Part shown: positions 1-64,000 of the stretch, in pieces | Layout of the letters: the number at the start of each line of letters is the position of its first letter | Position numbering within the stretch: the first letter of the stretch is position 1 | From: Ignavibacteriota bacterium | GTDB lineage: Bacteria; Bacteroidota; Ignavibacteria; Palsa-1295 | DNA length: 64,000 bases | Direction of reading: 5' to 3' | Assembly: GCA_963787835.1 (NCBI GenBank) | Contig: CAWBEI010000002.1 | Location: 640,001-704,000 of the forward strand | Position numbers and translations under genes: made by a program | Notes under the pieces: model-generated | What the model was told of the DNA's origin: nothing | Seen by the model: the letters and a program-made list of their open reading frames with translations, nothing else | Databases searched by the model: none

Positions 1-1566
1 GCTGGCCTCGTAACTATGCTCCATGAACCGGATGAGCGCTAGCTGATACACCGCCTTATCGCTATAGAGCATCGAGCGGTCGAGCGTAAGCTTTTGGAGC
101 GCATCCGCAGCTTCATCGAACATACCGGCCCGCGCTAAGGCAACGCCTGCATAGTAACGGGCACGTTCTGGGAAGTCATTATAGACGAAGAACGATGTAT
201 CGACCGTGTTCTTTGAAAGCACCGACCGATCGATCAATGGAGCGCGATCGTTCGAAGATGCTTCCGACGTAAGCGAGTCATTCAGGAATGGATCGAAATA
301 AATTCCCTGCTCTCGCAACGGGAGTGTCGATTCATGGAGAATGGGATAATGGCGGCGTCCGGTATCCGACACGGCAAGTTCGAGAAATGCCGCAGAGGCA
401 TCCTGATATTTCCCTTGTTGAAATAAGGACCATCCCTTCTCAAATCGCAGCGCATCGGAGACGAACCGCGCCTGCTCCAAAAACGGCGGCCCTTTGAGGG
501 AATCATTCGCATTGTCGATAAGCTCCTCGCCTTTCGATAAGGCTTCGGTAGCTTGCTCATACTGGCCGAGTTCGCTTAATGCACTGCCGCGCAATAGTTC
601 GACCTCACTTAAATAGAACGGAGAGATTAGTTGCTTCGGAATTTCAGGATCAGAACCCGTTCTGGGCGCGCCAGACTTCATCCATGCAACAAGCTGTGAA
701 CTATATTGAAGATCGCGGGCAGAAGTGCGGATTAAATGCAGCGTAATCGGAAAAAGCGAGTCCGCTTTATCCATCGTGGAAAGAACCCCGGTAAAATTCT
801 TCTCCGCCCGTTGCACGGCTCCGAGCCGAAGCAGCGATAGTAACCGCAGCGGACTTTCCGCAATCCTGGAGGTTATTGCAAAATTAGAATCTGCTTCCGC
901 GTGGCGTTGTTCGCGCTCGAAAAGTTCACCCATACGAAAATGGGTCAAAGCAGAAAGGCGCATATCCTCACATCTGGCAACCGTCGCACGATATTCCGTT
1001 TCTGCTTTGCTAAATTCATCCAGCGAGCGGTATCCCTCCGCCTTCCAAAAATGTATTTCAGACTGGAATGGAGTTCGTGCAAGGCTCGTGGTATCTATTT
1101 CATTCAATCGCGCGAGGCCGGACTCAACATCGTTCCTTCGAAGCGGCGTATGGGCATAGAACTCCAGCTCGCCCAGCAGAGCCGCATTCGCTTCCATTGG
1201 GCTGAATGCTGAAGCGCGCGTCTCGATCCGATCAACTTGCGACTCTGCGTGAAATCCCTGATCCCGATCGTATGCCGCGAGCGAGCGAAACAGATCGAGC
1301 GAGAGCAACGGATCGTCAAGGCTACGGTCATCGCCATCGAGCGATTGCATACGCGCCAGCTCCGCCGCACTCTGACTTTCTAAACCATAGGTGCGAAATT
1401 TGTCGAGTGCACTCGTTGTGGTCTCTTCGAATGTTGGCTGGAATACCGCAGAGCGCTCATCGAACGATGAGAGTGGTAGCAATTGGCTACGCGCTGAACG
1501 CGAAAAAAACAAGAGAGCAAGAATGCCCGCCACGAAAAGGCGGGCGGTAAATATGCGAGAGATCAA
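1..1566 (-). CDS. Exported tetratricopeptide-repeat protein (partial, runs off left edge)
   Basis: Not in the ORF track (no stop in window). Manual translation of segments gives a signal-like N-terminus (RLFVAGILALLFFSRSARSQ) and TPR-like helices (FWKAEGYRSLDEFSKAETEY, ARYYAGVALARAGMFDEAADALQ). TTG start at 1566 is tentative. Confidence 0.75.
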   Translation of the reverse strand, partial: MISRIFTARLFVAGILALLFFSRSARSQLLPLSSFDERSAVFQPTFEETTTSALDKFRTYGLESQSAAELARMQSLDGDDRSLDDPLLSLDLFRSLAAYDRDQGFHAESQVDRIETRASAFSPMEANAALLGELEFYAHTPLRRNDVESGLARLNEIDTTSLARTPFQSEIHFWKAEGYRSLDEFSKAETEYRATVARCEDMRLSALTHFRMGELFEREQRHAEADSNFAITSRIAESPLRLLSLLRLGAVQRAEKNFTGVLSTMDKADSLFPITLHLIRTSARDLQYSSQLVAWMKSGAPRTGSDPEIPKQLISPFYLSEVELLRGSALSELGQYEQATEALSKGEELIDNANDSLKGPPFLEQARFVSDALRFEKGWSLFQQGKYQDASAAFLELAVSDTGRRHYPILHESTLPLREQGIYFDPFLNDSLTSEASSNDRAPLIDRSVLSKNTVDTSFFVYNDFPERARYYAGVALARAGMFDEAADALQKLTLDRSMLYSDKAVYQLALIRFMEHSYEAS

Positions 1567-1652
1567 ACGAGCGTGGCCGATGCGGTAAATGATATTGACG
1601 AAACAACCGAAGTAAGGCAAAAATCAGTTCGAATATTTGGCTGTAAATTTGG

Positions 1653-1787
1653 CATGTCATCCTGAGCGGAGCAAGACGAAGCGATAGCGGAGTCTTGCGA
1701 ATTCGAAGGATCTATTGTAACTTTCTGAGATCCTTCGACTCCGTTCGACCCTCCTTCGTCGGGTCGAACTCCGCTCAGGATGACATG
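1653..1787. repeat. Palindromic MITE/REP-like element, family A (GTCATCCTGAGCG...CGCTCAGGATGAC)
   Basis: Perfect terminal inverted repeat CATGTCATCCTGAGCGGAG / CTCCGCTCAGGATGACATG with internal hairpins; relatives at 18522 and 26919. Confidence 0.9.
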
Positions 1788-1797
1788 ATTATGATCG

Positions 1798-2334
1798 CTA
1801 AAGAAAATGAAGTATCTCTTCCAGCCGGTGAATAATTTTCGTCGCCTTCGGGATCTCTTCGGAATGTGGGTTGACAAGATACGCCGTCTTCGTGCAGGCG
1901 CGAGTGCCGGCTTCGATGTCGGAGATGGAATCGCCGATCATCCAACTGTTCGCAAGATCAATATTCCATTTCTCGGCAGCTTCCAGCAGCATTGCGGGCG
2001 AGGGCTTACGGCGTGGCGAAGATTTATCGGCATCCGTGCAATAGAAAATATCATCGAAACGAACACCCGCCTCGCGCTCCATTTCGCGCTGAAGCTCCTC
2101 GTGAACTCGGTTGAGGTCGGCTTCCGACATCAGTCCCATTCCCACCCCACGCTGATTCGTAATGATGATCGCCAGATACCCACGCTGCTTTATGGAACGC
2201 AGCGTTTCGATGACGCCCGGCGAAAGCTCGAATTCATTCCAATGCCGCACATAGCCGCCCAAAATGCGCGCATTGATGACGCCATCGCGATCGAAAAAAA
2301 TGGCTCGGGGTTGGGGTGGGGATGCATTCATCAC
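1798..2334 (-). CDS. gmhB: D-glycero-D-manno-heptose 1,7-bisphosphate phosphatase (HAD IIIA)
   Basis: FFDRDGVIN, ITNQRG, RRKPSPAML and MIGDSISD motifs. Confidence 0.85.
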   Translation of the reverse strand: MMNASPPQPRAIFFDRDGVINARILGGYVRHWNEFELSPGVIETLRSIKQRGYLAIIITNQRGVGMGLMSEADLNRVHEELQREMEREAGVRFDDIFYCTDADKSSPRRKPSPAMLLEAAEKWNIDLANSWMIGDSISDIEAGTRACTKTAYLVNPHSEEIPKATKIIHRLEEILHFL

Positions 2335-2499
2335 GGCATCTCAAACAGGCTGTGTCCTGTTATTGTGTCATAAAACAATGTTTCGAACAGATCAACGAAA
2401 ACATAGGCAATTATTATTGACCTGTAACCTTCGGGATCTACGACCGTCATGTCTTGCATATTCTTTTCACTCCGCGGCAATATCTTTATCCAGTGTTTT

Positions 2500-3186
2500 A
2501 TGAAATATTTTCTTTTTTCTTCATCCGTTTTGAGTTTGATGACTTTTTCTGCCCTCAGTGGTGATGCGCAGCAAAAGTACATCGGCGCGAGAATCGGGGC
2601 AAATCTCGGGAATGAATCACCGTTTTTCTCGGGACCTTTTCAGGGGATAAACACTGGGTTTATTGCTGGAGGACAATTCGATTATTGGTTCGATAATAGA
2701 TGGTCAGTGAGCGCCCAAGTGTTGTTTGACCAAAAGGGGTCCAAAAGGTCTTCCGGCGAATCAGGCACAGACTTTTCCGAATCTGGCACAACTGAATTCA
2801 TTTTGAACTATCTGGAAATTCCAATTTTCTATAAAGTCGCTTTAGTAACTGGGAACATTAGGCCGTATGTCTTCGCAGGGCCAAGTATTGGATTCTTCTT
2901 GTCTGGAAGCCAGAAGATCAATAGTAGATATTTAGTTAACACGCATTCCACTACTATCGATACTACGATGACCTTTAACGACTCGATCGCCAGATATCCC
3001 GACATCTCCGCGGTGCTCGGCGCAGGCATTTCCATCAATTTAAGGACTGGCCAACTATTGTTTCTCGATGCAGCGTATGCTCTGGGTTTAGTAAATATCT
3101 GGAATAATCCTAAGAGCAGCAGTCCTGTTTCTTTAAATTCCCGCGACATTCGTCTCACCGCCGGCATTCTGTTCCCAATGAATTAA
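2500..3186 (+). CDS. Outer-membrane beta-barrel (porin family) protein
   Basis: Signal peptide from ATG 2500; GARIGAN, LFDQKG, LNYLEIPI and PYVFAGPSIG beta-strand motifs. Confidence 0.8.
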   Translation: MKYFLFSSSVLSLMTFSALSGDAQQKYIGARIGANLGNESPFFSGPFQGINTGFIAGGQFDYWFDNRWSVSAQVLFDQKGSKRSSGESGTDFSESGTTEFILNYLEIPIFYKVALVTGNIRPYVFAGPSIGFFLSGSQKINSRYLVNTHSTTIDTTMTFNDSIARYPDISAVLGAGISINLRTGQLLFLDAAYALGLVNIWNNPKSSSPVSLNSRDIRLTAGILFPMN

Positions 3187-3202
3187 ACACCGCGAATTTT
3201 CC

Positions 3203-3858
3203 GTCCCGAAGGGATGCAAGGAAATTGCCGGGGACGTAAGTCCCCGGTTGTAAACGACCGAGAAATTAAAGTCCCGAAGGGACGAAACAACACTGCTACC
3301 GCCGTTCAAAAAATCGCATATCACACTCGATCCCACATGCCTTGAAGATTTCGAGCATCTCTTCTTCAAATGAAAGTTTACGATGGTGCTCCTCCTGATT
3401 CCGAATGTATCCCTCTACCGGCATGAGCGCCGAAGGACTTACCGTAAACGCTCCATATCCATCCTGCCAATGAAAATTTGGAGATAGTTCACTGCGCAGC
3501 CACTTCGAGGAATTTGTTTTGATGGCTTGCACCGTATCTCGAATGGAATCTTCTCTGCCAAGCGAGCAAAGCAAGTGAACATGATCTTCCACACCACCAG
3601 CGACGAGAAGTTTGCATTCGCGTTCCCGAAGGATGCCGCCCATGTAAGCATAGAGCCGGTCTTTCCATTCGGGCCGAATAAGCAGCGCGCGGTGTTTGGT
3701 GCTCCAAACCAAATGATAATAAAGGGCGGCGTAAGAAGAGGGCATAGTTAGGTGATTAAATGAGTGTGGGCTTTCGTCCCTTCGGGACTTGGGGACAAAG
3801 ATACGAACATTGTCCGGGGACTTACGTCCCCGGCTATTTCCTTGCGTCCCTTCGGGAC
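3203..3858. mobile_element. IS200-like element bounded by ~85-bp inverted repeats
   Basis: 3203-3287 and 3772-3858 are near reverse complements. Each has two GTCCCGAAGGGAC/T hairpins and one CCGGGGAC..GTCCCCGG hairpin, and together they enclose a Y1 transposase. Confidence 0.8.
3296..3745 (-). CDS. tnpA: IS200/IS605-family Y1 (HUH) transposase
   Basis: YYHLVWSTKHR, HUH motif in EDHVHLL, WQDGYGAFTVS and catalytic Tyr in YIRNQEEHH. Confidence 0.92.
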   Translation of the reverse strand: MPSSYAALYYHLVWSTKHRALLIRPEWKDRLYAYMGGILRERECKLLVAGGVEDHVHLLCSLGREDSIRDTVQAIKTNSSKWLRSELSPNFHWQDGYGAFTVSPSALMPVEGYIRNQEEHHRKLSFEEEMLEIFKACGIECDMRFFERR

Positions 3859-6800
3859 TATTTCTGTTCCAGCGATTCGAAATATTTGCGGATGAGCGCG
3901 TTGTAGTCTGGGGTGAAGCCGTTCTCTTTTGCGTTGAGGATCTCTTCCTGCAGTTCTTTTTGTGCTTGCGGGGATTTTACGTCAAGGTCGCGCGGCGATG
4001 CGCGGACGACATTCTCACCCGGTTTCGATTCGCGCTCCTGATCCTTATCGCGCTCGTGGACGGAATGCTCGGCTTGCAATAATCGCGATAATATTCGTTC
4101 CTGCCTCTGGATGGTCTCCGGTTTCACGCCATTGGACTTCATATCGCCAATAGACTCCTGCATTTCATCGGCGATCTTGCGAAGTTCATCGGCAGATTGA
4201 TGAATACCGGTCTGCGCCTTGCTTTGCTCATCGGCCATTTGATCGATGGTTTTTTTCGCGGCCTGTTGCTGCGCGGCAAGCCTGCTCAGCTCTGCTTGCT
4301 GCCGCTGCATTTCTTTTTCCGCAGACTGTCCGCCGCCGCCCTTGCCGTTCATCATGGATTGCATTTGATTGTTCATCTCCTGCTGCTGCCCGGCCAGTTT
4401 GTTGATCTGGTCGATAAATTGCTGCATAGCGCCCTGTCCCTGGCCGCCACCGGAACCCGGCTGGTCGCCTTCCTGACCTTCGGAACCGGAACCATCCTCA
4501 CCATCCTGCCCCTCGTCACCGGAACCGTTGGAACCCGATTGACCCTGCTGGCCGAGCTTACCCGCCGCCTTTTGGAATGCGTTCGATGCCTGGTTCAGGG
4601 CCGTCATGGCTTGCTGTGCGCTTTGTGCGGAACTTTGCTGATTGCGGCTCGTCATGGCGTCCTCCGCCTGCTGCATCTCGGCGAATGCCTCGCCCATCTC
4701 CTTGCCCATTTCGGGCGTGACCTCGGTGGATTTTTGCGCGAGCTGCATGGCTTGCGAAGCAGTCTGACCGAGTTCATCTTTTTTCTCGGACTGCTGCTCT
4801 GCAAGATCTCGGAACACATTCGAATTCGGCTGCGCCTCTTTGGACTCGTTCTTTAATTGCTCTTCCGCCTGCGATAGCCTGTTGAGATCCCCCTCGATCT
4901 GCTTCATCTCGCGGATCGTCGCCTGCCGCTGCGTTTCGGACATCTTTCGTTTTAGTTCCGCAAGCTTTTGTCTGGCATTCCTCATTTTTTTGGATGCCGA
5001 TTGGGAATGCTGCGCGCCTTGCTGCATTTGGCCTTGCTGCATATCCTGCTGGGCATCCTCCATATCCTGATCGGTCGAGGGATCGCTCAGCGCTTCGGCG
5101 GCTTCCTTCGTTTCTTCCGGCGCCTGCATACTCTGAGGAAGTTTCTTCATCGCGTCCATGACGGCCTTCATCTCTTCGCGCATACGATCAAGCTCTTTCT
5201 GGGCATCGGCTTGCTTGCGAGCCTCGGCTGCTTTTTCTTCCGGCGTCATTTGCTTGCCTTGATCGAGTTTCTGATGTGCATCGTCTGCGGCTTTTTGCTC
5301 CTGATTCGCTAACTCGCTGGAGGCTTTCATCAACTCATCGACTTTTTGCTCTGCCTGGATCTTTTTCAGAATATTCGCGGTGCGCTCGATGGATTTTCGG
5401 AACTGGTCCTCGTTCTGCTTCATGTTCTGCATCGCCTGCTCGAGCTTTTTCGGGTCGATGTTCTTCTGCATGGCCTGCTGAAGCGCATCCATCGCTTTCT
5501 TTAGCTCCGGGGAATCGATCTGCTTGAACAGATCCTGCAGTTCCTGATATTTCTTCATCGTTTCCGGCGAAAGCGCGTTCTGCTGCTCCATGGATTGCGT
5601 CATCTCCTGCAGATCCTTCGCAACCTGATCGATACGATCATTCAGCTTATTTTGCCGGTCGAGCATTTGCTGCATGTCCTTCTGTTTAGAGAAGTCCTGC
5701 TCTTGTTTAGCAAGATCGCCGGCCTTCATCTGCTTCATTTCATCGAGCGCCGCATCGACTTTTTTCTGAAGCTCTTCGGCATCCTGCTTGATCTCGTTCA
5801 TATCGCGCTGGGCTTTATTGGCTTCATCGTCCGCGCGTTTGAATATTTCCGCGACCGAGGGAACCCGAACCGTGTATTCCGGCGTGCGTGCCGATTTCGG
5901 GCCGGTGACCGCATCGTTATCCGTCACTTCCATCACGTAGGATACTTCATCTTCCGGTCCGATCGAAAGCGGCGTAAGGTTCCAGATATACGGCACGTCT
6001 AATTCCTGCGTGTTGTAATTGGAAAGCGGTACGGTAAGCCAGGTGTAGCTCGTATCGGTAGGCAGATATTTCGATTTCGAAATCCGATAGCCAAGCCGCA
6101 CGCCTCGAAAGCCAAAATCATCGCGAATGCGGGCAAGCATATCGAGGCGTTCGTTATCCGGAAGATCGGCGCGTGCCGACGATGGCTCAACGAGAATGAT
6201 TTCCGGCGGCTGATCCTTCGAGATCGTGACGGTATATTCGATTGGGTGTTCGCTTGCTACTGAATCGCGGTCGAGCAGCTCGACGTGGTAACTTCCCGAT
6301 TGGAGAAATGTTACGCTACCCGTTGCAATGGAATCCTGGATCGAAAGTGAAAAAGTTCTTGAGTTTGTAGTCGAAACGTGTCCAGTGGAATCGACGGTAT
6401 TGAAAACAACTTCAGCATTTACCAGCGCCTTCGAAGCAACAATTCGGAATACCCCCCGTGTACCCGTCACGCCGGCAATATCGCCAATGTTTTCGGTGAG
6501 TGCTGTTGGCTTCAGCCGCGTATAGGGCGGCGGATCGACTTCCACATTCAGCGAGCGAATAATGGGGTGATCGAGCACCGAAATTTGGTAATGATCGGAT
6601 TCAATATCGCGAGCCTCGACAAAATATTCGATCGGATGCTGTGCATGGATCGTATAGGTAAACCCAGATTTTGATCCGAGCGCGACCACGTGAGCAGAAT
6701 CGAATGGGGCAGCGTTTATCACGATCGCATCGAAATCCTTCTGTCCTTCCTCGCGAGTATGCAAGTGAATTTGTTTAAGCTGCTCACCGCGCGTAGCGAT

Positions 6801-7520
6801 CCAAACGATCACAGAATCACCTCGCATCACGCGAGTATTTCCTGGCAATAGCACAAACGTGAATGGAGCAGGCTTCTGATAAAATGTTCGGAAATGCTCC
6901 AGACGCGATGTTGCGGCAAGCATTTCATCGCGAGCTCCTAAGAAGAACGCCGCGCCAATTGCAAGGCTCAACAGGAGAACTACTACAGATCGCTTCAACG
7001 GCCGCTCATCGACGATAGCATTGAAATCGAAACCACGAGCAACCTCATAAGTATTCGAAAATGCCGCCAGTGCAAAATTGGGCGACCCAATCGTAGCCGT
7101 GGGCTTTAGCCCACGGTCGCGGAGTTCACTCCGTGGGCTAAAGCCCACGGCTACGGGCTGCAGCGGCCTCATAAGTTGCAAGACGTTCACAAGCCGGTCG
7201 CTGACGGACGGATAATGGTTACCTATCTGCGCGGCAAGCTCATCATCAGAAGATCGCGGACGAATTCCTAATCGAACAAAGAGCGGTGGAAGTGTAAAAC
7301 CGAAAAACCCAATAACAGAAAGTAGCAAAGCCGACCAGAAAAGCCACGTTCGCCCCACAACAGGAAAATGACCGAGCATTTCCAATACAATGGCCGAAAC
7401 CGTAAGAACAACTACTACCGTCAGGCCGCTCGCGATCCCCGCGCCAAGCGCAACGGACTCCCGCCGCCGCCGAAGCGCAGCTAGACGAGAAAGGAGTTCG
7501 GTATATAATTCTTGTGCCAC
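3858..7520 (-). CDS. DUF4175-like membrane-anchored long coiled-coil protein
   Basis: 1220 aa; N-terminal TM helices, Ig-like middle (DQPPEI, RDDFG, TDNDAVTGPK), Q/E/K/M-rich coiled coil and C-terminal YNALIRKYFESL. Confidence 0.75.
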   Translation of the reverse strand: MAQELYTELLSRLAALRRRRESVALGAGIASGLTVVVVLTVSAIVLEMLGHFPVVGRTWLFWSALLLSVIGFFGFTLPPLFVRLGIRPRSSDDELAAQIGNHYPSVSDRLVNVLQLMRPLQPVAVGFSPRSELRDRGLKPTATIGSPNFALAAFSNTYEVARGFDFNAIVDERPLKRSVVVLLLSLAIGAAFFLGARDEMLAATSRLEHFRTFYQKPAPFTFVLLPGNTRVMRGDSVIVWIATRGEQLKQIHLHTREEGQKDFDAIVINAAPFDSAHVVALGSKSGFTYTIHAQHPIEYFVEARDIESDHYQISVLDHPIIRSLNVEVDPPPYTRLKPTALTENIGDIAGVTGTRGVFRIVASKALVNAEVVFNTVDSTGHVSTTNSRTFSLSIQDSIATGSVTFLQSGSYHVELLDRDSVASEHPIEYTVTISKDQPPEIILVEPSSARADLPDNERLDMLARIRDDFGFRGVRLGYRISKSKYLPTDTSYTWLTVPLSNYNTQELDVPYIWNLTPLSIGPEDEVSYVMEVTDNDAVTGPKSARTPEYTVRVPSVAEIFKRADDEANKAQRDMNEIKQDAEELQKKVDAALDEMKQMKAGDLAKQEQDFSKQKDMQQMLDRQNKLNDRIDQVAKDLQEMTQSMEQQNALSPETMKKYQELQDLFKQIDSPELKKAMDALQQAMQKNIDPKKLEQAMQNMKQNEDQFRKSIERTANILKKIQAEQKVDELMKASSELANQEQKAADDAHQKLDQGKQMTPEEKAAEARKQADAQKELDRMREEMKAVMDAMKKLPQSMQAPEETKEAAEALSDPSTDQDMEDAQQDMQQGQMQQGAQHSQSASKKMRNARQKLAELKRKMSETQRQATIREMKQIEGDLNRLSQAEEQLKNESKEAQPNSNVFRDLAEQQSEKKDELGQTASQAMQLAQKSTEVTPEMGKEMGEAFAEMQQAEDAMTSRNQQSSAQSAQQAMTALNQASNAFQKAAGKLGQQGQSGSNGSGDEGQDGEDGSGSEGQEGDQPGSGGGQGQGAMQQFIDQINKLAGQQQEMNNQMQSMMNGKGGGGQSAEKEMQRQQAELSRLAAQQQAAKKTIDQMADEQSKAQTGIHQSADELRKIADEMQESIGDMKSNGVKPETIQRQERILSRLLQAEHSVHERDKDQERESKPGENVVRASPRDLDVKSPQAQKELQEEILNAKENGFTPDYNALIRKYFESLEQK
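7092..7155. repeat. GTAG-type REP doublet inside the DUF4175 CDS
   Basis: Perfect 25-bp inverted repeat CGTAGCCGTGGGCTTTAGCCCACGG with a 14-bp spacer; each arm is itself a hairpin. Confidence 0.9.
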
Positions 7521-7591
7521 GACTGAGATGAAAAGACTCTGACCAATAGCCTTATGAAACTAACTCCTTGCCTGTTCCAGCCGTTCCGTTG

Positions 7592-7720
7592 TCAGAACCG
7601 TGATTTTGGGGATTAATGGGATGAGTGGGATTTTGATCGAAGCCTTTTCGAAAATAATACTTGTTAGCATATCCTGTCCCGTCCCATAAATCCCAATAAT
7701 CCCATAAATCCCGGTTCTGA
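7592..7720. repeat. Inverted repeat element, family B (TCAGAACC..GGATT / AATCC..GGTTCTGA)
   Basis: TCAGAACCG and CGGTTCTGA ends with ~9-bp-periodic GGGAT/ATCCC motifs; relatives at 26869, 36001 and 38845. Confidence 0.75.
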
Positions 7721-7736
7721 TCCGTATTTTTGCAGC

Positions 7737-9077
7737 ATGAACATCGATCTCCTCGAACCCGGCGCGCCTCCGGGGCTTAACGTGCTCGTCGTTGCCTACT
7801 ATTTCCCACCGATGGGACTCAGTGGCGTGCAGCGAACGATGAAGTTCGTAAAGTACCTGCCGGATTTCGGCTGGCGTCCCATTGTGCTCACCGCCGGTGA
7901 AACACCGTACTACGCCCATGACGATTCCCTCCTCGACGAACTCAGCCCTCTTGTGGATACCGGCTATGTCCGCATTGTTCGGACAGAAGCAAGCGGTGCC
8001 CCGGCGGCAACGTTAGCAAAGAAGGAAGGGAAATCCCTCAAGCTTCCGACGGCACGGTATCAGAGGCTTCGCTCGAAACTGATTCAAACAGTGTATCAGC
8101 CAGATAGCCGCATCAAATGGAAACACCCGGCGCTCCAGGCTGCGGAACAGATCTTTGCAGAAGAGCGCATCGATGCTATTCTGGCAACCGCGCCGCCTTA
8201 CACCGACTTTCTCATTGCGACCGAACTTTCCAAACGGCATAACGTGCCGTTCCTTATGGATTACCGCGATGCATGGGTTTCGAATCCGGTGCTGAATTTC
8301 TACGCAACTCCTTTTCACAAAGCGTATGCTCGTAAGCTGGAAGATGAATGCCTCCGCGCCTCGAACGCCATCACAGTAGCCAGCCGCGCAATGAAAGAGG
8401 TGCTGCTGAAAAACTATAATTTTCTCAATCATGATGAAGTGACGATCATCACGCATGGGTTCGATCCCGAAGATCTGGATAAAGCCTCCGGCCTTATGGA
8501 TAACTATCGCAGTCCCGACAAATTTCGCATGACATACGGCGGTGCGTTTTATGTGGGGCGTTCACCCATCCCTTTTTTCGAAGCCGCACGGATCGCAATC
8601 GAACAGGAACCGGATCTTGGGAATGATCTCGAACTTGTGTTTGCCGGTATCTTGCAAAGTGAATATGTGCGCGCAGCGCAGAAAATGGGTTTGGAAAACA
8701 ATGTGGTGACTACAGGATATTTACCACACATCGAAGACCTTGCGCTGCTGCTTGCAAGTGATGTGTTGTGGATGACGATGTCGGATACCATCAGCGCACC
8801 CGGCAAGCTTTACGAGTATTTCGGCACGCACAAACCGGTTCTCGGGCTCGTGCCACCTGGAAGCCAGGCCGACAAACTCCTGAATGATTATGGCGCGGGG
8901 ATCTCGGTGGCGCCAAAAGATATACATGCCATCGCTGATGTGATTCTCGATCTCTATCGCCGGTGGCGTAAATCGCTTCTGCCCAAAAATATCAATCTTC
9001 CATTCGTCCAGTCGTTTGACCGGCGGATGCTTACCAAAGAAATGGCGAAGCAGTTAGGGCTGATGTTGAGCCCATAA
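7737..9077 (+). CDS. Glycosyltransferase family 4 protein
   Basis: VVAYYFPPMGLSGVQRTMKFVKYL, MDYRDAW and PGKLYEY motifs. Confidence 0.88.
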   Translation: MNIDLLEPGAPPGLNVLVVAYYFPPMGLSGVQRTMKFVKYLPDFGWRPIVLTAGETPYYAHDDSLLDELSPLVDTGYVRIVRTEASGAPAATLAKKEGKSLKLPTARYQRLRSKLIQTVYQPDSRIKWKHPALQAAEQIFAEERIDAILATAPPYTDFLIATELSKRHNVPFLMDYRDAWVSNPVLNFYATPFHKAYARKLEDECLRASNAITVASRAMKEVLLKNYNFLNHDEVTIITHGFDPEDLDKASGLMDNYRSPDKFRMTYGGAFYVGRSPIPFFEAARIAIEQEPDLGNDLELVFAGILQSEYVRAAQKMGLENNVVTTGYLPHIEDLALLLASDVLWMTMSDTISAPGKLYEYFGTHKPVLGLVPPGSQADKLLNDYGAGISVAPKDIHAIADVILDLYRRWRKSLLPKNINLPFVQSFDRRMLTKEMAKQLGLMLSP

Positions 9078-9151
9078 TGGGCTTTTTACAGAATGTCGAT
9101 CAATAGGTGTCGATGCGGAGCCATGAGCGCATCCCGGCTGTTAAGCACGTG

Positions 9152-10522
9152 ATGAAGAAAAATACTTTAGGCTTTCTTGCCACCTGCGGTCTTTTGATAT
9201 TTCTGCCTCAGCGAGGTTTTTCGCAGCATTTGGTTAATATTGCGACGGAGCCACCCGGCATAAAAAATGAGGCCACAGAGAAGCTGTTCCAGCCGGCTCC
9301 TGTCGAGGCCGATACGATCTACCATCTCGATCAGGCGCGCATCATCAAGCAAATGGATGCCACGCCCGACGGATCCCTCTGGTATGTTGTTGATGAGTTT
9401 GCCCATTGGCAATATATCACTATCAATGGCAATCCGTTCCCGGAACGCTATCATGAAATATCCGGAACCGGCACGCGCATCAGCCCGCATGGGGACCATC
9501 TTATTTGGACAGGATTGATGCATGCATTCACGACCAAGGGTTTCGATTCAACAATGTCGTTCCTGTACCAGGATACTTCGTTACTCTTCCGCCAGGTCAG
9601 CGATTATCCTGAACTTGAATTTTCCAGGACCGGTAACCATTGGGCTGCCTTGCTGCCGAGTGCGTTCAATGGACAAACCGGAGATCGTGACTTAGCAATC
9701 GTCGATGGCCGCATCGTGCATAAAGACGAACCTCTCCCTCATCAGTTCTCCTTTTCACATGACGAGCAGCATTGGGCATACCGCTCAACTGATCTCCTTA
9801 AGGAAAACCTTGTTACCGACCGCACCGACTCCGCTATGCTGCTGTACCAATGGCCGTTTCCATCCGCAACTTCCACTTACGATGCAACGATCTGGCGTTA
9901 TAGCCCAGACGTCAAGCGCGATCACGAACGCCTTGCCGGACGCGATTACGATTTTAATTTTACGCACATTGCAAGAGTAAATAAGACAGCCTATTCATCT
10001 CTTTCCGGCGATACCGCGCGTATGTATGTGAATTTTAAGGGAAAGAATGAAGGGCTATACCGCTGGGCTGCACAGTTCCTGATGGACGATTCTGGTAACC
10101 ACCTTGCATATTTCGCTTCCGATCCTGCGATCACACATAAAGATGAAGATGAGCGCCGTGCCGTCGTCGTTTATGATGGGAAGGTATTTGCCGGCCCGTT
10201 CCCCGGAGTGATCCTTCTTTTCATGAGCCCGAGCGGAAAGCATCTTGCGTATTCGCTAACGCTCGAATCTGCAAAATTCTATCTCGATAAGATGGTACTC
10301 GCAAAAACAAGTGCCATTGTTGATGCAGCCTGGTCGCCGGATGAGTCCAAGCTTGCCTTTGTCGCGACCGGAAGCCATGCCAAATATTTTGTGGTTGCGG
10401 GTGGCAAGCGTTCGCCGCTCTTCGAACAGATCGGTCATATCGGTTGGACTCCGGATGGGAAGTCAATCGAGTTCACTGCGGTCAGTAATGGCAGAGTAAT
10501 AAAGGTACGTCAGTCACTTTGA
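9152..10522 (+). CDS. Exported beta-propeller (TolB/WD40-like) hypothetical protein
   Basis: Signal peptide from ATG 9152; repeated SPxGxH(L/W)AY and WSPDESKLAF blade motifs. Confidence 0.65.
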   Translation: MKKNTLGFLATCGLLIFLPQRGFSQHLVNIATEPPGIKNEATEKLFQPAPVEADTIYHLDQARIIKQMDATPDGSLWYVVDEFAHWQYITINGNPFPERYHEISGTGTRISPHGDHLIWTGLMHAFTTKGFDSTMSFLYQDTSLLFRQVSDYPELEFSRTGNHWAALLPSAFNGQTGDRDLAIVDGRIVHKDEPLPHQFSFSHDEQHWAYRSTDLLKENLVTDRTDSAMLLYQWPFPSATSTYDATIWRYSPDVKRDHERLAGRDYDFNFTHIARVNKTAYSSLSGDTARMYVNFKGKNEGLYRWAAQFLMDDSGNHLAYFASDPAITHKDEDERRAVVVYDGKVFAGPFPGVILLFMSPSGKHLAYSLTLESAKFYLDKMVLAKTSAIVDAAWSPDESKLAFVATGSHAKYFVVAGGKRSPLFEQIGHIGWTPDGKSIEFTAVSNGRVIKVRQSL

Positions 10523-11020
10523 ACCGAATGTCAGTGGTTCGTTTTACATTCATTGTTGCAGCACTCTTTTCCTTTGGCCTCTCTGAAGCTCATTCGGACT
10601 CAGCTTATGTCCCTCCGCGGCCAGCGTTCGCCGGAATTCATGTTGGGATGCCGGAGGATTCGGCATATCTGATCATGAAACGGATCGCATTGCGGCGCGA
10701 CACCCTTTCCGCCGATTCTGTCATCTTGCTCGAATCAGATTCGGTGAGGATCTTCGGGCAGGCAGCGTACCTGCAATTGCAGATCCTGCATCATAAAGTA
10801 CGAACCATCGTCATCAATTGGTACTCCCTCGGCGGCGATGGCTATACCGGACTCCGAGACGTTCTGCTATCCTATTTGGAGCGTTATTTCGGACATGGAA
10901 TTGTCTTCACCGATGAGAACCCTGACCTACCATCGCTGGGAAACGGAAGATGGCACGAGCGAAGTCTCCCACTCTGACAAATATTTACGCATTTTCGTCC
11001 GGCTCGGAAAGCCACGGTAA
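10519..11020 (+). pseudogene. Exported hypothetical protein with apparent +1 frameshift near 10918
   Basis: ORF 10519-10977 loses protein-like character after GIVFTDE. The overlapping frame continues TLTYHRWETEDGTSEVSHSDKYLRIFVRLGKPR, and removing one A from GATGAGAACC joins the two. Confidence 0.55.
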
Positions 11021-11449
11021 AATTTCTTTACGGTTTTACGGTCTCATCCCAAATTATCCATTTCATAGTTTGGCACCGGAACTTGCAATAGGACGACTTA
11101 AAAAAATACAGAATTGCATAAAACTGACATTGGTTGTTAAAACTGGGATTGCGAAGACCAGCTGTTTTTGAAAAAACTGAAAACTATTATTCATGATTGC
11201 GTTATAATCGCTTCATGAACTATGCAGATTTTGTTCCATATTGTAAATAATCCGGATCTCAGTTCCTATTGAAAGTATTGAGTCGGAGCCCCGAGAACGA
11301 AAAACTAGAAAACGTTTTCATCATCGAGGCTTGATGAATGCTTGTTCAAACGTTCATGAACTACACCCGGCCTCGTCAAAAGATAGTTTCAGTTGGCACG
11401 ATACTGATATTCTGTCGATGTGGTAATGTCAGTAAGAACGGGAAAGGCA

Positions 11450-11641
11450 ATGGATCAAGAACTACGAGAACGAATTCCGTCGCGGTACTCAAGGATCGAG
11501 GAGTTCACCCTCGCATCCAGAATACTCGCGGAACAATTCATGCAAGAATGTATCGCCCATAAAGTATTGCCAACGTACGATGCCTTTACGATCTGGCTAA
11601 AAGATCATGAAAAAAATATGAGTTCCTATTATTGGCAATAG
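11450..11641 (+). CDS. Small hypothetical protein (63 aa)
   Basis: Purine-rich RBS-like GGGAAAGG before ATG 11450; helical-looking sequence; followed by a terminator. Confidence 0.55.
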   Translation: MDQELRERIPSRYSRIEEFTLASRILAEQFMQECIAHKVLPTYDAFTIWLKDHEKNMSSYYWQ

Positions 11642-11709
11642 GTTGAGAATCGCAACCCATCTTCACGCACGCCGTGAAGACACACACAACCAAAACCCTC
11701 TCTCACCTC

Positions 11710-11743
11710 AAATCCCTGCACTGACGATGCAGGGATTTTTTTT
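11710..11743 (+). terminator. Rho-independent terminator
   Basis: AAATCCCTGCA-ctgacga-TGCAGGGATTT stem running into a T tract. Confidence 0.8.
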
Positions 11744-11848
11744 GATCGAAATGTTGCAAGCGAGATCTATCTGCTGAGTCCCTCGACGCTTCGTCGGAAA
11801 AGGAATCTGCGATTACGATCGCTATTTCAGCAGGATCCCCCTCCTGAG

Positions 11849-12520
11849 TTAATTCTTTGCTGGGATCGAAGCCCCCTGCGTCTTTACCGCCATCATGACA
11901 TCGACTGTTCCATCGCCATCCACGTCTCCGGAGGCAATGCTGATGCTGATGAATTTGGGGGAAGCGGCATCGACTTCTTTGCGAATCGTGATCGGGGTGT
12001 GAGCGTGCGTGGCACTCGTCGTCGCACTGCCACTCAGTATGGCACTGCCATTTGTGGTTGCACTGCCGCTCGTCATGCCACTGCCGTTTGTCGGCATACC
12101 CATAATATTATTGGATGCCGTAGCATTATGCGAAGCAGTATTGGCATTCGTGAAGGTATAGGAGTTGGAAACGTTCGATGGCGCGCTGCTCGGTTTCGTC
12201 GTGATGATAACAGTATAATTCACCGGTGCGCCCTGGCTTTTTGCAGCCATTGCCCTGATCTGTGACCAGTCATCCATGGAGGTCTTGCCACCATCGACCC
12301 ATGCGACCTGCACATTGAACGTTCCGACCGGCAGCTTCCCGGCATCCACCGAACCATTAATGCAATGCACTATTGCGTGAAAACCTTTCGCAGGCCCGGA
12401 CATGCCGTCGATCTTAAGATATGCATCAAGGGCAGCCCGGGACGTCGTCGTACCCGCCATAAGCGCCAGAAGCGCTAGGGACACCGAAATCATTCTACCA
12501 ACGAAGCGATGATGTTTCAT
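11849..12520 (-). CDS. Secreted protein with Hcp-like terminal motifs
   Basis: Sec signal (SLALLALMAGTTTSRA), then DAYLKIDG, an S/T/N/G-rich linker, HTPITIRKEVDAASPK and GDVDGDG. Confidence 0.6.
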   Translation of the reverse strand: MKHHRFVGRMISVSLALLALMAGTTTSRAALDAYLKIDGMSGPAKGFHAIVHCINGSVDAGKLPVGTFNVQVAWVDGGKTSMDDWSQIRAMAAKSQGAPVNYTVIITTKPSSAPSNVSNSYTFTNANTASHNATASNNIMGMPTNGSGMTSGSATTNGSAILSGSATTSATHAHTPITIRKEVDAASPKFISISIASGDVDGDGTVDVMMAVKTQGASIPAKN

Positions 12521-12753
12521 AAAAGAAATCCTTTCTTGACAAAAATAGAACCTATAGCTTGGGAACAACCAGAGCCGCAAACAGTTGCATGGGCTAAAAT
12601 GTTTTTTACCCTGCCGGTATTGTGATAGGCGCTTCCTGCTCCGCTCACTCGCTGGTGTCTGACTTTAAGATGACGTTGTTGCATAAGCCTTTGTTCTTCT
12701 CTTCCGAACCCTTTACGTGCATGGTGCATGTTGTTAAAACAAAGGAGAATTTA

Positions 12754-13689
12754 GTGAACATATTAGTAACGGGCGGTGCAGGATTTATTGGGTCGCACAT
12801 TGTCGATGCCTTCGTCGGGCGCGGCGATGCCGTCGTGGTGCTCGATAATATGAGTGCTGGCCGTATGGAGAATCTTAATCCCGAAGCAGAATTTATCGAG
12901 GGAGATATTACCGATCGGGTACTCGTTAGGCGTCTTTTTCGCGAGCACCGATTCGAGATCGTGAATCATCACGCTGCACAACTCGATATTCGCAAAAGCG
13001 TTGCCGATCCTGTGTTCGATGCACAGCAAAATATCATCGGCTCACTGAATTTGCTCGAAGCCTCGAAAGAGACCGGAAGCGTAAAGCGGTTCATGTTCGC
13101 TTCGACCGGTGGTGCTGTTTATGGCGAACAGGAATATTTCCCAGCCGATGAAAAACACCCCACACAACCGATTGCCCCCTACGGAGTAGCAAAACGGAGT
13201 ATCGAATTGTATTTACATTATTATTATTCAATTCATGGGATACCGTATGTAGCGTTCCGGTACACGAATGTATATGGCCCTCGGCAAAGTCCCCACGGGG
13301 AGGCTGGAGTAGTAGCCATCTTCGCTGAACGATTATTGAATGGCGAGGCTGCGGTCATCAATGGCGATGGCAAGCAAACACGGGATTACGTTTATGTAGG
13401 AGATGTCGTCCGCTCGCACCTTCTCGCACTCGATACTTTAAACAGCTCCGACATTTTCAACATCTCGACTGCAAAAGAAACAGACGTCAATGAGATCTTC
13501 AATGTCCTAAGTGAACTCACAACGAACGGCAAAGCGACGCCTCAATATGGCCCCGCTAAAGCCGGCGAGCAGCAGCGCAGCATGTGCAGTTATGACCATG
13601 CAAAACAAATCCTCGGATGGGAGCCAGAGACTTCGCTTACTGAAGGCCTGCGTGAAACGGTAGAGTTCTTCAAGCGTAAACCTGTTTAA
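12754..13689 (+). CDS. NAD-dependent epimerase/dehydratase (UDP-glucose 4-epimerase-like)
   Basis: ILVTGGAGFIGSH, STGGAVYG, YGVAK and NVYGPRQ; AAGGAG RBS before GTG 12754. Confidence 0.9.
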   Translation: MNILVTGGAGFIGSHIVDAFVGRGDAVVVLDNMSAGRMENLNPEAEFIEGDITDRVLVRRLFREHRFEIVNHHAAQLDIRKSVADPVFDAQQNIIGSLNLLEASKETGSVKRFMFASTGGAVYGEQEYFPADEKHPTQPIAPYGVAKRSIELYLHYYYSIHGIPYVAFRYTNVYGPRQSPHGEAGVVAIFAERLLNGEAAVINGDGKQTRDYVYVGDVVRSHLLALDTLNSSDIFNISTAKETDVNEIFNVLSELTTNGKATPQYGPAKAGEQQRSMCSYDHAKQILGWEPETSLTEGLRETVEFFKRKPV

Positions 13690-13790
13690 GTAATAAGTAA
13701 GAGGTAAGAAGTAAGAATTAATCGGGCTTGGTCAAAACAAAAATGCGCTCTTTTTTTATTACCTCTTACCTCTTACTTATTACCTGTTAC
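13690..13790. repeat. Inverted heptamer arrays (GTAAGAR x4 / YTCTTAC-like x5) straddling a start codon
   Basis: 13690-13717 gtaataa gtaagag gtaagaa gtaagaa; 13756-13790 ttattac ctcttac ctcttac ttattac ctgttac. Confidence 0.85.
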
Positions 13791-15521
13791 CTCCTTACGA
13801 GTTGCGCGTCCCAGCAGCCTCCGCCAGGAGGACCGGTTGATACTACCCGGCCCAAGATTGACTCCGTGATGCCCCGGCATCGCCAGCTTAACGTTCCAAC
13901 CGATACGAAGCTGTATTTTCAATTCGAACGCGATGTGGATCAGTCCACCTTCGCAACTGCGTTTTCGATGACGCCGTATTTGAACGGTACGCCGAAGTTC
14001 CGATGGTCGGGCCGCAATGAAGTAACCATCACCCCGGCCACGCGTCTGAAAGATTCCACAACCTATACCGTTCAGCTTACCCGCGATCTAAAAACAAGTC
14101 TCGTAAATGGAACTGGCAGCCAGCTCGCAGCGCCGTTTTTTCTCACGTTCTCGACCGGCCCCGTTATCGATACCGGTATGCTTTCGGGATATTTGCTGAC
14201 TCCGATAAAATCCCAACCGATGAAACCAAGCGACCTGTTCATCTTTGCCTATGACATGTCAATACCTCATGCGGACACACTGAACTTTGCACACACACCT
14301 CCCGATCAACTAACGCAGCCCAACGATCAGGGCGTCTGGCAATTTTTAGCGATGAAAGTCGGCCACCGATACCGCGTGTTTGCGGTCGGGGATGTCTATC
14401 GGAACAAGGTATATGATGCCGGAGTCGATGCCTATGGCATACCGGCGGGAGATGTTACACTCGATAGTGTCGTCAAATCTGGGATCTATATTCGCATGTC
14501 ACCGGCGACCGATACGATCAAGCCGGAATTGCAGGACGTTGAAGTGGTCGATTCATTCCATATCCGAGCTCACTTTTCTGAACCGATCGATAGTCAGGAC
14601 GTTCATGCCCACAACTTTATTCTACACAGCGCTCCCCCTCCTAAAGAAGGAGGGGCCTGGGGGGTGGTCGCTGCCTTCCGTGAAAATCCAGAAAAGCATC
14701 CAAGCCAGATCACGCTTGTCACTTCCACTCCTCTAACGCCGAACCACGAATACACGCTGGAAGCGATTCGCGACAGCATCCACGATCTTTCCCATAATCC
14801 CCTCAGCGATTCGGCCCATAAAGTTACCTTTACCACGCCGCAGGAACTACGATCGCCCACACCTCCAAAATTCATTACGATGTCGCTTCGCGATAGCATC
14901 AAAGACATTTCTCAGTTGCCCTCGTTTCCTATCTCCTTCACGGATGCTGTGAATAAAGATTCCGCCGAACATGCCTTTACCATTACCGATACGGGGCACC
15001 ACTCCGTTCCCGCACTATTCCATTGGAACGACGATGCGAAAGTTTCTATGCGGCCTGCGGACAGCTTGGGTTCGAATGAGTTCTATCTGGTAACGGTCCG
15101 TTTGGGCAATATTCGGAGCGCGCTCACTCAAATTCCGGGCGTTGCAAAAGATACCGTGCTTCATTTCCATTTCAGGGCCGCGAATAACAGGGACTTCGGT
15201 ACCATCGGCGGGACAATTTCGATTGCGGATTCCTTCTTTGCCCGATCACCCAAAAGCGCATTAGTAGTGCAGGTGATGCAAAACGGGAATATTCTTACCG
15301 ATCAAAAGATACTTCCGCATGGCGAGCGGAAATTTCAATTCGATCAAATCCCAACTTCCACGTATCGCATTCGTGCGTTCCTTTCAGGGGATGGGAGCGG
15401 AACATACGATCCCGGTTCGGTCCAGCCCTGGCGTTTCGGAGTTCCCACCGGCGAGTACCCCAAACCATTCGATACACGCCCCCGCTGGACGATTCCCAAT
15501 ATTGATTTTGAAGTGAAATAG
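13743..15521 (+). CDS. Ig-like (Big_5) domain lipoprotein
   Basis: Lipobox LTSC followed by ASQQPPPGGPVDTTRP; repeated Big_5-like domains (YTVQL, FSTG, FSEPID). Confidence 0.8.
   Translation: MRSFFITSYLLLITCYLLTSCASQQPPPGGPVDTTRPKIDSVMPRHRQLNVPTDTKLYFQFERDVDQSTFATAFSMTPYLNGTPKFRWSGRNEVTITPATRLKDSTTYTVQLTRDLKTSLVNGTGSQLAAPFFLTFSTGPVIDTGMLSGYLLTPIKSQPMKPSDLFIFAYDMSIPHADTLNFAHTPPDQLTQPNDQGVWQFLAMKVGHRYRVFAVGDVYRNKVYDAGVDAYGIPAGDVTLDSVVKSGIYIRMSPATDTIKPELQDVEVVDSFHIRAHFSEPIDSQDVHAHNFILHSAPPPKEGGAWGVVAAFRENPEKHPSQITLVTSTPLTPNHEYTLEAIRDSIHDLSHNPLSDSAHKVTFTTPQELRSPTPPKFITMSLRDSIKDISQLPSFPISFTDAVNKDSAEHAFTITDTGHHSVPALFHWNDDAKVSMRPADSLGSNEFYLVTVRLGNIRSALTQIPGVAKDTVLHFHFRAANNRDFGTIGGTISIADSFFARSPKSALVVQVMQNGNILTDQKILPHGERKFQFDQIPTSTYRIRAFLSGDGSGTYDPGSVQPWRFGVPTGEYPKPFDTRPRWTIPNIDFEVK
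14633..14669. repeat. CCCCTCCT..AGGAGGGG..GGGGTGG hairpin (family D) inside CDS
   Basis: 8-bp stem plus G-rich tail, read in frame as PPPKEGGAWGVV. Confidence 0.6.
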
Positions 15522-15565
15522 AGACGGAAGAATCTTTCCTCGATTATTCTCATTATTCTATTATT

Positions 15566-15814
15566 ATGATGAATCTTGGACCATACCCGCATATCGCCTT
15601 AGACCCGAAGATCTGCGGCGGCGCACCGTGTATTGCTGGTACACGCATTCCCGTTCGAACCATCGGCTCCTATGTGCAAATGGGAATTTCGCCAGACGTC
15701 TTGATCCAAGATTATTACCCGTGGCTCACGAAAGCAGAAGTGTTTGCTGCACTTGCCTACTATTATGACCATCTTCCTGAGGTCGAGGCTATAGATATCG
15801 TAGAAGCTGTATAG
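15566..15814 (+). CDS. DUF433 antitoxin
   Basis: IALDPKICGGAPCIAGTRIPV and LTKAEVFAALAYY. Confidence 0.9.
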   Translation: MMNLGPYPHIALDPKICGGAPCIAGTRIPVRTIGSYVQMGISPDVLIQDYYPWLTKAEVFAALAYYYDHLPEVEAIDIVEAV

Positions 15815-15823
15815 TCTCAAACG

Positions 15824-16153
15824 ATGACACTGCCAGCCTTACTGCTCGATGAAAACATTCCCTACGGTTTGCAACGGGCGTTGCGGCAAAGAGGCTGGGA
15901 TGTCGTGCATGTGAAGGACATTGGAATGCGTAGCGCCAGCGACCCCGAAGTGCTTGATGCAGGCATTCGCTCCAATAGAGTCATACTCACGTATAATATT
16001 GGTGATTTCACTCGATTGGATGAGTTATTACGAAATGCAAATCGTCCGCATCCCGGCATTCTTGTTTCCGTTGAACGTGCGATCGGAGATTTGGTGGATA
16101 GGTTAGAACACTTTGACTTCTCGCAAATTGATTCTACATTTAGGCATCTGTAA
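15824..16153 (+). CDS. DUF5615 PIN-like toxin
   Basis: LLLDENIP, SDPEVL, RVILTYNIGDF and HPGIL; directly after DUF433. Confidence 0.88.
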   Translation: MTLPALLLDENIPYGLQRALRQRGWDVVHVKDIGMRSASDPEVLDAGIRSNRVILTYNIGDFTRLDELLRNANRPHPGILVSVERAIGDLVDRLEHFDFSQIDSTFRHL

Positions 16154-16175
16154 GATGCCCGACTGACTTTTAACT

Positions 16176-17654
16176 ATGTCTAGCCCACCCCTTAAACGCG
16201 CGCTCGGTCTTTACGCTACGACAGCCCTCGTCATCGGCTCGGTCGTGGGATCGGGAATTTTTTCATCTCCATCACAGATGGCGCGCGATCTGCCAAGCGC
16301 GCCGTATCTGATGGGGGTGTGGGTGCTCACCGGTATCCTGACACTCTTCGGCGCGTTCACGCAATGCGAACTTGTCGGACAAATGCCCAAGACTGGCGGA
16401 CTCTACGAATACTTCCGCGAAGTCTATGGTGAAGGACTCGGCTTTCTCTATGGATGGGCAAATTTTATGATCGCCGGAAGCGGAGCAATCGCGGCGATTA
16501 GCTTTTTCTTCGCACAGTATTTCGAGAATTTTACCGCGCTGCCACATTTTACGCACGCACTAACATTTCTTGGAGTGACCGAGGATACGCCATGGAATAT
16601 CCCGCTGCTCGGCGCCATTTTTCCCTATCAATTCTTGGGAAGGAAGTTAGTTGCATCGTTCCTCGTGGTGTTTCTGACAGCGCTAAATGTTCGAGGAGTA
16701 AAGCTTGGCGGAACAGTGCAAAGCATCTCGACCACAGCAAAAATGCTTGCCATTCTTGCCATCGTGCTTGTGGCATTCATTGCTGGATCGCATGTGGGTT
16801 CAACAGCTAATTGGAGCCATGCAGGAACCGCCGGCACATCACTGATCGGCTGGCCGCTTATTGGCGCTATTGCTCTTGCAATGTCCGGAGCATTCTGGTC
16901 CTATGATGGATGGGGAAATGCGGCATACATTGCTGGTGAAGTGCGCGAGCCACAAAAGATCATTCCTCGCGCTATCATTCTTGGTACGCTTACATTCATC
17001 GGACTCTATCTCGTCGTTAACCTTGCCTACTTCTATATCCTTTCTGTCGGAGGCGTTGCAAATGCACCCGGCGACCGCGTGGCTTCGCAAATGGTTTTCG
17101 CTGTTGTCGGATCCGGAGGCGCTGGAATTATAGCCGTTATTATGATGCTCTCGGCGTTCGATACTACAAACTCCACTGTGCTGACCAACGCCCGCGTGTA
17201 TTATGCCATGGCGCGCAACGGACTGTTTTACCGCAAGAGCGAGGAAGTTCACAAGAAATTCCAAACTCCGCATATTGCCTTATTTTTGCAGGGTGGGTGG
17301 TCTATTATTCTGCTTGTGACGGGATCCTTCGATCTTATCGTCAGCATGTATGTGTTCGTCAATTGGGTACTGTATGCGCTGATGGCGATCGCTGTTTTTA
17401 TCCTGCGCAAACGCAGGCCCAGTGCGGAGCGTCCATTTTCGGTGCCGGGATATCCGTGGGTTCCCGCGATCTTTGTGCTGTTTGCAAGCGCGTATGTTAT
17501 CATTACGCTTGTGACGGATATTCAGGCATATCAGGCCGGAACCCAGCCACTCATCCGCAGCGTGACCGGCATGGCGCTGGTGCTAACGGGATTGCCGTTC
17601 TATTATTATTGGCGATGGAAACGACGAAAGAAGTTGATAGTGGATAACGGATAG
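16176..17654 (+). CDS. APC-family amino acid permease
   Basis: GSVVGSGIF, PKTGGLY, WSYDGW and ARVYYAMA; many TM helices. Confidence 0.9.
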   Translation: MSSPPLKRALGLYATTALVIGSVVGSGIFSSPSQMARDLPSAPYLMGVWVLTGILTLFGAFTQCELVGQMPKTGGLYEYFREVYGEGLGFLYGWANFMIAGSGAIAAISFFFAQYFENFTALPHFTHALTFLGVTEDTPWNIPLLGAIFPYQFLGRKLVASFLVVFLTALNVRGVKLGGTVQSISTTAKMLAILAIVLVAFIAGSHVGSTANWSHAGTAGTSLIGWPLIGAIALAMSGAFWSYDGWGNAAYIAGEVREPQKIIPRAIILGTLTFIGLYLVVNLAYFYILSVGGVANAPGDRVASQMVFAVVGSGGAGIIAVIMMLSAFDTTNSTVLTNARVYYAMARNGLFYRKSEEVHKKFQTPHIALFLQGGWSIILLVTGSFDLIVSMYVFVNWVLYALMAIAVFILRKRRPSAERPFSVPGYPWVPAIFVLFASAYVIITLVTDIQAYQAGTQPLIRSVTGMALVLTGLPFYYYWRWKRRKKLIVDNG

Positions 17655-17727
17655 TGGAAAGTTTGGAAATCTTGCTGCCCAAATCTTCTTTATCCACTCT
17701 CCGTTATACACCATACACTATCAACTA
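17634..17727. repeat. Inverted heptamer arrays (TGGATAG-like / CTATCCA-like)
   Basis: 17634-17661 ttgatag tggataa cggatag tggaaag includes the permease stop; 17690-17724 ttatcca ctctccg ttataca ccataca ctatcaa. Confidence 0.75.
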
Positions 17728-17729
17728 TT

Positions 17730-18485
17730 ATGAACGTAGATCTCCTTGCAATAGCCGCGCATCCGGATGATGTCGAACTGGCGTGCGCGGGCACGTTGCT
17801 GATGAATAAACGCGCGGGCAAGCGCACCGGCATTCTCGACTTCACCCGTGGGGAGCTTTCCACGCGCGGCACGCTCGAAACCCGCGCGCGCGAAACCGAA
17901 GCGGCCACGAAAATCCTGCAGCTCGATTACCGCGCAAATCTCGAAATGCCCGATGGCAATATCGAACTTACGCAAGAGAATTTGCGGAAGGTTATTGTGC
18001 AAATTCGAAAAACACGTCCAACCATTCTACTTGGGCCAAGCCGCGAGGAACGCCATCCCGATCACGAAGCAGCGGCAGAGCTTGCGCGCCGCGCAGCATT
18101 TTATGCAGGACTGGTAAAGATCGAAACGAAAGATAAGGATGGGAACCCGCAGGAGCCACACCGTCCATTAATGCTGCTGCATTATTTGCAGGGACACCAC
18201 GTCGAATCGACCATTATCGTCGATATAACGCCTGTCATCGAGGAACGCATGAAGGCGGTGGAAGCCTATGCCTCTCAGTTCGATGGTAACAGGATGCCCA
18301 GCGACGATCTATCGAATCGCAAGTATGAGACGGTGCTTTCGCAACCGGGTTTCGTCGAAGGCATTCGCGCGCGTGCTGCGTATTTTGGTAGAAAGATCGG
18401 CACACGGTATGCGGAGCCGTTCTGGTCGCCCGAACCCCTCGGCACGCAAGACCTGTTCAGCCTGGTAACAAAGACTATCGCGTAG
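17730..18485 (+). CDS. bshB1: Bacillithiol biosynthesis deacetylase (PIG-L family)
   Basis: AAHPDDVEL, DFTRGELSTRGT, RHPDH, AYASQF and YAEPF. Confidence 0.88.
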   Translation: MNVDLLAIAAHPDDVELACAGTLLMNKRAGKRTGILDFTRGELSTRGTLETRARETEAATKILQLDYRANLEMPDGNIELTQENLRKVIVQIRKTRPTILLGPSREERHPDHEAAAELARRAAFYAGLVKIETKDKDGNPQEPHRPLMLLHYLQGHHVESTIIVDITPVIEERMKAVEAYASQFDGNRMPSDDLSNRKYETVLSQPGFVEGIRARAAYFGRKIGTRYAEPFWSPEPLGTQDLFSLVTKTIA

Positions 18486-18486
18486 T

Positions 18487-20526
18487 TTGAATTTAATTCA
18501 ATTTGAACTTGAAAGTTTTGCATGTCATTCTGAGCGAAGCAAAACGGAGCGACAGCGGGGTTTTGCGAAGTCGAAGAATCTTTTGCACGCGCCGAGATCC
18601 TTCGACTCCGTTCGCCACTCCTTCGTCAGGGCGAACTCCGCTCAGGATGACATCAGTAAGATAATCGAATATAAATTGTCCTGCTACTGTAATCCTGGAT
18701 TTGGAATCTCGACCACAGCACACGGTGCTCTGCTGTTGTTCCTTGTGTTCAGCGCTATGAGTTGCACCACACCCGAAATGAAGCCGCTCATTTGCCCGCC
18801 GCCGCCTCAGCCGGTGTGCAATCCGGGAACGTTCGATAAAACATTACTGGATACGGTATATCATGGGGCCGGAATAGAGCAATTGCATATTACGATGCTT
18901 CCCTCCCCTGCAAACAGCCCAGAGGACGATTATGCGATGACGTTCATTCCGAATCCATCAGGCCCTCTTGCGCTCATCACCAGCGATAGGAATAATGCGG
19001 AGAACTACCATTCCGGCGGACGAACCCAGAGGCTTTTTTCTTCACGCGTTTATTCGACAACTCGTTTCGGCCCGATGTATCCTGTTCAGGGCGCAGATAA
19101 CATTCTGCCTGCGGGAACTGCATTTTACTCCAAAGCAGACGGTCTTCTCTATTTTTCCGCGAAAGCGCCGAACGAGGACCCCGACGATTACGATCTCTAC
19201 ACTGCATCTGTAACCATCAAGGGAGACGAAGTTACGATTTCCAACATACAGCCACTGAGCAAGCTCAATGCCGATGGACATTTCGATAGCCAGCCTGCGC
19301 TGGACGCAACCGGAACACATATCTATTTCGTCAGCGACCGGCCGGGCGGAGATGGAGGAACGGATATTTGGTATTCCGAACGCACCAGTGCAACCTCGAA
19401 TGACTGGATCGCGCCACAACCATTGCCGGAACCAGTAAACTCAGCCTGCGATGAGCTATCCCCCTTCATTCTTGCCTCCGATCCCAATACGCTCTACTTC
19501 GCGTCGAACGGTCACGAAACCGTCGGCGGATACGATCTTTTCAAGACGCATATTGCGAATGGCAGATATTCCGTGCCGGAGAATTTAGGCAAGCCGATCA
19601 ATACTCCATCCGATGAAGTGTTCCCATCGGCATTGAACGATACAGCGTTCTTCTGGTCCTCGAACGCGCCTGCAATGATGGGTGGAATGAATCTTTATAC
19701 GATCACGCGTACGCTTATCCCACTCCTTGCTGCGCATGGAGAGGTCTCTCCGCCAGGCCGCGTCGAGCCAAATCATTTGCGCGTTGATACCACACAGCCA
19801 GCACAGGAAGCTGTTGCACCGACATCTCCTACTCCGGCAACCCCTGTTACTCCGGCTTCAATGCCCCCGCTTCTTGGGCCAATCGAGATCATAACGCATG
19901 TCACTCGCGGCATGGATAACCGTCCGGCTATCGGTGCGGATATTTATGTACACCAAGATTCACTGGAACTCTATCGCGGGCTGATCCCCGAAACAGGAAT
20001 GATCGGTTTCAAAGTGAACCGCGAGGCAGAATATGATGTGGGCGCAGAAACGCCGGATGCGTTCTTCGATGTCAAGCATGTCGATCTGCGTGGCTTTAAA
20101 GATTCCATTATAAACGTCTATCTGCATTTGCCGGACACCCTTGTTATCCGCATTAATTTCCCCTTTGACGATTACCAGCACCCTTATGATTATACCATCG
20201 ACGATCACGGCGAACCTTCCTCGATGACGTGGCAACAGGCGCTTGACCTGACCGCGCATTCGGCAATTCGTTCGCTGTCGAAACTAAAAGAATTGCTGCT
20301 GATCGGCAATACCGATTCGCTGGGAACCGATGCGTACAATAACCGGCTCGGCCTCGAACGCGCAACGTTCGTTGCGAATGAATTGGAACGACGCGGGGTT
20401 CCGAAAGAAATAATTCGCGTGGCTTCCGAAGGCAGAACCGAGCCGGTAGCACGCCGTCCTGACGAATCCGATGAAATTTTCCGCCTGCGATCACGGAGGG
20501 TGGAATTTATTAAGGTGTTTCAGTAA
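18487..20526 (+). CDS. PD40 beta-propeller + OmpA C-terminal lipoprotein (start uncertain)
   Basis: Lipobox-like FSAMSC; PD40 motifs (YFVSDRPGGDGGTDIW, LYFASNGH); OmpA motifs (GNTDSLG, YNNRLGLERA, RRVEF). The N-terminal extension reads through a family A repeat. Confidence 0.8.
   Translation: MNLIQFELESFACHSERSKTERQRGFAKSKNLLHAPRSFDSVRHSFVRANSAQDDISKIIEYKLSCYCNPGFGISTTAHGALLLFLVFSAMSCTTPEMKPLICPPPPQPVCNPGTFDKTLLDTVYHGAGIEQLHITMLPSPANSPEDDYAMTFIPNPSGPLALITSDRNNAENYHSGGRTQRLFSSRVYSTTRFGPMYPVQGADNILPAGTAFYSKADGLLYFSAKAPNEDPDDYDLYTASVTIKGDEVTISNIQPLSKLNADGHFDSQPALDATGTHIYFVSDRPGGDGGTDIWYSERTSATSNDWIAPQPLPEPVNSACDELSPFILASDPNTLYFASNGHETVGGYDLFKTHIANGRYSVPENLGKPINTPSDEVFPSALNDTAFFWSSNAPAMMGGMNLYTITRTLIPLLAAHGEVSPPGRVEPNHLRVDTTQPAQEAVAPTSPTPATPVTPASMPPLLGPIEIITHVTRGMDNRPAIGADIYVHQDSLELYRGLIPETGMIGFKVNREAEYDVGAETPDAFFDVKHVDLRGFKDSIINVYLHLPDTLVIRINFPFDDYQHPYDYTIDDHGEPSSMTWQQALDLTAHSAIRSLSKLKELLLIGNTDSLGTDAYNNRLGLERATFVANELERRGVPKEIIRVASEGRTEPVARRPDESDEIFRLRSRRVEFIKVFQ
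18522..18653. repeat. Palindromic element, family A
   Basis: ATGTCATTCTGAGCG...CGCTCAGGATGACAT; 3' half nearly identical to that of 1653-1787. Confidence 0.9.
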
Positions 20527-20540
20527 AAACACAAATTGCG

Positions 20541-21716
20541 TCATCCCGCCTTCACCTGAAAGAGCAGTCCCAATCCATACGTCACAACGGCAACGATAAT
20601 CCCCACGACCATCATTTCCATCCCGGATCTCCACCATGAGCGTACGGTGACAATGCTCTTGGCAGCGCCGACCAAGAAATGAGCGAGCAAGGAAACGGCG
20701 AAGCTGGTGATGACTGCTGTCATCCCACCTAAGAAAAAAAATGGGATGAGTGGAATGAACGCGCCGATGAGCGTCGAGAGTCCACCAGAAGCGAGCGAGC
20801 GCCACGGAGTTGGGAATGATATTTCGGAAAGCCCCAATTCCTCCGCACCCATCACTTTCAGGAATTCCTCCGGTTGCTTCGATATTTTGTGCGCGAGTTC
20901 GTTCGCTTCTGCTTCGCTGAATCCGCGAAGCTGGTACATGAGCGAAAGTTCTTCCAGTTCTTCTTCAGGATTTTCTTCGATCTCCTGCCGCTCGCGGTGC
21001 ATCTCGCCTTCATAGACTTCCCGCTGCGACTTCGCCGCAAGATACGCGCTCGATCCCATCGAAACAGAGCTTGCGATCATGCCCGCAAAACCAGAAAGCA
21101 ATACGAACTGTGTCGATGCGCCACCTGCCACATTCGTTGCGCCAGCAACGCCACTTACGATACCGAAAACCGCTCCTAACCCATCGTTCACACCATAGAT
21201 GGCATCCGCGAGCCAGGAGCCGCTACGCACATGCCACCGCTCGCGGCGAAGCAGCGTATCAAGTTTCGAGCGAGTATCGTGCTGAGGAAGGTGTGAATCT
21301 TCCGAGTACATTGAACGAAGAACCTTCCCGTGCACTTCTTCTTCTTTTTTTACTTCTTCGATCTCGCGGATAAGTTCTTCGTCGGTCACTTGGGCCATCA
21401 TTTTGGCGTAGCCACGCTCGGCGGCATCTTCATCCGCTTCCATGCGGCGAAGCACGCTTTCGGTATCCAGCGATTTTATGAGCATACGTTTGTACTGGAG
21501 TGAAATGCGGGAAGGCTCATCCACACTCGCTCCCATTTCTTCCAGTCGTTTTTTCCAGCGCGCCGCGTGCTTCTCTTCCTGCGCAACGAGTTTGTAGATC
21601 ACCGCTTTCCGCTTTTCATCGCGCTCGCGCTCGGCAAGCGCGCGGTATTGCTCGGCGGCCTCGCGCTCCGCACGGTAATTCTCTCGAAGGACTTTGATGG
21701 TGTAGGACTGGCTCAT
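20541..21716 (-). CDS. Rubrerythrin/ferritin-like N-domain + VIT1/CCC1 iron transporter (MbfA-like)
   Basis: ExxH motifs (QEEKH, EEEVH), then DAIYGVNDGL, SMGSSAYLA and GAFIPLIPF. Confidence 0.88.
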   Translation of the reverse strand: MSQSYTIKVLRENYRAEREAAEQYRALAERERDEKRKAVIYKLVAQEEKHAARWKKRLEEMGASVDEPSRISLQYKRMLIKSLDTESVLRRMEADEDAAERGYAKMMAQVTDEELIREIEEVKKEEEVHGKVLRSMYSEDSHLPQHDTRSKLDTLLRRERWHVRSGSWLADAIYGVNDGLGAVFGIVSGVAGATNVAGGASTQFVLLSGFAGMIASSVSMGSSAYLAAKSQREVYEGEMHRERQEIEENPEEELEELSLMYQLRGFSEAEANELAHKISKQPEEFLKVMGAEELGLSEISFPTPWRSLASGGLSTLIGAFIPLIPFFFLGGMTAVITSFAVSLLAHFLVGAAKSIVTVRSWWRSGMEMMVVGIIVAVVTYGLGLLFQVKAG

Positions 21717-21796
21717 CTTAACGTAGCATTAATGATTCTTTGTTTGGATTTCAGAATTCTTACCAATATTCCCATAATTATCATGAACAATACAAA

Positions 21797-22258
21797 TCAT
21801 TCAAGTTCTTTTCTCAATAAATCTGCGATCATAGCAGGGAAAAAACTCTCGGAAGAAGAATTTATTTCTGAAATAGGCCACCATTTTACTTCAGCAATCG
21901 CTTCGTCTAACATAACGTTGTTATGCTTTGGCGAGGACCTTCCACCGGTTCTTGCAAAAAAAATTTGGGTTTCTATCAATACGGGTTTGCCATCATATAT
22001 TGATTCAAAGTCGCGAGTTAAAAGGCGTTGTTCAACACAGGCTATTTCTATACCTGTTTCTTCCATTAATTCTCTTCTGGCACCTTCTTCGAATGACTCA
22101 TTAGGTTCTAAACCTCCTCCAGGTGGGAGCCAGTAATTTTTTGCATGGATGTCATCGGGATTCGGGGCCGCCATATCCACAGTATGGCGAACAAGAAGTA
22201 CTTCATCCTTGTCATTTAGGAGCAGCACTCGCGCAACTTTTCTTTTCTTGAGTTCCAT
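21797..22258 (-). CDS. NUDIX hydrolase
   Basis: Nudix box GGGLEPNESFEEGARRELMEETG; AT-rich relative to neighbours. Confidence 0.9.
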   Translation of the reverse strand: MELKKRKVARVLLLNDKDEVLLVRHTVDMAAPNPDDIHAKNYWLPPGGGLEPNESFEEGARRELMEETGIEIACVEQRLLTRDFESIYDGKPVLIETQIFFARTGGRSSPKHNNVMLDEAIAEVKWWPISEINSSSESFFPAMIADLLRKELE

Positions 22259-22269
22259 TTAAAATGTCG

Positions 22270-25008
22270 TTAGCGAATAATTTCGAAATGCTTGGTTTGA
22301 ATGGTGTTGCCGTTTTTCAGAATGCAGGAATATGTTCCAATTGGCCATTGGGACACATCGACTGTGGAATTATTTGTAACGGTTTGCGTAAGAATCGTCC
22401 GGCCCAGCGCGTCGATCATTGCTATTGAATAGGTTCCCAGCGTCCCGGTGATCAGCGATACGGAATTCACCGCAGGATCCGGATAAAGCGAATAACGCAT
22501 TGGAAGATCATCCCCGGCTGAAACTTTTTCAGGCTCTGCCCACGCCCCTTCATAAAAAGGTGTTGTTCTCACGAGATGTTCCGTGTTGACAGCATGGATG
22601 CAATACATCCAGGGTCCGCGCGGGACAACGGAACCGGTATAATGGTTGGAAGAAACCCGTTGGAATGGGACGGTTATGGTATCGCGCGGAATTTTTACTT
22701 CTGAATCAGGATAGTAAATGACAGTGGCTGTTACTGCAGTGATGGAATCCGATGGAAGATAAGGGTCACTAAATACGTCTGCACCGAGGTTCATTGGATA
22801 TCCGAATGTATCGATAACCCTTACAGGAATATGCACTATCATTGGCCCTGCACTCCAGACATAATCGGCGAAGGGAGTAAGGAACGAATAGTCGTTTGCC
22901 CAGGTGGTGTACATCATGCCGCGCATGTTGGGGATGGTATCCATGGCAAGACGCCAGTCGCGCATGTTTATGGTGTTTGGCACATCGTAATAGGGGCTTG
23001 TGATCTGCGAAAAACCGAGCTTCGAAAAGAAGTTCAGGCTTTGCGACATATTCCCGCCATTCCAATTCACAATGGTAAAATCCTTCGGAATTAAATTCCA
23101 ATCGCCGGAGAGATCGCCATTTACGAGATAGTAATTATTGTGTGCATTGTGAAGGGAATCGAACATATCGCTCCAATCGAATCGCTCGGCGCCGGGATGC
23201 ACTTCCTGAATGATGGAATCCGCCTTCTTCACATTATCGGCAAGCTCGACCGCTGGAGAAACATGTCGCGAAGTACAAGCCGTATCCCAGTTCATCTCGC
23301 GGATCTCGTCGTGGCTCATGAAATATTTATTGGAATGATATTGCGCATCCACCAGCGAAAGCTGATTCTGAATAATAGAGTATAGCGTGTCTTCAGACAC
23401 ACAGACCATCGTAGAACCATCGCCTGTTCCATCATTTTCAACGGGATTTGGCCGAATAAAATGAACTTGCACGGTATCGCCATTCTTGATGGCGCTTCCG
23501 GGCAAGACCGTGAATCTCGGCGACGTATGCCAGGGATAGGAACCTTCATTCTGTTCCATCACGCTGTCAATGATAGGCGCATAATCTTTACCTTCCACAC
23601 AATTACTAGATTTCCCCGCCTCGCTCACAGCAGGAATTTCAGCACGCGGACGAAGTACATTTGTCATCCCCGCATCTTCGACCACAAAATCATCGAACCA
23701 GATCGTCCCAGCAGAACCGCCCCACACGCCGCAATAGACATACAATGAATCGTAGGTTAAGGTGTTAAAAACTACATTATACTGATTCCATCCATTCGAA
23801 GTTGAGGGAACCGGAAACGCGGTGTACGTCAGTGATGTGCTTTGGGCACCGTTATACCCGATGGCAAGCAATTGCACTTCCTCGCCCTGAAAATTCTGCG
23901 TGTTGATCCAGACCGACATGTGGTAGCCATGAAAAGGCTTACAGTTTAGCGATCGAATGAAACGAGCATCGCCAGCCGGATTTCCAGCGGTGAAGTTGGT
24001 GCAACGCGCACTATATTTGCCCGAGTGAACGGTCGTCGAATCGACGAACATGCTTTGATTGGGTCCGTCATAATAGCTCCAGCCAGTAAATTGTCCATTA
24101 GAGATGTTCTCGAACCCTCCGTTGGGAAGTATCATGTTAGGATCAGTGAGAACAATGCCGGTATCGGATTGAATGAGGTAGGAGGTCGTTGTTGGGATGC
24201 CTTCTGCAATATCGGGATCGTGGAACAAAATTCCTTCCGACCATCCGAATGGAAACACACCGGGAATGATCTCCACATTCGATTTTGCGGAATACGCTTG
24301 CAGCGAATCGACATTATAAAAATATTGCGGATACGAACCCTCGAACACACTATAGATATTATTCTTAAAATCGTTCTGCTGAAGCCCGTTCAGCTTATGC
24401 GCAGCCATGGTATCCTCTATGGTTTCGAGTGCGGCTACCTGGCTTTGCTCGATAAGATTATGCCCGGAGAACACCCATCGGATCGGGTAATCAGGCCAAT
24501 CGTTGATGTGAACCATCGGAAGCGCTGAATTTTGTAACAATTGGGCAAAAGTCGAAATGCTGTTAAATGTACCATTCGGATCAGTACCAGTAAGCAAAAT
24601 CCCATGTTGAGAAACATCCATAACGTAACCTTCTGCGGGTGGCATCGTTTCACCGGAAGCAAGTGATGCGGCGAGTGCGGAATCGAGCGCGGGATAACTT
24701 CCGGCTTCACCTAAATAAATAGCACCCGCAACTCCTTCCATAAAATTTCCACGAAACGGCGCCAGCGTGTATCCAAGCGTTTGTTGAAGCATCCGTTCGA
24801 GATAATCCAGCGCTTGTGCCGAGGACGTATCGGAAATGAGGATGGGCGTTGCAGGAGTTATGACGAATGTTCCTGCCGAACGGAAATAGGAGACTTTAGG
24901 CCGAGGGTGCAAGTTCGCAAGGATGCTGGATTGCTGGGCAATGCACATTCCGCTGAACACGAAGGTGAAGCACGCCGTTATAAGAAAAAATGCGATCCTG
25001 TGTTTCAT
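22270..25008 (-). CDS. GH20-like glycoside hydrolase with inserted carbohydrate-binding module and T9SS sorting domain
   Basis: EGYVMDV and INDWPDYPIR (GH20 N-domain), PNGGFE..IWFDD (CBM4/9-like), SHDEI acid pair and C-terminal LYPDPA..DALGR..GTY. Confidence 0.75.
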   Translation of the reverse strand: MKHRIAFFLITACFTFVFSGMCIAQQSSILANLHPRPKVSYFRSAGTFVITPATPILISDTSSAQALDYLERMLQQTLGYTLAPFRGNFMEGVAGAIYLGEAGSYPALDSALAASLASGETMPPAEGYVMDVSQHGILLTGTDPNGTFNSISTFAQLLQNSALPMVHINDWPDYPIRWVFSGHNLIEQSQVAALETIEDTMAAHKLNGLQQNDFKNNIYSVFEGSYPQYFYNVDSLQAYSAKSNVEIIPGVFPFGWSEGILFHDPDIAEGIPTTTSYLIQSDTGIVLTDPNMILPNGGFENISNGQFTGWSYYDGPNQSMFVDSTTVHSGKYSARCTNFTAGNPAGDARFIRSLNCKPFHGYHMSVWINTQNFQGEEVQLLAIGYNGAQSTSLTYTAFPVPSTSNGWNQYNVVFNTLTYDSLYVYCGVWGGSAGTIWFDDFVVEDAGMTNVLRPRAEIPAVSEAGKSSNCVEGKDYAPIIDSVMEQNEGSYPWHTSPRFTVLPGSAIKNGDTVQVHFIRPNPVENDGTGDGSTMVCVSEDTLYSIIQNQLSLVDAQYHSNKYFMSHDEIREMNWDTACTSRHVSPAVELADNVKKADSIIQEVHPGAERFDWSDMFDSLHNAHNNYYLVNGDLSGDWNLIPKDFTIVNWNGGNMSQSLNFFSKLGFSQITSPYYDVPNTINMRDWRLAMDTIPNMRGMMYTTWANDYSFLTPFADYVWSAGPMIVHIPVRVIDTFGYPMNLGADVFSDPYLPSDSITAVTATVIYYPDSEVKIPRDTITVPFQRVSSNHYTGSVVPRGPWMYCIHAVNTEHLVRTTPFYEGAWAEPEKVSAGDDLPMRYSLYPDPAVNSVSLITGTLGTYSIAMIDALGRTILTQTVTNNSTVDVSQWPIGTYSCILKNGNTIQTKHFEIIR

Positions 25009-25097
25009 AATAGCGTGAACAAAGTATAAGTGGTAGAACTCACACAAAAATAAATGGTTTTCAGGGACGTTCGCACTGATTTCGCCATACTTTCTAC

Positions 25098-26867
25098 TTG
25101 AAACTCAGTCATTTTCTTTGGTTTTTCCTGTTTTTCTCTGCGTGGAGCATTAATGCTCATTCGCAGACGAGTGCCGTGTTGCCCGCAAATAGCGCTCTGG
25201 TCGCCATTCCGGCCAAACTCCCCGATCAGGATTCCGCTGACGACCGGCCCTGCTTCACGCTCGACGGCCGCACCATGTATTTTGGCTCTCGCCGGTTTTC
25301 GAAGGATTCCTGGCGAGTAACCGACCCTAACCCGCGTTGGAAATGGGATAGCGATCTGTGGGATCGGGTTCTGACCGATAGCGGCTGGTCATCCCCGATC
25401 AACCTCGGCCCACCCATCAACAACTCCGCAGGCCAGCTTAATCCAACGATCTCCCCACGTGGAGATGAGCTTTACTATGTGAACGGCGGCGGGCCTACCT
25501 TGTGGAAAGCACATCTCGTCGATGGAAAATTTCAACAGCCGCAGCCAGTTCCCGGACTGCTGAACAACATCTATACGAACCGGCAATTCGCGATGAATCA
25601 TTTCCACGACTCCATCTGGATGCTGGTGAATAAAGAAATGGCGCCGGATTCCGATCTTCGGCTTCGCGCACCCGACGCATGGGATCTGCATTTTCGCGAG
25701 CATCTCGTCCAGCATCTAAAAACGCAAATGGCTGCGGATTTTTATTCCTTGATGATCCGCTGTGAATCTTCCATCTCTCCCGATGGAAAATCAGCCATAT
25801 TTAGTGAAGACTTCGGCAAAAAGGGAGCATACGGAATTGCCGGCGAAGGCGGTGAGGATCTTTGGCTCGTCACGATCAGTCCCAACGGTTCGTGGGATAC
25901 GGTCAAATATTTAAATGGGAAGGTTAATTCTGAATTTGACGAAACGTATCCCTTCATCGCGGCGGACGGTGTAACGCTATACTTTACTTCCACTCGGCCC
26001 TGCCCAACCTGCCCCCGTGGCACGAGCGGCGGTCAGGATCTTTACCGCACCCAATTCAACGGCGAGCATTGGACCGATCCGGTTCCGCTCGGAGCGCCAT
26101 TTAATTCTGCTGCCGATGACTACGGCTTCTCGATCGGGCCGGATGGCAAAACTGCGTATTTTGTCAGCAACCGCGATGGGAAATCAAGGCTCTATCAGGT
26201 TGATCTCGGCCCGCAGGATTCCGCGATCGCTCCCAAGCCCGTCGTGATCTTACAAGGCGAAGTAACGGACGCCAAAACGCACAAGCCGCTTTCGGCGGAG
26301 ATCTTTGTCGATGATCTTACCGCAAAAGAAAATGAGTTCAGCGTCTATAGCGATAGCGTGTCCGGTAACTATGTGCTGGCCGCGCAGCGCGGACATCATT
26401 TCGGCATTCAAGCGATCGCTGCCGGCCATTTGCCGCGCTCCGAGCGGTTTGAAGTTCCCGCCGATCAGCCCTTCGATCGCACCAAGCTTGCACTGGAGCT
26501 CGAACCGATCGAGCTGGGCGCCACCATGGAATTCAAGAACGTCTATTTCGATTTTGGCAAGGCCGATCTGTTAGATGAAAGCAAACTTGAACTCAATCGC
26601 GTGGTCGTCTTTCTATCGAGATCAACGAACACCACCCTTGAGATCGGTGGGCATACCGATGATGTTGGCACGATCGCTGCGAACCAAAAGCTTTCCGAGG
26701 ATCGCGCGAATGCCGTGCGAGACTATCTCGTCCAGCACGGTGTAGCGGCAACAAGGCTGAAAGCCGTTGGCTATGGCAAATCGAAACCGCTCGTAAAAGG
26801 CAATACAGAAGCGGCCCGCGCTCAAAACCGGCGAGTTGAGATGACGATCACCAGCGAATCGGATTAA
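25098..26867 (+). CDS. PD40 + OmpA domain protein (PorE-like)
   Basis: PINLGPPIN, LYFTSTR and YFVSNR; GGHTDDVG, NQKLSEDRA and NRRVE. Confidence 0.85.
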   Translation: MKLSHFLWFFLFFSAWSINAHSQTSAVLPANSALVAIPAKLPDQDSADDRPCFTLDGRTMYFGSRRFSKDSWRVTDPNPRWKWDSDLWDRVLTDSGWSSPINLGPPINNSAGQLNPTISPRGDELYYVNGGGPTLWKAHLVDGKFQQPQPVPGLLNNIYTNRQFAMNHFHDSIWMLVNKEMAPDSDLRLRAPDAWDLHFREHLVQHLKTQMAADFYSLMIRCESSISPDGKSAIFSEDFGKKGAYGIAGEGGEDLWLVTISPNGSWDTVKYLNGKVNSEFDETYPFIAADGVTLYFTSTRPCPTCPRGTSGGQDLYRTQFNGEHWTDPVPLGAPFNSAADDYGFSIGPDGKTAYFVSNRDGKSRLYQVDLGPQDSAIAPKPVVILQGEVTDAKTHKPLSAEIFVDDLTAKENEFSVYSDSVSGNYVLAAQRGHHFGIQAIAAGHLPRSERFEVPADQPFDRTKLALELEPIELGATMEFKNVYFDFGKADLLDESKLELNRVVVFLSRSTNTTLEIGGHTDDVGTIAANQKLSEDRANAVRDYLVQHGVAATRLKAVGYGKSKPLVKGNTEAARAQNRRVEMTITSESD

Positions 26868-26868
26868 G

Positions 26869-26976
26869 TCAGAACCTGGATTACACGGATTGGATGGATT
26901 ACGCGGATGGGTAATTTTTGTCATCCTGAGCGAAGTTCATTCGACCGAAGGGAGAATGAACGTAGTCGAAGGGTCT
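26869..26976. repeat. Adjacent half-elements of family B (26869-26908) and family A (26919-26976)
   Basis: TCAGAACCTGGATTACACGGATTGGATGGATTACGCGGAT followed by TGTCATCCTGAGCGAAG...GTCGAAGGGTCT. Confidence 0.8.
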
Positions 26977-26995
26977 CTGGCTCGACAAGGAATTA

Positions 26996-27814
26996 TTGAT
27001 GTTACAAAATAGAATTATCCGCGGAATAACGCTCGCTTTTGAGAGAGCTGATAATGGAAGCATGACCGATCATGTGGGCGAATTGATCGTCTTCATTCAT
27101 GGCGTCGGCGCAGACCTAACAAGTTGGGAACCACAAGTCAAATTCTTTAGCGAACAGGGCTATTCTGTAGCCGCGATCGATATGCGTGGAAGCGGTCGTT
27201 CTCAATCTCGTGACGAGAACGGACTCGCTCTTCCTATCACTATTGCCGACTTCGCTGCTGATGTGAATGAACTTATTCTTGCACTTGGTTTCGAACGCGC
27301 GCATTGGGTCGGCAACTCGATGGGCGGAGTTATTATCATGGAAGCATTCCGCCAAACACTCCCGACCATAGCAAAAGCCGTTCTTTGCAACACCTTCGCA
27401 AAGCATCCTGACTCCACACTTATACTTCCACGGCCAGCGAACGCACTTAAAACCAAATCGCTGGCAGAATTTGCGGCTGAAAGAATTCCATTTGCTCATA
27501 AGCCCAATATTGCACCGGAAATTTTAGAAGCAAGCATCCGCGCTATGGTTGGAAAAGATGTCGAGACATACCTTCTTTCCTGGCGTGAAACCTGGAGCCA
27601 GGATTATCGAGGAATATTACCGGAAGTACGCATTCCTTCGCTTATCATTACTGGCTCTCTGGATAAAATTACACCATCCGCACTCGGTCTTGAGATCGCT
27701 GGATTAATTCCTCATGCTGAGTATTACGAAATTCAGAACGCCAGCCATCTCTCGAATCTCGATCAACCAGAGGAGTTTAACAGAGTGGTGCTGGATTTTT
27801 TGAGAAAGCCATGA
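26996..27814 (+). CDS. Alpha/beta hydrolase
   Basis: FIHGVG, DMRGSGRS, GNSMGG nucleophile elbow, GSLD and SHLSNLDQPEEFN. Confidence 0.9.
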   Translation: MMLQNRIIRGITLAFERADNGSMTDHVGELIVFIHGVGADLTSWEPQVKFFSEQGYSVAAIDMRGSGRSQSRDENGLALPITIADFAADVNELILALGFERAHWVGNSMGGVIIMEAFRQTLPTIAKAVLCNTFAKHPDSTLILPRPANALKTKSLAEFAAERIPFAHKPNIAPEILEASIRAMVGKDVETYLLSWRETWSQDYRGILPEVRIPSLIITGSLDKITPSALGLEIAGLIPHAEYYEIQNASHLSNLDQPEEFNRVVLDFLRKP

Positions 27815-28152
27815 AGCTGAACGATCTTTCCAATCTATCCGCGCTTCTTTCCAAAGAAGAAGCGGATTCACTAGCAAAGGATGCAGCAGCAAAGCAAGCC
27901 AAACGCAAGCTCGGCGAGGGACAGGAAGTGCGCGTATTCCTCGACAAAAAAGCGCGGCGCGGAAAAGCGGTGACGGTCATCGAAGGGCTTCATCTCTCTA
28001 CGGAAATGCGAGACCAGCTTGCCAAAACGCTCCGACAAAAATTCAGTGTCGGCGGCACTGTTGAGAAAGATACGATTGAATTGCAAGGCGATCATGTTCA
28101 GAGAGTTGCGGCTTATTTGCGGGAGAATGCTTTTTCTGTAAAGACCACATAG
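27811..28152 (+). CDS. SUI1/YciH-family translation initiation factor
   Basis: KARRGKAVTVIEG, GGTVEK and IELQGDH. Confidence 0.88.
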   Translation: MKLNDLSNLSALLSKEEADSLAKDAAAKQAKRKLGEGQEVRVFLDKKARRGKAVTVIEGLHLSTEMRDQLAKTLRQKFSVGGTVEKDTIELQGDHVQRVAAYLRENAFSVKTT

Positions 28153-28818
28153 ATGCAACTTCTTGAACTTGGCCTCACACCCTACCAGCAAGCCTGGGAA
28201 CTCCAGCGAGAGATCTTTCGCGGTGTCATTGCCGGTGAGCAGGACGATACGCTGATCCTCGTCGAGCATCCGCATGTTTATACTTTTGGTCGTGGCGCGG
28301 ATATGGAAAATTTCCTGCTCTCAGATGCAAAACTTCGCGAGATCGGCGCAGAAAAATTCGAGATCGAACGTGGCGGCGATGTAACCTATCACGGGCCCGG
28401 ACAGCTTGTTGGCTACCCTATTCTCAATCTCGCACATTTCAAGGAAGATCTGGGGTGGTATCTTCGGGCTCTTGAAGATACCATCATTCAAGTGCTTGCC
28501 ACTTATGAAATTGATGGATTTCGAATCGCTGGACGAACAGGCGTCTGGACTGGCGATCCGGGACATGAAGAAAAGATCTGCGCCATTGGCGTTCATGCTT
28601 CCAGATGGTGTACCATGCACGGATTTGCTTTCAATGTCAATACCGATCTCTCCTATTTCGAGCATATCGTTCCCTGCGGCATCTCCGATCGAGGAGTGAC
28701 AAGCCTCGGGAAAATACTTGGGAGAGAAATTCCAATGGATGAAGTTATCTCCCGATGTGTTCATGCATTCGAAACCGTGTTTCAAATTCACATCGAAGAA
28801 ATTATTATTCAAAAATGA
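28153..28818 (+). CDS. lipB: Lipoyl(octanoyl) transferase
   Basis: EHPHVYTFG, RGGDVTYHGPGQLVGYPI, KICAIG, HGFAFNV and PCGI. Confidence 0.95.
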   Translation: MQLLELGLTPYQQAWELQREIFRGVIAGEQDDTLILVEHPHVYTFGRGADMENFLLSDAKLREIGAEKFEIERGGDVTYHGPGQLVGYPILNLAHFKEDLGWYLRALEDTIIQVLATYEIDGFRIAGRTGVWTGDPGHEEKICAIGVHASRWCTMHGFAFNVNTDLSYFEHIVPCGISDRGVTSLGKILGREIPMDEVISRCVHAFETVFQIHIEEIIIQK

Positions 28819-30101
28819 AACGTCTTATCCTTGTTCTTGCTACTCTTGTTGTAAGTGTTAATGCGGCTTATTCCCAGCCTTCGGCAGATCTTGTAGCGCG
28901 CATCAATGAAACGGCTGCACTCTTAAATGCAACCCCGGGAGGCTATGATACCATGTTTAGCCCTGACTTCATTGCCCAAGTCCCGCCTTCGCAAATGACA
29001 GGCATCTGCACCGATTACTTCGATAAATACGGCGGAATAGTCCGATGGAACTATCTCGATTCCTCGAAGACCTCGAATGCAAAAGTTCGGATGGTGCTCT
29101 CGAAGGGATTTTCGGTAGATATGCACATTGGAATAGAGGAATCCGGCAATCACCTAATCAACTCTTTACTCTTCGGGCCAGGAACACCGCTGCTCAAATC
29201 GCTCGATGAGGTCGCAACCAAGATGAGTAAGCTTCGCGGCGTAACAGGATTCCTTGCCGCAAAGCTGAGCATGACTGGGATCGAACCAATAGCAAAATGG
29301 AACCCCGACACATCTCTTGCGCTCGGTTCCGCATTCAAGCTTTATGTGCTTGCGACTTTACTGAAAGAAATAAATTCTGGCACGCGGCATTGGAGCGACG
29401 TCATCTACCTCGATTCTGCCTCTCGCGCATTCCCTTCCGGCCAAATGCACGCGTGGCCGATCGGCTCGCCCGTCACACTCGCAACCGCGGCTACGCTCAT
29501 GATCTCCATCAGTGATAATACTGCTACCGATCTGCTTATTCACACGCTTGGGCGAAAAAATATCGAAGCCATGCTTCGCGAAGCAGGTAATAGTCATGCC
29601 GATCGTGACATTCCGTTCCTCACAACGCTTGAAATGTTCAAGCTGAAATCGAACGATTGCAAAATGGGGAAGCAATATGTCGAGTTACTCCAAACGATGA
29701 GAAGTAGCTATTTGGACGAACACGTCGCTAAATTCCCGCGCGATAGTGTTGCCTTCGGAGGTGGCGTTGCAATGATCGATAAGATCGAGTGGTTCGCATC
29801 ACCGAACGATATTGCAAATGTATTGAAATATATTCGCGACCACTCCACGACTAGTGAAGGCGCACATGTTCGAGACATTCTTGCCGTCAATGCTGGCCTT
29901 TCGATCGAGAAATCAAAATGGGAGTATATCGGCTACAAAGGCGGGTCTGAGCCCGGAGTGCTAAACCTTTCCTATTTATTGCGTTCACGATCAAGCGGAG
30001 ACTGGTATGTTATCACCGGAACCTGGAATGATACGGAAGCCGCGCTGGACGAGACTAATTTCGAAGGGTACATTCAGCGCGCCACGGAACTTGCACCGTA
30101 A
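28815..30101 (+). CDS. Exported class A beta-lactamase-like serine hydrolase with N-terminal extension
   Basis: SxxK (SAFK), SDN and KGGS motifs; signal peptide from ATG 28815. Confidence 0.8.
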   Translation: MKRLILVLATLVVSVNAAYSQPSADLVARINETAALLNATPGGYDTMFSPDFIAQVPPSQMTGICTDYFDKYGGIVRWNYLDSSKTSNAKVRMVLSKGFSVDMHIGIEESGNHLINSLLFGPGTPLLKSLDEVATKMSKLRGVTGFLAAKLSMTGIEPIAKWNPDTSLALGSAFKLYVLATLLKEINSGTRHWSDVIYLDSASRAFPSGQMHAWPIGSPVTLATAATLMISISDNTATDLLIHTLGRKNIEAMLREAGNSHADRDIPFLTTLEMFKLKSNDCKMGKQYVELLQTMRSSYLDEHVAKFPRDSVAFGGGVAMIDKIEWFASPNDIANVLKYIRDHSTTSEGAHVRDILAVNAGLSIEKSKWEYIGYKGGSEPGVLNLSYLLRSRSSGDWYVITGTWNDTEAALDETNFEGYIQRATELAP

Positions 30102-30107
30102 TGTAAC

Positions 30108-30632
30108 GTGGAGCGTCCATTCCCATATAATCGTGTTTGTCTGATCGGCGTTTCTGCTTCTGGCAAAACGACGCTGGCAAAGCAACTTGCCCAACACATG
30201 GAGTGCGAGCACATCGAGCTGGATGCACTCTATCATGAACCGGAATGGAAAGAAGCTGAACTAAAAGATTTTCGAGAACGAGCAGAGTCAAGGTTATCTG
30301 CTGAACGGTGGGTTTGCGATGGCTTCTATGCAAATTGGGCGCGTCAATTTGACCGAGCAGATCTCATCATTTGGCTGGACTATCCCTTTAGAATTATTTT
30401 ACGCCGCGTGCTGTGGCGGACATTCAAGCGACTTCTGACAAAAGAAGAACTATGGAATGGCAATCGCGAATCATGGAAAATGACCTTCTCGAATAAGAGC
30501 ATTATCGCATGGGTCTTCAAAGTCTATTGGAAGCGTAAGAAAGAAACGCCACGATTTCTGGAATTATTCGAAGCGGAGAAATTGCGGTTCGGCCATCCGC
30601 GAGAATTGGAGCGATGGCTTAGTGATTTTTAG
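30108..30632 (+). CDS. Adenylate-kinase-like P-loop protein (topology modulation protein family)
   Basis: GVSASGKTT, IELDALY, WVCDG, IWLD and ELWNGNRES. Confidence 0.8.
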   Translation: MERPFPYNRVCLIGVSASGKTTLAKQLAQHMECEHIELDALYHEPEWKEAELKDFRERAESRLSAERWVCDGFYANWARQFDRADLIIWLDYPFRIILRRVLWRTFKRLLTKEELWNGNRESWKMTFSNKSIIAWVFKVYWKRKKETPRFLELFEAEKLRFGHPRELERWLSDF

Positions 30633-30907
30633 AAAAGATCCAGCGTCACGCGTTTCCCAAGCGCCTTGGCATATTTTTGAAGTGTAGATATACGCATATC
30701 TTTGGCATGACGTTCGATTCTTGAGATCGCAGACTTATTCGTGCGAAGCTTTTTTGCAACTTGCTCCTGGGTCAACCCAGCTTGTTCACGTGCAACCTTC
30801 AGCATGACACCGAGCTTGAATTGTTGATAACCCTCCTCATAGCTTTTCGCAAATTCGGGATCGCGTTTAATTCGTGCTTCCCGATACCGTTGTAAGTCGT
30901 CTTTCAT
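30629..30907 (-). CDS. XRE/HTH antitoxin (HigA-like)
   Basis: AREQAGLTQEQVAKKL..KSAISRIE; overlaps the toxin stop. Confidence 0.88.
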   Translation of the reverse strand: MKDDLQRYREARIKRDPEFAKSYEEGYQQFKLGVMLKVAREQAGLTQEQVAKKLRTNKSAISRIERHAKDMRISTLQKYAKALGKRVTLDLF

Positions 30908-31254
30908 TGCCCATACCTCCTTAAATAATCCTTCTTTCTTCGCTCCGCGAGTTCAATTTCGGATGGCGGGGTTTTCATCGTCTTTTTACTAAACCCATTT
31001 GTCAACACGATTGAATTCGCACCGGAAAAGAATCCGAGAACGCGAAGGCTCACGCCGCCAAATCTTGCCCGCAACGCCCAAATACCTGACGTGCCTCGCA
31101 GTTTTTCGAAATATTCTGCTGGAACGAGCAGAGTTTCAGCAACCACGCGCATGACCCAGTCGATCTTTTGCATTTCTTTTCCAGACAGCGAATCAAGAAA
31201 CTCCTCTACCGGACATCTTCCTGTTTCCGTCCGATAAAATTCAAAAGTTCGCAT
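30904..31254 (-). CDS. RelE/ParE-superfamily toxin (Gp49-like)
   Basis: FYRTETGRCPVEEFL and LTNGFSKKTMKTPPSEIELA. Confidence 0.88.
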   Translation of the reverse strand: MRTFEFYRTETGRCPVEEFLDSLSGKEMQKIDWVMRVVAETLLVPAEYFEKLRGTSGIWALRARFGGVSLRVLGFFSGANSIVLTNGFSKKTMKTPPSEIELAERRKKDYLRRYGQ

Positions 31255-31264
31255 TCATGACAAA

Positions 31265-31282
31265 GTTAACATTAACGTTAAC
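31265..31282. promoter_or_regulatory. Probable TA operator palindrome
   Basis: GTTAAC-ATTAAC-GTTAAC just upstream of the toxin start. Confidence 0.55.
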
Positions 31283-31327
31283 CACATGTTCGAGAGATCA
31301 GTTGCAGATCAATTAAAAGTCAAGGTT

Positions 31328-33823
31328 TTAGATCATAGAGGGATACCGCATGGGATCGCTCTCGTGCATGAGGGCATAGATGCGCTCGAACATCGTCTCG
31401 ACGTTCGGCTTCGAGAAATAATCGCCGTCGGAACCATACGCGGGGCGGTGATTCGTGCCGGTAATGGTTACCGGATCGGAATCCAGCCAGCGGTAACCGC
31501 CTTGTTTTTCGAGGACTTCACGCATCATATACGCCGTCGCACCGCCGGGGACGTCCTCATCGGCGAAAACGATGCGGTTGGTCTTTTTGAGCGATTCGAG
31601 AATGATTGCATGTCGATCGAATGGCAATAACGTTTGCACATCGATGACTTCCATGGAAATATCGAACTTCGCAAGTTCTTCGGCGCATTCCATCGCGATG
31701 CGGCACATGGCGCCGTAGGTAACGAGCGTGACGTCCGTGCCTTCTCGCAGAATTTCTGGAACTCCAAGCGGAACGGTGAACTCGCCAACATTCGCGGGGA
31801 TGGTCTCCTTCAAACGGTAACCATTCAGCACTTCCACGATAAGCGCGGTATCATCGGACTGAAGCATGGTGTTGTAAAAACCGGCTGCTTGTGTCATGTT
31901 GCGCGGAACGAGGACGTACATCCCGCGCAGTGAATTCAGCACCATTCCCATCGGGGAGCCGGAATGCCAAACGCCTTCTAATCGGTGTCCGCGCGTGCGA
32001 ACAATGACGGGAGCTTTCTGCCCGCCTTTGGTACGCCATTGCAATGTCGCAAGGTCATCCGTCATTGGTTCCAGACCGAAGATAAGATAATCGAGATATT
32101 GAATTTCAACGATAGGCCGCAATCCGCGCATAGCCGCGCCGATGCCTTGACCGATGATCGTGGCTTCGCGAATGCCGGTATCCGTCACGCGAAGTTCCCC
32201 ATACTTCGCCTGCATATCTTCGAAGCCTTTGTTGACATCTCCTATAACGCCAATATCTTCACCGATCGCGAACACGCGCGGGTCACGAGCAAGTGCATGA
32301 TCGAAGCACGCCTGCATCACCTGGCGACCATCTACTTTCGCTTCATCGCCGGTGTATTGCGGCTTGATCTCCGGAACATTCAGCGCCGATTCTGCTGACT
32401 CGCTATAAATATGCGATGAATATTCATCCTCATGCCGCGCATCGGCTTTTCGCTTCCAATGCCACAGGTCGGCAGCGTGCCCTTTGCCTGCAAGACGAAT
32501 TACCTTGCCGACCGCACTATAAACATCTTTATTGATCGGCTCCTTGATGGCATTCAGTGAATCTTTAACTGCAATAATTTCACTGCTCGCGTTCGTTTGC
32601 GTAGCGATCTGATCGAAGATCGCGCTTACATCTCCAACATCCTGCTTGATAGGCGCAAGGTATGCATCCCACGCAGCTTGCTTAGCGGCATCGACGAATT
32701 TCTTATCCTCGGCATCGATCGCATCCATATCCTCAGCAGACGCAAGATCGTTCGCAACGATCCACTCGCGGAAACGCGTGACGCAATCGTGCTCGGCTTC
32801 CCATTCGAGGCGTTCCTTGGATTTATAGCGCTCATGGGAACCGGAAGTGGAGTGTCCCTGCGGCTGCGTAAGTTCGGTAATGTGGAAAAGAACCGGCGTA
32901 TGCTCCTTCCGTGCGCGTTCCGTGCCTTCTCGATATGCCGATAGCAGCGCCGGATAATCCCAGCCATTGACTCGGTAGATAAGGTAGCCTTCGCCGAACT
33001 CGTTCGTTTCGAATCCTTTGAGGATCTCCGAGATATTTTCTTTCGTCGTCTGATATTTCGCAGGGACGCTGATACCATAGCCATCGTCCCACACGCTGAT
33101 GGCCATTGGCACGCGCAGCACTCCGGCAGCATTGAATGCTTCCCAAAACATTCCTTCAGAAGTGGAGGCATTACCGATGGTGCCGAATGCAACTTCATTC
33201 CCATGATCGGAGAATTGCTCGAAGCCGTGTTGAAGGACAGGAGTTTCTCGATAAAGCTTGGAGGCATAGGCCAGCCCGACGAGGCGCGGCATTTGTCCGC
33301 TGGTCGGAGATACATCGGCGGAGGAATTTTTCTGCGCCATCACATTCTTCCAGGAACCGTCTTCGTTCAGGCTGCGGGTTCCGAAATGACCGTTCATCAT
33401 GCGGCCCGCACTGGCGGGTTCCGCTTCCACCGAAGTATGCGCATACAACTGAGCGAAAAATTCCTGAACAGAATGAATACCGGCAGCGATCATGAAGGTT
33501 TGGTCGCGGTAGTAGCCTGCGCGCCAATCGCCGTTGCGGAACACGCGCGCCATCGCAACCTGCGGCAGTTCCTTGCCATCGCCGAAAATGCCGAACTTCG
33601 CCTTGCCCGTCAGCACCTCGCGCCGCCCCAGCAGACTGGCAAGCCGGCTTTGGTGGCAAATGCGGTAATCGAAAAGAATTTCCTCTCGCGTTAAGCTAGT
33701 TTCCTCGAATGGCGAATGGTGAGCATGCCCATTATTAGAAGGGAGTTGACCATTCGTTGATACCGCTACGAGGCTTTTCTGTTTGGATGTTTTTTCCGGC
33801 ATTTTGACTATAACATTCTTCAT
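31328..33823 (-). CDS. Fused E1 alpha/beta 2-oxoacid (branched-chain-type) dehydrogenase
   Basis: GRREVLTGKAKFGIFGDGKE, GNASTSEG, GHSTSGSHERYK, EIQYLDY and GVWHSGSP. Confidence 0.9.
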   Translation of the reverse strand: MKNVIVKMPEKTSKQKSLVAVSTNGQLPSNNGHAHHSPFEETSLTREEILFDYRICHQSRLASLLGRREVLTGKAKFGIFGDGKELPQVAMARVFRNGDWRAGYYRDQTFMIAAGIHSVQEFFAQLYAHTSVEAEPASAGRMMNGHFGTRSLNEDGSWKNVMAQKNSSADVSPTSGQMPRLVGLAYASKLYRETPVLQHGFEQFSDHGNEVAFGTIGNASTSEGMFWEAFNAAGVLRVPMAISVWDDGYGISVPAKYQTTKENISEILKGFETNEFGEGYLIYRVNGWDYPALLSAYREGTERARKEHTPVLFHITELTQPQGHSTSGSHERYKSKERLEWEAEHDCVTRFREWIVANDLASAEDMDAIDAEDKKFVDAAKQAAWDAYLAPIKQDVGDVSAIFDQIATQTNASSEIIAVKDSLNAIKEPINKDVYSAVGKVIRLAGKGHAADLWHWKRKADARHEDEYSSHIYSESAESALNVPEIKPQYTGDEAKVDGRQVMQACFDHALARDPRVFAIGEDIGVIGDVNKGFEDMQAKYGELRVTDTGIREATIIGQGIGAAMRGLRPIVEIQYLDYLIFGLEPMTDDLATLQWRTKGGQKAPVIVRTRGHRLEGVWHSGSPMGMVLNSLRGMYVLVPRNMTQAAGFYNTMLQSDDTALIVEVLNGYRLKETIPANVGEFTVPLGVPEILREGTDVTLVTYGAMCRIAMECAEELAKFDISMEVIDVQTLLPFDRHAIILESLKKTNRIVFADEDVPGGATAYMMREVLEKQGGYRWLDSDPVTITGTNHRPAYGSDGDYFSKPNVETMFERIYALMHESDPMRYPSMI

Positions 33824-33867
33824 GGGGCTTTTCTTCCCCACCCGAAAACTGCGTCAGGATGGGCGTG

Positions 33868-35898
33868 TCAGCGGAGCACCACGATCGTTCGGGTTTCGGA
33901 GCGACCGGTTGCGGATGAGATCCTTACAATTTTCAGGCCTGAGGTGAGCGCGGTGAGATCGAGCGGGAATGGGTCGGTACTGAGATCGGCGGTCGTTTGC
34001 AATTCCATCCTTCCGAGGGTGTTCAGAAGTTCAATCCGCGCAGAGGCTATTGGGCTGGAAGACGTAATTTCAGCGACAGTGCTCACAGGGTTTGGCGTGA
34101 TACTAAAAACCGGCACACTACCGTTTCGTAAAAGATCGCTAAGAATAGTTTGCGCACAATTACCCGACCCGCAGATCTGCGTAGTGACGCCAACGATCGA
34201 ACCGCAGAATGTCCCGCCGGGAAGCTTGCTTGCACCGATCGTGATCTGAGCGCAATTTTGCTGAGTTGGGAAAAAACCAAAATGCAAAAGCGCGATCACG
34301 CTATCGAGCGCAAGCCCCGTTTGTGCATGAATATGAAGTATCTTCACGTTGCTCTCCGATGTGACAGAATCGATCCGCGTGCCATCGAGATCGTATCCGC
34401 CTTGAAAGACGAGCACCGTGGAATCGTAAATAATTTCCAGATTGATCGGCGATGGAACGTTTATATTAGATTTCAGCGGCAGCACGAGATCGCCGATCGT
34501 ATCTGTGATGATCCGATTAGCCGAGAGCACGATCGTTCCGCTGGAACCGTGCCCGCCAAGCTGGAGTAGCAGCACCTGACCATCGCTAAGCGTGATCCGA
34601 AGGCTTGCGGAATACGCGCGCGCGCTATCCGGAGCAAACAGGATAATATCGGAATCAAGGCTCGCTACGCTCGAATCCGAAAGGCGCGTAAACTGGTAGT
34701 ACATCGAATCCGGCCCGACGATCTGCTGCGAAACAATGGTTGGCGGAACGCAAATATATCCGGAATACGGTAAAATATTAACGCTCTTCGCGAGAGTTCC
34801 GCAAGCCGGAAGTGTGTCGCCGTTGAACAGCGATGCAGCCGAAAGCTGCGGCGCAACATATTCCTCGTTAATAGGAACTCCGGCAGAATTCGTGGTTCGC
34901 CAAATGCTTCCTCCGCTATCGAGCGCGATGATAAGGCTATCGTTAATGGCGCAGATCGAACGTGTATCGATCCCGGAGTTCGGCCCGCCGATCGACTCCC
35001 AATTCCCGCCTATCGCGCGATAAACACCGCCGGCATTACTCGCTGTAAAGATACAATTCGTGCCCGCCTCGACCGATCCTGTGAAATATTTCGGCACATT
35101 AGTAACGCTTGTCTGCCAGCTTGCGCCGCCATCCGTGGAGGATAACACCTGCGAGATCGTATCGAATGGGAAATAATTCTCATTCGTAAGATACCCAACT
35201 CCCTGACAGGAATCGAAGGTGAGGCTGTAGCAATCTGCAATGAATTGACCGGCAAGCGATTGCCAGCTCGCACCATCATCGGTGGATTCATACATCAACC
35301 CCACATAATCATACGAGGGAACGAATAATTTCGAGGCAAGCAGATACAGCGAGCCTTTTCGGTACAGGATCTGTGTAGCATTAGTATCTACACGCTGAAC
35401 GTTCCAGGTGGTGCCTGCGTCATTGGAGATCCACACTTCACCGCCGAAATCCGAGAGCGCAATGCGTCCGGGCGACTCCATAAACGTTCCGTTCGCCATG
35501 CCATCGACCTGATTTGCAAGCTTGTTCTGCCAGGTATTGCCGCCATCGGTCGTGAGATAAGCGCCGAAGAACGTTGTAACAATGCCGTTATTCTTATCGA
35601 TAAAATTAATATCCTCGATACGGTCCAGCGTGGGGTCGAAGAACTGCGGGATCTGCCGCCAGGTTGCGCCGCTGTCATTCGAGCGGCAGAGGGTCAGGCA
35701 GCCAGCCCAGACGATGCCATCCTTATACGTGATCGCTGCGCTCTCGACGGGAAGGCTGCCGATAGCCTGATTCGCTACAATGCTCCATTGTGCGCTAGCC
35801 TTCCGAGACATAAATAGTTGAAAGGACAACAGCATCACCACGGTCAGGGCCGCCGACCGAAAACTCCAAAAGGACGCCCGCTGGAACAGATGCCGCAT
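33868..35898 (-). CDS. BNR/Asp-box beta-propeller protein with T9SS sorting domain
   Basis: Repeated SxDxGxTW; C-terminal SITPNP..LLNTLGR; signal peptide ending KASAQ. Confidence 0.8.
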   Translation of the reverse strand: MRHLFQRASFWSFRSAALTVVMLLSFQLFMSRKASAQWSIVANQAIGSLPVESAAITYKDGIVWAGCLTLCRSNDSGATWRQIPQFFDPTLDRIEDINFIDKNNGIVTTFFGAYLTTDGGNTWQNKLANQVDGMANGTFMESPGRIALSDFGGEVWISNDAGTTWNVQRVDTNATQILYRKGSLYLLASKLFVPSYDYVGLMYESTDDGASWQSLAGQFIADCYSLTFDSCQGVGYLTNENYFPFDTISQVLSSTDGGASWQTSVTNVPKYFTGSVEAGTNCIFTASNAGGVYRAIGGNWESIGGPNSGIDTRSICAINDSLIIALDSGGSIWRTTNSAGVPINEEYVAPQLSAASLFNGDTLPACGTLAKSVNILPYSGYICVPPTIVSQQIVGPDSMYYQFTRLSDSSVASLDSDIILFAPDSARAYSASLRITLSDGQVLLLQLGGHGSSGTIVLSANRIITDTIGDLVLPLKSNINVPSPINLEIIYDSTVLVFQGGYDLDGTRIDSVTSESNVKILHIHAQTGLALDSVIALLHFGFFPTQQNCAQITIGASKLPGGTFCGSIVGVTTQICGSGNCAQTILSDLLRNGSVPVFSITPNPVSTVAEITSSSPIASARIELLNTLGRMELQTTADLSTDPFPLDLTALTSGLKIVRISSATGRSETRTIVVLR

Positions 35899-36000
35899 AA
35901 AACCCAACTGAAAAAGAAGCGATCACATATAGCTCGTATATACAAGACACTTTAATTCGAATAAGGTAACAGAAAATCCTGAAAATAATGTCCGAAAGAA

Positions 36001-36161
36001 TCAGAACCAGGATGACGCGGATTTGGGCGGATGACGCGGATAGATTGGTGTTCATCCGCGACTTTCTTCTCTAAAACCACATCGCGCTATTTCAATCCAG
36101 AAGAACCACTCCTAAACATCCGCGTAATCCCCTTTCCTAATCCGCGTAATCCAGGTTCAGA
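36001..36161. repeat. Inverted repeat element, family B
   Basis: TCAGAACCAGGATGACGCGGAT...ATCCGCGTAATCCAGGTTCAGA. Confidence 0.8.
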
Positions 36162-36169
36162 TAATCCCT

Positions 36170-38383
36170 TCACGGCAAAACCACCATCCCCCGCGTTTGG
36201 GACGAACCGCCGCTCTCCAGACGGTAGAAATACACGCCGCTTGGGGTGTTCCCGCGCTGGAACGGCACCTCATGCTCGCCGGCATCCATAAAGCCATTCG
36301 CAAGCGCAGCCACTTCGCGGCCCGTGGCGTCGTAGATAGTGAGGGTAATGTAGGATGGTTCCGGAAGTGTGAACGAGATTGTGGTGCTTTGGGTGACGGG
36401 GTTGGGGGAGTTCTGAGTTAGGAGAATGGATGACGGTTGCACGGGAGCTGATTGGACGGCATCAAGAGTGGGGTTGACACTTCGATAAAGACCGGATTCT
36501 GTTTCAACGAATACGTATCCATTAGGGGACAATGCTAGTGACCTTACCGATTTGTCACTCAAGCCACTATTTAGGGAATCCCAAGACATTCCTTCGTCGG
36601 TAGAGCGATACACACCCTCGAAGGGACTACTATTATAATTTACGTAGCCGAGATATAGATAGTTTTGTGCATCTGTGAGCATAGACATTTCTGCGATTTC
36701 ACCTTCAGTTGTGTCCAATCGCGAAACATTTTGCCAAGTATCTCCATCATCTTTCGAACAAAAAATTCGAGTGCTACCAGAGGCTGCAAAAATATTTCCA
36801 TTTTTGTCAATAGCAAGTGCATAAATATCGCTGTCAGTTAAACCGGCATTGGTCTGTTTCCAATTCTTACAGCCGTCTGTTGAGCGAAAAATGCCACTAC
36901 TAGAGCCGACAAAAATATTGCAGGAACGATCAGAAATAAGGCATTCTGGTGCGCCTGGAATACCGGGTGCAGATTCATGCCAACTACTTCCAGAGTCGGA
37001 AGAAAAGAACATTCGATTAGGTATTGCTTCGTTCGAATAGAGGTAAAGATTTCCACAGCCATCTGTAACAGGTCCCCATACATTACCCGAATCAATTGAA
37101 GCGGGCAAACCCGAATCGCATAAATCCCAATGCGAACCGAAATCACTGGTACGCAAGCAATCAACGTAGTCCCATAAATACAGCGAATTCCCCATAATAG
37201 GTTGCCAATCGGTTGAATAATTTGTGTTGATTGGGACTTCGATTGGGAACCATGTGCTCCCCAAATCCGTGGAATAGGAAGAGCCTGTTGTTAAAGTCCC
37301 ATTCTGGGATATATTAAGATTGTATAGTGTTCCTAAACCATGTCCTATCACTGTCCATGTGTTCCCATTATCGGTTGATTCTTCCAATCCGTAATAATCG
37401 GTTCCCGCATAGATGCTATTACCAGTCGAATTAATTGCAATACACTTAATAAACTGACTTTTGAGTTCCGAATCCAATGACTCCCAAGTATTTCCGTTAT
37501 CTGTAGAGCGGAAAAGTCCCACATCACTGGGCCACAATATGGAGTAGGTAGTGATAAATAGCGTTCCGTTGGGTGAAACCGTGAGAGAACTTACTTCAGC
37601 AGAGTCCGTAGGGGCATTTTGAAGCTGAGTCCAATTACTATCGTCCAAGCGAAACAAACCATTGTTACAACTTGCGAAAGGAGTTCCGTTCAAACTAACT
37701 CCGAGCAAATTACCGTATTCAGAAAGAGTATCGGCTGACACACGATTCCAATTTGTTTTATCGCTCGATTTAAAAATTATTCCATTGCTTATACCAGCAA
37801 AAATATTATTGTTTTTATCGACAGCGAAGGCAATTGACTGATTAAAAGTGTTATTGGGCCCCTCATACGGAGCAATCCATTCGTATAACGCGGTGTATTG
37901 CCAGCTAAGCCCTTCATCAGTTGAAATCATGACACCGAGCGTATCAAAATCATAGCTTGATTGATGAGGAAAGCCTTGCATGTATACCTGGGCAGCCCAT
38001 CCAGCAATTAAGTCACCGAGACTATCAACAGTAAAAGGTGCGCCCACATTGGGAATCAATTGCCAAGAAAAACCAACGTCAGTTGAACGATATATATTGC
38101 GGTTGTAATCTTCACCAAAAAGGTGGCTGTTTGGACTTTTCCACATTGCTGCAAAGTCCCAGGGGGAATCCGGTTGAGGTTCTTGCCATGTTAAACCTTC
38201 ATCATTCGATATGAAAATATTACCATCGCTGGCGATGATTGTTCCATCATCTTCAATTGTGATTGCACTCGCGGTAGAAGGGGTTGTGTTTCCCACCGGT
38301 TCCCAAAAATTCTGCGCTACGCTTGGGCTGTCGGCGAATAGCACCAGCGCGGCGAGGAGGAGGAATGTGAGTTTGGGGAACAT
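36170..38383 (-). CDS. BNR/Asp-box beta-propeller protein with T9SS sorting domain
   Basis: Many (R)STDxGxSW repeats; C-terminal QNSPNP..IYDATGREV..SGVYFYRL. Confidence 0.85.
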   Translation of the reverse strand: MFPKLTFLLLAALVLFADSPSVAQNFWEPVGNTTPSTASAITIEDDGTIIASDGNIFISNDEGLTWQEPQPDSPWDFAAMWKSPNSHLFGEDYNRNIYRSTDVGFSWQLIPNVGAPFTVDSLGDLIAGWAAQVYMQGFPHQSSYDFDTLGVMISTDEGLSWQYTALYEWIAPYEGPNNTFNQSIAFAVDKNNNIFAGISNGIIFKSSDKTNWNRVSADTLSEYGNLLGVSLNGTPFASCNNGLFRLDDSNWTQLQNAPTDSAEVSSLTVSPNGTLFITTYSILWPSDVGLFRSTDNGNTWESLDSELKSQFIKCIAINSTGNSIYAGTDYYGLEESTDNGNTWTVIGHGLGTLYNLNISQNGTLTTGSSYSTDLGSTWFPIEVPINTNYSTDWQPIMGNSLYLWDYVDCLRTSDFGSHWDLCDSGLPASIDSGNVWGPVTDGCGNLYLYSNEAIPNRMFFSSDSGSSWHESAPGIPGAPECLISDRSCNIFVGSSSGIFRSTDGCKNWKQTNAGLTDSDIYALAIDKNGNIFAASGSTRIFCSKDDGDTWQNVSRLDTTEGEIAEMSMLTDAQNYLYLGYVNYNSSPFEGVYRSTDEGMSWDSLNSGLSDKSVRSLALSPNGYVFVETESGLYRSVNPTLDAVQSAPVQPSSILLTQNSPNPVTQSTTISFTLPEPSYITLTIYDATGREVAALANGFMDAGEHEVPFQRGNTPSGVYFYRLESGGSSQTRGMVVLP

Positions 38384-38474
38384 GGTATTTGTTGCAATGA
38401 AAAGCCGCCACGGAAGCCAAAAGTGCCCATGAGGGAGGGTAATTAGGAGTGCATAGGTCTGAACCCTTATACCT

Positions 38475-38545
38475 GTAGCACCGGCGTCCTCGCCGGTCCC
38501 CCTTCCGACACGCGACCGGGGAACAGGCGAGGACGCCTGCGCTAC
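38475..38545. repeat. GTAG-type REP doublet (intergenic)
   Basis: GTAGCACCGGCGTCCTCGCCGGT ... ACAGGCGAGGACGCCTGCGCTAC; each arm is a hairpin. Confidence 0.85.
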
Positions 38546-38560
38546 GGGGGTGATGATCTA

Positions 38561-38829
38561 TTTTCGATTATTTTCGTGAAATGCTTGCATTCGGGTTTTT
38601 GTCGCCATATATTAGGGATTGCTTTGATGAGCACCCTTTTTCAATTACGAATTAAGAGTTGGGGAAGGCTCGTATGTTCACTGAAAATTGAGATGGAATA
38701 GATTTCTTGGAGAAATTAATGAACAATTACTTTAAAGTAAAATATAGTTCATTAAATGACAATTCAGTTGCGTTTAATGGGCACCAATGTCTTGAAGAAA
38801 CAAATGTTGAAATTGGCTCAATTTCGAGG
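38561..38829 (+). other. Promoter-bearing repeated element, copy 1
   Basis: TTGCAT-17-TATATT (38585-38613); colinear similarity blocks shared with the reverse complement of 58533-58795. Confidence 0.6.
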
Positions 38830-38844
38830 ACAGATCATGAAGGC

Positions 38845-38944
38845 GAACCTGGATTACGCGGATTGGATGGATTACACGGATAGTTCGCTGCCAATGCACC
38901 ATCCGCGTAATCTCCCCAAATTATCCTCGTAATCCAGGTTCTGA
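38845..38944. repeat. Inverted repeat element, family B
   Basis: GAACCTGGATTACGCGGATTGGATGGATTACACGGAT...ATCCGCGTAATC..GTAATCCAGGTTCTGA. Confidence 0.85.
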
Positions 38945-38997
38945 TTCATGGGGGACGAAATTCCCACACCTATCGTTGAAGACGGTTGAGGGAAAAT

Positions 38998-40779
38998 ATG
39001 TCAAATACCAACGGAAAAGCAACAATGAATGGGCAGGCGCCGAGGTCGGCGCCCACCTCGCAGTCTTTTGAGCAAAGCAAGGAATACCAGGAAGCGTATC
39101 TGCTCTGGAAAGCCAAAGCGGAGGCGAGTCCCGAGACCGGGATGAAGTTCACCACGCTTTCGGGGAAGGCGCTGGAGACGGTGTATGCTCCGACCGGCAA
39201 TGGGGCGGACCCTTCGACAAGCTCAGGGCAGGCTCCGCGCAGCACGTCGCTACAAGATCCGAGCGCGTTCATTGAAAATATTGGTTTTCCGGGGCAGTTC
39301 CCATACACAAGGGGAATCCATCCGAATGGTTACCGTGGAAAGATCTGGACGATGCGGCAGTTCGCGGGATTCGGCACGCCGGAAGATACGAACGAGCGGT
39401 TCAAATATCTGCTTGCGCATGGGCAGACGGGGCTTTCCACCGCATTCGATCTGCCGACGCTCATGGGCCGCGATGCCGATGACCCGTGGAGCGAAGGCGA
39501 AGTAGGCATTTGTGGCGTAGCGATCAGTTCGCTCAAAGATATGGAGACGCTTTTTTCCGGCATCCCGCTGGATAAAGTTTCCACTTCGATGACGATCAAT
39601 TCGCCCGCGGCGATGATCTTTGCATACTACTTATGCGTGGCGGAACAGCAGGGCGTCCCCTTCAACAAACTGCGCGGAACGTTGCAGAACGATATTCTGA
39701 AAGAGTATATCGCACAAAAGGAGTTTATTTATCCGCCGGAACCATCGATGCGTATCATCACGGATATGATCGAGTTCTGCACGGCGGAAGTTCCGCAGTG
39801 GAATCCTGTTTCGGTGTCGGGCTATCATATTCGCGAGGCCGGCTCGACGGCTGCGCAGGAACTGGCTTTCACGCTCGCCGATGGCTTTTGCTATGTCGAG
39901 CATTGTATCGCGCGCGGGATGGATGTGGATGAATTTGCGCCTAGGCTATCGTTCTTTTTCAATTCGCATATCGACTTTTTCGAGGAGATCGCGAAGCTGC
40001 GGGCTGCGCGTAGAATTTGGGCCAGACGTTTGAAGGAGAAGTATGGAGCGAAGAGCGCGAAATCGCTTTCGCTACGGTTCCATACGCAGACAGCGGGATG
40101 TTCACTGACTGCTCAGCAGCCGGAGAACAATATCGTCCGCACGGCTTATGAAGCATTGGCCGGAGTGCTGGGCGGTACGCAATCGCTGCATACCAATTCG
40201 ATGGATGAAACGCTGGCGCTGCCAAGCGAGAAAGCAGTCAAGATCGCGCTGAGGACGCAGCAGATCCTGGCATACGAAACAGGCGTTATCAATACGGTCG
40301 ATCCGCTCGGAGGCTCATATTTTATCGAGTCAGAAACAGATCGTCTTGAACGCGAAGCCAATGCCTACTTCGATCAGATCGATGCACTAGGCGGCGTGAT
40401 ACCAGCGATCGAAGCGGGATTTTTCCAGCGAGAAATTGCGGACGCGGCGTACCGCTACCAGATCGAGCTCGATAAGAAAGAGAAGTTCATCGTTGGCGTG
40501 AACGAGTTCATTGAAAAAGATGAGAAGATCGATATTCCGATCCTGCAAATTTCGTCGGAAGTAGAACGATCTCAGAAACAGAAACTTGCAGAAGTGAAAG
40601 CGAACCGTTCCCAAACAGCGGTGGATGAATCCATCGAGGATATTCGCGCTGCCGGGTTCGGGCATACGAATCTGATGCCGCTCTTCATCAAGGCGGCACG
40701 GAACTATGTGACGCTCGGCGAAATGGTGAATACGCTGAAAGTTCCGTTTGGGGAGTATCAGGAATCGGTGGTATTTTAG
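38998..40779 (+). CDS. Methylmalonyl-CoA mutase, substrate-binding subunit (split type, no B12-binding domain)
   Basis: [31 protein letters not shown] and [10 protein letters not shown]; no DxHxxG domain. Confidence 0.93.
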
Positions 40780-40782
40780 AAG

Positions 40783-42429
40783 GTGGAAACTGAAAAGCCG
40801 CCTTTTCGCCTTCCACGATCGCTCGAAATTCTGCTGGGAGTAGTCGTCATTCTTGAACTGATCGCTCCGTTCGTCACCACGACGTACGGAGTGGATGGCG
40901 GACTTCACCTTAATTGGATCCATCAGTTTACGGACCTGATTTCGGAGGGAGTCTTGCTTCCGCGATGGGCCCCGACCGGTTTTTATGGCTTCGGCGCCGC
41001 AACGTTTTACTTTTACCCGCCGGTAACCTTTTATATTGCCTCCCTTTTTCGGATGGCAACAGGGATAACGGATCCTGCTGTTCTTTATCAATTGACCGGC
41101 CTCGCTGCTACGATAGGGAGTTTTGTAACTGCCCGAGTATTGCTTCGCTCGATCGGAACGGCAAACTATCAAAGGAATCTTGGGGCATTGCTCTATGCAT
41201 TCGCTCCATTCCGGATGGCAGAACTTTATTCCCGCTCTTCGCTTTCGACCTGCGTGGCCTATGCCATACTCCCACTTGTTTGGCTCGGAGTGATCGAAGT
41301 GATACGAACCGATCAGCAAGGAGGCATTCGCCCGATTGTTTTATTAGCATTTTGTAGCGCCCTGCTGGTTCTTACCAATATCCCACTGACCTCTGTTACG
41401 CTCATCTGCATGGCGATCGCTGCATTCCGGTATTGGAAACTATTATCATTTCGAAGCATCCGCGATCTGATCGTTGCTGCGATGATCACGATCGGATTAG
41501 TGGCATTTCATCTCACTTCCGTGATTGCCGCTCGCCCGTTCACGCGATTGGAAGACCTGAAGCCGATCAAATTGGAATTTCTTCTTACCGACCTGTTACA
41601 CGGAGTTTCTATCCCCGCTGGTTATCATGTGCTTCTTTTATATATTGCTGTTGCAATTGTTGGATTTGGGTATTGGAGATCGCAGCGCTCGGGAACATCA
41701 CTGACCGGAACGGAGAATAAGATACTCAAGATCGGACTGCCGATCGTGATAGTAACAATGTTTGTGGAAATACCACGGATCAGTCTTTTCGTTTGGGAAT
41801 TAATTCCACCATTTCCTCTGATTCAATTTGGTTGGCGCTTTTACGCGTATTTTATTTTCCTTGGAGCGCTCCTCATAGGAGCAGCAAATTCCCCGAAGAT
41901 GAAAACAGCGGCAAGGTATATCTCGATGCTTTGGATCGTTGGAGCAATAGGGCCTGCCTTGCTTCTCGTCTTAAATCTTCACGCATTTCAGCATTATGTA
42001 AGGCCGACAGAAGATGCAACGGAATATCGCCCCAAAGTAACCGTCGCCCGGACCATGCTCGCAAGTACTTTGGAACCCCATGCTCAAGATCCGCCGATAA
42101 TCGGAAATCTCGACGCGCGCGATAAAATCGAACTGATCAATACCAGCCCGATCAATCAGAAATTCAATGTGGATATTATGATGCCGCAATCCGTAACATT
42201 CCATCGGTTCGATTGGCCCTATTGGCATTTGTACTGCGATGGGAAAAAGATAAGTACTCTTCCCGACAGCATCGGCCGCGCAACCGTCGAACTGCCGCCC
42301 GGTCACTACATCGCTGAATGGAAATTAGAACGCGCTCCGATAGAGACGGCGGGTCTTTGGATATCCAGCCTTACATTTGTAGGGATTTTGTGCGGAATCG
42401 TCGGCAACCTTCTTTTACATCGAAAATGA
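40783..42429 (+). CDS. GT-C-like membrane protein (PTPS-related/YfhO type)
   Basis: DGGLH, PRW..GFGAATFYFYPP, LYAFAPF and IQFGWRF; multiple TM helices. Confidence 0.75.
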   Translation: METEKPPFRLPRSLEILLGVVVILELIAPFVTTTYGVDGGLHLNWIHQFTDLISEGVLLPRWAPTGFYGFGAATFYFYPPVTFYIASLFRMATGITDPAVLYQLTGLAATIGSFVTARVLLRSIGTANYQRNLGALLYAFAPFRMAELYSRSSLSTCVAYAILPLVWLGVIEVIRTDQQGGIRPIVLLAFCSALLVLTNIPLTSVTLICMAIAAFRYWKLLSFRSIRDLIVAAMITIGLVAFHLTSVIAARPFTRLEDLKPIKLEFLLTDLLHGVSIPAGYHVLLLYIAVAIVGFGYWRSQRSGTSLTGTENKILKIGLPIVIVTMFVEIPRISLFVWELIPPFPLIQFGWRFYAYFIFLGALLIGAANSPKMKTAARYISMLWIVGAIGPALLLVLNLHAFQHYVRPTEDATEYRPKVTVARTMLASTLEPHAQDPPIIGNLDARDKIELINTSPINQKFNVDIMMPQSVTFHRFDWPYWHLYCDGKKISTLPDSIGRATVELPPGHYIAEWKLERAPIETAGLWISSLTFVGILCGIVGNLLLHRK

Positions 42430-44156
42430 AGATCGATGAACCCGTGAATTCTACAATGCTAACACAGACATCTGTGCAGGACGAATTATTTCGGCTGCCT
42501 CGCTGGCTTGAAGTGTTGATCGGGATCGTAGTTGTATTGCAACTGATCGCGCCATTTATTACATCACCCTCTGGACCGGATGGACCGATCCATGTGTATT
42601 GGATAGAAAAATACGATCAATTGCTTCGGGCTGGCGTATTCCCACCTCACTGGCTTCCACTTGCATTTCGGGGATTTGGTTCACCCACCTTTTATTACTA
42701 TCCACCATTTTCGTTCCTTTTAGCGGGAGCAATAAGCTTTGCTACTGGCACCCAAAATCCGATCATATTATTTCAGAGCGTGGTGGGAATCTCAACAGCG
42801 CTCAGCCTATTCGGGATGTGGAAACTTCTGGAGCGACTCGGAGCATCTCGATATTGGATGTGGATAGGTGCATTGCTCTACACGTTCGCACCTTACCGGG
42901 TCGCCGAGATCTACAGCCGATCCTCACTCTCCTCGATAGTTGGATATGGATGGCTGCCCTTTGTTTGTCTTGGTCTTCTTTGGATTGGCAGCCAGCGGAA
43001 AGATGAGCAACTCCGGGGCGTTGCCCTCTCTTCACTCTCGATGGCCCTTGTAGTTCTAAGCAGCCTTCCGCTTGCAATGGTCATTGCCATCGCAGGGCTT
43101 CTCGTAAGCATTCTTGCACGCAAATATATCTCTGCACGCATGATCCTTCTTTCGTTCACTGCGGCACTATTAGCTTTTGCTGCAGATGCATTCTTCTTAT
43201 TTCCGATGGCGGAATTTAATAAGGCCATTCATCTCTCGAATGCCACCGGCGACCCTGAATTTGCCTTGCTGGATCTATTTCGTGGAATCGCAATGCCAGG
43301 AGTGTATCATACTGCTATTATTTATACAGGTATTTTATTGATCGGAATCGCTCATTGGACCGTCGGACGGAAATTAACCGAAAGAAATTTGACGAAAAGT
43401 TTGACGTTGCGGCTTGCCTGGGGAGTTTCGATCCTCATTTTATTGATAGACCTTCCGATCAGTCTCCCGATATGGCGTCACGTTCCTATTTTTACACTTA
43501 TACAAGGTCCATGGCGATTCTATATTTTCGTGGTACTTTTTTTTGCAGTTATTGTCGGACTTTTTCCGAACACTAAACTGCAGCGACCAATCATTGCTAC
43601 AATCTCGATCTGGATGATAGGGGCTCTGATTCCAATGTTGCTCGTGACCACGAATTCCCGTCTATATTTTCATCAAAATACCATAGCTGTCGATCCTGCG
43701 GGATTTCTTCCATCCGGAGCCACGGATTCCGTATTTGCGTCCAATACGCCAGAGCGATTTCTTCCGGTTTTGGAACACTTATCTGCTCAGCCTTGCTTCA
43801 TCGACTCGCCAGAGTTGACGGCGCAAGAATATTGTACCAGAACTTCATTCGGGCCAACGACGGAAACATATAACATGTTATTACTCACGGCACACATCGC
43901 TACATTTCATCGATTTCAATGGCCAGCCTGGCATCTTTTTGTCAATAACAATGAGATCCTTTCAAGACCAGATAGCTTTGGACGTGCCCAGGCGACACTA
44001 CCGGAAGGACATTATACGCTCAAGTGGCAATTGGAGAAGACGCCGCTCGAAATCTCAGGACTTTGGATTTCGGGCATAGCTTGGATTGGACTTATCCTAA
44101 TGTGGGGAATAGGTCTCGGCTTCAGAAGGTTTAAGAAGGAACCACCAGTATCATAG
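42426..44156 (+). CDS. GT-C-like membrane protein (PTPS-related/YfhO type), tandem paralog
   Basis: DGPIH, PHW..GFGSPTFYYYPP, LYTFAPY and IQGPWRF; colinear with the upstream gene; ATGA overlap. Confidence 0.75.
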   Translation: MKIDEPVNSTMLTQTSVQDELFRLPRWLEVLIGIVVVLQLIAPFITSPSGPDGPIHVYWIEKYDQLLRAGVFPPHWLPLAFRGFGSPTFYYYPPFSFLLAGAISFATGTQNPIILFQSVVGISTALSLFGMWKLLERLGASRYWMWIGALLYTFAPYRVAEIYSRSSLSSIVGYGWLPFVCLGLLWIGSQRKDEQLRGVALSSLSMALVVLSSLPLAMVIAIAGLLVSILARKYISARMILLSFTAALLAFAADAFFLFPMAEFNKAIHLSNATGDPEFALLDLFRGIAMPGVYHTAIIYTGILLIGIAHWTVGRKLTERNLTKSLTLRLAWGVSILILLIDLPISLPIWRHVPIFTLIQGPWRFYIFVVLFFAVIVGLFPNTKLQRPIIATISIWMIGALIPMLLVTTNSRLYFHQNTIAVDPAGFLPSGATDSVFASNTPERFLPVLEHLSAQPCFIDSPELTAQEYCTRTSFGPTTETYNMLLLTAHIATFHRFQWPAWHLFVNNNEILSRPDSFGRAQATLPEGHYTLKWQLEKTPLEISGLWISGIAWIGLILMWGIGLGFRRFKKEPPVS

Positions 44157-44157
44157 C

Positions 44158-45054
44158 GTGATATCTTTTAAAGCCATTCTTCGCCTTCTTCGGATCAAGC
44201 AATGGACGAAAAATATTTTCGTCTTTGCTGCACTTGTGTTTTCGAAACAGCTTTTAAATCCAGCATCCGTTCTTCTTTCGTTGCGTGCATTTTTTACATT
44301 CAGTTTTGCTGCAAGCTTTATTTATGTGTTGAACGATGTTGCGGACCGTGAGCGCGATCGCCTCCATCCCAAGAAACGCTTTCGGCCTATTGCGTCTGGC
44401 GAGATCTCGCTTCGTTCCGCCTTCGTTATTGCCACAATATTGCTCGCGCTGATCGCTCTGTTCATCTATGGTCTCGATTGGCGTTTTGTGATGTGTATCG
44501 TCGCATATCTTGTGATGAATCTCGCCTATAGCTTTTATTTGAAAGATGTCGTTCTCATCGATGTTTTTGTTATTGCGATCGGATTCATGCTTCGCGTTAT
44601 TGGCGGAGCATTAGTTTTGAATGTTGCACGTAGTTCGTGGCTCATTCTCACCACGATGTTCCTCTCGTTGTTCTTAGGAATAGCTAAACGTCGTGGCGAG
44701 CTGATCGCTCTTGGCACTTCCTCCGCTGCTGGAGCGACAGGCTATCATACGCGTAAAGTTCTTGCAGAATATTCGGTCGAGTTTACCGAACAAATGACGA
44801 CCATCTGTGCAGCAGGATTTGTTTTTAGTTACGCTCTTTACACCGTGTCGGATAGAACGGTTAACATGTTCGGAACGGAGAACCTTATTTTCACCACGCC
44901 TTTCGTTCTTTATGGGGTATTCCGCTATCTGTATTTGCTCCACAAAAAATTGCTTGGCGAAAGTCCGACAGATGTGGTGCTCTCCGACATACCGATGCTT
45001 CTCAATTTCGTGGCCTACGCCATCGCCATGATTACCATCATTTATTTTCGATGA
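44158..45054 (+). CDS. Polyprenyl-phosphate phosphoribosyltransferase (UbiA family, DPPR-synthase type)
   Basis: RIKQWTKN, YVLNDVADRERDRLHPKKRFRPIASG, KRRGEL and GESPTD. Confidence 0.85.
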   Translation: MISFKAILRLLRIKQWTKNIFVFAALVFSKQLLNPASVLLSLRAFFTFSFAASFIYVLNDVADRERDRLHPKKRFRPIASGEISLRSAFVIATILLALIALFIYGLDWRFVMCIVAYLVMNLAYSFYLKDVVLIDVFVIAIGFMLRVIGGALVLNVARSSWLILTTMFLSLFLGIAKRRGELIALGTSSAAGATGYHTRKVLAEYSVEFTEQMTTICAAGFVFSYALYTVSDRTVNMFGTENLIFTTPFVLYGVFRYLYLLHKKLLGESPTDVVLSDIPMLLNFVAYAIAMITIIYFR

Positions 45055-46583
45055 TGGCATCTTCTCCTGCCAGCCTTTTCTACAAAAGAATCGGGCAATA
45101 TCGTGTTGAGTTATTGCTGGTCCTCGCAGGAATACTCGCGATGATAGCTTTCGCAATAGTGCCGCGACTGTTGCTTGGCGATAGCTCATCCACTAATCTC
45201 CATCTTCTCGGGGTTCCGTTGGACGATGTTTATATTCACACGACGTTCGCACGTAATCTTTTACATGGGTTTGGATACTCGTTTCAATCTGCTCAAATAG
45301 TAACGGCGGACACGTCTCCGCTGTGGGTTATCATAATAGCCTTTCTGGGCCTCTTTACCTCAAGACTTGAACTCATAGCGATCTTATGTTCCATGCTCGC
45401 CTATCTCTTGCTTGGCCCTGGAATATACAGGGTAGCAAGGAATCTATTCGGAGTGTCGGAGACTAACGCACGCTTGGCTGGAATCGCAACCGTGTTTTCC
45501 GCGCGCCTTGCATGGAGTGGAATGAGCGGTATGGAAACAGCGCTTGCCAGTCTCCTGATGCTCCTTGTAATAGAAGAGCATATTCGTTCACGGAAAAGAA
45601 ATTGCCTCCGTCCGAGGGAAGGAATCCTGTTGGGATTTGCGCTTATGGTCAGACCGGAGTTTATGTTTGTTGCAATCGTTCTTGTAACAGACTGGCTGAT
45701 CTCTGCATTTCGGGATCGAGCAAATATCTCTGTTGCACCGATTTCGATCCTACTTGCCGCTGTGATTGCTTCTCCAATATTCCTGTTGCCACTTATTACA
45801 CGAAACAATCTTGTTTCTCATTCAAGCATTGTACAAGGCGCGAGCATTTCTATAGTTCCAAATTTTGCCTATCTTTGGTTTGCAGTTAAGATATTAGCAA
45901 GTAACAATATATCTTTGTTCGCTCTTCTTCTATCGGCGTTATGGGTTTTGCGCTATAAGCCTGAATATTATATACCTGTCGTCATTGCGATCGGGTTACC
46001 AGTACTTCAATCTTTTATTGCTCCGCAATTTCGACATCATGGTCGGTACTTCTTTCCAGTATTTCCACTCCTCATTTTATGTGCTATTGGAGCATGGCAG
46101 GAAATAGAAAAGCGAATGCTCCCCAAGAATATGGTTAGGATCGGGATTTTTGTAATGGTTATTCTTGCCGGACTTATCGAGACTGGGCGTTGGTCCATGA
46201 TTGAAGCTGAATCCGTTCGCAATATTAACGATCAGCACCTTACTGCCGTCGCATGGCTCCGTCAAAACATGCGGCCAAGTGATACCTTAGCCGTGGACGA
46301 CGTTGGTGCTATTGGTTATTTTTTGAATAAGCCCGTTATAGATCTCACCGGGTTGATGACCCCTTCTCTTTGGCCTCTCCAACACGATCAGGATTCGGTA
46401 TGGCACTCTGCTCGAAGTATGGGAGCAAATCTATTTGTAATCTATCGTAGGCTTAACCCTCCATTTTACGAACATCATAAGGATTCACTTCTTCTTCTTC
46501 AGGAATTTCGAGTTCGTCTTCCTCTTGCTTCATCCGCAGATACTGTAATGAGCATTTATCGGGTCAAGGAGGTTCGGCCATGA
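45051..46583 (+). CDS. GT-C-like membrane glycosyltransferase
   Basis: LDDVYIH..FARNL..G.G, TSPLW, SGMET, RPE, RYFFP and DVGAIGY. Confidence 0.7.
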   Translation: MMASSPASLFYKRIGQYRVELLLVLAGILAMIAFAIVPRLLLGDSSSTNLHLLGVPLDDVYIHTTFARNLLHGFGYSFQSAQIVTADTSPLWVIIIAFLGLFTSRLELIAILCSMLAYLLLGPGIYRVARNLFGVSETNARLAGIATVFSARLAWSGMSGMETALASLLMLLVIEEHIRSRKRNCLRPREGILLGFALMVRPEFMFVAIVLVTDWLISAFRDRANISVAPISILLAAVIASPIFLLPLITRNNLVSHSSIVQGASISIVPNFAYLWFAVKILASNNISLFALLLSALWVLRYKPEYYIPVVIAIGLPVLQSFIAPQFRHHGRYFFPVFPLLILCAIGAWQEIEKRMLPKNMVRIGIFVMVILAGLIETGRWSMIEAESVRNINDQHLTAVAWLRQNMRPSDTLAVDDVGAIGYFLNKPVIDLTGLMTPSLWPLQHDQDSVWHSARSMGANLFVIYRRLNPPFYEHHKDSLLLLQEFRVRLPLASSADTVMSIYRVKEVRP

Positions 46584-48328
46584 CTCGCGAGAAAAATCTT
46601 CGTGCAATAACTGGAACGGCGCTTGCACTTGCGACACTTTTCACCCGCCTGTCTTTTCGCGCGAAGACTTTTTTCGAATTCGACTCGATCAACTTCGCCG
46701 TCGCCACGTTCCGGTTTGATCTGGGGCAAGTAACGCCACAAATGCCCGGGTATATTCTTCATGTTCTTTTAGGCAGACTGCTCTATTGGGTTACTGGCGA
46801 TCTCAATCTTGCATATATCTGGGTTAGCATATTACTTTCGATAGGGGCTGTGCTCTTTCTTTGGCGAGCAGCGGCGGTACTTCGCGGAGAACGTGTGGCG
46901 ATTATTGCGGCATTGTTGTGGATGACCACTCCTCTTTTTTGGTTTCACGGCGCCGTGAATGCCATCTATGCCGAGGAGGCCTTTATTACATGCTTGCTAT
47001 TATACCTCGGGTTTCGAGCAATGAAATCCAATGATGAGGGCATCCGGATCGGCAGTCCGCGGCGGCTCTCTTTCCTCTTCCGATATGCCTCCTGTTCTTT
47101 TTTTGCATATTTTATCGCACTTTCGCTTTCAGGCGCCGCTCGGCCTACGAGCCTTCTCTTTTTTTTACCGGCGACAGTTTTTGTTTTTCGTCAAAGAAAA
47201 CCTTCCCGAAGACTTACAATAGCTACTCTTACGATCTTTCTTATAGTAACTGTAATGTGGATTGCAGAGCTATTGAGAGAAGCAGGCGGATTGACAACCT
47301 ATTGGTCCTATCTTCTGACGGAGGATAATTTTAAGACACAATCGATCCTCTTTGGCAACACATGGCACAGCCAGCTTGACACCATAGAGAAAGTGGCATT
47401 CTATCTGCCTATTGCTTTTGGCGCAAGCACTTTTGCAATGGTTGCACTGCTGATATGCTTCCCTCGTCGAGTTATATCGTTCATCAGACAGCACGTTTGG
47501 AAGTCGGAAGCCAAATTTGTCGCGCTGGTGGTAATTCCCCCTCTTGTTTTTTATGCCTTCATCTTTTTTATGAAGGCCGGATATTTATTAAATGTTGTGC
47601 CTTGTGCAATACTTCTTATTGCTGTGCTTCTCGACCAATCTGCAATATGGATTGCCAAGCGAACGAAGCAAAAACCAAAGAACAAACAGAAACTCACACG
47701 CCCGATCATCACGCGGAATGCAATCGTGCTAACTTCATCGGTTGTTATATTGAATGTATTATGGTTTTTCATTCCCTGGCCTGGCACAGATCAAAAAATC
47801 TACGACAACGAAGATACTCGCAACTCTTTCATTCATGGTGCCATGCACCGCTATGAGCATTCTGAATCTCGAGTGCTAACGCTTGCGAATCGCGCTTTTG
47901 AATATACAAATGTGTCCGGCATCCGAGCTGTCGATAGCTTAAATAGTGTCACCTTAAATGCTTTGCTCTCGAACGGCGGTAACGATTCCGGGCAGGTCAT
48001 TCTTGCATCGTGGTGGTATCGGTGGTGTTATTTGTTACTTCCGTATTCGACAACATACGACCTTGAACTCAACCCCAACCATCCAGACTCCCTATGGGTT
48101 GGGCGCGCGCATGAATTTGAACGAGTGAATCTATATGATTCCGTGGTACGGTTTCATTCCCATAGTCCTGTGATTCTCCTTCTTCGCCATGATCGTCCCG
48201 ATTTCGAGGTCGTCTCACGGCAAGTTCATCTTGAACGGCTTCCTTTGCCCGAATATCTGGATATTTATAAGATCTTGGATTCCACGTTCACCATCCGGTG
48301 GAATAATCGAACATTCGTCTGCGAATAA
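46580..48328 (+). CDS. GT-C-like membrane protein (DUF2723/PMT-like)
   Basis: FDSINFA..FD...PQMPGY, TPLFW and GAARP; multiple TM helices. Confidence 0.65.
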   Translation: MTREKNLRAITGTALALATLFTRLSFRAKTFFEFDSINFAVATFRFDLGQVTPQMPGYILHVLLGRLLYWVTGDLNLAYIWVSILLSIGAVLFLWRAAAVLRGERVAIIAALLWMTTPLFWFHGAVNAIYAEEAFITCLLLYLGFRAMKSNDEGIRIGSPRRLSFLFRYASCSFFAYFIALSLSGAARPTSLLFFLPATVFVFRQRKPSRRLTIATLTIFLIVTVMWIAELLREAGGLTTYWSYLLTEDNFKTQSILFGNTWHSQLDTIEKVAFYLPIAFGASTFAMVALLICFPRRVISFIRQHVWKSEAKFVALVVIPPLVFYAFIFFMKAGYLLNVVPCAILLIAVLLDQSAIWIAKRTKQKPKNKQKLTRPIITRNAIVLTSSVVILNVLWFFIPWPGTDQKIYDNEDTRNSFIHGAMHRYEHSESRVLTLANRAFEYTNVSGIRAVDSLNSVTLNALLSNGGNDSGQVILASWWYRWCYLLLPYSTTYDLELNPNHPDSLWVGRAHEFERVNLYDSVVRFHSHSPVILLLRHDRPDFEVVSRQVHLERLPLPEYLDIYKILDSTFTIRWNNRTFVCE

Positions 48329-48450
48329 AGCTATGCTTTCTTATTGAAGGCCTCATTTTGAGCAGTTAATCGTTGAAACAATTATTGTTATGCCGCGTAA
48401 ATAGTCGTTGTAACAAATTTTATGTTTCTTTTTTTAAGGAGAATTGATTT

Positions 48451-49050
48451 ATGAACTCAAATACAGACGTTTTAGAGGCTCCGGTTCAGGAGCTTGCTCT
48501 TGAAGAAAAGTCAACCAATCAGGTTGCACCCACGTGGAATCTCGATCTGTCGCATTCTCATGCCGGATTCAGCGTCCGCCATTTGATGATTTCTAACGTG
48601 CGTGGCGAATTCCGTCAATTTGCCGGAACCCTCCAATATGACTCGGCAAATGTCGAAAATAGCGCGGTATCCGTAACCATACAGGCGGCCTCGATCGAAA
48701 CGCGTGATGCAAACCGCGATGGACACCTGAGGAGCGCGGACTTTTTCGAAACCGAAAAATATCCCGAGATCACGTTCAACTCGACTGCATGGCAGCACAA
48801 GAATGACGATGAATTGCTCATTAAGGGTGATCTTACGATCCATGGTGCGACGCGCGAAGTAGTGCTTACGGCAGAGCCAACGCCAGAGATGAAAGATCCC
48901 TGGGGCGGAACACGCGTTGGATTCACTGCCAAGACGAAGATCAACCGCAAGGATTTCGGTCTCCACTATAATTCCGCACTCGAAGCCGGCGGGGTGGTTG
49001 TCGGAGAAGAAGTCACGATCACGCTTGAAGCGGAATTCGTGAAAGCCTAA
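48451..49050 (+). CDS. yceI: YceI-family polyisoprenoid-binding protein
   Basis: WNLDLSHS, FSVRHLMISNVRGEF, RDGHLRSADFF and INRKDFG; AAGGAG RBS. Confidence 0.92.
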   Translation: MNSNTDVLEAPVQELALEEKSTNQVAPTWNLDLSHSHAGFSVRHLMISNVRGEFRQFAGTLQYDSANVENSAVSVTIQAASIETRDANRDGHLRSADFFETEKYPEITFNSTAWQHKNDDELLIKGDLTIHGATREVVLTAEPTPEMKDPWGGTRVGFTAKTKINRKDFGLHYNSALEAGGVVVGEEVTITLEAEFVKA

Positions 49051-49112
49051 CTACGAATTACAAGATTTTGCGGATTATGAGGATCGATATTTGATCTTTG
49101 TAATCCGCAATT

Positions 49113-50294
49113 TTACTTTAAATCAATATATCTTTTTATTTCGTCTTCATTAAATCCGTATCCCCGAAGTTCCTCAGCACTGAATCCTATCAACTCGGGC
49201 TCTGTATAAAGATGAAGTCCCGTCTTTTCCTCAACGATTTCGCGTACTTCTTTCACGACGGAAAGCACTTCGTCCGCAGTTGCCTCACGCGTTACGTTCA
49301 GCACCACAACCGGCTGAGTTGGATTTAGCTGCACATTCCCACGCTGAAATCCTTTTAGCCCACATGATTCCAGGATAAAAGCCGATGGAATTTTAAGAAA
49401 GGATGAAGGATGAGGGTTGAGGGATGAAGGGACGTATTTTAAAAGCCGTTCGATTTGTTCTGGAATATTCCTTTCGAAATGATCGCGGAGATTTTCGAAT
49501 TGTTCCAGCGATATTATAGAATTCTTGAAGAACGATCCCGCATTCCCTTCGACCGACTCTGCGGGAAATGGGAATTTCCTGTCACGTATGGTTTTGATCG
49601 CTTCACGAATTTCTCTGAGCGATGGCTCGGGATTTTCCTCAAACCATTTTTTTACATCTGGGTATGAAAGATTACGTTTGGGAGTCGTACTTAATACCAG
49701 TGTTGTGTAAAGAATGATGTAACGATTTTTCTCGGTGGTATTGAAGATGCTTTTGCGATAACTAAACTTGCATGCTTCATTCGATAATATCTGAAGAGTT
49801 TTCGTTGTTCGGTCGAAGACCTCTACATTCACCAGCACATCTTTGATTTCCTGCCCGTACGCCCCAACATTTTGCACGGCGACAGCTCCTGCCCTTCCTG
49901 GAATTCGCGAGAGGTTCTCTATTCCCCAAAACTCATGTGATACGGCAAATTTTACCACATCATCCCAAACTTCGCCAGAGGCAATTCGCAGTGTAGCGCA
50001 CATCGTAGGCGATGCTTCTTCAGTTTGCGATCCCGGCGCGGAGTCACAAACTAAAGTTTGCGCTACAATTCCACGATTCGCAATATGAATAACCAACCCA
50101 TCGAACCCTCGGTCACTTACAAGCATATTGCTCCCTCCGCCGAGGATGAGCACTGGCAAATTTTGGAATTCTGCAAACTCGAATGCCTCGCTAAGTTGGG
50201 CAGGATCGGTAATTTCGAAAAAATATCGTGCAGGGCCGCCAATCTTGAAGGTGGTGAGCGGTTTTAGGGGGCGGTTTTGTTCGATGGGAAGCAA
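49113..50294 (-). CDS. murB: UDP-N-acetylmuramate dehydrogenase with two repeat-derived insertions
   Basis: TTFKIGGPA, LGGGSN, IPG..GA..VQNVGAYG, FSYRKSIF and NAGSFFKN. Confidence 0.92.
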   Translation of the reverse strand: MLPIEQNRPLKPLTTFKIGGPARYFFEITDPAQLSEAFEFAEFQNLPVLILGGGSNMLVSDRGFDGLVIHIANRGIVAQTLVCDSAPGSQTEEASPTMCATLRIASGEVWDDVVKFAVSHEFWGIENLSRIPGRAGAVAVQNVGAYGQEIKDVLVNVEVFDRTTKTLQILSNEACKFSYRKSIFNTTEKNRYIILYTTLVLSTTPKRNLSYPDVKKWFEENPEPSLREIREAIKTIRDRKFPFPAESVEGNAGSFFKNSIISLEQFENLRDHFERNIPEQIERLLKYVPSSLNPHPSSFLKIPSAFILESCGLKGFQRGNVQLNPTQPVVVLNVTREATADEVLSVVKEVREIVEEKTGLHLYTEPELIGFSAEELRGYGFNEDEIKRYIDLK

Positions 50295-50361
50295 TTGGGA
50301 GAGATTGGCTGTTATTTCATGAAATCAACGAAATCCGCCAATTCCCGGTTCATGTTGACAA

Positions 50362-51069
50362 ATGCAGGAAATCCTTGAAATGGAAATAACTAAGCCACTT
50401 TCTGTCGCTGAAAAACAGCGACGGGATGTCCTACGCGTTAACGAAATATTCTACTCCATTCAAGGGGAGGGTTCGCGAGCCGGCGAACCATGCGTTTTTG
50501 TGCGAATGACCGGCTGCGGTCTTCGCTGCACCTATTGCGACACCGAATATGCATTTTATGAAGGCAAAGACCAACCGATTCGTGACATAATCGAGAAGGT
50601 GGAGTCTTATGACTGTAAACTTGTCGAACTAACAGGTGGGGAGCCATTGGAACAAGAGGGCGTTTATCCGTTAATGGATGAACTGCTTCGAAAAGGCTTC
50701 GAAGTGATGATCGAAACCGGTGGGCATATCGATATTTCGCATGTCGATCGGCGTGTGAAGCGAATCGTGGATCTAAAAACTCCATCCTCAGGCATGATGA
50801 AGCGGAATCGCTATGAGAACGTCGAGCATCTTACAAAACATGACGAGGTAAAATTCGTGATTGGTTCTCGCGAGGATTACGAATGGTCGCGAGCACAGGT
50901 TTGGAAATTCGACCTCCACAACCGTGCAGGATCTGTTCTTTTTTCATCAGTGCATGAGGTGTTGCCATTACAAGATCTTGCCGCATGGATTCTCGAAAAT
51001 CATCTGCCCATTCGATTACAAATGCAATTACATAAGCTGATCTGGCCCGAAGTATTAAGAGGAGTATGA
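50362..51069 (+). CDS. queE: 7-carboxy-7-deazaguanine synthase (radical SAM)
   Basis: EIFYSIQGEG, CGLRCTYCDT, LTGGEP and QLHK. Confidence 0.93.
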   Translation: MQEILEMEITKPLSVAEKQRRDVLRVNEIFYSIQGEGSRAGEPCVFVRMTGCGLRCTYCDTEYAFYEGKDQPIRDIIEKVESYDCKLVELTGGEPLEQEGVYPLMDELLRKGFEVMIETGGHIDISHVDRRVKRIVDLKTPSSGMMKRNRYENVEHLTKHDEVKFVIGSREDYEWSRAQVWKFDLHNRAGSVLFSSVHEVLPLQDLAAWILENHLPIRLQMQLHKLIWPEVLRGV

Positions 51070-51479
51070 CATTGAACAAACCAGAACTGATCGTTTTTCC
51101 CAACCCCTATCCTGAAAGAGATTATGAGATCGCCCATGTGAATCCAGAATTTACTTCGGTATGCCCCGTTACCGGACTTCCCGATTTTGGCGAGATCGCG
51201 GTGCGTTTTGTGCCGGATAAATTATGCGTGGAGTTAAAATCACTCAAATATTATTTCATCAGCTTCCGAAATCGAGGAATTTTTTATGAGGCCGTGATCA
51301 ACGAGATCCTGGAAGACCTTGTAACAGCGATGGAACCGCGATGGATAGAAGTTACCGGAAAATTCTCGACGCGCGGAGGGCTGCATTCTAACGTGGTGGC
51401 AAAATTTACTAAATCAGAAGATGCATTGGTGCACTCCGAACGAATCTTTGTGAAGAATTTTGAAAAGGTGGTTCAATAA
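51066..51479 (+). CDS. queF: preQ0 reductase, unimodular type
   Basis: EFTSVCPVTGLPDF, VELKSLKYY and RGGL. Confidence 0.93.
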   Translation: MTLNKPELIVFPNPYPERDYEIAHVNPEFTSVCPVTGLPDFGEIAVRFVPDKLCVELKSLKYYFISFRNRGIFYEAVINEILEDLVTAMEPRWIEVTGKFSTRGGLHSNVVAKFTKSEDALVHSERIFVKNFEKVVQ

Positions 51480-51482
51480 GCC

Positions 51483-51923
51483 ATGCTGACCCAAATCGCA
51501 AAGGATTTCCGATGGGAAATGGCACACCGGTTGCCGGATCATTCCGGTGGATGCCGCAACGTGCATGGGCATTCCTATCGCATGTGGGTCGAGCTTGCCG
51601 GAGAGCCGGATGAAATGGGGATGGTCCTCGATTATTTCGATCTTAAAAAGATGGTCGATCCACTTATTGCAGAGATCGATCATGCCTTCCTGTGTGACCG
51701 CTCGGATACGCTTATCGTCGATTTCCTCGAATCCTCTGGCCTCAAAGCCGTATATGTAACTTTCCCCACCACGGCAGAAAACCTCGCTAAATGGTTCTTC
51801 GAGCGACTAAAACCCCTATTTCATGCACAGAATGATGTCTCTGCTATGAAACATTTGCACGAGCTCCGCGTGCGTATTCAGGAGACGGAACGCACCTACG
51901 CAGAAGTCAGTGGGCTTTTATAG
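51483..51923 (+). CDS. queD: 6-carboxytetrahydropterin synthase
   Basis: AHRL..H.G.C.NVHGHSY, DHAFL, TTAENLA and QET. Confidence 0.92.
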   Translation: MLTQIAKDFRWEMAHRLPDHSGGCRNVHGHSYRMWVELAGEPDEMGMVLDYFDLKKMVDPLIAEIDHAFLCDRSDTLIVDFLESSGLKAVYVTFPTTAENLAKWFFERLKPLFHAQNDVSAMKHLHELRVRIQETERTYAEVSGLL

Positions 51924-51955
51924 TGGCGCATGGCTCTGCGCACACTTGATATTGA

Positions 51956-52636
51956 ATGAAATCCATCGTTTTACTCTCCGGCGGAATGGACTCAACGCTC
52001 TCGGCCACGATCGCGCGGCGTGACTCAGAATACGTTGCCGCGCTTCACCTCAACTATCGCCATCGAACGGAACGTCGCGAGCTAAAAGCATTTGAAGATG
52101 TTTGCTATGCACTGCAAATTTCCGAACGTCTCATCGTTGATATTGAATTTTTGCGAACCATCGGCGGATCGAGCCTGACAGATTCCTCCATCGAAGTGAC
52201 CAAAGCGGATCTCGATGCCACAGGGATCCCAAGTTCTTATGTACCGTTTAGGAACGGAAATTTTCTTTCAGTAGCGGCAAGCTGGGCGGAAGTGATCGGC
52301 GCGAATGCCATTTATATCGGCGCGGTCGAGGAGGATTCTTCTGGCTACCCGGATTGCCGACGCGTTTTTTTCGATGCTTTTGAACGCACCGTTGAGCTAG
52401 GCACGAAACCGGGAAGCAATATTCGAATTATTACGCCCGTTATTCATCTTCACAAACGTGAGATCGTGCGAGAATCGGTTCGACTCGATGCTCCCATCGG
52501 AGCAACGTGGTCCTGCTATCAATCGGAGGATGTGGCCTGTGGCGTCTGCGATAGCTGCGCGCTGCGCCTCCGAGGATTTGCAGAAGCTGGAATTGAAGAC
52601 CCCATCCCGTATAAGGTGAGGCCTCGATACACATGA
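51956..52636 (+). CDS. queC: 7-cyano-7-deazaguanine synthase
   Basis: LLSGGMDS, YVPFRN, GYPDCR and TWSCY..CGVCDSC. Confidence 0.95.
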   Translation: MKSIVLLSGGMDSTLSATIARRDSEYVAALHLNYRHRTERRELKAFEDVCYALQISERLIVDIEFLRTIGGSSLTDSSIEVTKADLDATGIPSSYVPFRNGNFLSVAASWAEVIGANAIYIGAVEEDSSGYPDCRRVFFDAFERTVELGTKPGSNIRIITPVIHLHKREIVRESVRLDAPIGATWSCYQSEDVACGVCDSCALRLRGFAEAGIEDPIPYKVRPRYT

Positions 52637-55332
52637 TCCTCCGATTCTCGTGCGTACTGTTCGTTCTCTCCATTGTATTCGGAGCTTCTATGCTTCGCGC
52701 CCAAATTGCAGCGCCACCTGTTGATTCGACCGCGCCAAAACTTAAGCAAATTCGCCCCGGCATCCAATTTCCCGATTCGTTGTATGTGGCACGCGATACG
52801 GTAAAGGGAGATATCGATACCATCGTTCGTTACACCGCTAAAGACTCCACCGTTTTCGATGTTCCAAACAAACGAATGATCCTCGTGAACGATGGGATCG
52901 TGGAATTCGAGAACCGGGAACTCGATGCCTATACCATTGTCATGGATTTCCAACATAATTTGATGACCTCGTATAGTTATGATGTCGATTCGGTCGTGGC
53001 AGCAACACTTGCACTCAGGCGACATATCCTGCGCGATACCAATCGCGCAAAAACCCGCGGCGCACCTAAACTGACAGAAGGCGCGACCGTCTATGACGGC
53101 GAAGTGATCGTCTATAATTTCAAGACGAAGCACGGAACGGTCCAACTTGGTACCACGGAGATGGATAAGGGCTTTTATTATGGTGAAAAGATCAAGCAGG
53201 TTGCGCCGAAAACCCTTTTTGTTGAGAATGGACGCTATACCACTTGCGACGCTGAAGTTCCACATTATTATTTCGAATCGCCGAAAATGAAGGTCATTAT
53301 GGGCGACCAGATCTTTGCAGCACCAGTCTATCTATACGTGGCGGATGTGCCGATCTTCGTGTTGCCGTTTGGAGTGTTTCCCAACCACGAAAGTGGCAGG
53401 CATTCCGGAATTATTATGCCCAGTTATACCACCCAGGGTGATCGTGGCTATGGCTTGACTCATGCTGGATATTATTGGGTGTTCAACGATTATGCAGATG
53501 CCCGCGCACAAACGGATATATACACCGTTGGCGGATACAATGTTGATTTCATGGCGGAGTATATGAAGAAGTATCTTCTGAATGGCCCCGCATCCATCGA
53601 ATATGGCTTTGGACAAACCAGATACTCCAGCGCCGATCCTTTTGTACCCAATTGGCTGATCCGAGGTGACCTGCCAAATCTCATACTCGGGTATGAAACA
53701 TCGCTCTCGGCAAATCTAAGCTTCCAAAGTAGCGGATATTTTCAGGCCAATGCCACGAATATCCAGCAGTTCTATACTCAGCAAGTTACTTCAAGCGCTA
53801 ATTTCAGCACTGGCTGGCAGGATCTTGGGCTTAGTCTTGGCATTGATTACCAGCGAAGTCAAAATTTGCTCGATGGAACCTATCAGGAAAGCAGCCCCCA
53901 GATCAATCTTTCGAAAACAGCATGGTTCCCATTTCAATCTACCGATGGAACACAGCCGAGCGCTCTGATGACCGCACTCGGTATTCCGACATTGAATATC
54001 GGCTATTCGTTCAGCGCAAGCCACAATGTCAACAAGGCTACGAACACGCCGAACGCGATGACCGATTCTACGGTGTACACCAACACCGAAAGTTACAGCA
54101 TGCTACACAGCCCCTCCATCAGCATTTCACCAAAACTCGGGTACTTCACGTTCACGCCGAGCTTCGGGTATCAGGAGGCGTGGCTGGTACATGAGCACCT
54201 GCTGAGTAATTTTCGAAGATCCTACATAAGAGACTCTACCGGCAAGATCATCGACACAATCACTGTTGCCGATACGACATCGAGCAACCATTTTAGCCGT
54301 TTATATAATTACAATGCCGGCGTCCACATCTCGACAACAGTATATGGTATTGCAAATATTGGAATATTTGGTATCGAGGCCATTCGTCACACCATTCAAC
54401 CATCGATCGGCTTTACCTATCAACCAGATCTATCCTATCAAAATTATCGCCCAATCACGAATCCGGTTTCCGGGCAACCCACTGCGTACAATATTTTCAA
54501 TGGCGAACCAAATGGCGACTTGGTTGGCCAGGGTAGATCGGAGACGATGTCGATCGACCTTGCCAATAATTTCGAAGCAAAAGTCGATCGTCAGGTCAAT
54601 AAGGATTCCACTACGGTCGATCACGTGAAGCTTTTTAATCTCGATGCATCGACGGGCTACAATCTCGCAACAAAGTTACTTGGCGATCTAAACCTTAGTG
54701 CAAGTTCCTCGATCGGAACACTCTTTAGCCTGAGCGGAAATGCAGCATTTTCGTTCTATCCGGCAAACTATCAGGGTGGCGATTCCACCCAGTACTCTCT
54801 TTCGAGCCTTCATGAGGGACTTGTCCGCGCTCAATCGGTATCGGCTGGACTGAGCGGAAGCTTTTCAGCGGCGAAAACTACAGAAGGCGGAAATTACGAT
54901 TCCCTTCGCCACCTATTTAATATTACTTCAGCGCAGGACGAACGGGAAATGTTCTTCGGTGGGAATTATCCAGGAGCGTATTTCGATGTCCCTTTTCGTC
55001 CACAATGGAATATCAGCTACCAACTAAACTACACCCAAAGCTTTGCAGCCAACGGAGGAACCGAACGGGATTTTGGCGCGAATGTCAGTCTCAATCTACC
55101 GCTTACAGTCCATTGGCTGTTTAGCACCACGGCAGGGTATGATCTATTGAGCAGGAAGATCATCATCCCACAATTGACCGTACATCGTGACCTGCATTGC
55201 TGGGAAATGAATTTCACGTATCGCCCACCCGGCTCCCAAATTTCCGGATTCAATCTGGAGATCAAGATCGTCGCGCCACAGTTGCAGGACGTTAAACTTA
55301 CTCGGACTGAAAATAGCTACGGGGAATTCTAA
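52633..55332 (+). CDS. lptD: LPS assembly protein LptD
   Basis: YTAKDS, YTTCD..PHY, SGIIMPSY and RDLHCWEM; long beta-barrel. Confidence 0.85.
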   Translation: MILRFSCVLFVLSIVFGASMLRAQIAAPPVDSTAPKLKQIRPGIQFPDSLYVARDTVKGDIDTIVRYTAKDSTVFDVPNKRMILVNDGIVEFENRELDAYTIVMDFQHNLMTSYSYDVDSVVAATLALRRHILRDTNRAKTRGAPKLTEGATVYDGEVIVYNFKTKHGTVQLGTTEMDKGFYYGEKIKQVAPKTLFVENGRYTTCDAEVPHYYFESPKMKVIMGDQIFAAPVYLYVADVPIFVLPFGVFPNHESGRHSGIIMPSYTTQGDRGYGLTHAGYYWVFNDYADARAQTDIYTVGGYNVDFMAEYMKKYLLNGPASIEYGFGQTRYSSADPFVPNWLIRGDLPNLILGYETSLSANLSFQSSGYFQANATNIQQFYTQQVTSSANFSTGWQDLGLSLGIDYQRSQNLLDGTYQESSPQINLSKTAWFPFQSTDGTQPSALMTALGIPTLNIGYSFSASHNVNKATNTPNAMTDSTVYTNTESYSMLHSPSISISPKLGYFTFTPSFGYQEAWLVHEHLLSNFRRSYIRDSTGKIIDTITVADTTSSNHFSRLYNYNAGVHISTTVYGIANIGIFGIEAIRHTIQPSIGFTYQPDLSYQNYRPITNPVSGQPTAYNIFNGEPNGDLVGQGRSETMSIDLANNFEAKVDRQVNKDSTTVDHVKLFNLDASTGYNLATKLLGDLNLSASSSIGTLFSLSGNAAFSFYPANYQGGDSTQYSLSSLHEGLVRAQSVSAGLSGSFSAAKTTEGGNYDSLRHLFNITSAQDEREMFFGGNYPGAYFDVPFRPQWNISYQLNYTQSFAANGGTERDFGANVSLNLPLTVHWLFSTTAGYDLLSRKIIIPQLTVHRDLHCWEMNFTYRPPGSQISGFNLEIKIVAPQLQDVKLTRTENSYGEF

Positions 55333-55366
55333 CCATGATTTATAGGATTTTGCTTATTTCTCGTTC

Positions 55367-56401
55367 TTGAATCCTATGCTGCAGGAAAGCGATACTACTC
55401 ATCCATTGCATGCTCGCACCGCGTCAGCTTTAGCTTCGCTGGGCGTTACCGGTGATGCAAAAGTGTTATTGGCTGTCAGTGGCGGCCCCGATTCGTTGTC
55501 GCTCCTGCATGCCGTGCAATCACTGCGTGATGCAGGGATGTATGAGAGTATTTCGGTCGCGCATGTCAATCATAAACTTCGGGAGCCCGACTCAGACATG
55601 GAAGAAGCGATTGTTCGGAAGTATTGTGAAGTGTGGAATGTCCAGATCTATGTATCGAGCGTACGAACAGCAGATGTCGCTCAAATCGAAAAAACTGGCA
55701 TCGAAGAAACAGCGCGGAGACTGCGTTATAAATTTTTCGAGACATTAGCAGAGACGCATGGTTTCGACTTCGTGCTGACTGCACATACCGCGAACGATCA
55801 AGCTGAGACGGTTATTCTCAACATGATTCGCGGGTCAGGCGTACGAGGTCTGGCCGGCATTCCTTCAAAACGAAAACTAGGGAACTCACACATTATTCGC
55901 CCTTGGTTAGATGTTACTAGATCGGAAATAACGGAATATCTCCATGAGCTTGATATTATTGCTGCGCATGACTCATCCAATGATGAGCTGACATACCAGC
56001 GAAATCGTGTGCGGCATGAAGTAATGCCGGTGCTTGCAGCGGTCTGGCCTGACCGCTCCACCATCAAAACACTCTCCTCGCTCGCTGAGAGGATGCGGGA
56101 ACTCTCGCATTTCCTCGATAAGCAAGCTTTCGAAGCACTAAGAAAACTGGAAATGGATGGAGGACTTTCCATGGATGGTCTTAAAACTTTACATCCTTTT
56201 CTACTCCACATTACGTTCGAGATCTGGATTCATCAAGAATTCGGGCATTATGGTCTTACCTCTGAAGAATCTTCCCGGATGCAACATTGGCTTTCGACCG
56301 CCTCTCCAAGAATGGAGCTTCGCAAAGGACTAAGCCTTCGCAAAGATAGGAATATACTGCGCTTAGAGAGCAACGGTCGTCAGTTGGTCTATCATGAATA
56401 A
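55367..56401 (+). CDS. tilS: tRNA(Ile)-lysidine synthase
   Basis: AVSGGPDS, HVNHKLR, ARRLRY, AHTANDQAET, IRP, DSSN and RNRVRH. Confidence 0.93.
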   Translation: MNPMLQESDTTHPLHARTASALASLGVTGDAKVLLAVSGGPDSLSLLHAVQSLRDAGMYESISVAHVNHKLREPDSDMEEAIVRKYCEVWNVQIYVSSVRTADVAQIEKTGIEETARRLRYKFFETLAETHGFDFVLTAHTANDQAETVILNMIRGSGVRGLAGIPSKRKLGNSHIIRPWLDVTRSEITEYLHELDIIAAHDSSNDELTYQRNRVRHEVMPVLAAVWPDRSTIKTLSSLAERMRELSHFLDKQAFEALRKLEMDGGLSMDGLKTLHPFLLHITFEIWIHQEFGHYGLTSEESSRMQHWLSTASPRMELRKGLSLRKDRNILRLESNGRQLVYHE

Positions 56402-56420
56402 AAAGTTTTTCATTTAGTCT

Positions 56421-57761
56421 ATGCACTCTCGTTCATTCGTCGCTAGTATTCTTTTCACGTTATCGCTGACAGGCACCGTACTCGCGCAATCCGGAACCGT
56501 ACTGGATACTCGCCGCGACCTCACAAAACGCGACGAACGCTTTAGCTTGCAGTCCGCCAATGGAAGCGCGGCCATCACGATCAAGAATGTGGATATTACC
56601 CACTTCCCGGACATGAGTATCATCTTCTCTGCCGTTGACCGCCGGAATAATTTCATCCGAACGCTGCAGAAAGAAGACCTCGTCGTCCTCGAAAATGGGA
56701 TCGAGCGGCCGATCCTTTCGCTCGACCTCGTCAGCGGCGAAAACCGGGTTCCCATCGACATCGTCTTTGTGATCGATCAAACCGCTTCCATGGGCGATAT
56801 GATCGGAACCGTCAAGGAGAATGTCACGCAATTTGCCGAAGAGCTTTCCCAGCATGGATTCGATTACCGCCTGGGCTTAGTCCGCTTCAGCGATATTGTG
56901 GAATGGAAAAGCCCCACACTTACCGATGACATTTCAGAATTTGAAAAATGGGTGGCGGATATTCAAACCGTCGGCGGTGGCGACCCCAAAGAAAATGCCC
57001 TCGAAGGACTGCATGCCATGAACGACATGCCATTCCGGCCCATCGCGATTCGTCTGGCTGTGCTCATCACGGATGCACAATGCCACCAGCAAGGCGAACA
57101 AGGCGATGGCACCACTGACTTTACTATGAAAAGCATGGGCGACTGGCTTTATCAGCGTGATGTCCGATTGCTCACCGTTACGCCGCCTGAATACCCCGAA
57201 TACCATGCCATGGCATTTGCAACCGATGGCGCGAGCTTCGATCTTGGCAAGAGTTTTGCTAACTCCGTCGAAGATCTCGCAAATAGCGTCACCAGTCTGT
57301 ACTCGCTGAAATATCTTTCGCAATCGACCCTCGTGCCAGATTCCGTTCACTTAGATCTCTTGCGTGCTGAGGATCATTCCGTGCTCGCAAGCAGAAAACT
57401 GCTTGGCATCGAACCAGGAAGACGTTTCGTCTTCGAGGATCTCCAGTTTGCTCCAAATCAAACTCAGCTCCTGAACGAGTTCATCCCCGAACTTGAGCGC
57501 GTCGTTCGCTTGATGCACGTTCGCCCCTCCATGCGAATTCGGATCGAAGGACATGCCGATTCCACCGGTCTTCCCGAAGTGAACATGAAGCTCTCCGAAG
57601 AACGGGCTGTCGCCGTGAAGCGCTATCTGATGCAATCCGGTATTGCTCCAGATCGCATCGAAACCAAAGGCATGGGCTCCACTCATCCCGTCGCTACAAA
57701 TGCGACGGAAGCCGGACGCCGCCTTAACCGCCGCACTGAGTTCGTGATACTCACGAAATAA
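56421..57761 (+). CDS. VWA domain + OmpA domain protein
   Basis: MIDAS-like IDQTASM, GGGDPKE and LITDA; EGHADSTG, LSEERA and NRRTEF. Confidence 0.85.
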   Translation: MHSRSFVASILFTLSLTGTVLAQSGTVLDTRRDLTKRDERFSLQSANGSAAITIKNVDITHFPDMSIIFSAVDRRNNFIRTLQKEDLVVLENGIERPILSLDLVSGENRVPIDIVFVIDQTASMGDMIGTVKENVTQFAEELSQHGFDYRLGLVRFSDIVEWKSPTLTDDISEFEKWVADIQTVGGGDPKENALEGLHAMNDMPFRPIAIRLAVLITDAQCHQQGEQGDGTTDFTMKSMGDWLYQRDVRLLTVTPPEYPEYHAMAFATDGASFDLGKSFANSVEDLANSVTSLYSLKYLSQSTLVPDSVHLDLLRAEDHSVLASRKLLGIEPGRRFVFEDLQFAPNQTQLLNEFIPELERVVRLMHVRPSMRIRIEGHADSTGLPEVNMKLSEERAVAVKRYLMQSGIAPDRIETKGMGSTHPVATNATEAGRRLNRRTEFVILTK

Positions 57762-58451
57762 GTGATCGCTCGCCAAAATACATTCCTCACTCCCGAACTG
57801 GTGCTCGATGCGTACCGCCAAGGACTGTTCCCAATGGCCGATGCGCGTGGCGCAATCAGTTTCTATGCCTACGACCCACGAGGCATTATTCCACTCGATG
57901 ATCGATTCACCGTTCGTCGTTCCCTGCGTCATGTTTTAGAAAAAAAGAATTTTCGCGTTACATTCGATACCGCTCCGCTCGAAATCCTGCGTGGCTGTGC
58001 CCGCTTCGAAGAGAACATTCCCCCTGAGGAACGATGGCTCACCGAAGAACTCATCGAGCTGTATCTAAAGCTCTTTGAACTAGGTTACATGCACACCGTC
58101 GAAGTTTGGGGCATAATGGATAGTGGAAAGTGGATAGAGGATAACAAAGAGTTACCATCCGAACACCAGCCACCCACCGTCAACTATCCACTATCAACTA
58201 CCCTGATCGGTGGACTCTATGGCCTCACCTTCGGCGCGGCATTTTGTGGCGAGTCGATGTTCTCCCGCGCCCCTTACGCCTCACAGATAGCTCTGGTGTA
58301 CCTCGTCGAGCGGCTGCGCAGAAAAGGCTTCCAACTGCTCGACGCCCAAATGCCAAGCGAGCATCTCCAGCAATTCGGACTCTACGAATGCTCGCAGGAG
58401 CAGTATCTTCCGTTATTCCAAACCGCCGCAAAAATGGATGTAAAGTGGTGA
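57762..58451 (+). CDS. aat: Leucyl/phenylalanyl-tRNA--protein transferase with repeat-derived insertion
   Basis: AYRQGLFPM, DPRGII, HTVEVW, GGLYG, FCGESMFS and LLDAQ. Confidence 0.92.
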   Translation: MIARQNTFLTPELVLDAYRQGLFPMADARGAISFYAYDPRGIIPLDDRFTVRRSLRHVLEKKNFRVTFDTAPLEILRGCARFEENIPPEERWLTEELIELYLKLFELGYMHTVEVWGIMDSGKWIEDNKELPSEHQPPTVNYPLSTTLIGGLYGLTFGAAFCGESMFSRAPYASQIALVYLVERLRRKGFQLLDAQMPSEHLQQFGLYECSQEQYLPLFQTAAKMDVKW

Positions 58452-58532
58452 GCAATCACTCTATTTCCTATCCCAATTTATTGTCTACAAGAAATAGGTG
58501 CCATTTCTTTTTCTTGCTGAGTTCCCGACTAC

Positions 58533-58795
58533 CCTCGAATTTAGGCCAAATTCGCCATTTGAGGCAAAAGTTATTCACAATTCACTTTCGCGAAGAACTC
58601 GTTCATAACGAAAGCTGCCTTCCCCTCTATTTTCAATGAACTCCCCATTCTTCCCTGATCCCGAAAATCTGTAAATCGAGGTCCATCTTTCATACTTCAT
58701 CTTTCATCTTTTCCCCCGAGGGTGCCCATCACAGTAGATACTAATATACGCACATTATATCCAGAAGTCAAGTGTTTTCCGAAAATAATCGAAAT
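58533..58795 (-). other. Promoter-bearing repeated element, copy 2
   Basis: Minus-strand TTGACT-17-TATATT; blocks shared with 38561-38829. Confidence 0.6.
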
Positions 58796-59206
58796 TTATC
58801 GATTTGGAGGAAGCCATTCAACCTTGACGCCACGATGTTCCACATTCTCGAACTCTCGATCTCCGGTGAGGATTGGAGTGTCGCGTTCCAGTGCGAGCGC
58901 GGCAGCAAAACAATCGGCATACGACAGGCCGCCATCTGCTTTTAATCGAGCAGCAGAGATCATAACATCGAAACCCGGCATGATAACTTCTATAGGAAGG
59001 GAGCGGATGGTCGCCCGTATTTCCTCGGCTGCACGCTCACCTTTCCTCCGTAGAACAGTGTAATACACTTCGCCAAAATTAATCCCTGAAAGTAAGTGGA
59101 AGTAACCGCCATTGGCGGCGTTATCGAGATGGTTGAGGACGATCCCCGAACCCGTTTGATTCAGGAAAAGAGTGAGGAGAGAAAAACTATCGAGGATGAA
59201 GATCAT
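58796..59206 (-). CDS. vapC: VapC PIN-domain toxin
   Basis: FILDS, INFGEVYY, LSYADCFA and ILTGDREF. Confidence 0.9.
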   Translation of the reverse strand: MIFILDSFSLLTLFLNQTGSGIVLNHLDNAANGGYFHLLSGINFGEVYYTVLRRKGERAAEEIRATIRSLPIEVIMPGFDVMISAARLKADGGLSYADCFAAALALERDTPILTGDREFENVEHRGVKVEWLPPNR

Positions 59207-59486
59207 GGTCCTCCCGGTTTCGTTCGACCTTTTTTTCTTCGAGATAGGAGTCGAACATGGACTTGTCAGTGCCAAGGAGTCCAACGGACTTCTGTATGGC
59301 TTCTTTCATCCGGTCGAGTTCTGGTGATAGTGCTGGCATTTTTATGATAATTTCAGATTCCCGATCCTCGATCATTACCTTAGAACCAGTGTGAAGCCCA
59401 TGCCGCGATCTCACGGGGTCCGGAAGATCGAGATGACCTTGGGAATCGATGATTGATTCATAAGCTCTGTCCATAGTTAAGTCCAA
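59187..59486 (-). CDS. AbrB/MazE-fold antitoxin
   Basis: IDSQGHLDLPDPVRSRHGLHTGSKV; overlaps the vapC start. Confidence 0.8.
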   Translation of the reverse strand: MDLTMDRAYESIIDSQGHLDLPDPVRSRHGLHTGSKVMIEDRESEIIIKMPALSPELDRMKEAIQKSVGLLGTDKSMFDSYLEEKKVERNREDHDLHPR

Positions 59487-59523
59487 CCACCGCTGTGGGG
59501 CAGTAGTTCATTCATATTTCCCA

Positions 59524-59561
59524 CTTCTTACTTCTTACCTCTTACCTCTTACTTCTTACCT
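59524..59561. repeat. Heptamer array CYTCTTA x5
   Basis: cttctta cttctta cctctta cctctta cttctta; same family as 13690-13790. Confidence 0.85.
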
Positions 59562-59574
59562 CGGCGAAGCCGGA

Positions 59575-59612
59575 AACCACCTCCGATACCGTAATAAGCT
59601 TCATGACTTCTT
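59575..59612. repeat. Direct-repeat copy of the GT9 3' end (partner at 60310-60348)
   Basis: AACCACCTCCGATACCGTAATAAGCTTCATG identical over 31 bp, then ACTTCTT after a 1-nt indel. Confidence 0.9.
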
Positions 59613-59628
59613 GGAGCGATTCCTTTCA

Positions 59629-59654
59629 ATTTGTTGTAATATGTTACAACAAAT
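59629..59654. promoter_or_regulatory. Probable higBA operator
   Basis: Perfect 11-bp arms ATTTGTTGTAA-tatg-TTACAACAAAT abutting the higB ATG. Confidence 0.65.
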
Positions 59655-59940
59655 GCATATCATCACTCGGAAGCGCCTTAACGAGTTTGTCGAGAGACAT
59701 CCGGATGCCTTCACGGGTTTCGATGAATGGTACCGCAAGGCCAAGCGAGCAAAATGGCAAAATTTTGCCGAGCTTAAGGCGACGTTCGGCTCCGCAGATC
59801 TGGTCGGAAGATATATTGTCTTTAATATCGGCGGCAATAAATTTCGACTCATTGCAAGCCTCCGATACCAACGGCAGAAAGTATATATCAGAGCATGCTT
59901 AACGCATAAGGAATACGATGAAAACAAATGGAAAGACTAA
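59653..59940 (+). CDS. higB: HigB toxin
   Basis: MHIITRKRL, TFGSADLV, VFNIGGNKFRLI and THKEYD..KW. Confidence 0.92.
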   Translation: MHIITRKRLNEFVERHPDAFTGFDEWYRKAKRAKWQNFAELKATFGSADLVGRYIVFNIGGNKFRLIASLRYQRQKVYIRACLTHKEYDENKWKD

Positions 59941-60223
59941 ATTAAAATCCGAGAGTAGTGCCGTCATGGCATGGACTCCGTCCTCGCACATCATCAATGT
60001 TCCCGCAAACGAAGCAGAGTACAATGAATTAGTTGCCGTGCTCGATTATTTGCTCGACACCAGCGATCCCGATGAACAAAGCCCGGCCGCTGCGTTAGTG
60101 GATATGATCGGCTCACTCATCGAAAGCTACGAGAACGCAAACGTGCCCGAACTTTCAGCTCCCCGCCGCAAAAGCCGCGCACATCGCCCCATCATTACTC
60201 CTCGCCAATTTAAAGCAGCTTAA
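59918..60223 (+). CDS. HigA-like antitoxin N-domain, lacking a recognisable HTH
   Basis: NEAEYNELV..LDYLLD..LIESYE matches the HigA toxin-binding half; the protein ends in a basic tail. Confidence 0.65.
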   Translation: MKTNGKTKLKSESSAVMAWTPSSHIINVPANEAEYNELVAVLDYLLDTSDPDEQSPAAALVDMIGSLIESYENANVPELSAPRRKSRAHRPIITPRQFKAA

Positions 60224-60240
60224 GGTGCGTCCTCCCCAAT

Positions 60241-60303
60241 TTATAATTCATACTTCATAATTCATACTTCATAATTCATACTTCATAATTCATACTTCAT
60301 AAT
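60241..60303. repeat. Heptamer array (TCATAAT/TCATACT alternating, 9 units)
   Basis: Direct reading; encodes the GT9 C-terminus IMKYEL and its stop on the minus strand. Confidence 0.9.
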
Positions 60304-61476
60304 TGCCCCAACCACCTCCGATACCGTAATAAGCTTCATGCACTTCTTATGCCCGCAATTATGCACGTTGTAAGGCTTTAAATACCCAAGTTGGAGGCAG
60401 GGAGAACACTCAACTCCTTTGAATACATCAATATGCTTCTCTGACAGACTACGATAGCCCCAATAATCGGACATTCCAAAAACACGGACTGTCGGAGTTC
60501 CGACCGCCATTGCGATATGACCGATACCACTATCATTCCCAATCATTGCATCACATCGCGAAAGCAACGAAGCAACTTCGAAAATAGAATAACTACCAGA
60601 TAAATTGATTGACGATGATTTGACAAATTTTGATGCCTCCTCTATTTGTTCTTTCTCGCTCGCAACCCCGAAATGCAAAAAAACAGGATCATATTCTACT
60701 GAAAGATCACGCAAAACTTCAGCAAACCGATCATCGTCCCATTTTTTCCAATGTTGTGCCTTACTTGCACCAAAGTGAGTTCCTATCACAACTCGACCAT
60801 CAAGCTGATTCTTTAACCAAAAAGATTCAGCAAATTTCTTTTCTGAATCATTCAAAGAAATATTCGGAGTAATGTAGGTAACCTCTTCTCCAATTAATTT
60901 GCTAATTAGCCTTGAATGTCGACTCGTTTCGTGTTCATGATCTTGCTTAAGCCTTACTGAAATATTGAACATTTGGTTGGGACGCGGCTTGTACCATTTA
61001 TCCCAGGAAAAAACGTGACCCACGCGAATCGGCGCGCTAAGTATCGCACTTGTGAAGTAAGGGGTCGGCGACATGTAGGTGCAGATAATTATATCATACT
61101 TTTCTTTCTTAATTTTATGGTTCAAACCTCGTAATTCGGACAATGATAATGATTTGAAATCCGCTTCCAAAACCATGCGGAATTCTCTTCCTTCCATTTG
61201 CATTAGTCTCTGCAGCATTGGTCGGCTTTGGGATTCTGTTCCAACAATAACGTCAATTTGAGCCATCGGAAAAGCGTTGAGAATGGCTCGGAGCGATTGC
61301 TGAAACATGAGAGCATCACCAAGGCCCATATATCCGAAAATGAGGATTTTGATCTGCTCCTCTTGAAATTTCGTGACTTTAGGGTGTTTTGAAGGTTTTA
61401 GGTATGACAGAATGATAGCCAAAACCGTTTTGGTTAGCAGATAAGCAACCTTTAGTCCTCGTGAAAAAATAGCCAA
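60283..61476 (-). CDS. Glycosyltransferase family 9 (heptosyltransferase-like)
   Basis: GLGDALM, KKW..DRF, GNDSGIGHIA, CSPC and CMKLITV; AT-rich. Confidence 0.88.
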   Translation of the reverse strand: MAIFSRGLKVAYLLTKTVLAIILSYLKPSKHPKVTKFQEEQIKILIFGYMGLGDALMFQQSLRAILNAFPMAQIDVIVGTESQSRPMLQRLMQMEGREFRMVLEADFKSLSLSELRGLNHKIKKEKYDIIICTYMSPTPYFTSAILSAPIRVGHVFSWDKWYKPRPNQMFNISVRLKQDHEHETSRHSRLISKLIGEEVTYITPNISLNDSEKKFAESFWLKNQLDGRVVIGTHFGASKAQHWKKWDDDRFAEVLRDLSVEYDPVFLHFGVASEKEQIEEASKFVKSSSINLSGSYSIFEVASLLSRCDAMIGNDSGIGHIAMAVGTPTVRVFGMSDYWGYRSLSEKHIDVFKGVECSPCLQLGYLKPYNVHNCGHKKCMKLITVSEVVGAIMKYEL

Positions 61477-61484
61477 AATGTGCT

Positions 61485-64000
61485 ATGAAAAAAATACTTA
61501 GAAATTACCGTTCTTTTGGTAAGGCGTATTTGATTGGTTCAGTTCTAATTACGCTTCTTTTTTCGAGTTTACTTCGCGCCCAAACGTGGCATTACATCGC
61601 CTCAATGAATTACGCAAGGACTGAGCATCGTGGTGTCGCGTTCCCAGACGGCCGAGTTCTTATTGCTGGCGGTAATAATGGCAGTTCGGTGCTTTCGAGT
61701 TGCGAAATTTATGATCCCCAAACAAATACCTGGACTAAGACCGGTTCAATGAACGAACCAAGATACCGCTTTGCAATGATGACGTTAGCGGACGGTCGAA
61801 TATTGGTTGCGGGTGGTCTAACGGATATGGGAACGTCCACAACTGCCGGCTGCGAAATATATGATATTAGTACAGGCGTATGGACCCAGATGAATCCAAT
61901 GCTCACTCCGAGAGAAAATTTTCCGCTTTTGCTATTGCCAGATGGTAAAGTCTTCATCAATGGAGGTGCTAACGCAAATAACGGTACTTACTTAACCGCA
62001 ACCGAGCTATTCGATCCTGTTGCGAATACTCACCAGTCGTTAGCATCCATGGACACTGGTGTTTTCGGTCAGATAGCGTTTTATGATTCTTTAAACAAGC
62101 ATGTCTTAATTCAAGGAGGAAGCTATGGGGGACTTTTGGGACATTACATTTCCGCAACACAAATCTATGACATCGCTACAAATAATTGGTCGCTAGGTCC
62201 AAATTCCTATGACAAGCACGATGCGGGAACTTACTGTGAAACCCCAGATCAAGGATTGCTCGGAATCGGAGGTCGATCTAGTTCATACGTAGCAAATGAC
62301 GTAATCGAGGTTCTCCGCTCGCCATATAATGCCTGGGATACTCTCGGTCATCTCACATCGGCCCGTTGGTCTGGGTCTGTGTTACTAGTATCCGGCGACT
62401 CGATTTTTGACATTGGTGGAAATAATGATCCTGGTGTCAATACTAATGTTTATGACTCTACAAACTGGTTCAATTATAAAACTGGAAAAGTAACGCAGGG
62501 GCCAAGATTGATAGTACCAAGAAGTGCATTTGTGGCTGTTGTCTCAAGAGTCCCCCTCCACCCCTGTACAGACAGTGTGGAAGTCTTGGTTTTCGGCGGA
62601 ACTTCAACAGGTCAAGTAATAAATTCTTGTGAGGCGTTGTCTCTTGGCGCAATAGCCGATTCTGTCCATTCCCCCTCCCTCCTTTCCCTTTCCCAAACCA
62701 CGCAATCGGTGCTCGATACGGCGTGCGGGAAAGCAAAGGATACCGCATTTCATCTTGGCGGCACCGGGTGTCCGGGGGTAACGCTGGATAGCGCATATTT
62801 CATGGGTTCCTCGGCGTTCAGGATTGGGGATACACGTAGTACGCCGCGCACGCTCGATTCGCTCGATAGCGTTCGCATCGTCTTTAACCCGACCTCGACC
62901 GGAGGCGATACGTCGTATCTTCACATCAAATACGATCTCGGTTCGGGTTCCCACGATACCGTCATAACGATCGTAGGCACATCCACACACGCTCCGGGGA
63001 CGCTCACACTTTCGCAAACCGTGCAATCGGTTTTTGATTTGAACTGTGCTCCGAAAGATACGTCCTTCCATCTTGGCGGAACCGGCTGCAATGGCGTAAC
63101 GCTCGAAGGTGCTTCGATCACCGGCTCCTCCGCATTCCGTATTATTGATTCGCGTGGAGCACCGCGCGCGCTCGATTCGCTCGATAGCGTCCGCATCGTC
63201 TTTACACCCACCCCGCCCGGCACCGATACGTCCTATCTCCATCTGCAGTATGATCCTGGTACCGGTTCGCGCGATACCATTGTTACGCTGGTGGGCTCTT
63301 CCAGAAACGCTCCCACTACCTTTTCCCTTTCGCCAACAACGGAATCCTTATTCGATACGATCTGCAATGCGCGGGATACGTCTTACAAATTTGGCGGCAC
63401 GGGGTGTCCGGGCGTCCTGCTCGATAAAATGTTCCTGACGGGTTCCTCGGCATTTCAGATCGAAGATGCACGATCCATGCCGCGTACCCTCGACTCGCTC
63501 GACAGCGTACGCATTGTTTACACCCCCGCTCCTCCGGGAGTCGATACCACGTATCTCCATCTTGTCTATAACACGGGTTCCGGCGATCGCGATACGATCA
63601 TTACCCTCATCGGTGCGATCGATCCCTCGCTTCGCAAAGTGTTCCTGGAAACCTTATCCTCGCCGCAAGTCGTAGAAGCAACCTGCGTTCCACTTTCGAT
63701 TCCGATCCCACTTTGGATCAACGGCTGTATTGCCAACGGCGGGAGATTAGATTCGGCGTACCTTACCGGTTCCTCTGCGATTCATATCAGCGACAAACGC
63801 AGCGCGCCGCGTTCGCTTAACTCGTTCGACAGTGTGCAGTTGCAATATCTGCCAGGCGCCACCGCTCCGGATACGGCAGTGTTGCATCTTACCTACGATC
63901 TGGGTTCCGGCACGGTCGATACCACGATCACCGTGATCGGCAACATTGTCAACCCGCTTCCGCCCCCAGCCATTTTAATTCCCCCAACGATACAAAGCAT
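61485..64000 (+). CDS. Kelch-repeat secreted protein with tandem ~106-aa Ig-like repeats (partial, runs off right edge)
   Basis: Not in the ORF track. Manual translation gives a signal peptide, kelch blades (DGRVLIAGG..CEIYDP..W) and repeats starting near 62688, 63009 and 63327 plus a diverged fourth. Confidence 0.85.
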   Translation, partial: MKKILRNYRSFGKAYLIGSVLITLLFSSLLRAQTWHYIASMNYARTEHRGVAFPDGRVLIAGGNNGSSVLSSCEIYDPQTNTWTKTGSMNEPRYRFAMMTLADGRILVAGGLTDMGTSTTAGCEIYDISTGVWTQMNPMLTPRENFPLLLLPDGKVFINGGANANNGTYLTATELFDPVANTHQSLASMDTGVFGQIAFYDSLNKHVLIQGGSYGGLLGHYISATQIYDIATNNWSLGPNSYDKHDAGTYCETPDQGLLGIGGRSSSYVANDVIEVLRSPYNAWDTLGHLTSARWSGSVLLVSGDSIFDIGGNNDPGVNTNVYDSTNWFNYKTGKVTQGPRLIVPRSAFVAVVSRVPLHPCTDSVEVLVFGGTSTGQVINSCEALSLGAIADSVHSPSLLSLSQTTQSVLDTACGKAKDTAFHLGGTGCPGVTLDSAYFMGSSAFRIGDTRSTPRTLDSLDSVRIVFNPTSTGGDTSYLHIKYDLGSGSHDTVITIVGTSTHAPGTLTLSQTVQSVFDLNCAPKDTSFHLGGTGCNGVTLEGASITGSSAFRIIDSRGAPRALDSLDSVRIVFTPTPPGTDTSYLHLQYDPGTGSRDTIVTLVGSSRNAPTTFSLSPTTESLFDTICNARDTSYKFGGTGCPGVLLDKMFLTGSSAFQIEDARSMPRTLDSLDSVRIVYTPAPPGVDTTYLHLVYNTGSGDRDTIITLIGAIDPSLRKVFLETLSSPQVVEATCVPLSIPIPLWINGCIANGGRLDSAYLTGSSAIHISDKRSAPRSLNSFDSVQLQYLPGATAPDTAVLHLTYDLGSGTVDTTITVIGNIVNPLPPPAILIPPTIQS

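Follow-up and report, generated by a model that had tools for sequence, protein, structure and literature searches.

Do repeats that lie between the genes of a bacterium also become part of its proteins, and does a single process put them there? The question is raised by a window of 64,000 nt (CAWBEI010000002.1, positions 640,001-704,000; assembly GCA_963787835.1) from an Ignavibacteriota bacterium, an uncultured bacterium of soil. A sequence-only reading of this window had listed ten sites where repeats run in frame through intact genes, and had ascribed them to one multi-family process that writes new loops, termini and signal peptides. Below, G000 is the genome under study, G001 and the like are relatives from its genus, and rows are aligned orthologs.

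Repeat sites in the window

All host ORFs read open across the listed sites, and the names of the host genes were upheld by Pfam and NCBIfam; those outside the window were recognised by eye. Six of the ten sites are internal in-frame copies, one is the core of a signal peptide, two overlap terminal codons, and the one at 39036 is unconfirmed (Table 1). The reading thus holds for the six internal sites, and GTAG, CCCCTC and heptamer copies were each upheld as in-frame insertions. At the permease end (17634) the array contributes LIVDNG* while its bulk is intergenic, and the supposed new termini, there and at 60241, come down to trivial stop overlaps of about six codons each.

Table 1. Repeat features of the window, in window coordinates.
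Feature	Position	Strand	Remark
Y1 transposase cassette, IS200-type	3203..3858	-	Y1 gene 3296-3745 between 45-nt inverted arms; carries cargo
GTAG REP doublet in DUF4175 gene	7092..7155	-	in frame, encodes VAVGFSPRSELRDRGLKPTAT; ~6-residue loop replaced
Inverted heptamer pair, upstream-gene stop to Big_5 start	13687..13798	+	spans both
CCCCTC (BoxC-like) hairpin in Big_5	14631..14668	+	in frame, encodes APPPKEGGAWGVV
Inverted heptamer pair, permease to bshB1	17632..17726	+	purine arm = last ~6 permease codons and stop
CGTC-type (family A) doublet	18523..18652	.	open frame 5' of probable OmpA/PD40 start; called intergenic
GTAG doublet, intergenic	38475..38545	.	its family internal in 11/33 matches
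Nonamer inverted pair, intergenic	38845..38941	.	GxxExxY cassette arms without gene
Short palindrome, mutase N-terminus	39030..39056	+	unconfirmed as family copy
Nested insert in mutase	39201..39255	+	21-nt mini-palindrome within decayed GTAG REP (15 protein letters)
Single pyrimidine heptamer arm, murB loop 2	49399..49423	-	SLNPHPSSF; shorter ancestral segment replaced
GTAG doublet and mini-palindrome, murB loop 1	49993..50068	-	VAQTLVCD...ASPTMCAT
Inverted heptamer pair in aat	58113..58200	+	31-residue loop at beta-hairpin turn; close relatives 4 residues
Heptamer array at GT9 end	60238..60304	-	first ~19 nt = last ~6 codons and stop (IMKYEL*); remainder intergenic

The DUF4175 doublet has perfect 25-nt arms and a fold z of -9.8, while the folds at 14625, 39195 and 58105 are unremarkable against shuffles (z -0.9, +1.4 and -1.8). 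The mini-palindrome of the mutase has seven genomic copies at up to 2 mismatches, and its composite with a decayed GTAG REP recurs at C4:103769. For the palindrome at 39036, a search that allowed up to 4 mismatches over 27 nt found no second genomic copy, and genus members differ in this segment; we reject it for now as a family copy.

Most of the inserted segments are absent from the genus rows, as the sequence-only reading had expected of orthologs: the DUF4175 insert is present in G000 and G006 alone among 12 rows, and the Big_5 CCCCTC insert in G000 and G009 among 16. A relative that is ~90% identical, from another study (run X5), has DNA contigs running across the DUF4175, Big_5 and murB-49992 inserts, and their gap letters are too few for the inserts to be missing, so that these three are not assembly artefacts. 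AlphaFold models place inserts at low-confidence turns (pLDDT 48-71 in aat, 59-68 and 65 in MurB), and the insert positions are thus predicted to be loops.

The hydrophobic core (h-region) of the Big_5 lipoprotein signal is encoded by the pyrimidine heptamer arm at 13756-13798. An arm is kept at this start region in 11 of 16 rows, with the unit changing, and the remaining 5/16 orthologs carry an ordinary signal and no array; because of these array-free signals we reject the idea that repeats build signal peptides from nothing, and of the claim on new signal peptides it is remodelling that survives. Heptamer periodicity was found in 7 of 507 signal-like N-termini, against 0-3 after synonymous resampling, and in 1 of 932 internal membrane segments. 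Our literature search, mostly of freely accessible papers, found none on signal peptides coded by heptamers.

Gene entry by family, and the cassettes that share the arms

A genome-wide census, using genes from our own caller, gave 58 confident internal in-frame elements in 52 genes. Gene entry differs family by family: 41 of 70 CCCCTC matches and 55 of 314 GTAG matches are internal to genes, as against 8 of 504 for the CGTC-type family A, where ~3 are expected by chance. Family A, which had been placed inside genes, is therefore ruled out as a coloniser of coding DNA; in the window its palindrome proper is intergenic (1655-1785, 18523-18652 and 26919-26979).

The long GTAG and CCCCTC matrices gave no matches in codon-shuffled genes, and period-7 arrays number 249, compared to 6-21 for periods 5, 8, 10 and 11. 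The GTAG repeats are REPs by definition, being multi-copy short palindromes with an unpaired terminal GTAG that form doublets; these take one orientation in 12/12 internal and 37/39 intergenic cases. Family 10 arms lie in the VAQT/SQTKVCAT frames in 14 of 14 cases and in neither of two other open frames, and the mini-palindrome is never read as HRRRC (0/17), counts that take both arms of a doublet and are not independent. Of 35 split or frameshifted matches none lies at a repeat, and one gene is interrupted by a stop within a CCCCTC doublet. Nested composites, one repeat within another, are frequent, intergenic ones included.

The same families were directly seen to flank small genes, each family a gene type of its own. 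Judging flanks by eye, we find family repeats in G000 around four-helix bundle (5/5), GxxExxY (3/3), DUF559 (2/2), small GIY-YIG (4/5) and Y1/RAYT (8/9) loci, so all the pairings that the sequence-only reading had named hold, and four recur in G001, where the counts in 2.4 of 3.58 Mb include DUF559 1/1, GxxExxY 2/2 and four-helix bundle 1/1. Two Y1 genes, adjoining GTAG families 7 and 10, pass the RAYT cut-off (NF047646); the Y1 gene of the window scores below it, and one arm of its cassette is Acido-Lenti-1, the sole match of an Rfam search. All five PF05635 hits over cut-off lie within inverted repeats, by eye four between protein genes, one between two tRNA genes and none within rRNA. Small single-domain GIY-YIG genes have TGTCAT-type arms on both sides in 4/5 cases (by eye), and these arms often hold inserted hairpins; the strict published SRM motif has 45 matches, compared to 20-26 in shuffled sequence, and adjoins 1 of 4 GIY-YIG genes.

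Full, collapsed and empty states of such junctions were observed directly: a full heptamer cassette in G000 corresponds to a 68-nt gene-less heptamer pair in G001, another cassette junction is empty in G001, and where G001 has a GxxExxY site, G000 retains a collapsed remnant of 23 nt. Within coding sequences, no cassette with cargo was seen. We know of no catalytic activity of the four-helix bundle protein. Among these cargo classes, hairpin cutting is published for Ssn/SRM only (PMC11893778, from the accessible text), and RAYT is a hypothesised REP mobiliser in the portions of PMC3733652 at hand. The CGTC/GIY-YIG family, whose cargo class includes the published cutter, hardly enters genes (8/504), which counts against a mobiliser explanation. 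Our search of mostly freely accessible literature met no paper that connects flanking repeats with DUF559, GxxExxY or four-helix genes.

Loop turnover and its possible causes

The comparison with G001 took in 2.4 of its 3.58 Mb, which brings 28 of the 58 internal elements under the ortholog test. G000 is at least 5 aa longer than G001 at 14 of the 28 sites; the other 14 are not, which counts against the explanation favoured below, and at least g721, g1885 and g2916, unchanged in length, may be chance hits. The aat loop holds repeats of three kinds in 3 of 15 rows and a 4-residue turn in 7; three of these seven, G002, G006 and G014, form a group with G000 that has 100% bootstrap support. Loop 1 of murB is filled in 6/16 rows, by GTAG, CCCCTC-type and heptamer repeats, a direct case of different families in one loop; loop 2 has a lone arm whose units differ between species. 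Related-locus searches for murB and aat gave mostly distant homologs. Across variable sites, co-occupancy with G001 is 8/40 versus 31/1356 (odds ratio 10.7, from a symmetric table for a single pair of genomes that share ancestry), and only 2 of 8 co-occupied sites (3/7 in another tally) differ in repeat class by automatic label. Per-gene trees disagree with the concatenated tree, and allele exchange can thus mimic independent gains. Neither a clean empty site nor a target duplication was seen at insert sites in the aligned orthologs, and the inserts replace a few host codons. The aligned sequences mark these loops as apparent hot spots, occupied by different repeats in related species; among the mostly freely accessible papers searched, none describes one loop refilled by different repeat families.

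With repeats in frame in ~50 genes and different repeats in the same loops, it is likely that loops which tolerate change, and export signals, are rewritten again and again by selfish DNA. Rather than one multi-family process, we see at least five separate element systems passing one selective filter. The explanation we favour, as reasonably probable, is that the in-frame segments derive from at least three unrelated families of cassette arms that spread without their genes, are filtered by selection and refill loops. In this genome GTAG REPs, CCCCTC hairpins and heptamer pairs also bound small gene cassettes as inverted ends; gene-less arm pairs would spread by cutting at single-stranded hairpins followed by repair, with the cargo proteins perhaps moving the arms. 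Copies would survive selection only if they stay in frame in loops, linkers or signal-peptide cores that tolerate them, where they are presumably translated, and a loop once occupied would be refilled by other families, old hairpins being the preferred targets and being replaced. That comEC and dprA are both found in this genome counts in favour of this explanation.

Tolerance could produce much of this pattern if insertion were random, each protein had few spare positions and hairpins were not preferred: the inserts sit at exposed turns, separate lineages extended a 4-residue turn into the aat loop, and the same turn is lengthened in distant homologs too. We nonetheless think this unlikely, as the odds ratio is still 11 at sites with at least 8 unaligned residues (7/24 vs 16/446) and nested composites are frequent between genes as well. 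Slippage and template switching in place, with gene conversion between dispersed copies and no mobile element, would account for the single arm and species-specific units of murB loop 2, for the lack of target duplications, and for elements that are closer than their flanks (Big_5, 38/41 vs 115/150 and 121/150); this is quite improbable in view of units that form genome-wide families in oriented pairs (purine arm first in 39/46) bracketing cargo genes, and of 25-nt GTAG arms that match dispersed copies with no chance hits. Least probable of all, to us, are hairpins domesticated by the host for mRNA stability, translation or DNA uptake with the peptides as by-products, given that close relatives lack the internal inserts and that occupancy is patchy and turning over. 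Many intergenic copies do lie at stop codons (54/103 for the nonamer), the Big_5 start keeps its heptamer arm despite the change of unit, and SsnA/NTS modulates transformation in Neisseria, according to the accessible text of PMC11893778.

Going beyond the favoured explanation of gene-less arms, we raise more doubtfully that RAYT, Ssn, DUF559, GxxExxY and four-helix cassettes form a hairpin-armed guild, each drawn to the hairpins of the others, so that a first in-frame insert would become a standing landing pad and loops would be serially rewritten. If true, the guild would be a mobile-DNA diversifier of chosen loops, of the cores of export signals and of a type IX secretion C-terminal loop, and would include three enzyme-repeat pairs for which we found no description in print. 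Orphan repeats gain candidate partners in any case (DUF559 for the BoxC-like repeats, the four-helix bundle for heptamers, GxxExxY for nonamers), and each pair, all in one genome, is open to biochemical testing as Ssn/SRM was. Which repeats invade coding DNA depends on the family, and they do so repeatedly at the same loops; the long-standing question of whether such repeats give rise to new protein features can thus be put to measurement in a lineage that is free-living. Such inserts also upset start-codon calls and alignments.

Comparison with known systems

The sequence-only reading held REPs to be normally extragenic, yet Di Nocera 2013 (PMC3733652) describes intragenic REPs in Opitutus terrae, Rickettsia conorii and others. 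The accessible text agrees with our data on in-frame GTAG doublets in intact genes with inserts of 20-30 aa, two inserts per gene, REP ends giving stops, several families per genome and REP-flanked RAYT genes. Unlike there, as far as that text goes, non-REP families (CCCCTC, heptamer pairs) insert here too while the CGTC type stays outside genes; and whereas most same-function genes there are hit at different sites (recB in two Xanthomonas being the exception), in our data different families refill a single loop. Rickettsia palindromic elements (RPE) likewise lie in frame in intact housekeeping genes and are missing from orthologs. RPE-4/6 are CGTC-type and the in-frame inserts here are GTAG, CCCCTC and heptamer repeats with no sequence kinship; by sequence, our inserts appear to act like RPE without being RPE.

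The 23S rRNA intervening sequence with an S23p ORF resembles our cassettes in that inverted repeats enclose a PF05635 gene. Cyanobacterial STRR, like gene-bearing intervening sequences of 23S rRNA, belong with the bacterial heptamer arrays compared below. Ssn/SRM (Chenal 2025, PMC11893778) appears alike, in the available text, in its small GIY-YIG genes within inverted TGTCAT-type repeats, and such repeats add little to the coding inserts here. BoxC/PIT/TMECO (Holder 2015, PMC4666352) shares the CCCTC...GAGGG hairpin, the G-rich tail and the inverted pairs, but the portions seen of that paper give BoxC in E. coli K-12 as always intergenic with no mobile-element link, whereas the family here is internal in 41/70 matches and brackets DUF559 genes. 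The BoxC/TMECO consensus CCCTCNCCC-N3-6-GGGNGAGGG has 4 strict-core matches in G000, most copies being a CCCCTCC/GGAGGGG variant. Bacterial heptamer arrays (MacGregor 2015, PMC4679880, accessible text) are tandem 7-mers near starts and stops and sometimes in ORFs, for which no transmission mechanism was seen; here, by comparison, they come as inverted, oriented pairs that flank PF05635 genes, with the cores of signal peptides encoded in the pyrimidine arm. MITE/repeat ORF fusions (Delihas 2011, PMC3184786) also join repeats to genes internally or at 5'/3' ends, some encoding predicted transmembrane helices; cargo pairing and loop turnover were met here and not in the available part of that work. 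In-frame REP/RPE insertion (PMC3733652) and GIY-YIG pairing (PMC11893778) are therefore already published, as the accessible texts attest, and what this genome adds is five systems together and a measured turnover.

Repeat copies within coding sequence

The sequence-only reading had placed dispersed repeats in frame within intact genes, and this largely holds: all host reading frames at the listed sites are open, six of these sites are internal copies (see table), and the host gene names were upheld by Pfam and NCBIfam. In the Big_5 lipoprotein gene an array does code for the signal core, while at the permease and GT9 ends the repeat provides the stop and about six last codons, with nothing further inside the gene. 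That REP ends can supply gene termini and stops is already described in PMC3733652. A palindrome in the mutase gene, taken for another family copy, is unconfirmed as such, as no second copy was found. The assembly is supported by contigs of metagenome run X5, from a ~90% identical relative in another study, which cross the DUF4175, Big_5 and murB-49993 inserts; in murB the X5 segment at 49394-49519 is 12 nt shorter, the ancestral length. Soil metagenome contigs contain DNA near-identical to the window, which spans C2:640001-704000 of G000.

Positions of repeat copies and related features (window coordinates, or contig and position in the source genome, G000)
Feature	Position	Observation
DUF4175 gene	7092	internal dispersed repeat, frame open
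Big_5 gene	14631	internal dispersed repeat, frame open
Mutase gene	39201-39255	internal dispersed repeat, frame open
murB	49399	internal dispersed repeat, frame open
murB	49993	internal dispersed repeat, frame open
aat	58113	internal dispersed repeat, frame open
Big_5 gene	13756	signal array
Permease gene	17634	repeat at gene end
GT9 gene	60241	repeat at gene end
Mutase gene	39036	palindrome
murB	49113-50294	possible horizontal origin
Y1 cassette arm	3814-3859	Rfam motif match
DUF5615 pair	15520-16185	
PIN/antitoxin and second small gene pair	58797-60310	second pair between two heptamer arrays
MITE-like element	38620-38770; 58491-58641	
Split gene	C2:753100-753185	CCCCTC doublet
Fifth small GIY-YIG gene	C5:67020	
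Type-IX-like domain inserts	C2:328258; C2:548614; C3:287571; C4:103794; C4:143078; C4:144897	

A de novo repeat search of G000 (3.57 Mb, 7 contigs; 2963 self-called genes, 86% coding) gave 37 matrices, of which 33 were grouped and then mapped onto the genes. Matches deep inside genes account for 41 of 70 CCCCTC hairpins, 55 of 314 GTAG REPs, 18 of 249 heptamer arrays (background 5-6), 5 of 88 Y1 arms, 5 of 195 nonamers, 8 of 504 CGTC elements and 4 of 305 matches to a long MITE-like element. In codon-shuffled genes the long GTAG and CCCCTC matrices had no matches, and the short matrices of these groups 0-3. With weak single matches discarded, the confident internal set comprises 58 elements in 52 genes, among them what we take, by eye, to be dxs, valS, glyA, tsaD, nusB, xseA and mnmE. 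The family differences are not accounted for by stop-free frames alone, since nonamers have about as many open frames per element (mean 4.2 of 6) as CCCCTC hairpins (4.1); CGTC elements have 2.4 and are longer (median 125 nt).

The MITE-like element, which is intergenic in the window, has ~50 copies in G000, and its longest matrices have no match in 2.4 Mb of the same-genus genome G001. Mini-palindromes of 14-21 nt are nested in loops of several larger repeat families genome-wide; no cargo gene was identified for them in G000.

Turnover and constraint of the inserts

Fourteen same-genus genomes served for comparison. Among ortholog rows, the DUF4175 doublet is present in 2 of 12 rows and the Big_5 hairpin in 2 of 16, being absent from three closer relatives; between carriers the hairpin is 38/41 identical, versus 77-81% for its flanks. 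The Big_5 signal has a pyrimidine arm of differing units in 9 of 16 rows and no array in five. In aat, repeats occur in 3 of 15 rows (a heptamer, a CCCCTC pair and another heptamer) and a four-residue turn in seven, and the carriers are scattered without grouping in both trees, with modest gene-tree support. Loop 1 of murB is occupied in 6 of 16 rows by three repeat classes, one a collapsed remnant. Beyond three close relatives, murB finds its best matches mostly in Patescibacteria (~40% identity), and it is shorter in much of the same family; a horizontal origin is possible.

The comparison with G001 used 1290 reciprocal best hits (median identity 71%) and allowed 28 of the 58 elements to be anchored. 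At 14 of these sites G000 is longer by at least 5 aa, and at seven a repeat also occupies the matching position in G001, versus 8 of 1402 random coding segments. A symmetric control gave 8/40 versus 31/1356, and the p-value of 7e-6 overstates this co-occupancy because it comes from a single pair of related genomes.

Family 10 arms inside genes are confined to two of four open frames (14/14), and none of 17 mini-palindromes in genes reads as HRRRC; such avoidance of some open frames suggests, indirectly, that internal copies are translated. Split matches to proteins of G001 number 35, and no repeat lies at any of them. Four of 16 internal-stop matches are near repeats, and three of these resemble gene ends; in the remaining one a gene, which is a single 820-aa protein in G001, is split by a TGA in the spacer of an in-frame CCCCTC doublet, which would be either an insertion that failed or an erroneous base. 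Away from repeats, matches to G001 proteins hint at frameshifts in either genome near 10919-10956 (window 10919-10977) and 32048; run X2 has a 1-base gap at 10918.

AlphaFold predictions put the aat insert at the turn of a beta-hairpin and the two MurB inserts in low-confidence loops; the solved Aat structure is without the insert. Heptamer periodicity shows a small enrichment in signal-like N-termini, as called by a heuristic detector (7/507 and 7/331, versus 0-3 and 0-2 resampled), and none in internal membrane segments (1/932 and 0/626). Type-IX-like C-terminal domains have an insert in one shared loop in 6 of 245 cases, from two repeat families, probably two events that spread via paralog duplication.

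Cassettes and their cargo genes

The pairing of repeat families with small genes that the sequence-only reading named was confirmed: in G000 every family flanks a gene of its own, as judged by eye in 260 nt on each side. All five PF05635 (four-helix bundle) genes have a purine heptamer arm upstream and a pyrimidine arm downstream; nonamer arms flank the GxxExxY genes (3/3), CCCCTC repeats the DUF559 genes (2/2) and TGTCAT arms the small GIY-YIG genes (4/5, two long GIY-YIG proteins being outside this count), while eight of nine Y1 loci have flanking repeats, two of the Y1 genes being RAYTs by NCBIfam. The 2.4 Mb of G001 covered show the same pairing for DUF559 (1/1), GxxExxY (2/2) and PF05635 (1/1), with evident flanks at two of four Y1 matches and no match to small GIY-YIG. 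Orthologous junctions of the two genomes occur in full, gene-less and empty states, one with another family.

The fifth small GIY-YIG gene is flanked instead by two tRNA-like copies, and tandem small GIY-YIG copies are present in other class members. One Y1 cassette arm is the Rfam motif Acido-Lenti-1, classed there as sRNA. The PIN/antitoxin, second small gene and DUF5615 pairs are recent come-and-go modules, since the X5 contigs bypass them.

Proposed route and known systems

The sequence-only reading was right that several families enter genes, but what it took for one multi-family process we read as separate systems. Most likely, gene-less arms would disperse from at least five cassette systems, their copies would pass a common selective filter, and occupied sites would be refilled again and again; such refilling is supported by nesting, as the same 21-nt palindrome is found within two GTAG families. 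Classic cut-and-paste is not indicated, because the inserts take the place of host codons and no target duplications were seen at them. The arms would probably move by a single-strand route, to which the presence in G000 of comEC and dprA, both widespread genes, points weakly. Further grounds for such a route are ssDNA cutting by SsnA near its own repeat, described in PMC11893778, and RAYT mobilisation of REPs, a hypothesis in PMC3733652.

The same two papers already report in-frame REPs and RPEs (PMC3733652) and the GIY-YIG-repeat pairing (PMC11893778). Our literature search did not find pairings of DUF559, GxxExxY or four-helix genes with repeats, heptamer-coded signals or cross-family loop turnover. 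What G000 adds is the coexistence of these features in one genome, large differences between families in how often they enter genes, and a turnover that was measured and checked against trees.

Follow-up and report, generated by a model that had tools for sequence, protein, structure and literature searches.

Heptamer-repeat hairpin encoding the signal-peptide core of a predicted lipoprotein in an Ignavibacteriota bacterium: a probable replacement of an older signal

Background

How tandemly repeated DNA can come to encode the hydrophobic core of a signal peptide, and what it does there, is the question raised by a locus of an Ignavibacteriota bacterium. The locus lies in a window of 64,000 nucleotides, i.e. 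the whole stretch of DNA that was analysed and to which all coordinates refer unless a contig is named, and consists of two complementary heptamer arrays situated where an epimerase gene meets a gene for a predicted lipoprotein. Heptamer repeats have long been known in Bacteroidetes-like bacteria and cyanobacteria, but have stayed unexplained. A first-pass annotation of the window had read the downstream array as a signal-peptide core taken over from repeat DNA and the upstream array as its pairing partner. It had also proposed that the repeat now provides an export signal, and that it could tune translation or make the gene phase variable by 7-bp slippage. In this study, we compared the locus with its orthologs, analysed the heptamer arrays of the whole genome (G000), and weighed these proposals against further explanations.

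Results

Structure of the locus and predicted hairpin

All features of the locus lie on the plus strand. The NAD-dependent epimerase/dehydratase gene (12724..13689, start approximate; PF01370, E 3e-59) ends with the stop codon TAA at 13687-13689, which lies in the same phase as the first arm of the repeat; in same-genus orthologs, the end of an epimerase gene likewise lies upstream. It is followed by a purine-rich, non-coding 5′ arm of four heptamers of the GTAAGAA family (13690..13717), the full extent of this array being about 13687-13721, starting at the epimerase stop codon. Then come a 38-nt loop (13718..13755) with an A-rich leader and the start codon ATG at 13743-13745, and a pyrimidine-rich 3′ arm (13756..13798) encoding F5-T19 of the lipoprotein. 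This arm contains five heptamers at 13756-13790 (TTATTAC, CTCTTAC, CTCTTAC, TTATTAC and CTGTTAC) and a degenerate sixth unit of 8 nt (13791-13798), and can alternatively be read as a 21-nt unit present twice.

The 28-nt arms 13690-13717 and 13756-13783, which lie 38 nt apart, are reverse-complementary at 26 of 28 positions. For the RNA of 13680-13810, a minimum free energy of −36.9 kcal/mol was predicted (z −4.31; as good in 0 of 200 shuffled sequences) with ATG 13743 in the loop, so the pairing proposed in the first-pass annotation was borne out. In a wider predicted fold, the arms were about 90% paired, and the region from −15 to +3 at the ATG was 0.76 unpaired. The loop 13718-13755 contains no Shine-Dalgarno motif, no intrinsic terminator (short GC-rich stem and U run) was found in 12400-14000, and promoter and terminator scans gave no result on the plus strand. 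Also, no Rfam family matched at gathering score, the only matches being miRNA precursors far below their gathering scores. The hairpin has a long terminal stem with tandem heptamers, as rRNA intervening sequences (IVS) do, and stands between two protein genes, not inside an rRNA gene. Directly 3′ of the lipoprotein gene, a DUF433 and DUF5615/PIN-like gene pair is located at 15566-16153.

Lipoprotein gene, start codon and signal peptide

The ORF from ATG 13743 (13743..15521) encodes a predicted lipoprotein of 592 aa, reading MRSFFITSYLLLITCYLLTSC, with bacterial Ig-like (Big_5) domains (PF13205, E 2e-32, three stretches). The protein was matched in all 41 genomes searched, while NCBIfam gave no family matching it. 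A signal for signal peptidase II (SPII) has a short N-terminus with a basic residue, an uncharged hydrophobic core and a lipobox of the form [LVI][ASTVI][GAS]C. These features are present as M-R2, the uncharged stretch F4-L17 (best 8-residue hydropathy 2.52) and L-T-S-C21. As had been read earlier from the sequence and as the translation confirms, the heptamers encode ITSYLLLITCY (I6-Y16), beginning inside codon F5. L17 follows and then the lipobox L18-T19-S20-C21 (13794..13805), of which Cys21 is the predicted lipidated residue. The 3′ arm of the repeat supplies nearly the entire hydrophobic core before LTSC.

Genome-wide, the start context of G000 shows A weakly at −3 (0.38), and 10% of 1221 genes carry a Shine-Dalgarno-like motif. 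Therefore, this context could not rank ATG 13743 against TTG 13728, and the orthologs decided: ATG-CGC stands at the same place of the loop in five of them (L002, L005, L006, L008 and L064). The next in-frame ATG is M43, and a start there would lose the conserved Cys.

Signal peptides of the orthologs

The ortholog set comprised 32 rows, 31 of them distinct (L001-L030, L064 and L066), after exclusion of L061-L063, which equal the loci L006, L005 and L010, and of L065, which has the same length and identity as L064. A Cys before a PxGG motif and behind a hydrophobic stretch was present in 32 of the 32 rows. An array at the signal site was found in 10 of the 17 rows inside the genus clade, the hairpin being missing or decayed in the other 7; the 15 loci from outside the genus had none. 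Because the Cys and the hydrophobic stretch are found throughout, and free of repeats in all 15 loci outside the genus, the signal peptide is ancestral and predates the repeat. Thus, repeat DNA does encode the h-region of this lipoprotein, as proposed in the first-pass annotation, but the further proposal that it newly provided the export signal is not supported; the suggested comparison of ortholog signal peptides, with its repeat-free signals bearing the same Cys, speaks against it.

Within the genus, the arrays are composed of units of the GTAAGAA, AATTAAG, AAGTATG, AATTACG, TTCCTCA and AAATGAC families, and the units at the focal site are mostly 1-2 changes from each other. The distance between the end of the array and the Cys ranges from 17 to 2 codons, forming a gradient from arrays ahead of an ordinary core to arrays replacing it. 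At one end are L004, L005, L011 and L064, in which 11-17 codons separate the array from the Cys and a non-repeat hydrophobic stretch follows the array; the G000 array spans 15 to 3 codons before the Cys, i.e. nearly the entire h-region. An in-frame start was present in 31 of the 32 rows, in several of them inside the purine arm (MKYE, MRITNYE). L006 (G006:C2; G006 is 80% complete) carries TGA as its third codon, lacks any other in-frame start ahead of the Cys, and is either a pseudogene or an assembly error. In L004, the ortholog of G005, the signal peptide contains a fresh TTCGTCA-type array followed by an apparently decayed TTCATAC-type one, which suggests successive layers. The ortholog tree, a quick search used descriptively, is compatible both with one gain followed by drift and losses and with several gains.

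A genome-wide family of heptamer hairpins, also around PF05635 genes

The focal hairpin is one of 45 in the genome, and arms of the same family also flank four-helix-bundle genes, both of which the first-pass annotation had overlooked. In G000, 265 period-7 arrays were found at a score of at least 10; periods 5, 8, 10 and 11 gave 10, 7, 5 and 17. Among array pairs within 150 nt, 45 had the order purine-then-pyrimidine, 7 the reverse order, 2 were RR and 4 YY. The units of both arms were identical in 29 of the 45 hairpins versus 10% expected at random. Most hairpins (38 of 45) are located between or within co-oriented genes and 3 between convergent genes, and many directly abut a stop codon and a start codon. 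The arms share no fixed sequence, only the period of 7 and the polarity. The genome thus contains dispersed copies with inverted ends, as known from MITE-like elements, and filled and empty alleles occur across species at xseA.

Four pairs with loops of 364-404 nt enclose genes of the PF05635 four-helix-bundle family. Both arrays reached the threshold at 4 of the 5 G000 PF05635 genes over the cut-off, and the fifth has a weak left array and a visibly degenerate right array. In relatives, both arrays with complementary units were present at 18 of 30 best-hit PF05635 loci, while 12 lacked one or both at threshold. One PF05635 gene with heptamer arms (G000:C6:65759-66500) lies among tRNA-like sequences, with more arrays on both sides. 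Since the same architecture flanks PF05635 genes, the focal hairpin has the build of a gene-less cassette; its loop is without a PF05635 ORF, and the six PF05635 matches of G000 are located elsewhere. Because none of the 32 ortholog rows has a full cassette with a four-helix-bundle gene at the focal junction, we infer descent from a cassette at this site rather than reading it from an ortholog.

Coding properties of the two arms and sites that carry arrays

In the 265 arrays, the frames of the pyrimidine strand had a mean hydropathy of +0.95 with 2.8% charged residues, and those of the purine strand a mean hydropathy of −0.97 with 40% charged residues and a stop in 86%. For frames of random intergenic DNA, the values were −0.28 and 22%. 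That a pyrimidine arm is hydrophobic and nearly uncharged in any frame likely explains its tolerance in signal peptides, and the fixed arm order thereby matches the order of stop, charged start and hydrophobic core.

Signal peptides were judged in two ways, by visual inspection and with a home-made rule. Inspection placed 12 of the 49 frame-open pyrimidine arrays of G000 in the h-region of a signal peptide, with only a few codons between the array and the cleavage motif. Six of the 11 other than the focal one were scanned for families: five match families typical of exported proteins, two of these by a sorting-domain hit below the cut-off only, and one had no match; a cytoplasmic family gaining a signal was not seen among the genes scanned. 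The home-made rule, which over-calls, is partly circular and can give a hint only, called a signal peptide in 664 of 2966 genes. By this partly circular rule, arrays inside the N-terminus were found in 7 of the 664 called genes versus 6 of the 2302 others (p 0.013), and arrays within 60 nt upstream in 3 of 664 versus 59 of 2302 (p 0.0003).

Another site that takes such elements is a loop of the exonuclease VII large subunit XseA (L075-L088). It contains an in-frame heptamer hairpin in G000, G014, G006, G010 and G007, unrelated proline-rich inserts (C-rich/G-rich) in G002, G004, G008 and G012, and a short linker only in G009, G001, G003, G015 and most class-level relatives. Such variety is as expected when elements are kept at permissive sites.

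Further arrays were observed in the window. A heptamer hairpin at 58114-58203 is in frame inside ORF 57762-58451, which we take to resemble a leucyl/phenylalanyl-tRNA-protein transferase, and adds a segment of about 30 residues. A minus-strand coding array at 49399-49430 encodes PSSLNPHPSSF in the middle of a protein. At 59523-60340, two short ORFs, presumably similar to a HigB/HigA toxin-antitoxin pair, are enclosed by two perfect direct repeats of 31 bp (59575-59605 and 60310-60340), and a pyrimidine-type heptamer array precedes each repeat.

Co-variation of the arms at two lipoprotein loci

Both arms change together at two lipoprotein loci. At the Big_5 lipoprotein locus, cognate arms from 15 genus genomes pair 8.0 kcal/mol better than non-cognate arms after removal of row and column effects, a value reached in 0 of 20,000 permutations; the 15 repeat-free outgroup loci gave a cognate excess of 0.9 (p 0.21). 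The second locus encodes an LptE-like lipoprotein (PF04390, E 3e-6), with coding arrays of seven unit types in 10 of 15 genus genomes and in none of 10 outside. Here, the cognate excess was 9.3 in the genus versus none outside (p 0.53). Within one genome, the unit types differ between the two loci, e.g. in G000, G009, G005 and G003, and the arms of one locus pair better mutually than with those of the other locus (Wilcoxon p 0.015). All of these tests ignore kinship among the genomes. Some pairs carry identical variant units in both arms, amounting to 24 shared departures from the consensus over the hairpins, 2 of them at the focal locus. The LptE-like gene of G002 has no ATG, GTG or TTG in the open frame within 50 codons of the Cys, while 14 of the 15 genus genomes have one. 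Matching arms are equally expected if an RNA stem is under selection.

Discussion

Our preferred explanation, to which we assign a probability of roughly 0.6, is that a gene-less hairpin overwrote the core of a pre-existing signal peptide and is a passenger, one arm of which was exapted. It starts from direct observations, namely the arrays and their family, the link to PF05635, the ancestral signal, and the turnover of units with matching arms. A heptamer hairpin without a gene, built like the arms around PF05635 genes, sits at the epimerase/lipoprotein junction and would derive from a four-helix-bundle cassette. It may have arrived or been rewritten as a unit, either by insertion or by slippage with one arm copied from the other, and its 3′ arm likely overwrote the hydrophobic core of an older signal peptide. 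The purine arm with its stops and charged residues would fit behind the upstream stop codon. Whatever its frame, the pyrimidine arm would yield residues that are hydrophobic and carry no charge; little more is required of a signal peptide, which is later removed. Because of this effect of the genetic code on the two arms, the hairpin is likely tolerated, and it would be a passenger rather than a selected regulator.

The co-variation of the arms at two lipoprotein loci would also fit a selected RNA element, i.e. a stem of 24-28 bp in an epimerase-lipoprotein transcript that is cut by RNase III or slows initiation and thereby sets the output, with units drifting and pairing kept. The location of 38 of the 45 hairpins between or in co-oriented genes, many flush with stop and start codons, agrees with such control, and the genome encodes RNase III. 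According to the portions of the two papers available, the substrates of this enzyme include the 28-bp stem with heptamers of the Coxiella IVS (PMC4990558) and, in H. influenzae, a heptamer hairpin of the hmw 5′-UTR (PMC12721329). Nevertheless, we regard a selected RNA element as improbable, though worth keeping in mind, since 7 of 17 genus rows have either no hairpin or a decayed one, all 15 outgroup loci have none, and the start region is predicted to be mostly open. The counts of G-U versus A-C sense-strand mismatches, 22 to 14 (p 0.24; 0 to 1 at the focal locus), give no clear bias. Also, the same hairpins occur in frame in the middle of xseA and other genes, where a cut would harm. With a cut at the focal stem, the start codon would be severed from the remaining coding sequence; tuning of translation by the hairpin, as suggested in the first-pass annotation, is possible. 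Comparably doubtful is a selfish element that accommodates itself, its polarity being a blueprint of a signal peptide: the purine arm would give the upstream stop and often the start and the charged n-region, and the pyrimidine arm the h-region. Such an element would land repeatedly 5′ of exported, even essential genes, be mobilised by the four-helix-bundle protein, and put the mRNA under RNase III control. Clearly less likely still is a local origin of the arrays, independent of any cassette, through slippage in the AT-rich DNA of the junction together with quasi-palindrome template switching. The small distances between the units at the focal site, the resemblance of the 3′ arm to a 21-nt duplication and the shared variant units (24 overall, 2 here), as inter-arm copying would give, are in line with it. 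However, slippage alone fails to explain the exclusive period of 7, and the fixed purine-then-pyrimidine order, the same build around PF05635 genes across families and the whole hairpins as in-frame inserts in xseA argue against it as well.

Two further explanations have very little probability. One is a contingency locus, considered in the first-pass annotation, in which gain or loss of 7 bp would turn the lipoprotein on and off. It could build on the frame shift caused by a one-unit change, and, as far as the consulted sections of PMC12721329 describe, phase variation through heptamer tracts occurs in H. influenzae hmw, with 11-63 repeats compared to a longest perfect tract of 18 nt, i.e. 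2.6 units, here. The array reads as a frame-neutral 21-nt duplication, and no ortholog is frameshifted within it; the one row with no in-frame start, L006, has a stop at codon 3 instead. The same arrays occur in the signal of the LptE-like protein. The LptE family is needed for assembly of LPS. A related contig (run X5) has 13 gap letters at 13684-13738, none of them in the coding arm, and contigs X1 (13658-13808), X2 (13492-13771) and X3 (13589-13765) match without differences, while X4 has no long piece across the hairpin; these are assembled at a depth of 2-3, possibly from the source sample, and blind to rare alleles. Among the low-depth contigs and the species-level orthologs, frame-shifting unit-number alleles were not found. 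Slippage phase variation is unlikely and close to refuted. Just as remote is the idea that the repeat gave a once cytoplasmic protein its export signal. Although the array covers nearly the entire h-region in G000, repeat-free signals with the same Cys occur in all 15 outgroup loci and several genus members, and in L004, L005, L011 and L064 the array is followed by a non-repeat hydrophobic stretch and ends 11-17 codons short of the Cys. Provided that those Cys motifs do act as signals, the ortholog set refutes this reading for the present gene.

For the overwriting of an older signal by a passenger hairpin, several known systems offer parallels, cited here from the text that could be consulted of each paper. 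The IVS in the 23S rRNA of Coxiella burnetii, which encodes S23p (PF05635), has a terminal stem of about 28 bp with tandem heptamers (PMC4990558), and the same build flanks the PF05635 genes of G000. In contrast, the focal element would be in an mRNA, a 38-nt loop with the host start codon replaces the ORF, and one arm is translated. The intergenic TAACTGA repeats of Beggiatoaceae, Cyanobacteria and Bacteroidetes are likewise short heptamer arrays near start codons, with stops in all frames of one strand and the other strand translatable and tolerated at protein ends (MacGregor 2015, PMC4679880). They are described there as direct repeats of one unit, and an inverted-pair rule, a link to PF05635 or signal peptides are not part of the description in the text consulted; here, many units occur together, and at one site they take each other's place. 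MITE-like elements such as the Rickettsia palindromic elements, Yersinia YPAL/RU-2 (YPO1552) and Neisseria NEMIS are small hairpins read in frame into proteins, one of them reported as part of a predicted signal peptide, and NEMIS hairpins have been proposed as RNase III targets (PMC2229807). Unlike the heptamer arms with no fixed sequence, these elements have a fixed consensus and several have transposon-like ends (PMC2229807), and the focal hairpin replaces part of an old signal rather than forming a new gene. Finally, the (ATCTTTC)n tract of H. influenzae hmw1/2 is a heptamer tract in a hairpin adjoining the start of a surface-protein gene (PMC12721329), and its unit is a rotation of one common G000 unit; those repeats are in the UTR, while the 2.6 perfect units here are in coding sequence and paired with a mirror array.

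Heptamers near starts and protein ends (PMC4679880) or in ORF-bearing rRNA IVS (PMC4990558), and mobile hairpins in a predicted signal peptide (PMC2229807), have thus been described already, as far as the consulted text of these papers goes. A search of open PMC and bioRxiv text gave no paper that describes, in general terms, PF05635 cassettes with heptamer arms or signal peptides replaced by their empty copies. New from the focal locus are the ortholog series with the ancestral signal, the replacement of units, and the co-variation of the arms at two genes.

Conclusions

The focal locus is most likely neither a new export mechanism nor a phase switch. It provides a natural series in which one signal peptide is found repeat-free, partly replaced and almost wholly replaced, with varied units and matching arms, and thereby accounts for odd annotated N-termini such as LLLTSY and FILHTSY. 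The locus is suited for a small reporter test distinguishing a passenger from an RNase III-controlled regulator. For these bacteria, it shows a route by which essential exported genes can take up repeat DNA and come to no harm.

Follow-up and report, generated by a model that had tools for sequence, protein, structure and literature searches.

Intragenic GTAG REPs are often dimers that code for 20–30 residues, lie in known genes and are sometimes present twice per gene (Di Nocera et al. 2013; PMC3733652), and among the cases given in that account the REPs within one gene category are mostly at different sites, with Xanthomonas recB as the exception. Rickettsia palindromic elements (RPE), as presented in PMC10969869, are palindromic repeats that are translated in frame, as a recurrent peptide, in unrelated housekeeping genes. 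In-frame REPs in housekeeping genes are already known, as single events. Loop P6b of the Nostoc trnL intron is described as a tolerant loop that repeatedly and independently switches its class of repeat motif (PMC4476775), the intergenic heptamer repeats of Beggiatoaceae, Cyanobacteria and Bacteroidetes are reported as abundant, tandem and genome-dispersed 7-mers (PMC4679880), and the dimorphic small variable segments of PMC2884548 are portrayed as short intragenic blocks, mostly unrelated to known repeats, that are swapped between conserved flanks.

We describe here murB, a cell-wall gene in an uncultured bacterium, which lies in a window of 64,000 nucleotides and carries repeat-coded segments at two sites. 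Like the GTAG REPs and REPtrons of PMC3733652, the palindromes at site 1 form an in-gene dimer with GTAG tags and belong to a family that flanks a RAYT gene; unlike the cases given there, a slot in this genus takes several unrelated repeat classes, the repeats stand in place of native residues, and the first hairpin has a second one nested inside it, although the supplementary list of that paper may hold closer cases. The occurrence of in-frame coding elements with a recurrent peptide in unrelated genes recalls the RPE of PMC10969869, but RPE are ~150 bp, whereas the elements here are 28–94 bp and belong to many families, including heptamer arrays, that replace each other at orthologous sites; as far as that account goes, they work like RPE yet, by length, are not RPE. 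Nostoc P6b, in the description cited, is an RNA stem-loop with two classes and without a frame constraint, whereas the MurB slots are protein loops with more classes. The heptamers reported in PMC4679880 are a different unit, and some of the arrays in the present genome are translated inside conserved genes. MurB residues 259–300 resemble the segments portrayed in PMC2884548, but this block carries a heptamer array. A literature search, largely of papers available without subscription, found none in which unrelated repeat families successively replace a single protein loop, which is a weak negative.

The movement of REPs and of heptamer arrays is poorly understood. Because a conserved single-copy gene provides fixed flanks, a slot within it is a natural before-and-after series, here comprising a native loop, a single REP, a doublet, a nested chimera, a same-length core swap, heptamer arrays and short loops, and this series makes the choice between insertion plus selection and repeat-on-repeat overwriting testable. 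The reading that we consider probable is that repeats have overwritten tolerant MurB slots one after another, in part repeat-on-repeat, that recombination has also exchanged these slots between lineages, and that selection has retained only the results compatible with frame and fold. It is this probable serial overwriting of one slot that would be new here, and the value of the locus lies in its allele series and its nested hairpin.

Copy number and integrity of murB

The genome that holds the window (G000; 3.57 Mb, 97.9% complete) has a single MurB_C match by profile, with six candidates scored, and a single murB locus by tblastn; a second murB, which the sequence-only reading had listed as something to look for, is rejected by both searches. 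The product (Table 1) has Pfam FAD_binding_4 and MurB_C domains and scores 183.8 bits against TIGR00179 (murB), above the cut-off of 144.5. The conserved MurB motifs remain in frame, as had been noted from the letters: the reading frame is open, and R180, Y211, S254 and E367 align with E. coli R159, Y190, S229 and E325, as numbered from the 1mbb alignment. We take R159 and E325 to be catalytic residues of E. coli MurB. Ser229 of MurB is named in PMC10058398. In a 102-row protein alignment used for conservation, R180 and S254 are invariant in the rows having a residue at those positions. With FAD-binding and MurB_C domains, the MurB fold, the catalytic Arg, Ser and Glu, and the Tyr190 loop, the protein has the features of a type I MurB.

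Table 1. Features of the murB locus, with positions given in the window.
Feature	Position	Strand	Description
murB	49113..50294	minus	393 aa, TTG start; long (type I-like) UDP-N-acetylenolpyruvoylglucosamine reductase; basis: ORF, Pfam, TIGR00179
Glu367 codon	49194..49196	minus	aligns with E. coli E325
Exchanged block	49395..49518	minus	124 bp, residues 259-300, between GSFFKNS and KIPSAF, carries the heptamers; basis: mosaic pattern and a relative's contig
Site 2, four tandem heptamers	49401..49428	plus	residues 290-298, SSLNPHPSS; predicted coil 288-299
Ser254 codon	49533..49535	minus	aligns with E. coli S229
Arg180 codon	49755..49757	minus	aligns with E. coli R159
Site 1, REP-A doublet carrying a nested hairpin (chimera)	49992..50067	minus	76 bp, residues 77-101, in place of the native hairpin segment
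Second arm, outer GTAG-bearing end	49992..50000	plus	supplies the last codons of MCAT, in predicted strand 97-105
Nested B hairpin unit, 17 bp	50001..50017		replaces two bases of the normal REP-A arm; net +15 bp, 5 codons; basis: G014 and other REP-A copies
Second inverted REP-A arm, inner part	50018..50030	plus	basis: REP-A arm comparison
Doublet spacer, 13 bp	50031..50043	minus	varies between copies
Intact REP-A arm, GTAG-tagged	50044..50067	minus	codes for VAQTLVC, predicted strand 76-83

An AlphaFold model of MurB built with 81 sequences has a mean pLDDT of 91.7, and its closest fold match is P. aeruginosa MurB (E 1e-34). Comparison of murB codons with those of the relative G014 gives 155 silent differences, 57 residue-changing differences and 173 identical codons, an excess of silent changes that we read as purifying selection. 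The gene is single-copy, as detected, and the enzyme is probably functional. That murB is instead decaying or misassembled, with the repeats marking relaxed selection or an assembly error, is hardly credible and already largely refuted. At this completeness of the genome a second copy could be missing, and the protein falls slightly below two NCBIfam PRK murB cut-offs (268.9 versus 277, and 226.4 versus 231), but the open frame, the invariant catalytic residues and the excess of silent changes all argue against decay. The same site-1 chimera is found in P0002, and a contig from another study crosses the site-1 region without a gap in the match, so that the site-1 element is not an assembly artefact. 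Contigs from RNA run X6 (5% of words present) come from a relative and bridge neither site, and runs X1 and X2 yield short identical pieces only.

Downstream, murB is convergent with a yceI-like gene, and the 18-bp inverted repeat between the two (49068-49110 of the window) is terminator-like; upstream, it is divergent from a cluster of radical SAM, queF, PTPS and queC genes. Homologs of this MurB carry the source names Bacteroidota or Ca. Kapabacteria, and one 47% hit carries the name Patescibacteria (P0071). Genomes from other genera of the same family (G015, G016, G019, G020, G023 and G024) have weak matches, in short frames of 308–316 residues, and the long murB of the genus may have displaced a short type through transfer.

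A GTAG REP doublet with a nested hairpin at site 1

Site 1 contains the 76-bp REP-type doublet and nested hairpin that had been recognized from the sequence, with CATCG-TAGG-CGATG at 50001-50014. The element, TGTAGCGCA...TGCGCTACA, is read on the minus strand as VAQTLVCDSAPGSQTEEASPTMCAT (residues 77–101). The same position in murB of G014 holds a plain 61-bp doublet without the 15 bp, and in G005 it holds 27 bp in which REP-A ends enclose a B-hairpin core, a length equal to that of a single REP-A. The chimera is shared with P0002, which both quick trees place as sister to G000 with an SH-aLRT of 99.

The segment from G75 to LRIASG is 7–13 residues long, usually 12, in more distant relatives, and the repeat-bearing alleles retain just the first one to three native residues, so that the repeat replaces the segment. 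Both segments had been described as insertions, and their repeat origin holds; pure insertion at either site is ruled out by the loop lengths of the orthologs, since site 1 has lost the native 7–13 residues and site 2 is merely 3–4 residues longer than the common allele. Among the DNA sequences compared at site 1 there is no sister pair with a native and a repeat allele, and the breakpoints of the first event are therefore not visible. The MurB model has strands at residues 76–83 and 97–105 and is less sure of the tip, where block means are 72 and 78, and the REP-coded residues are thus predicted to build a hairpin; the predicted strands may be inherited from native hairpins in the alignment. 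The expectation of surface loops agrees with the coil predicted at site 2, but not with a mere surface loop at site 1, where the ends of the repeat are predicted to lie in two strands.

The REP-A arm, GTAGCGCAAACTKYAGTTTG, has 44 matches in the genome with at most two mismatches, counted on both strands so that each doublet is counted twice, and a stricter pattern gives 21–127 matches in six genomes of the genus and 0–3 in the other nine. With its GTAG end tag, palindromic unit, dispersed copies and inverted doublets, REP-A has the attributes of a GTAG REP forming REPINs. An apparently intact RAYT gene at locus L159 (G000:C2:1501400-1502500), whose product scores 83.7 bits against NF047646 (cut-off 80), is flanked by a REP-A doublet and a single REP-A. 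Three REP-A arms lie within 700 bp at this locus, compared with none at the other eight Y1 loci examined. All 15 internal REP-A arm matches (nine elements in eight genes) read as VAQT or SQTxVCAT, with another open frame existing for each arm, and a length of 1 mod 3 is found for all seven complete coding REP-A elements versus five of nine non-coding rows, two of which are overlapping duplicates. This bias in frame and length fits selection on the translated product, in what is a small sample of copies that are not independent.

The nested unit belongs to a different type of repeat. CATCG-N4-CGATG is present at 106 sites in G000, while spacings of 2, 3, 5 and 6 give 12–14 sites and a spacing of 7 gives 33. 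The 16-bp hairpin GCATCG-N4-CGATGC, here called the B hairpin, occurs at 70 sites (for example G000:C2:587128, C2:1361539 and C4:236697), sometimes in 18-bp tandem units, and is abundant in seven of 15 genomes of the genus. Thirty of the 70 are no more than 35 bp from another repeat, the figures for randomly chosen positions being 17% in intergenic DNA and 4.6% in the genome as a whole; the B hairpin is a passenger, enriched beside other repeats. We have not filed it as a REP, and a separate REP family with its own transposase is unsupported by the GTAG ends and the Y1 loci: most of the 70 sites are without a GTAG end, and a transposase, like a cognate RAYT, was not found for it among nine Y1 loci, of which it adjoins just one, nested there in another repeat.

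We infer the following order of events at site 1. A GTAG REP doublet would have taken the place of the native hairpin segment, having likely been spread by the L159 RAYT that the family flanks, and in an ancestor common to G000 and P0002 the small passenger hairpin later probably replaced two bases of one arm by 17. A further proposal is tentative and on balance doubtful: resident repeats might act as landing pads, such that repeat-templated patching, including the nesting of transposase-less 16–18-bp hairpins in repeats, serially overwrites fixed slots of essential enzymes, and in MurB palindromic DNA would now encode both strands of a beta-hairpin. If this were true, selfish DNA would supply structured protein rather than floppy loops.

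Heptamers within a probably exchanged block at site 2

The units at site 2 are GGATGAA GGATGAG GGTTGAG GGATGAA; the earlier description of four GGATGAR-type heptamers translated as SSLNPHPSS is accurate, three of them being exact and one mismatched. No secondary structure is predicted for the heptamers (0 kcal/mol), and in the MurB model the block mean drops to 66 at this coil. Cyanobacterial STRR are tandem heptamer repeats, and G000 has an STRR-like genome-wide excess at period 7, with 161 arrays scoring at least 12, versus 0–19 for each other period from 4 to 12; the site-2 array scores 13.

The loop at site 2 is 15 residues long in G000 and 11–12 residues in the common allele, which is the one present in P0002. 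Between these two sisters, 16 of 26 residues differ in block 259–284 compared with 15 of 323 elsewhere (Fisher p 6e-13), in a block that is also fast-evolving in general. Here G000 is 77% identical to G014, 65% to P0012 and 35–50% to neighbours with the other allele, and the block of P0002 has 81–85% identity to five of its own neighbours. A contig of run X3, which comes from another study and belongs to a relative, aligns with both flanks of 49395-49518 and holds 112 different letters between them. The 124-bp block differs wholesale from that of the sister lineage, which makes recombination the most likely route of arrival for the heptamers. On the simplest reading, a block bearing heptamers entered the G000 lineage through homologous recombination between the two conserved motifs GSFFKNS and KIPSAF, the direction of transfer being presumed and the donor likely G014-like. 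The trees and the mosaic pattern indicate separate histories for sites 1 and 2, in support of the proposal that the two are independent, and murB trees in this group, being mosaic, call for caution.

On the E. coli alignment the site-2 peptide overlies PTAPNYPQADG, the segment with Tyr254, and on the P. aeruginosa alignment it is a six-residue addition after the Tyr. The E. coli segment presumably borders the substrate cleft. An adaptive role could be envisaged, with the new peptides or the hairpin in the mRNA adjusting the expression, turnover or substrate binding of MurB, and with site 2 placed at the Tyr254 hairpin. The strong folding of site 1 (z = −3.9 for the 76-mer, with none of 200 shuffles as good) and the recurrence of REP-A alleles on many branches (7 changes, 7 doublet rows) would be in keeping with such a role, as would the position of the site-2 peptide. 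We regard it as improbable, because unrelated enzymes carry the same peptides, most relatives are without Tyr at the site-2 position, and from one species to the next the peptides at a given site are unrelated and in many cases missing. The sequence-only reading had asked whether orthologs share the segments: some do, in that the site-1 chimera is also present in P0002, and the same heptamer class in G014 and G004.

Variably filled slots across the genus and in other genes

A segment was scored as repeat-coded at the DNA level if it held a 13-mer present more than four times in G000, or if over 13 of 21 positions were period-7 matches, the thresholds being the maxima of 126 background windows. 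Site 1 is repeat-coded in seven of 14 genomes of the genus scored, G010 being excluded, and site 2 in six of 14, where the period-7 test was used, the region is absent in G007, and G013 is borderline on the 13-mer test. The fillings of site 1 include the REP-A doublet, the chimera, the B-core, a G/C-rich inverted pair (G009) and three heptamer-like types (G006, G002 and G007); protein-only rows, judged by eye, add a single REP-A and other repeat-like peptides. Site-2 arrays in the genus use several different units. The G007 heptamer is found on four other contigs; the exact 16-mer of the G009 element has a single occurrence in G009, and the 17-mer from G001 has two in G001, so that dispersal of these within their own genomes is weakly shown. 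A metagenome scan added just six close loci among 79.

Since relatives fill both loops with different repeats, these are likely tolerated slots that have been rewritten by repeats, and not new working parts of the enzyme. The rewriting of loops in MurB is probably close to neutral, with presumed tolerance at the level of the protein, and two positions of MurB are marked as accepting very different sequence. On a quick tree from which the loops were left out, 19 changes are needed for 12 labels; these labels include L047 as 'no repeat' though its site 1 is cut off, and those of protein-only rows were set by eye. In this tree G017 has a long branch and falls within the genus. Resolution of the inner tree is poor, and its starred branches alone force no repeat class to more than one origin. 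Genus-wide, the slots were likely refilled repeatedly via repeat-on-repeat overwriting, loss and allele exchange, and only outcomes that keep the frame and are compatible with the fold would survive.

A repeat scan of G000 with a simple gene caller (2724 genes) gave 945 repeat intervals, of which 152 lie well within ORFs. The in-gene follow-up set aside adhesin-like repeat proteins, paralogous domains and the window's three hits, and yielded 37 genes with an internal in-frame repeat (L122-L158); 33 of them have Pfam hits, many to housekeeping functions. Three of these genes were aligned across the genus, and dxs (L135), tsaD (L137) and pheS (L152) each have one slot with different repeat-like fillings, in classes assigned by eye; the dxs linker has 24–38 extra residues in 10 of 13 genomes and 0–3 in the other three. 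Judged from these alignments, repeat-filled slots are not special to murB.

Selection could be the sole filter, if repeats insert at random and survive in the few permissive loops, and if old repeats and native residues are both lost by independent deletions, with an existing repeat attracting no successor. The presence of one or two slots in each gene checked is as expected if permissive sites are rare, the loops of 7–8 residues in G004, G003, G001 and G012 (12 in outgroups) could be excision scars, and P0019 retains a native-like VEY before a single REP-A. We nevertheless think this unlikely, because G005 has a core swap of the same length within REP-A ends, the G000 element is nested, B hairpins are enriched beside other repeats, and the slots mostly contain one element rather than the native loop plus an element. 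Serial overwriting, partly of one repeat by another, is the reading we prefer for these slots.

The repeat-bearing genes of G000 include those for an XerC/D-type integrase, Ppx, XseA, NusB, CoaBC, ValS, MgsA, MetH and NAD kinase, and an aromatic amino acid lyase gene has two REP-A doublets. In G014 the dxs frame (L169) stops just past the heptamer-filled slot, and in G006 dxs is split over two frames (L173/L174); each is either a real frameshift or an assembly error. The N-terminal part of G000 pheS is approximately 100 residues longer than, and unlike, that of other members of the genus. Two further in-frame repeats lie in ORFs of the window, at 39218-39235 (G000:C2:679218) and 58113-58143 (C2:698113).

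Follow-up and report, generated by a model that had tools for sequence, protein, structure and literature searches.

An in-frame inverted heptamer element, probably the gene-less remnant of a four-helix-bundle cassette, in the leucyl/phenylalanyl-tRNA-protein transferase gene of an Ignavibacteriota bacterium

Short palindromic DNA that lies in frame inside conserved genes has been described for the Rickettsia palindromic elements (RPEs) and for the intragenic GTAG/CGTC REPs, which add 20-30 or more residues to their host proteins and, in the available passages of the two sources, are argued to be tolerated in loops and linkers (PMC10969869, PMC3733652). As far as the latter source was available, REPs at one and the same site are described only for recB of Xanthomonas, the other genes carrying them at different sites (PMC3733652). 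Dispersed 7-base repeats are known as TAACTGA heptamers from the Beggiatoaceae, Cyanobacteria and Bacteroidetes (PMC4679880) and as GGGAATC heptamers from Xanthomonas, where they form inverted convergent pairs (PMC4692102); according to parts of both papers, such units sit at gene junctions, place stops in all frames of one strand and are few in ORFs. Moreover, the intervening sequence (IVS) of the 23S rRNA of Coxiella burnetii, with its S23p gene, is described in part of PMC4990558 as a heptamer-repeat inverted stem around a PF05635 gene. The available portions of PMC4679880 and PMC4692102 contain no link of heptamer repeats to four-helix-bundle genes, the term 'four helix' is absent from PMC4692102, and the part of PMC5524665 at hand merely lists such genes. 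Our search, mostly of open-access main texts, found no paper in which four-helix-bundle cassettes with heptamer arms are described anywhere but in rRNA.

The element described here lies in the aat gene within a 64,000-nt stretch of the genome of an uncultured Ignavibacteriota bacterium from soil (hereafter the window, to which coordinates without a genome handle refer; the genome itself is G000). Like the RPEs and intragenic REPs it is short palindromic DNA in frame in a conserved gene, and its relatives form a dispersed palindromic repeat, some copies of which are intergenic while others lie in frame within conserved genes. It differs from them in that its arms are tandem heptamers, which come in many unit families and are tied to four-helix-bundle cassettes, and in that three genes of this lineage (aat, xseA and valS) reuse one loop each across families. 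The arms in aat, 28-42 nt of tandem heptamers, are also unlike the short G+C-rich stem of the GTAG/CGTC REP-RAYT system; the outer end of the element reads GTAG antisense, which may be chance. With the dispersed heptamers the family shares 7-base units at gene junctions, stops in all frames of one strand and scarcity in ORFs, but the in-gene copies in the available part of PMC4679880 lie mostly at protein ends, whereas five of the nine here are mid-protein. The layout of the Coxiella IVS is that of the putative donor of the aat insert, except that the donor cassette lies between protein genes and not in rRNA, while the aat copy is gene-less, antisense in its mRNA and inside the reading frame of a protein gene. 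Of the marks of a MITE, namely terminal inverted repeats, a target-site duplication and a cognate transposase, inverted arms are present, and neither a visible duplication nor a cognate transposase was found. In-frame palindromic inserts are already known and a single case is modest; what this case adds is an insert traceable to one cassette of the same genome that still carries its gene; mother and daughter together connect the bacterial heptamer repeats, so far unexplained, with the uncharacterised four-helix-bundle (S23/IVS) proteins.

The gene occupies 57762..58451 on the plus strand and encodes, in an open frame of 229 aa, a leucyl/phenylalanyl-tRNA-protein transferase (Aat). In a family-model search the product exceeded the cut-offs of both PF03588 (Leu_Phe_trans) and TIGR00667, the latter with a whole-protein score of 170.5 bits against an equivalog cut-off of 143.55, and each match was broken into two stretches at the insert. 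The source names of the homologues point to Candidatus Kapaibacterium. Residues E164, D194 and Q196 were invariant in 40 aligned sequences and correspond to E156, D186 and Q188 of the E. coli enzyme, which we take to be its key conserved residues. The basic tRNA-binding helix of L/F-transferase, described as R76, R80, K83 and R84 in part of PMC4105747, is partly kept, with R53 and K61 at the positions of R76 and R84, and H57 and E60 at those of R80 and K83. ClpS is present in the genome. The gene upstream of aat (56421-57761) encodes a protein with VWA and OmpA domains, and ends one base 5' of the aat start codon, an arrangement that suggests co-transcription of the two genes.

The preliminary description had claimed an insertion of about 27 residues in Aat, made from an inverted heptamer element, at a place where only a short turn normally joins the flanking motifs. 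All of this was borne out. The insert (58110..58202, plus strand) comprises 31 codons, G117-T147, between W116 and L148, and is in frame with a net gain of 81 nt. Aligned with the E. coli L/F-transferase, the stretch from W116 to T147 holds 30 residues against the three of the turn after W135, a net gain of 27 residues; in 16 of the 17 next-best homologues (P0003-P0019) the loop has four residues against 31 here, which again gives +27 aa, or 81 nt. The purine-rich arm (58113..58154, plus strand) consists of six heptamer units of the ATAGTGG type, the inner two degenerate, and the pyrimidine-rich arm (58174..58201, plus strand) of four units of the CCACTAT/CAACTAT type; the arms are 81-85% complementary. 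Both arms were thus at the place noted earlier, but the extent given for the purine arm was too short. Nine nucleotides beside that arm, considered as a unique spacer, were rejected as such and are degenerate arm units. The true spacer (58155..58173, plus strand) has 19 nt, at a position where the loaded cassette has a 360-nt gene. Assignment of the insert to the same family as an element near 17634-17727 was likewise confirmed, the latter (17632..17729, plus strand) being a strongly folding sister at a gene junction that shares the unit family and has no stop-free frame. The insert junctions show no visible target-site duplication, no empty aat allele of its own lineage was found among the relatives and metagenome contigs compared, and a search of 57900-58500 gave no Rfam match at E <= 1.

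The best non-self BLAST match of the element lies about 460 kb from aat, at C2:1157191-1157232 (38/42 identical, E 6e-9), and starts exactly at the stop codon of a 120-residue TIGR02436 gene. The purine arm at 58113-58154 is the reverse complement of the 3' end of this cassette, and six units correspond between the two sites without any change of order, the two degenerate inner units included. Within it, a 16-mer (58139..58154, minus strand) that starts with the TAA stop codon of the cassette gene occurs in the genome only at aat and at G000:C2:1157217-1157232, and in none of 14 congeners, though several of them carry arms of this family. Because of the donor match at the stop codon and this private 16-mer, the insert is likely a cargo-less remnant of the cassette in antisense orientation. 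However, the 16-mer was picked after both copies had been seen, and what makes it up are degenerate arm units; gene conversion, whichever way it ran, therefore fits equally well, and conversion between this cassette site and aat would leave the same trace. The outer end of the pyrimidine arm, read antisense, matches the 5' arm of the corresponding cassette in congener G012 (22 matches, with one 2-nt gap), and the 58155-58173 spacer has no match to the end of the donor cassette gene. The aat element accordingly shows the inverted arms of a cassette with the purine arm first; between them lies no PF05635/TIGR02436 gene, only the 19-nt spacer, and of the gene it holds the stop-codon end alone. 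The genes on either side of the donor cassette are, we assume, pntA and pntB.

Such cassettes are a recurrent feature of the genus. Five of the six PF05635 four-helix-bundle matches in G000 are framed by inverted heptamer arms, as judged by eye, and across the genus 18 of 30 four-helix-bundle loci passed a strict test for arms, which none of 316 small genes passed, a control that has no internal positive because it did not recover the cassette genes of G000 itself. The insert in xseA equals the arm of a second cassette at 31 of 31 positions, and two other elements match that arm too. An inverted heptamer arm pair at G000:C2:451050-451786 surrounds about 670 nt, in which the reading frame is something other than a four-helix-bundle gene and possibly another cargo. 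At G003:C25:10149-13448 a congener has a four-helix-bundle gene with arms of the aat family and, after it, a short arm pair that is complete; this locus may represent a stage between the loaded and the empty form.

Genome-wide scans showed how widely the repeat is dispersed. Three-unit arrays of this unit with up to three mismatches numbered 35 in G000 and 0 in a block-shuffled copy. When inverted pairs were sought with no unit specified, period 7 yielded 88, and periods 8, 10 and 11 yielded 0 (at period 5 the 1894 pairs made the control too permissive to use; two of 11 in-gene calls at period 7 were G+C-rich chance matches and were dropped). In a further scan, with the unit families drawn from these results, the purine arm came first in 71 inverted pairs and the order was reversed in seven. 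By the gene calls of our own simple gene finder, nine of the 71 purine-first elements are inside genes, 35 extend over a gene end and 27 fall between genes. The family of the aat element has 14 paired copies, four of them inside genes. Mid-protein hosts are aat, xseA, valS, a XerC-like recombinase (G000:C2:371627-372706) and an alpha-glucan phosphorylase (G000:C2:814656-816872), the last two also carrying the element in frame; four other proteins have it N-terminally, where start codons are uncertain. As in Aat, the family models of xseA and valS break at their inserts. Since 7 is not a multiple of 3, most purine arms have stops in every frame: open frames made up 26 of the 372 in 62 non-genic elements, 47 of which had none, and the aat element has a single stop-free frame out of six, the one read by aat. 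This stop-codon filter accounts for the presence of one and the same DSGKW...YPLST peptide in unrelated proteins, and annotators should expect such peptides in this lineage.

We therefore consider, with a probability of about 0.68, that aat carries in frame an inverted heptamer element, likely a gene-less cassette remnant, which is predicted to be translated as a neutral, disordered extension of a surface beta-hairpin in a likely still active Aat. A copy of a resident cassette, or of its arms, would have entered aat at the DNA level in antisense orientation, with the cassette gene left out on entry or deleted later. Copying of arms by recombination or by template switching between them is the leading guess as to how. 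Selection would then keep only insertion events with a stop-free frame read by aat, and the peptide would lengthen the tip of a hairpin with the fold intact. Once filled, the loop may serve as a larger neutral landing pad that is prone to deletion, in which inserts decay, collapse and are replaced by other hairpin families through nesting, giving a safe-haven cycle. A wider proposal, which we put forward tentatively, is that the cassettes are transposase-free mobile elements that seed gene-less arm pairs, the aat insert being a recent daughter of one resident mother cassette, and certain protein loops being long-lived slots that mobile hairpins from unrelated families can occupy, leave and occupy again. 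If true, transposase-free cassettes would account for much of the unexplained 7-base repeat excess in bacteria, and the mobile-cassette reading would give the S23/IVS protein family a role.

The behaviour of the same loop in other Aat proteins bears on these proposals. Among the best 120 homologues, 66 have a loop of four residues (P0054 among them), 42 one of 6-15 and 11, the query included, one of 23-39, with P0049 unparsed. An alignment with orthologues, proposed as a check in the preliminary description, showed the long loops of other Aat proteins to be non-homologous to the insert described here: those that can be assigned belong to other repeat families, and two distant loops of 25 and 30 residues are unrelated. 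The latter belong to two distant Aat proteins and have no obvious heptamers at the same site. Changes of length are tolerated in distant Aat proteins too: in metagenomes, the loop exceeded four residues in 37 of 73 parsed loci among the matches listed, which included few close relatives. In the genus, aat was matched in 13 of the 14 other genomes, with four residues in six, 6-11 in five and long inserts in two, G005 with a related heptamer insert whose right arm varies in copy number and G009 with a C-rich palindrome in the same position that is REP-like and not built of heptamers. Family labels were assigned by eye, for most of the Aat proteins on the basis of the peptide only. The 11 long-loop proteins are scattered on a tree built without the loop, where a single clade for them was rejected (p-AU 1e-46, at least seven changes); a single origin for P0001 and P0002 was not rejected (p-AU 0.08). 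Reversion of the loop is likely as well because P0034, with four residues, is nested among long-loop proteins. On these comparisons, the Aat loop is filled repeatedly and independently by different repeat families. In the class, aat was matched in 231 of 251 genomes, five of the matches listed being split: those of G000 and G005 by inserts, those of G157 and G250 into overlapping pieces, which are likely frameshifts, and that of G247 by a contig break. Insertion of a whole four-helix-bundle domain into Aat was considered and rejected, PF05635 being found in none of 20 longer homologues, which is weak evidence.

Loops in two further genes are reused in a similar way. The heptamer insert of xseA (G000:C2:845642-846985) lies inside the catalytic domain, and in 13 genomes its loop holds a heptamer family in five, REP-like inserts in four, another longer sequence in one, a collapsed form in one and a short form in two. 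The collapsed heptamer remnant belongs to congener G003. In valS (G000:C3:267240-270068) a repeat insert occupies a loop 5' of the anticodon-binding domain; across 15 genomes this loop holds at least four full repeat families with 10 family changes on the tree, each family is rejected as a clade, and no clearly empty loop was found among the 15 congeners. The valS gene of congener G006 is frameshifted. In G013 the REP-like insert comes directly after codons that open a heptamer insert in the sister genome G011, which suggests that it is nested in an earlier heptamer insert. Allele swapping with long flanks was rejected at valS, since pairs that share a family showed no greater similarity in their 60-nt flanks than the remaining pairs (the upstream windows of G003 and G006 are invalid in this comparison owing to indels), and swapping may act over very short tracts. 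The pntA-pntB junction (G000:C2:1157150-1157720) has the loaded cassette in G000 and G012, two of 11 genomes, while the other congeners have at least three other palindromic families or almost nothing, in places as little as 3 nt; judged by these alleles it is an intergenic slot that also swaps families.

Reuse of the loops in aat, xseA and valS, together with the cassette at the pntA-pntB junction in two of 11 genomes, could also be explained by an actively mobile, site-seeking cassette whose protein, with or without a host enzyme, copies the arms into preferred DNA or RNA targets. The excess of purine-first over reversed pairs and the private junction, which suggests recent copying, agree with it. 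We nevertheless regard it as doubtful, as unrelated non-heptamer, REP-like families enter the same loops, which one targeting enzyme would not explain. Moreover, the cited literature, as far as available, gives no catalytic role for the four-helix-bundle protein, and a search of G000 (98% complete) for a reverse transcriptase gave none, although six of the 15 genomes of the genus have a match. Ten Y1 transposase matches are present in G000.

It is less probable still that the element acts in the mRNA like a 23S rRNA intervening sequence, its arms pairing and being cut by RNase III so that the level of aat is tuned. The heptamer-repeat terminal stem of the Coxiella IVS is cleaved by RNase III according to the available part of PMC4990558, the intergenic sister elements fold strongly, and 17 of the 47 tRNA genes in G000 have a heptamer element within 25 nt. 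The aat copy, however, folds weakly (z = -1.8, with 7 of 200 shuffles as good; the intergenic sister has z = -5.8) and lies further from the consensus, through drift, than the copies in the relatives X5 and X6; furthermore, six of 13 congeners manage with the four-residue loop. Folding of the RNA alone is weak evidence for the aat element.

That the arms formed where they now are, through slippage and copying templated by a hairpin and without any donor cassette, is very unlikely. In its favour, several unit families are one step apart and the copy number of arms varies in relatives, as in the right arm of G005. Against it stand the six units, two private variants among them, that recur in unchanged order in a cassette about 460 kb away, the private 16-mer common to both sites, and the occurrence of the family at 14 paired sites.

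Returning to the reading of the insert as a neutral extension, its effect on the protein was predicted by AlphaFold2 with a 40-sequence alignment, structure prediction having also been proposed earlier. Mean pLDDT was 87.8 and fell to about 50 at residues 121-140, which are placed with low confidence at the tip of a hairpin, between strands 110-120 and 145-157. The model agrees in fold with E. coli Aat (TM 0.74-0.75; for 2dps, Z 26.1 and rmsd 1.9 A over 195 aligned residues), and by alignment the key residues are the same. The insert is thus predicted to replace the short beta-turn by a disordered surface extension of the beta-hairpin, with the fold intact. Compared with X5, a relative about 92% identical, 5 of 7 changed codons in the insert alter the amino acid against 7 of 24 in the core, a count that rests on the differences listed and not on all 62. 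Fisher p for these differences was 0.078 for X5 and 0.053 when pooled with X6, both above 0.05, so drift of the insert codons relative to the core is suggestive. Since these codons tend to drift, the insert is probably a neutral passenger like the RPEs of Rickettsia. The aat copy here is likely decaying, because X5 and X6 share four insert bases nearer the family consensus.

An adaptive loop that alters the binding of substrate, tRNA or a partner would agree with the length, which is kept gap-free in X5 and X6, and with the recurrence of long loops, which 10 more of the 120 best homologues possess. Yet it is hard to credit, the loop sequences being unrelated between lineages with at least seven gains or losses, and the insert being modelled with low confidence and rich in amino-acid changes. 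A dead aat gene or an assembly artefact can largely be dismissed: 58057-58238 is spanned gap-free, at 10 differences, by contig X6-3 of a separate study, two overlapping contigs of X5 cover the insert, and as these independent contigs carry it the insert is not an assembly error; in addition, the frame is open, the conserved residues are intact and 17 of the 24 changed core codons relative to X5 are silent among the differences listed.

Aat is small, single-domain, structurally solved and assayable, and in this one loop natural alleles derived from different repeat families have 4, 23, 29, 31, 34 and 39 residues, so the neutrality of loops written by repeats is directly testable. Elsewhere in the window, two heptamer arms that lack a partner and differ in unit family (58683-58715 and 59524-59561) flank a small two-gene module on the minus strand (58796-59486), presumably an AbrB/PIN-like toxin-antitoxin pair, and the next pair, at 59611-60223, we take to be HigB/HigA-like. 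Three genes of the GxxExxY type (PF13366) are also present in G000.
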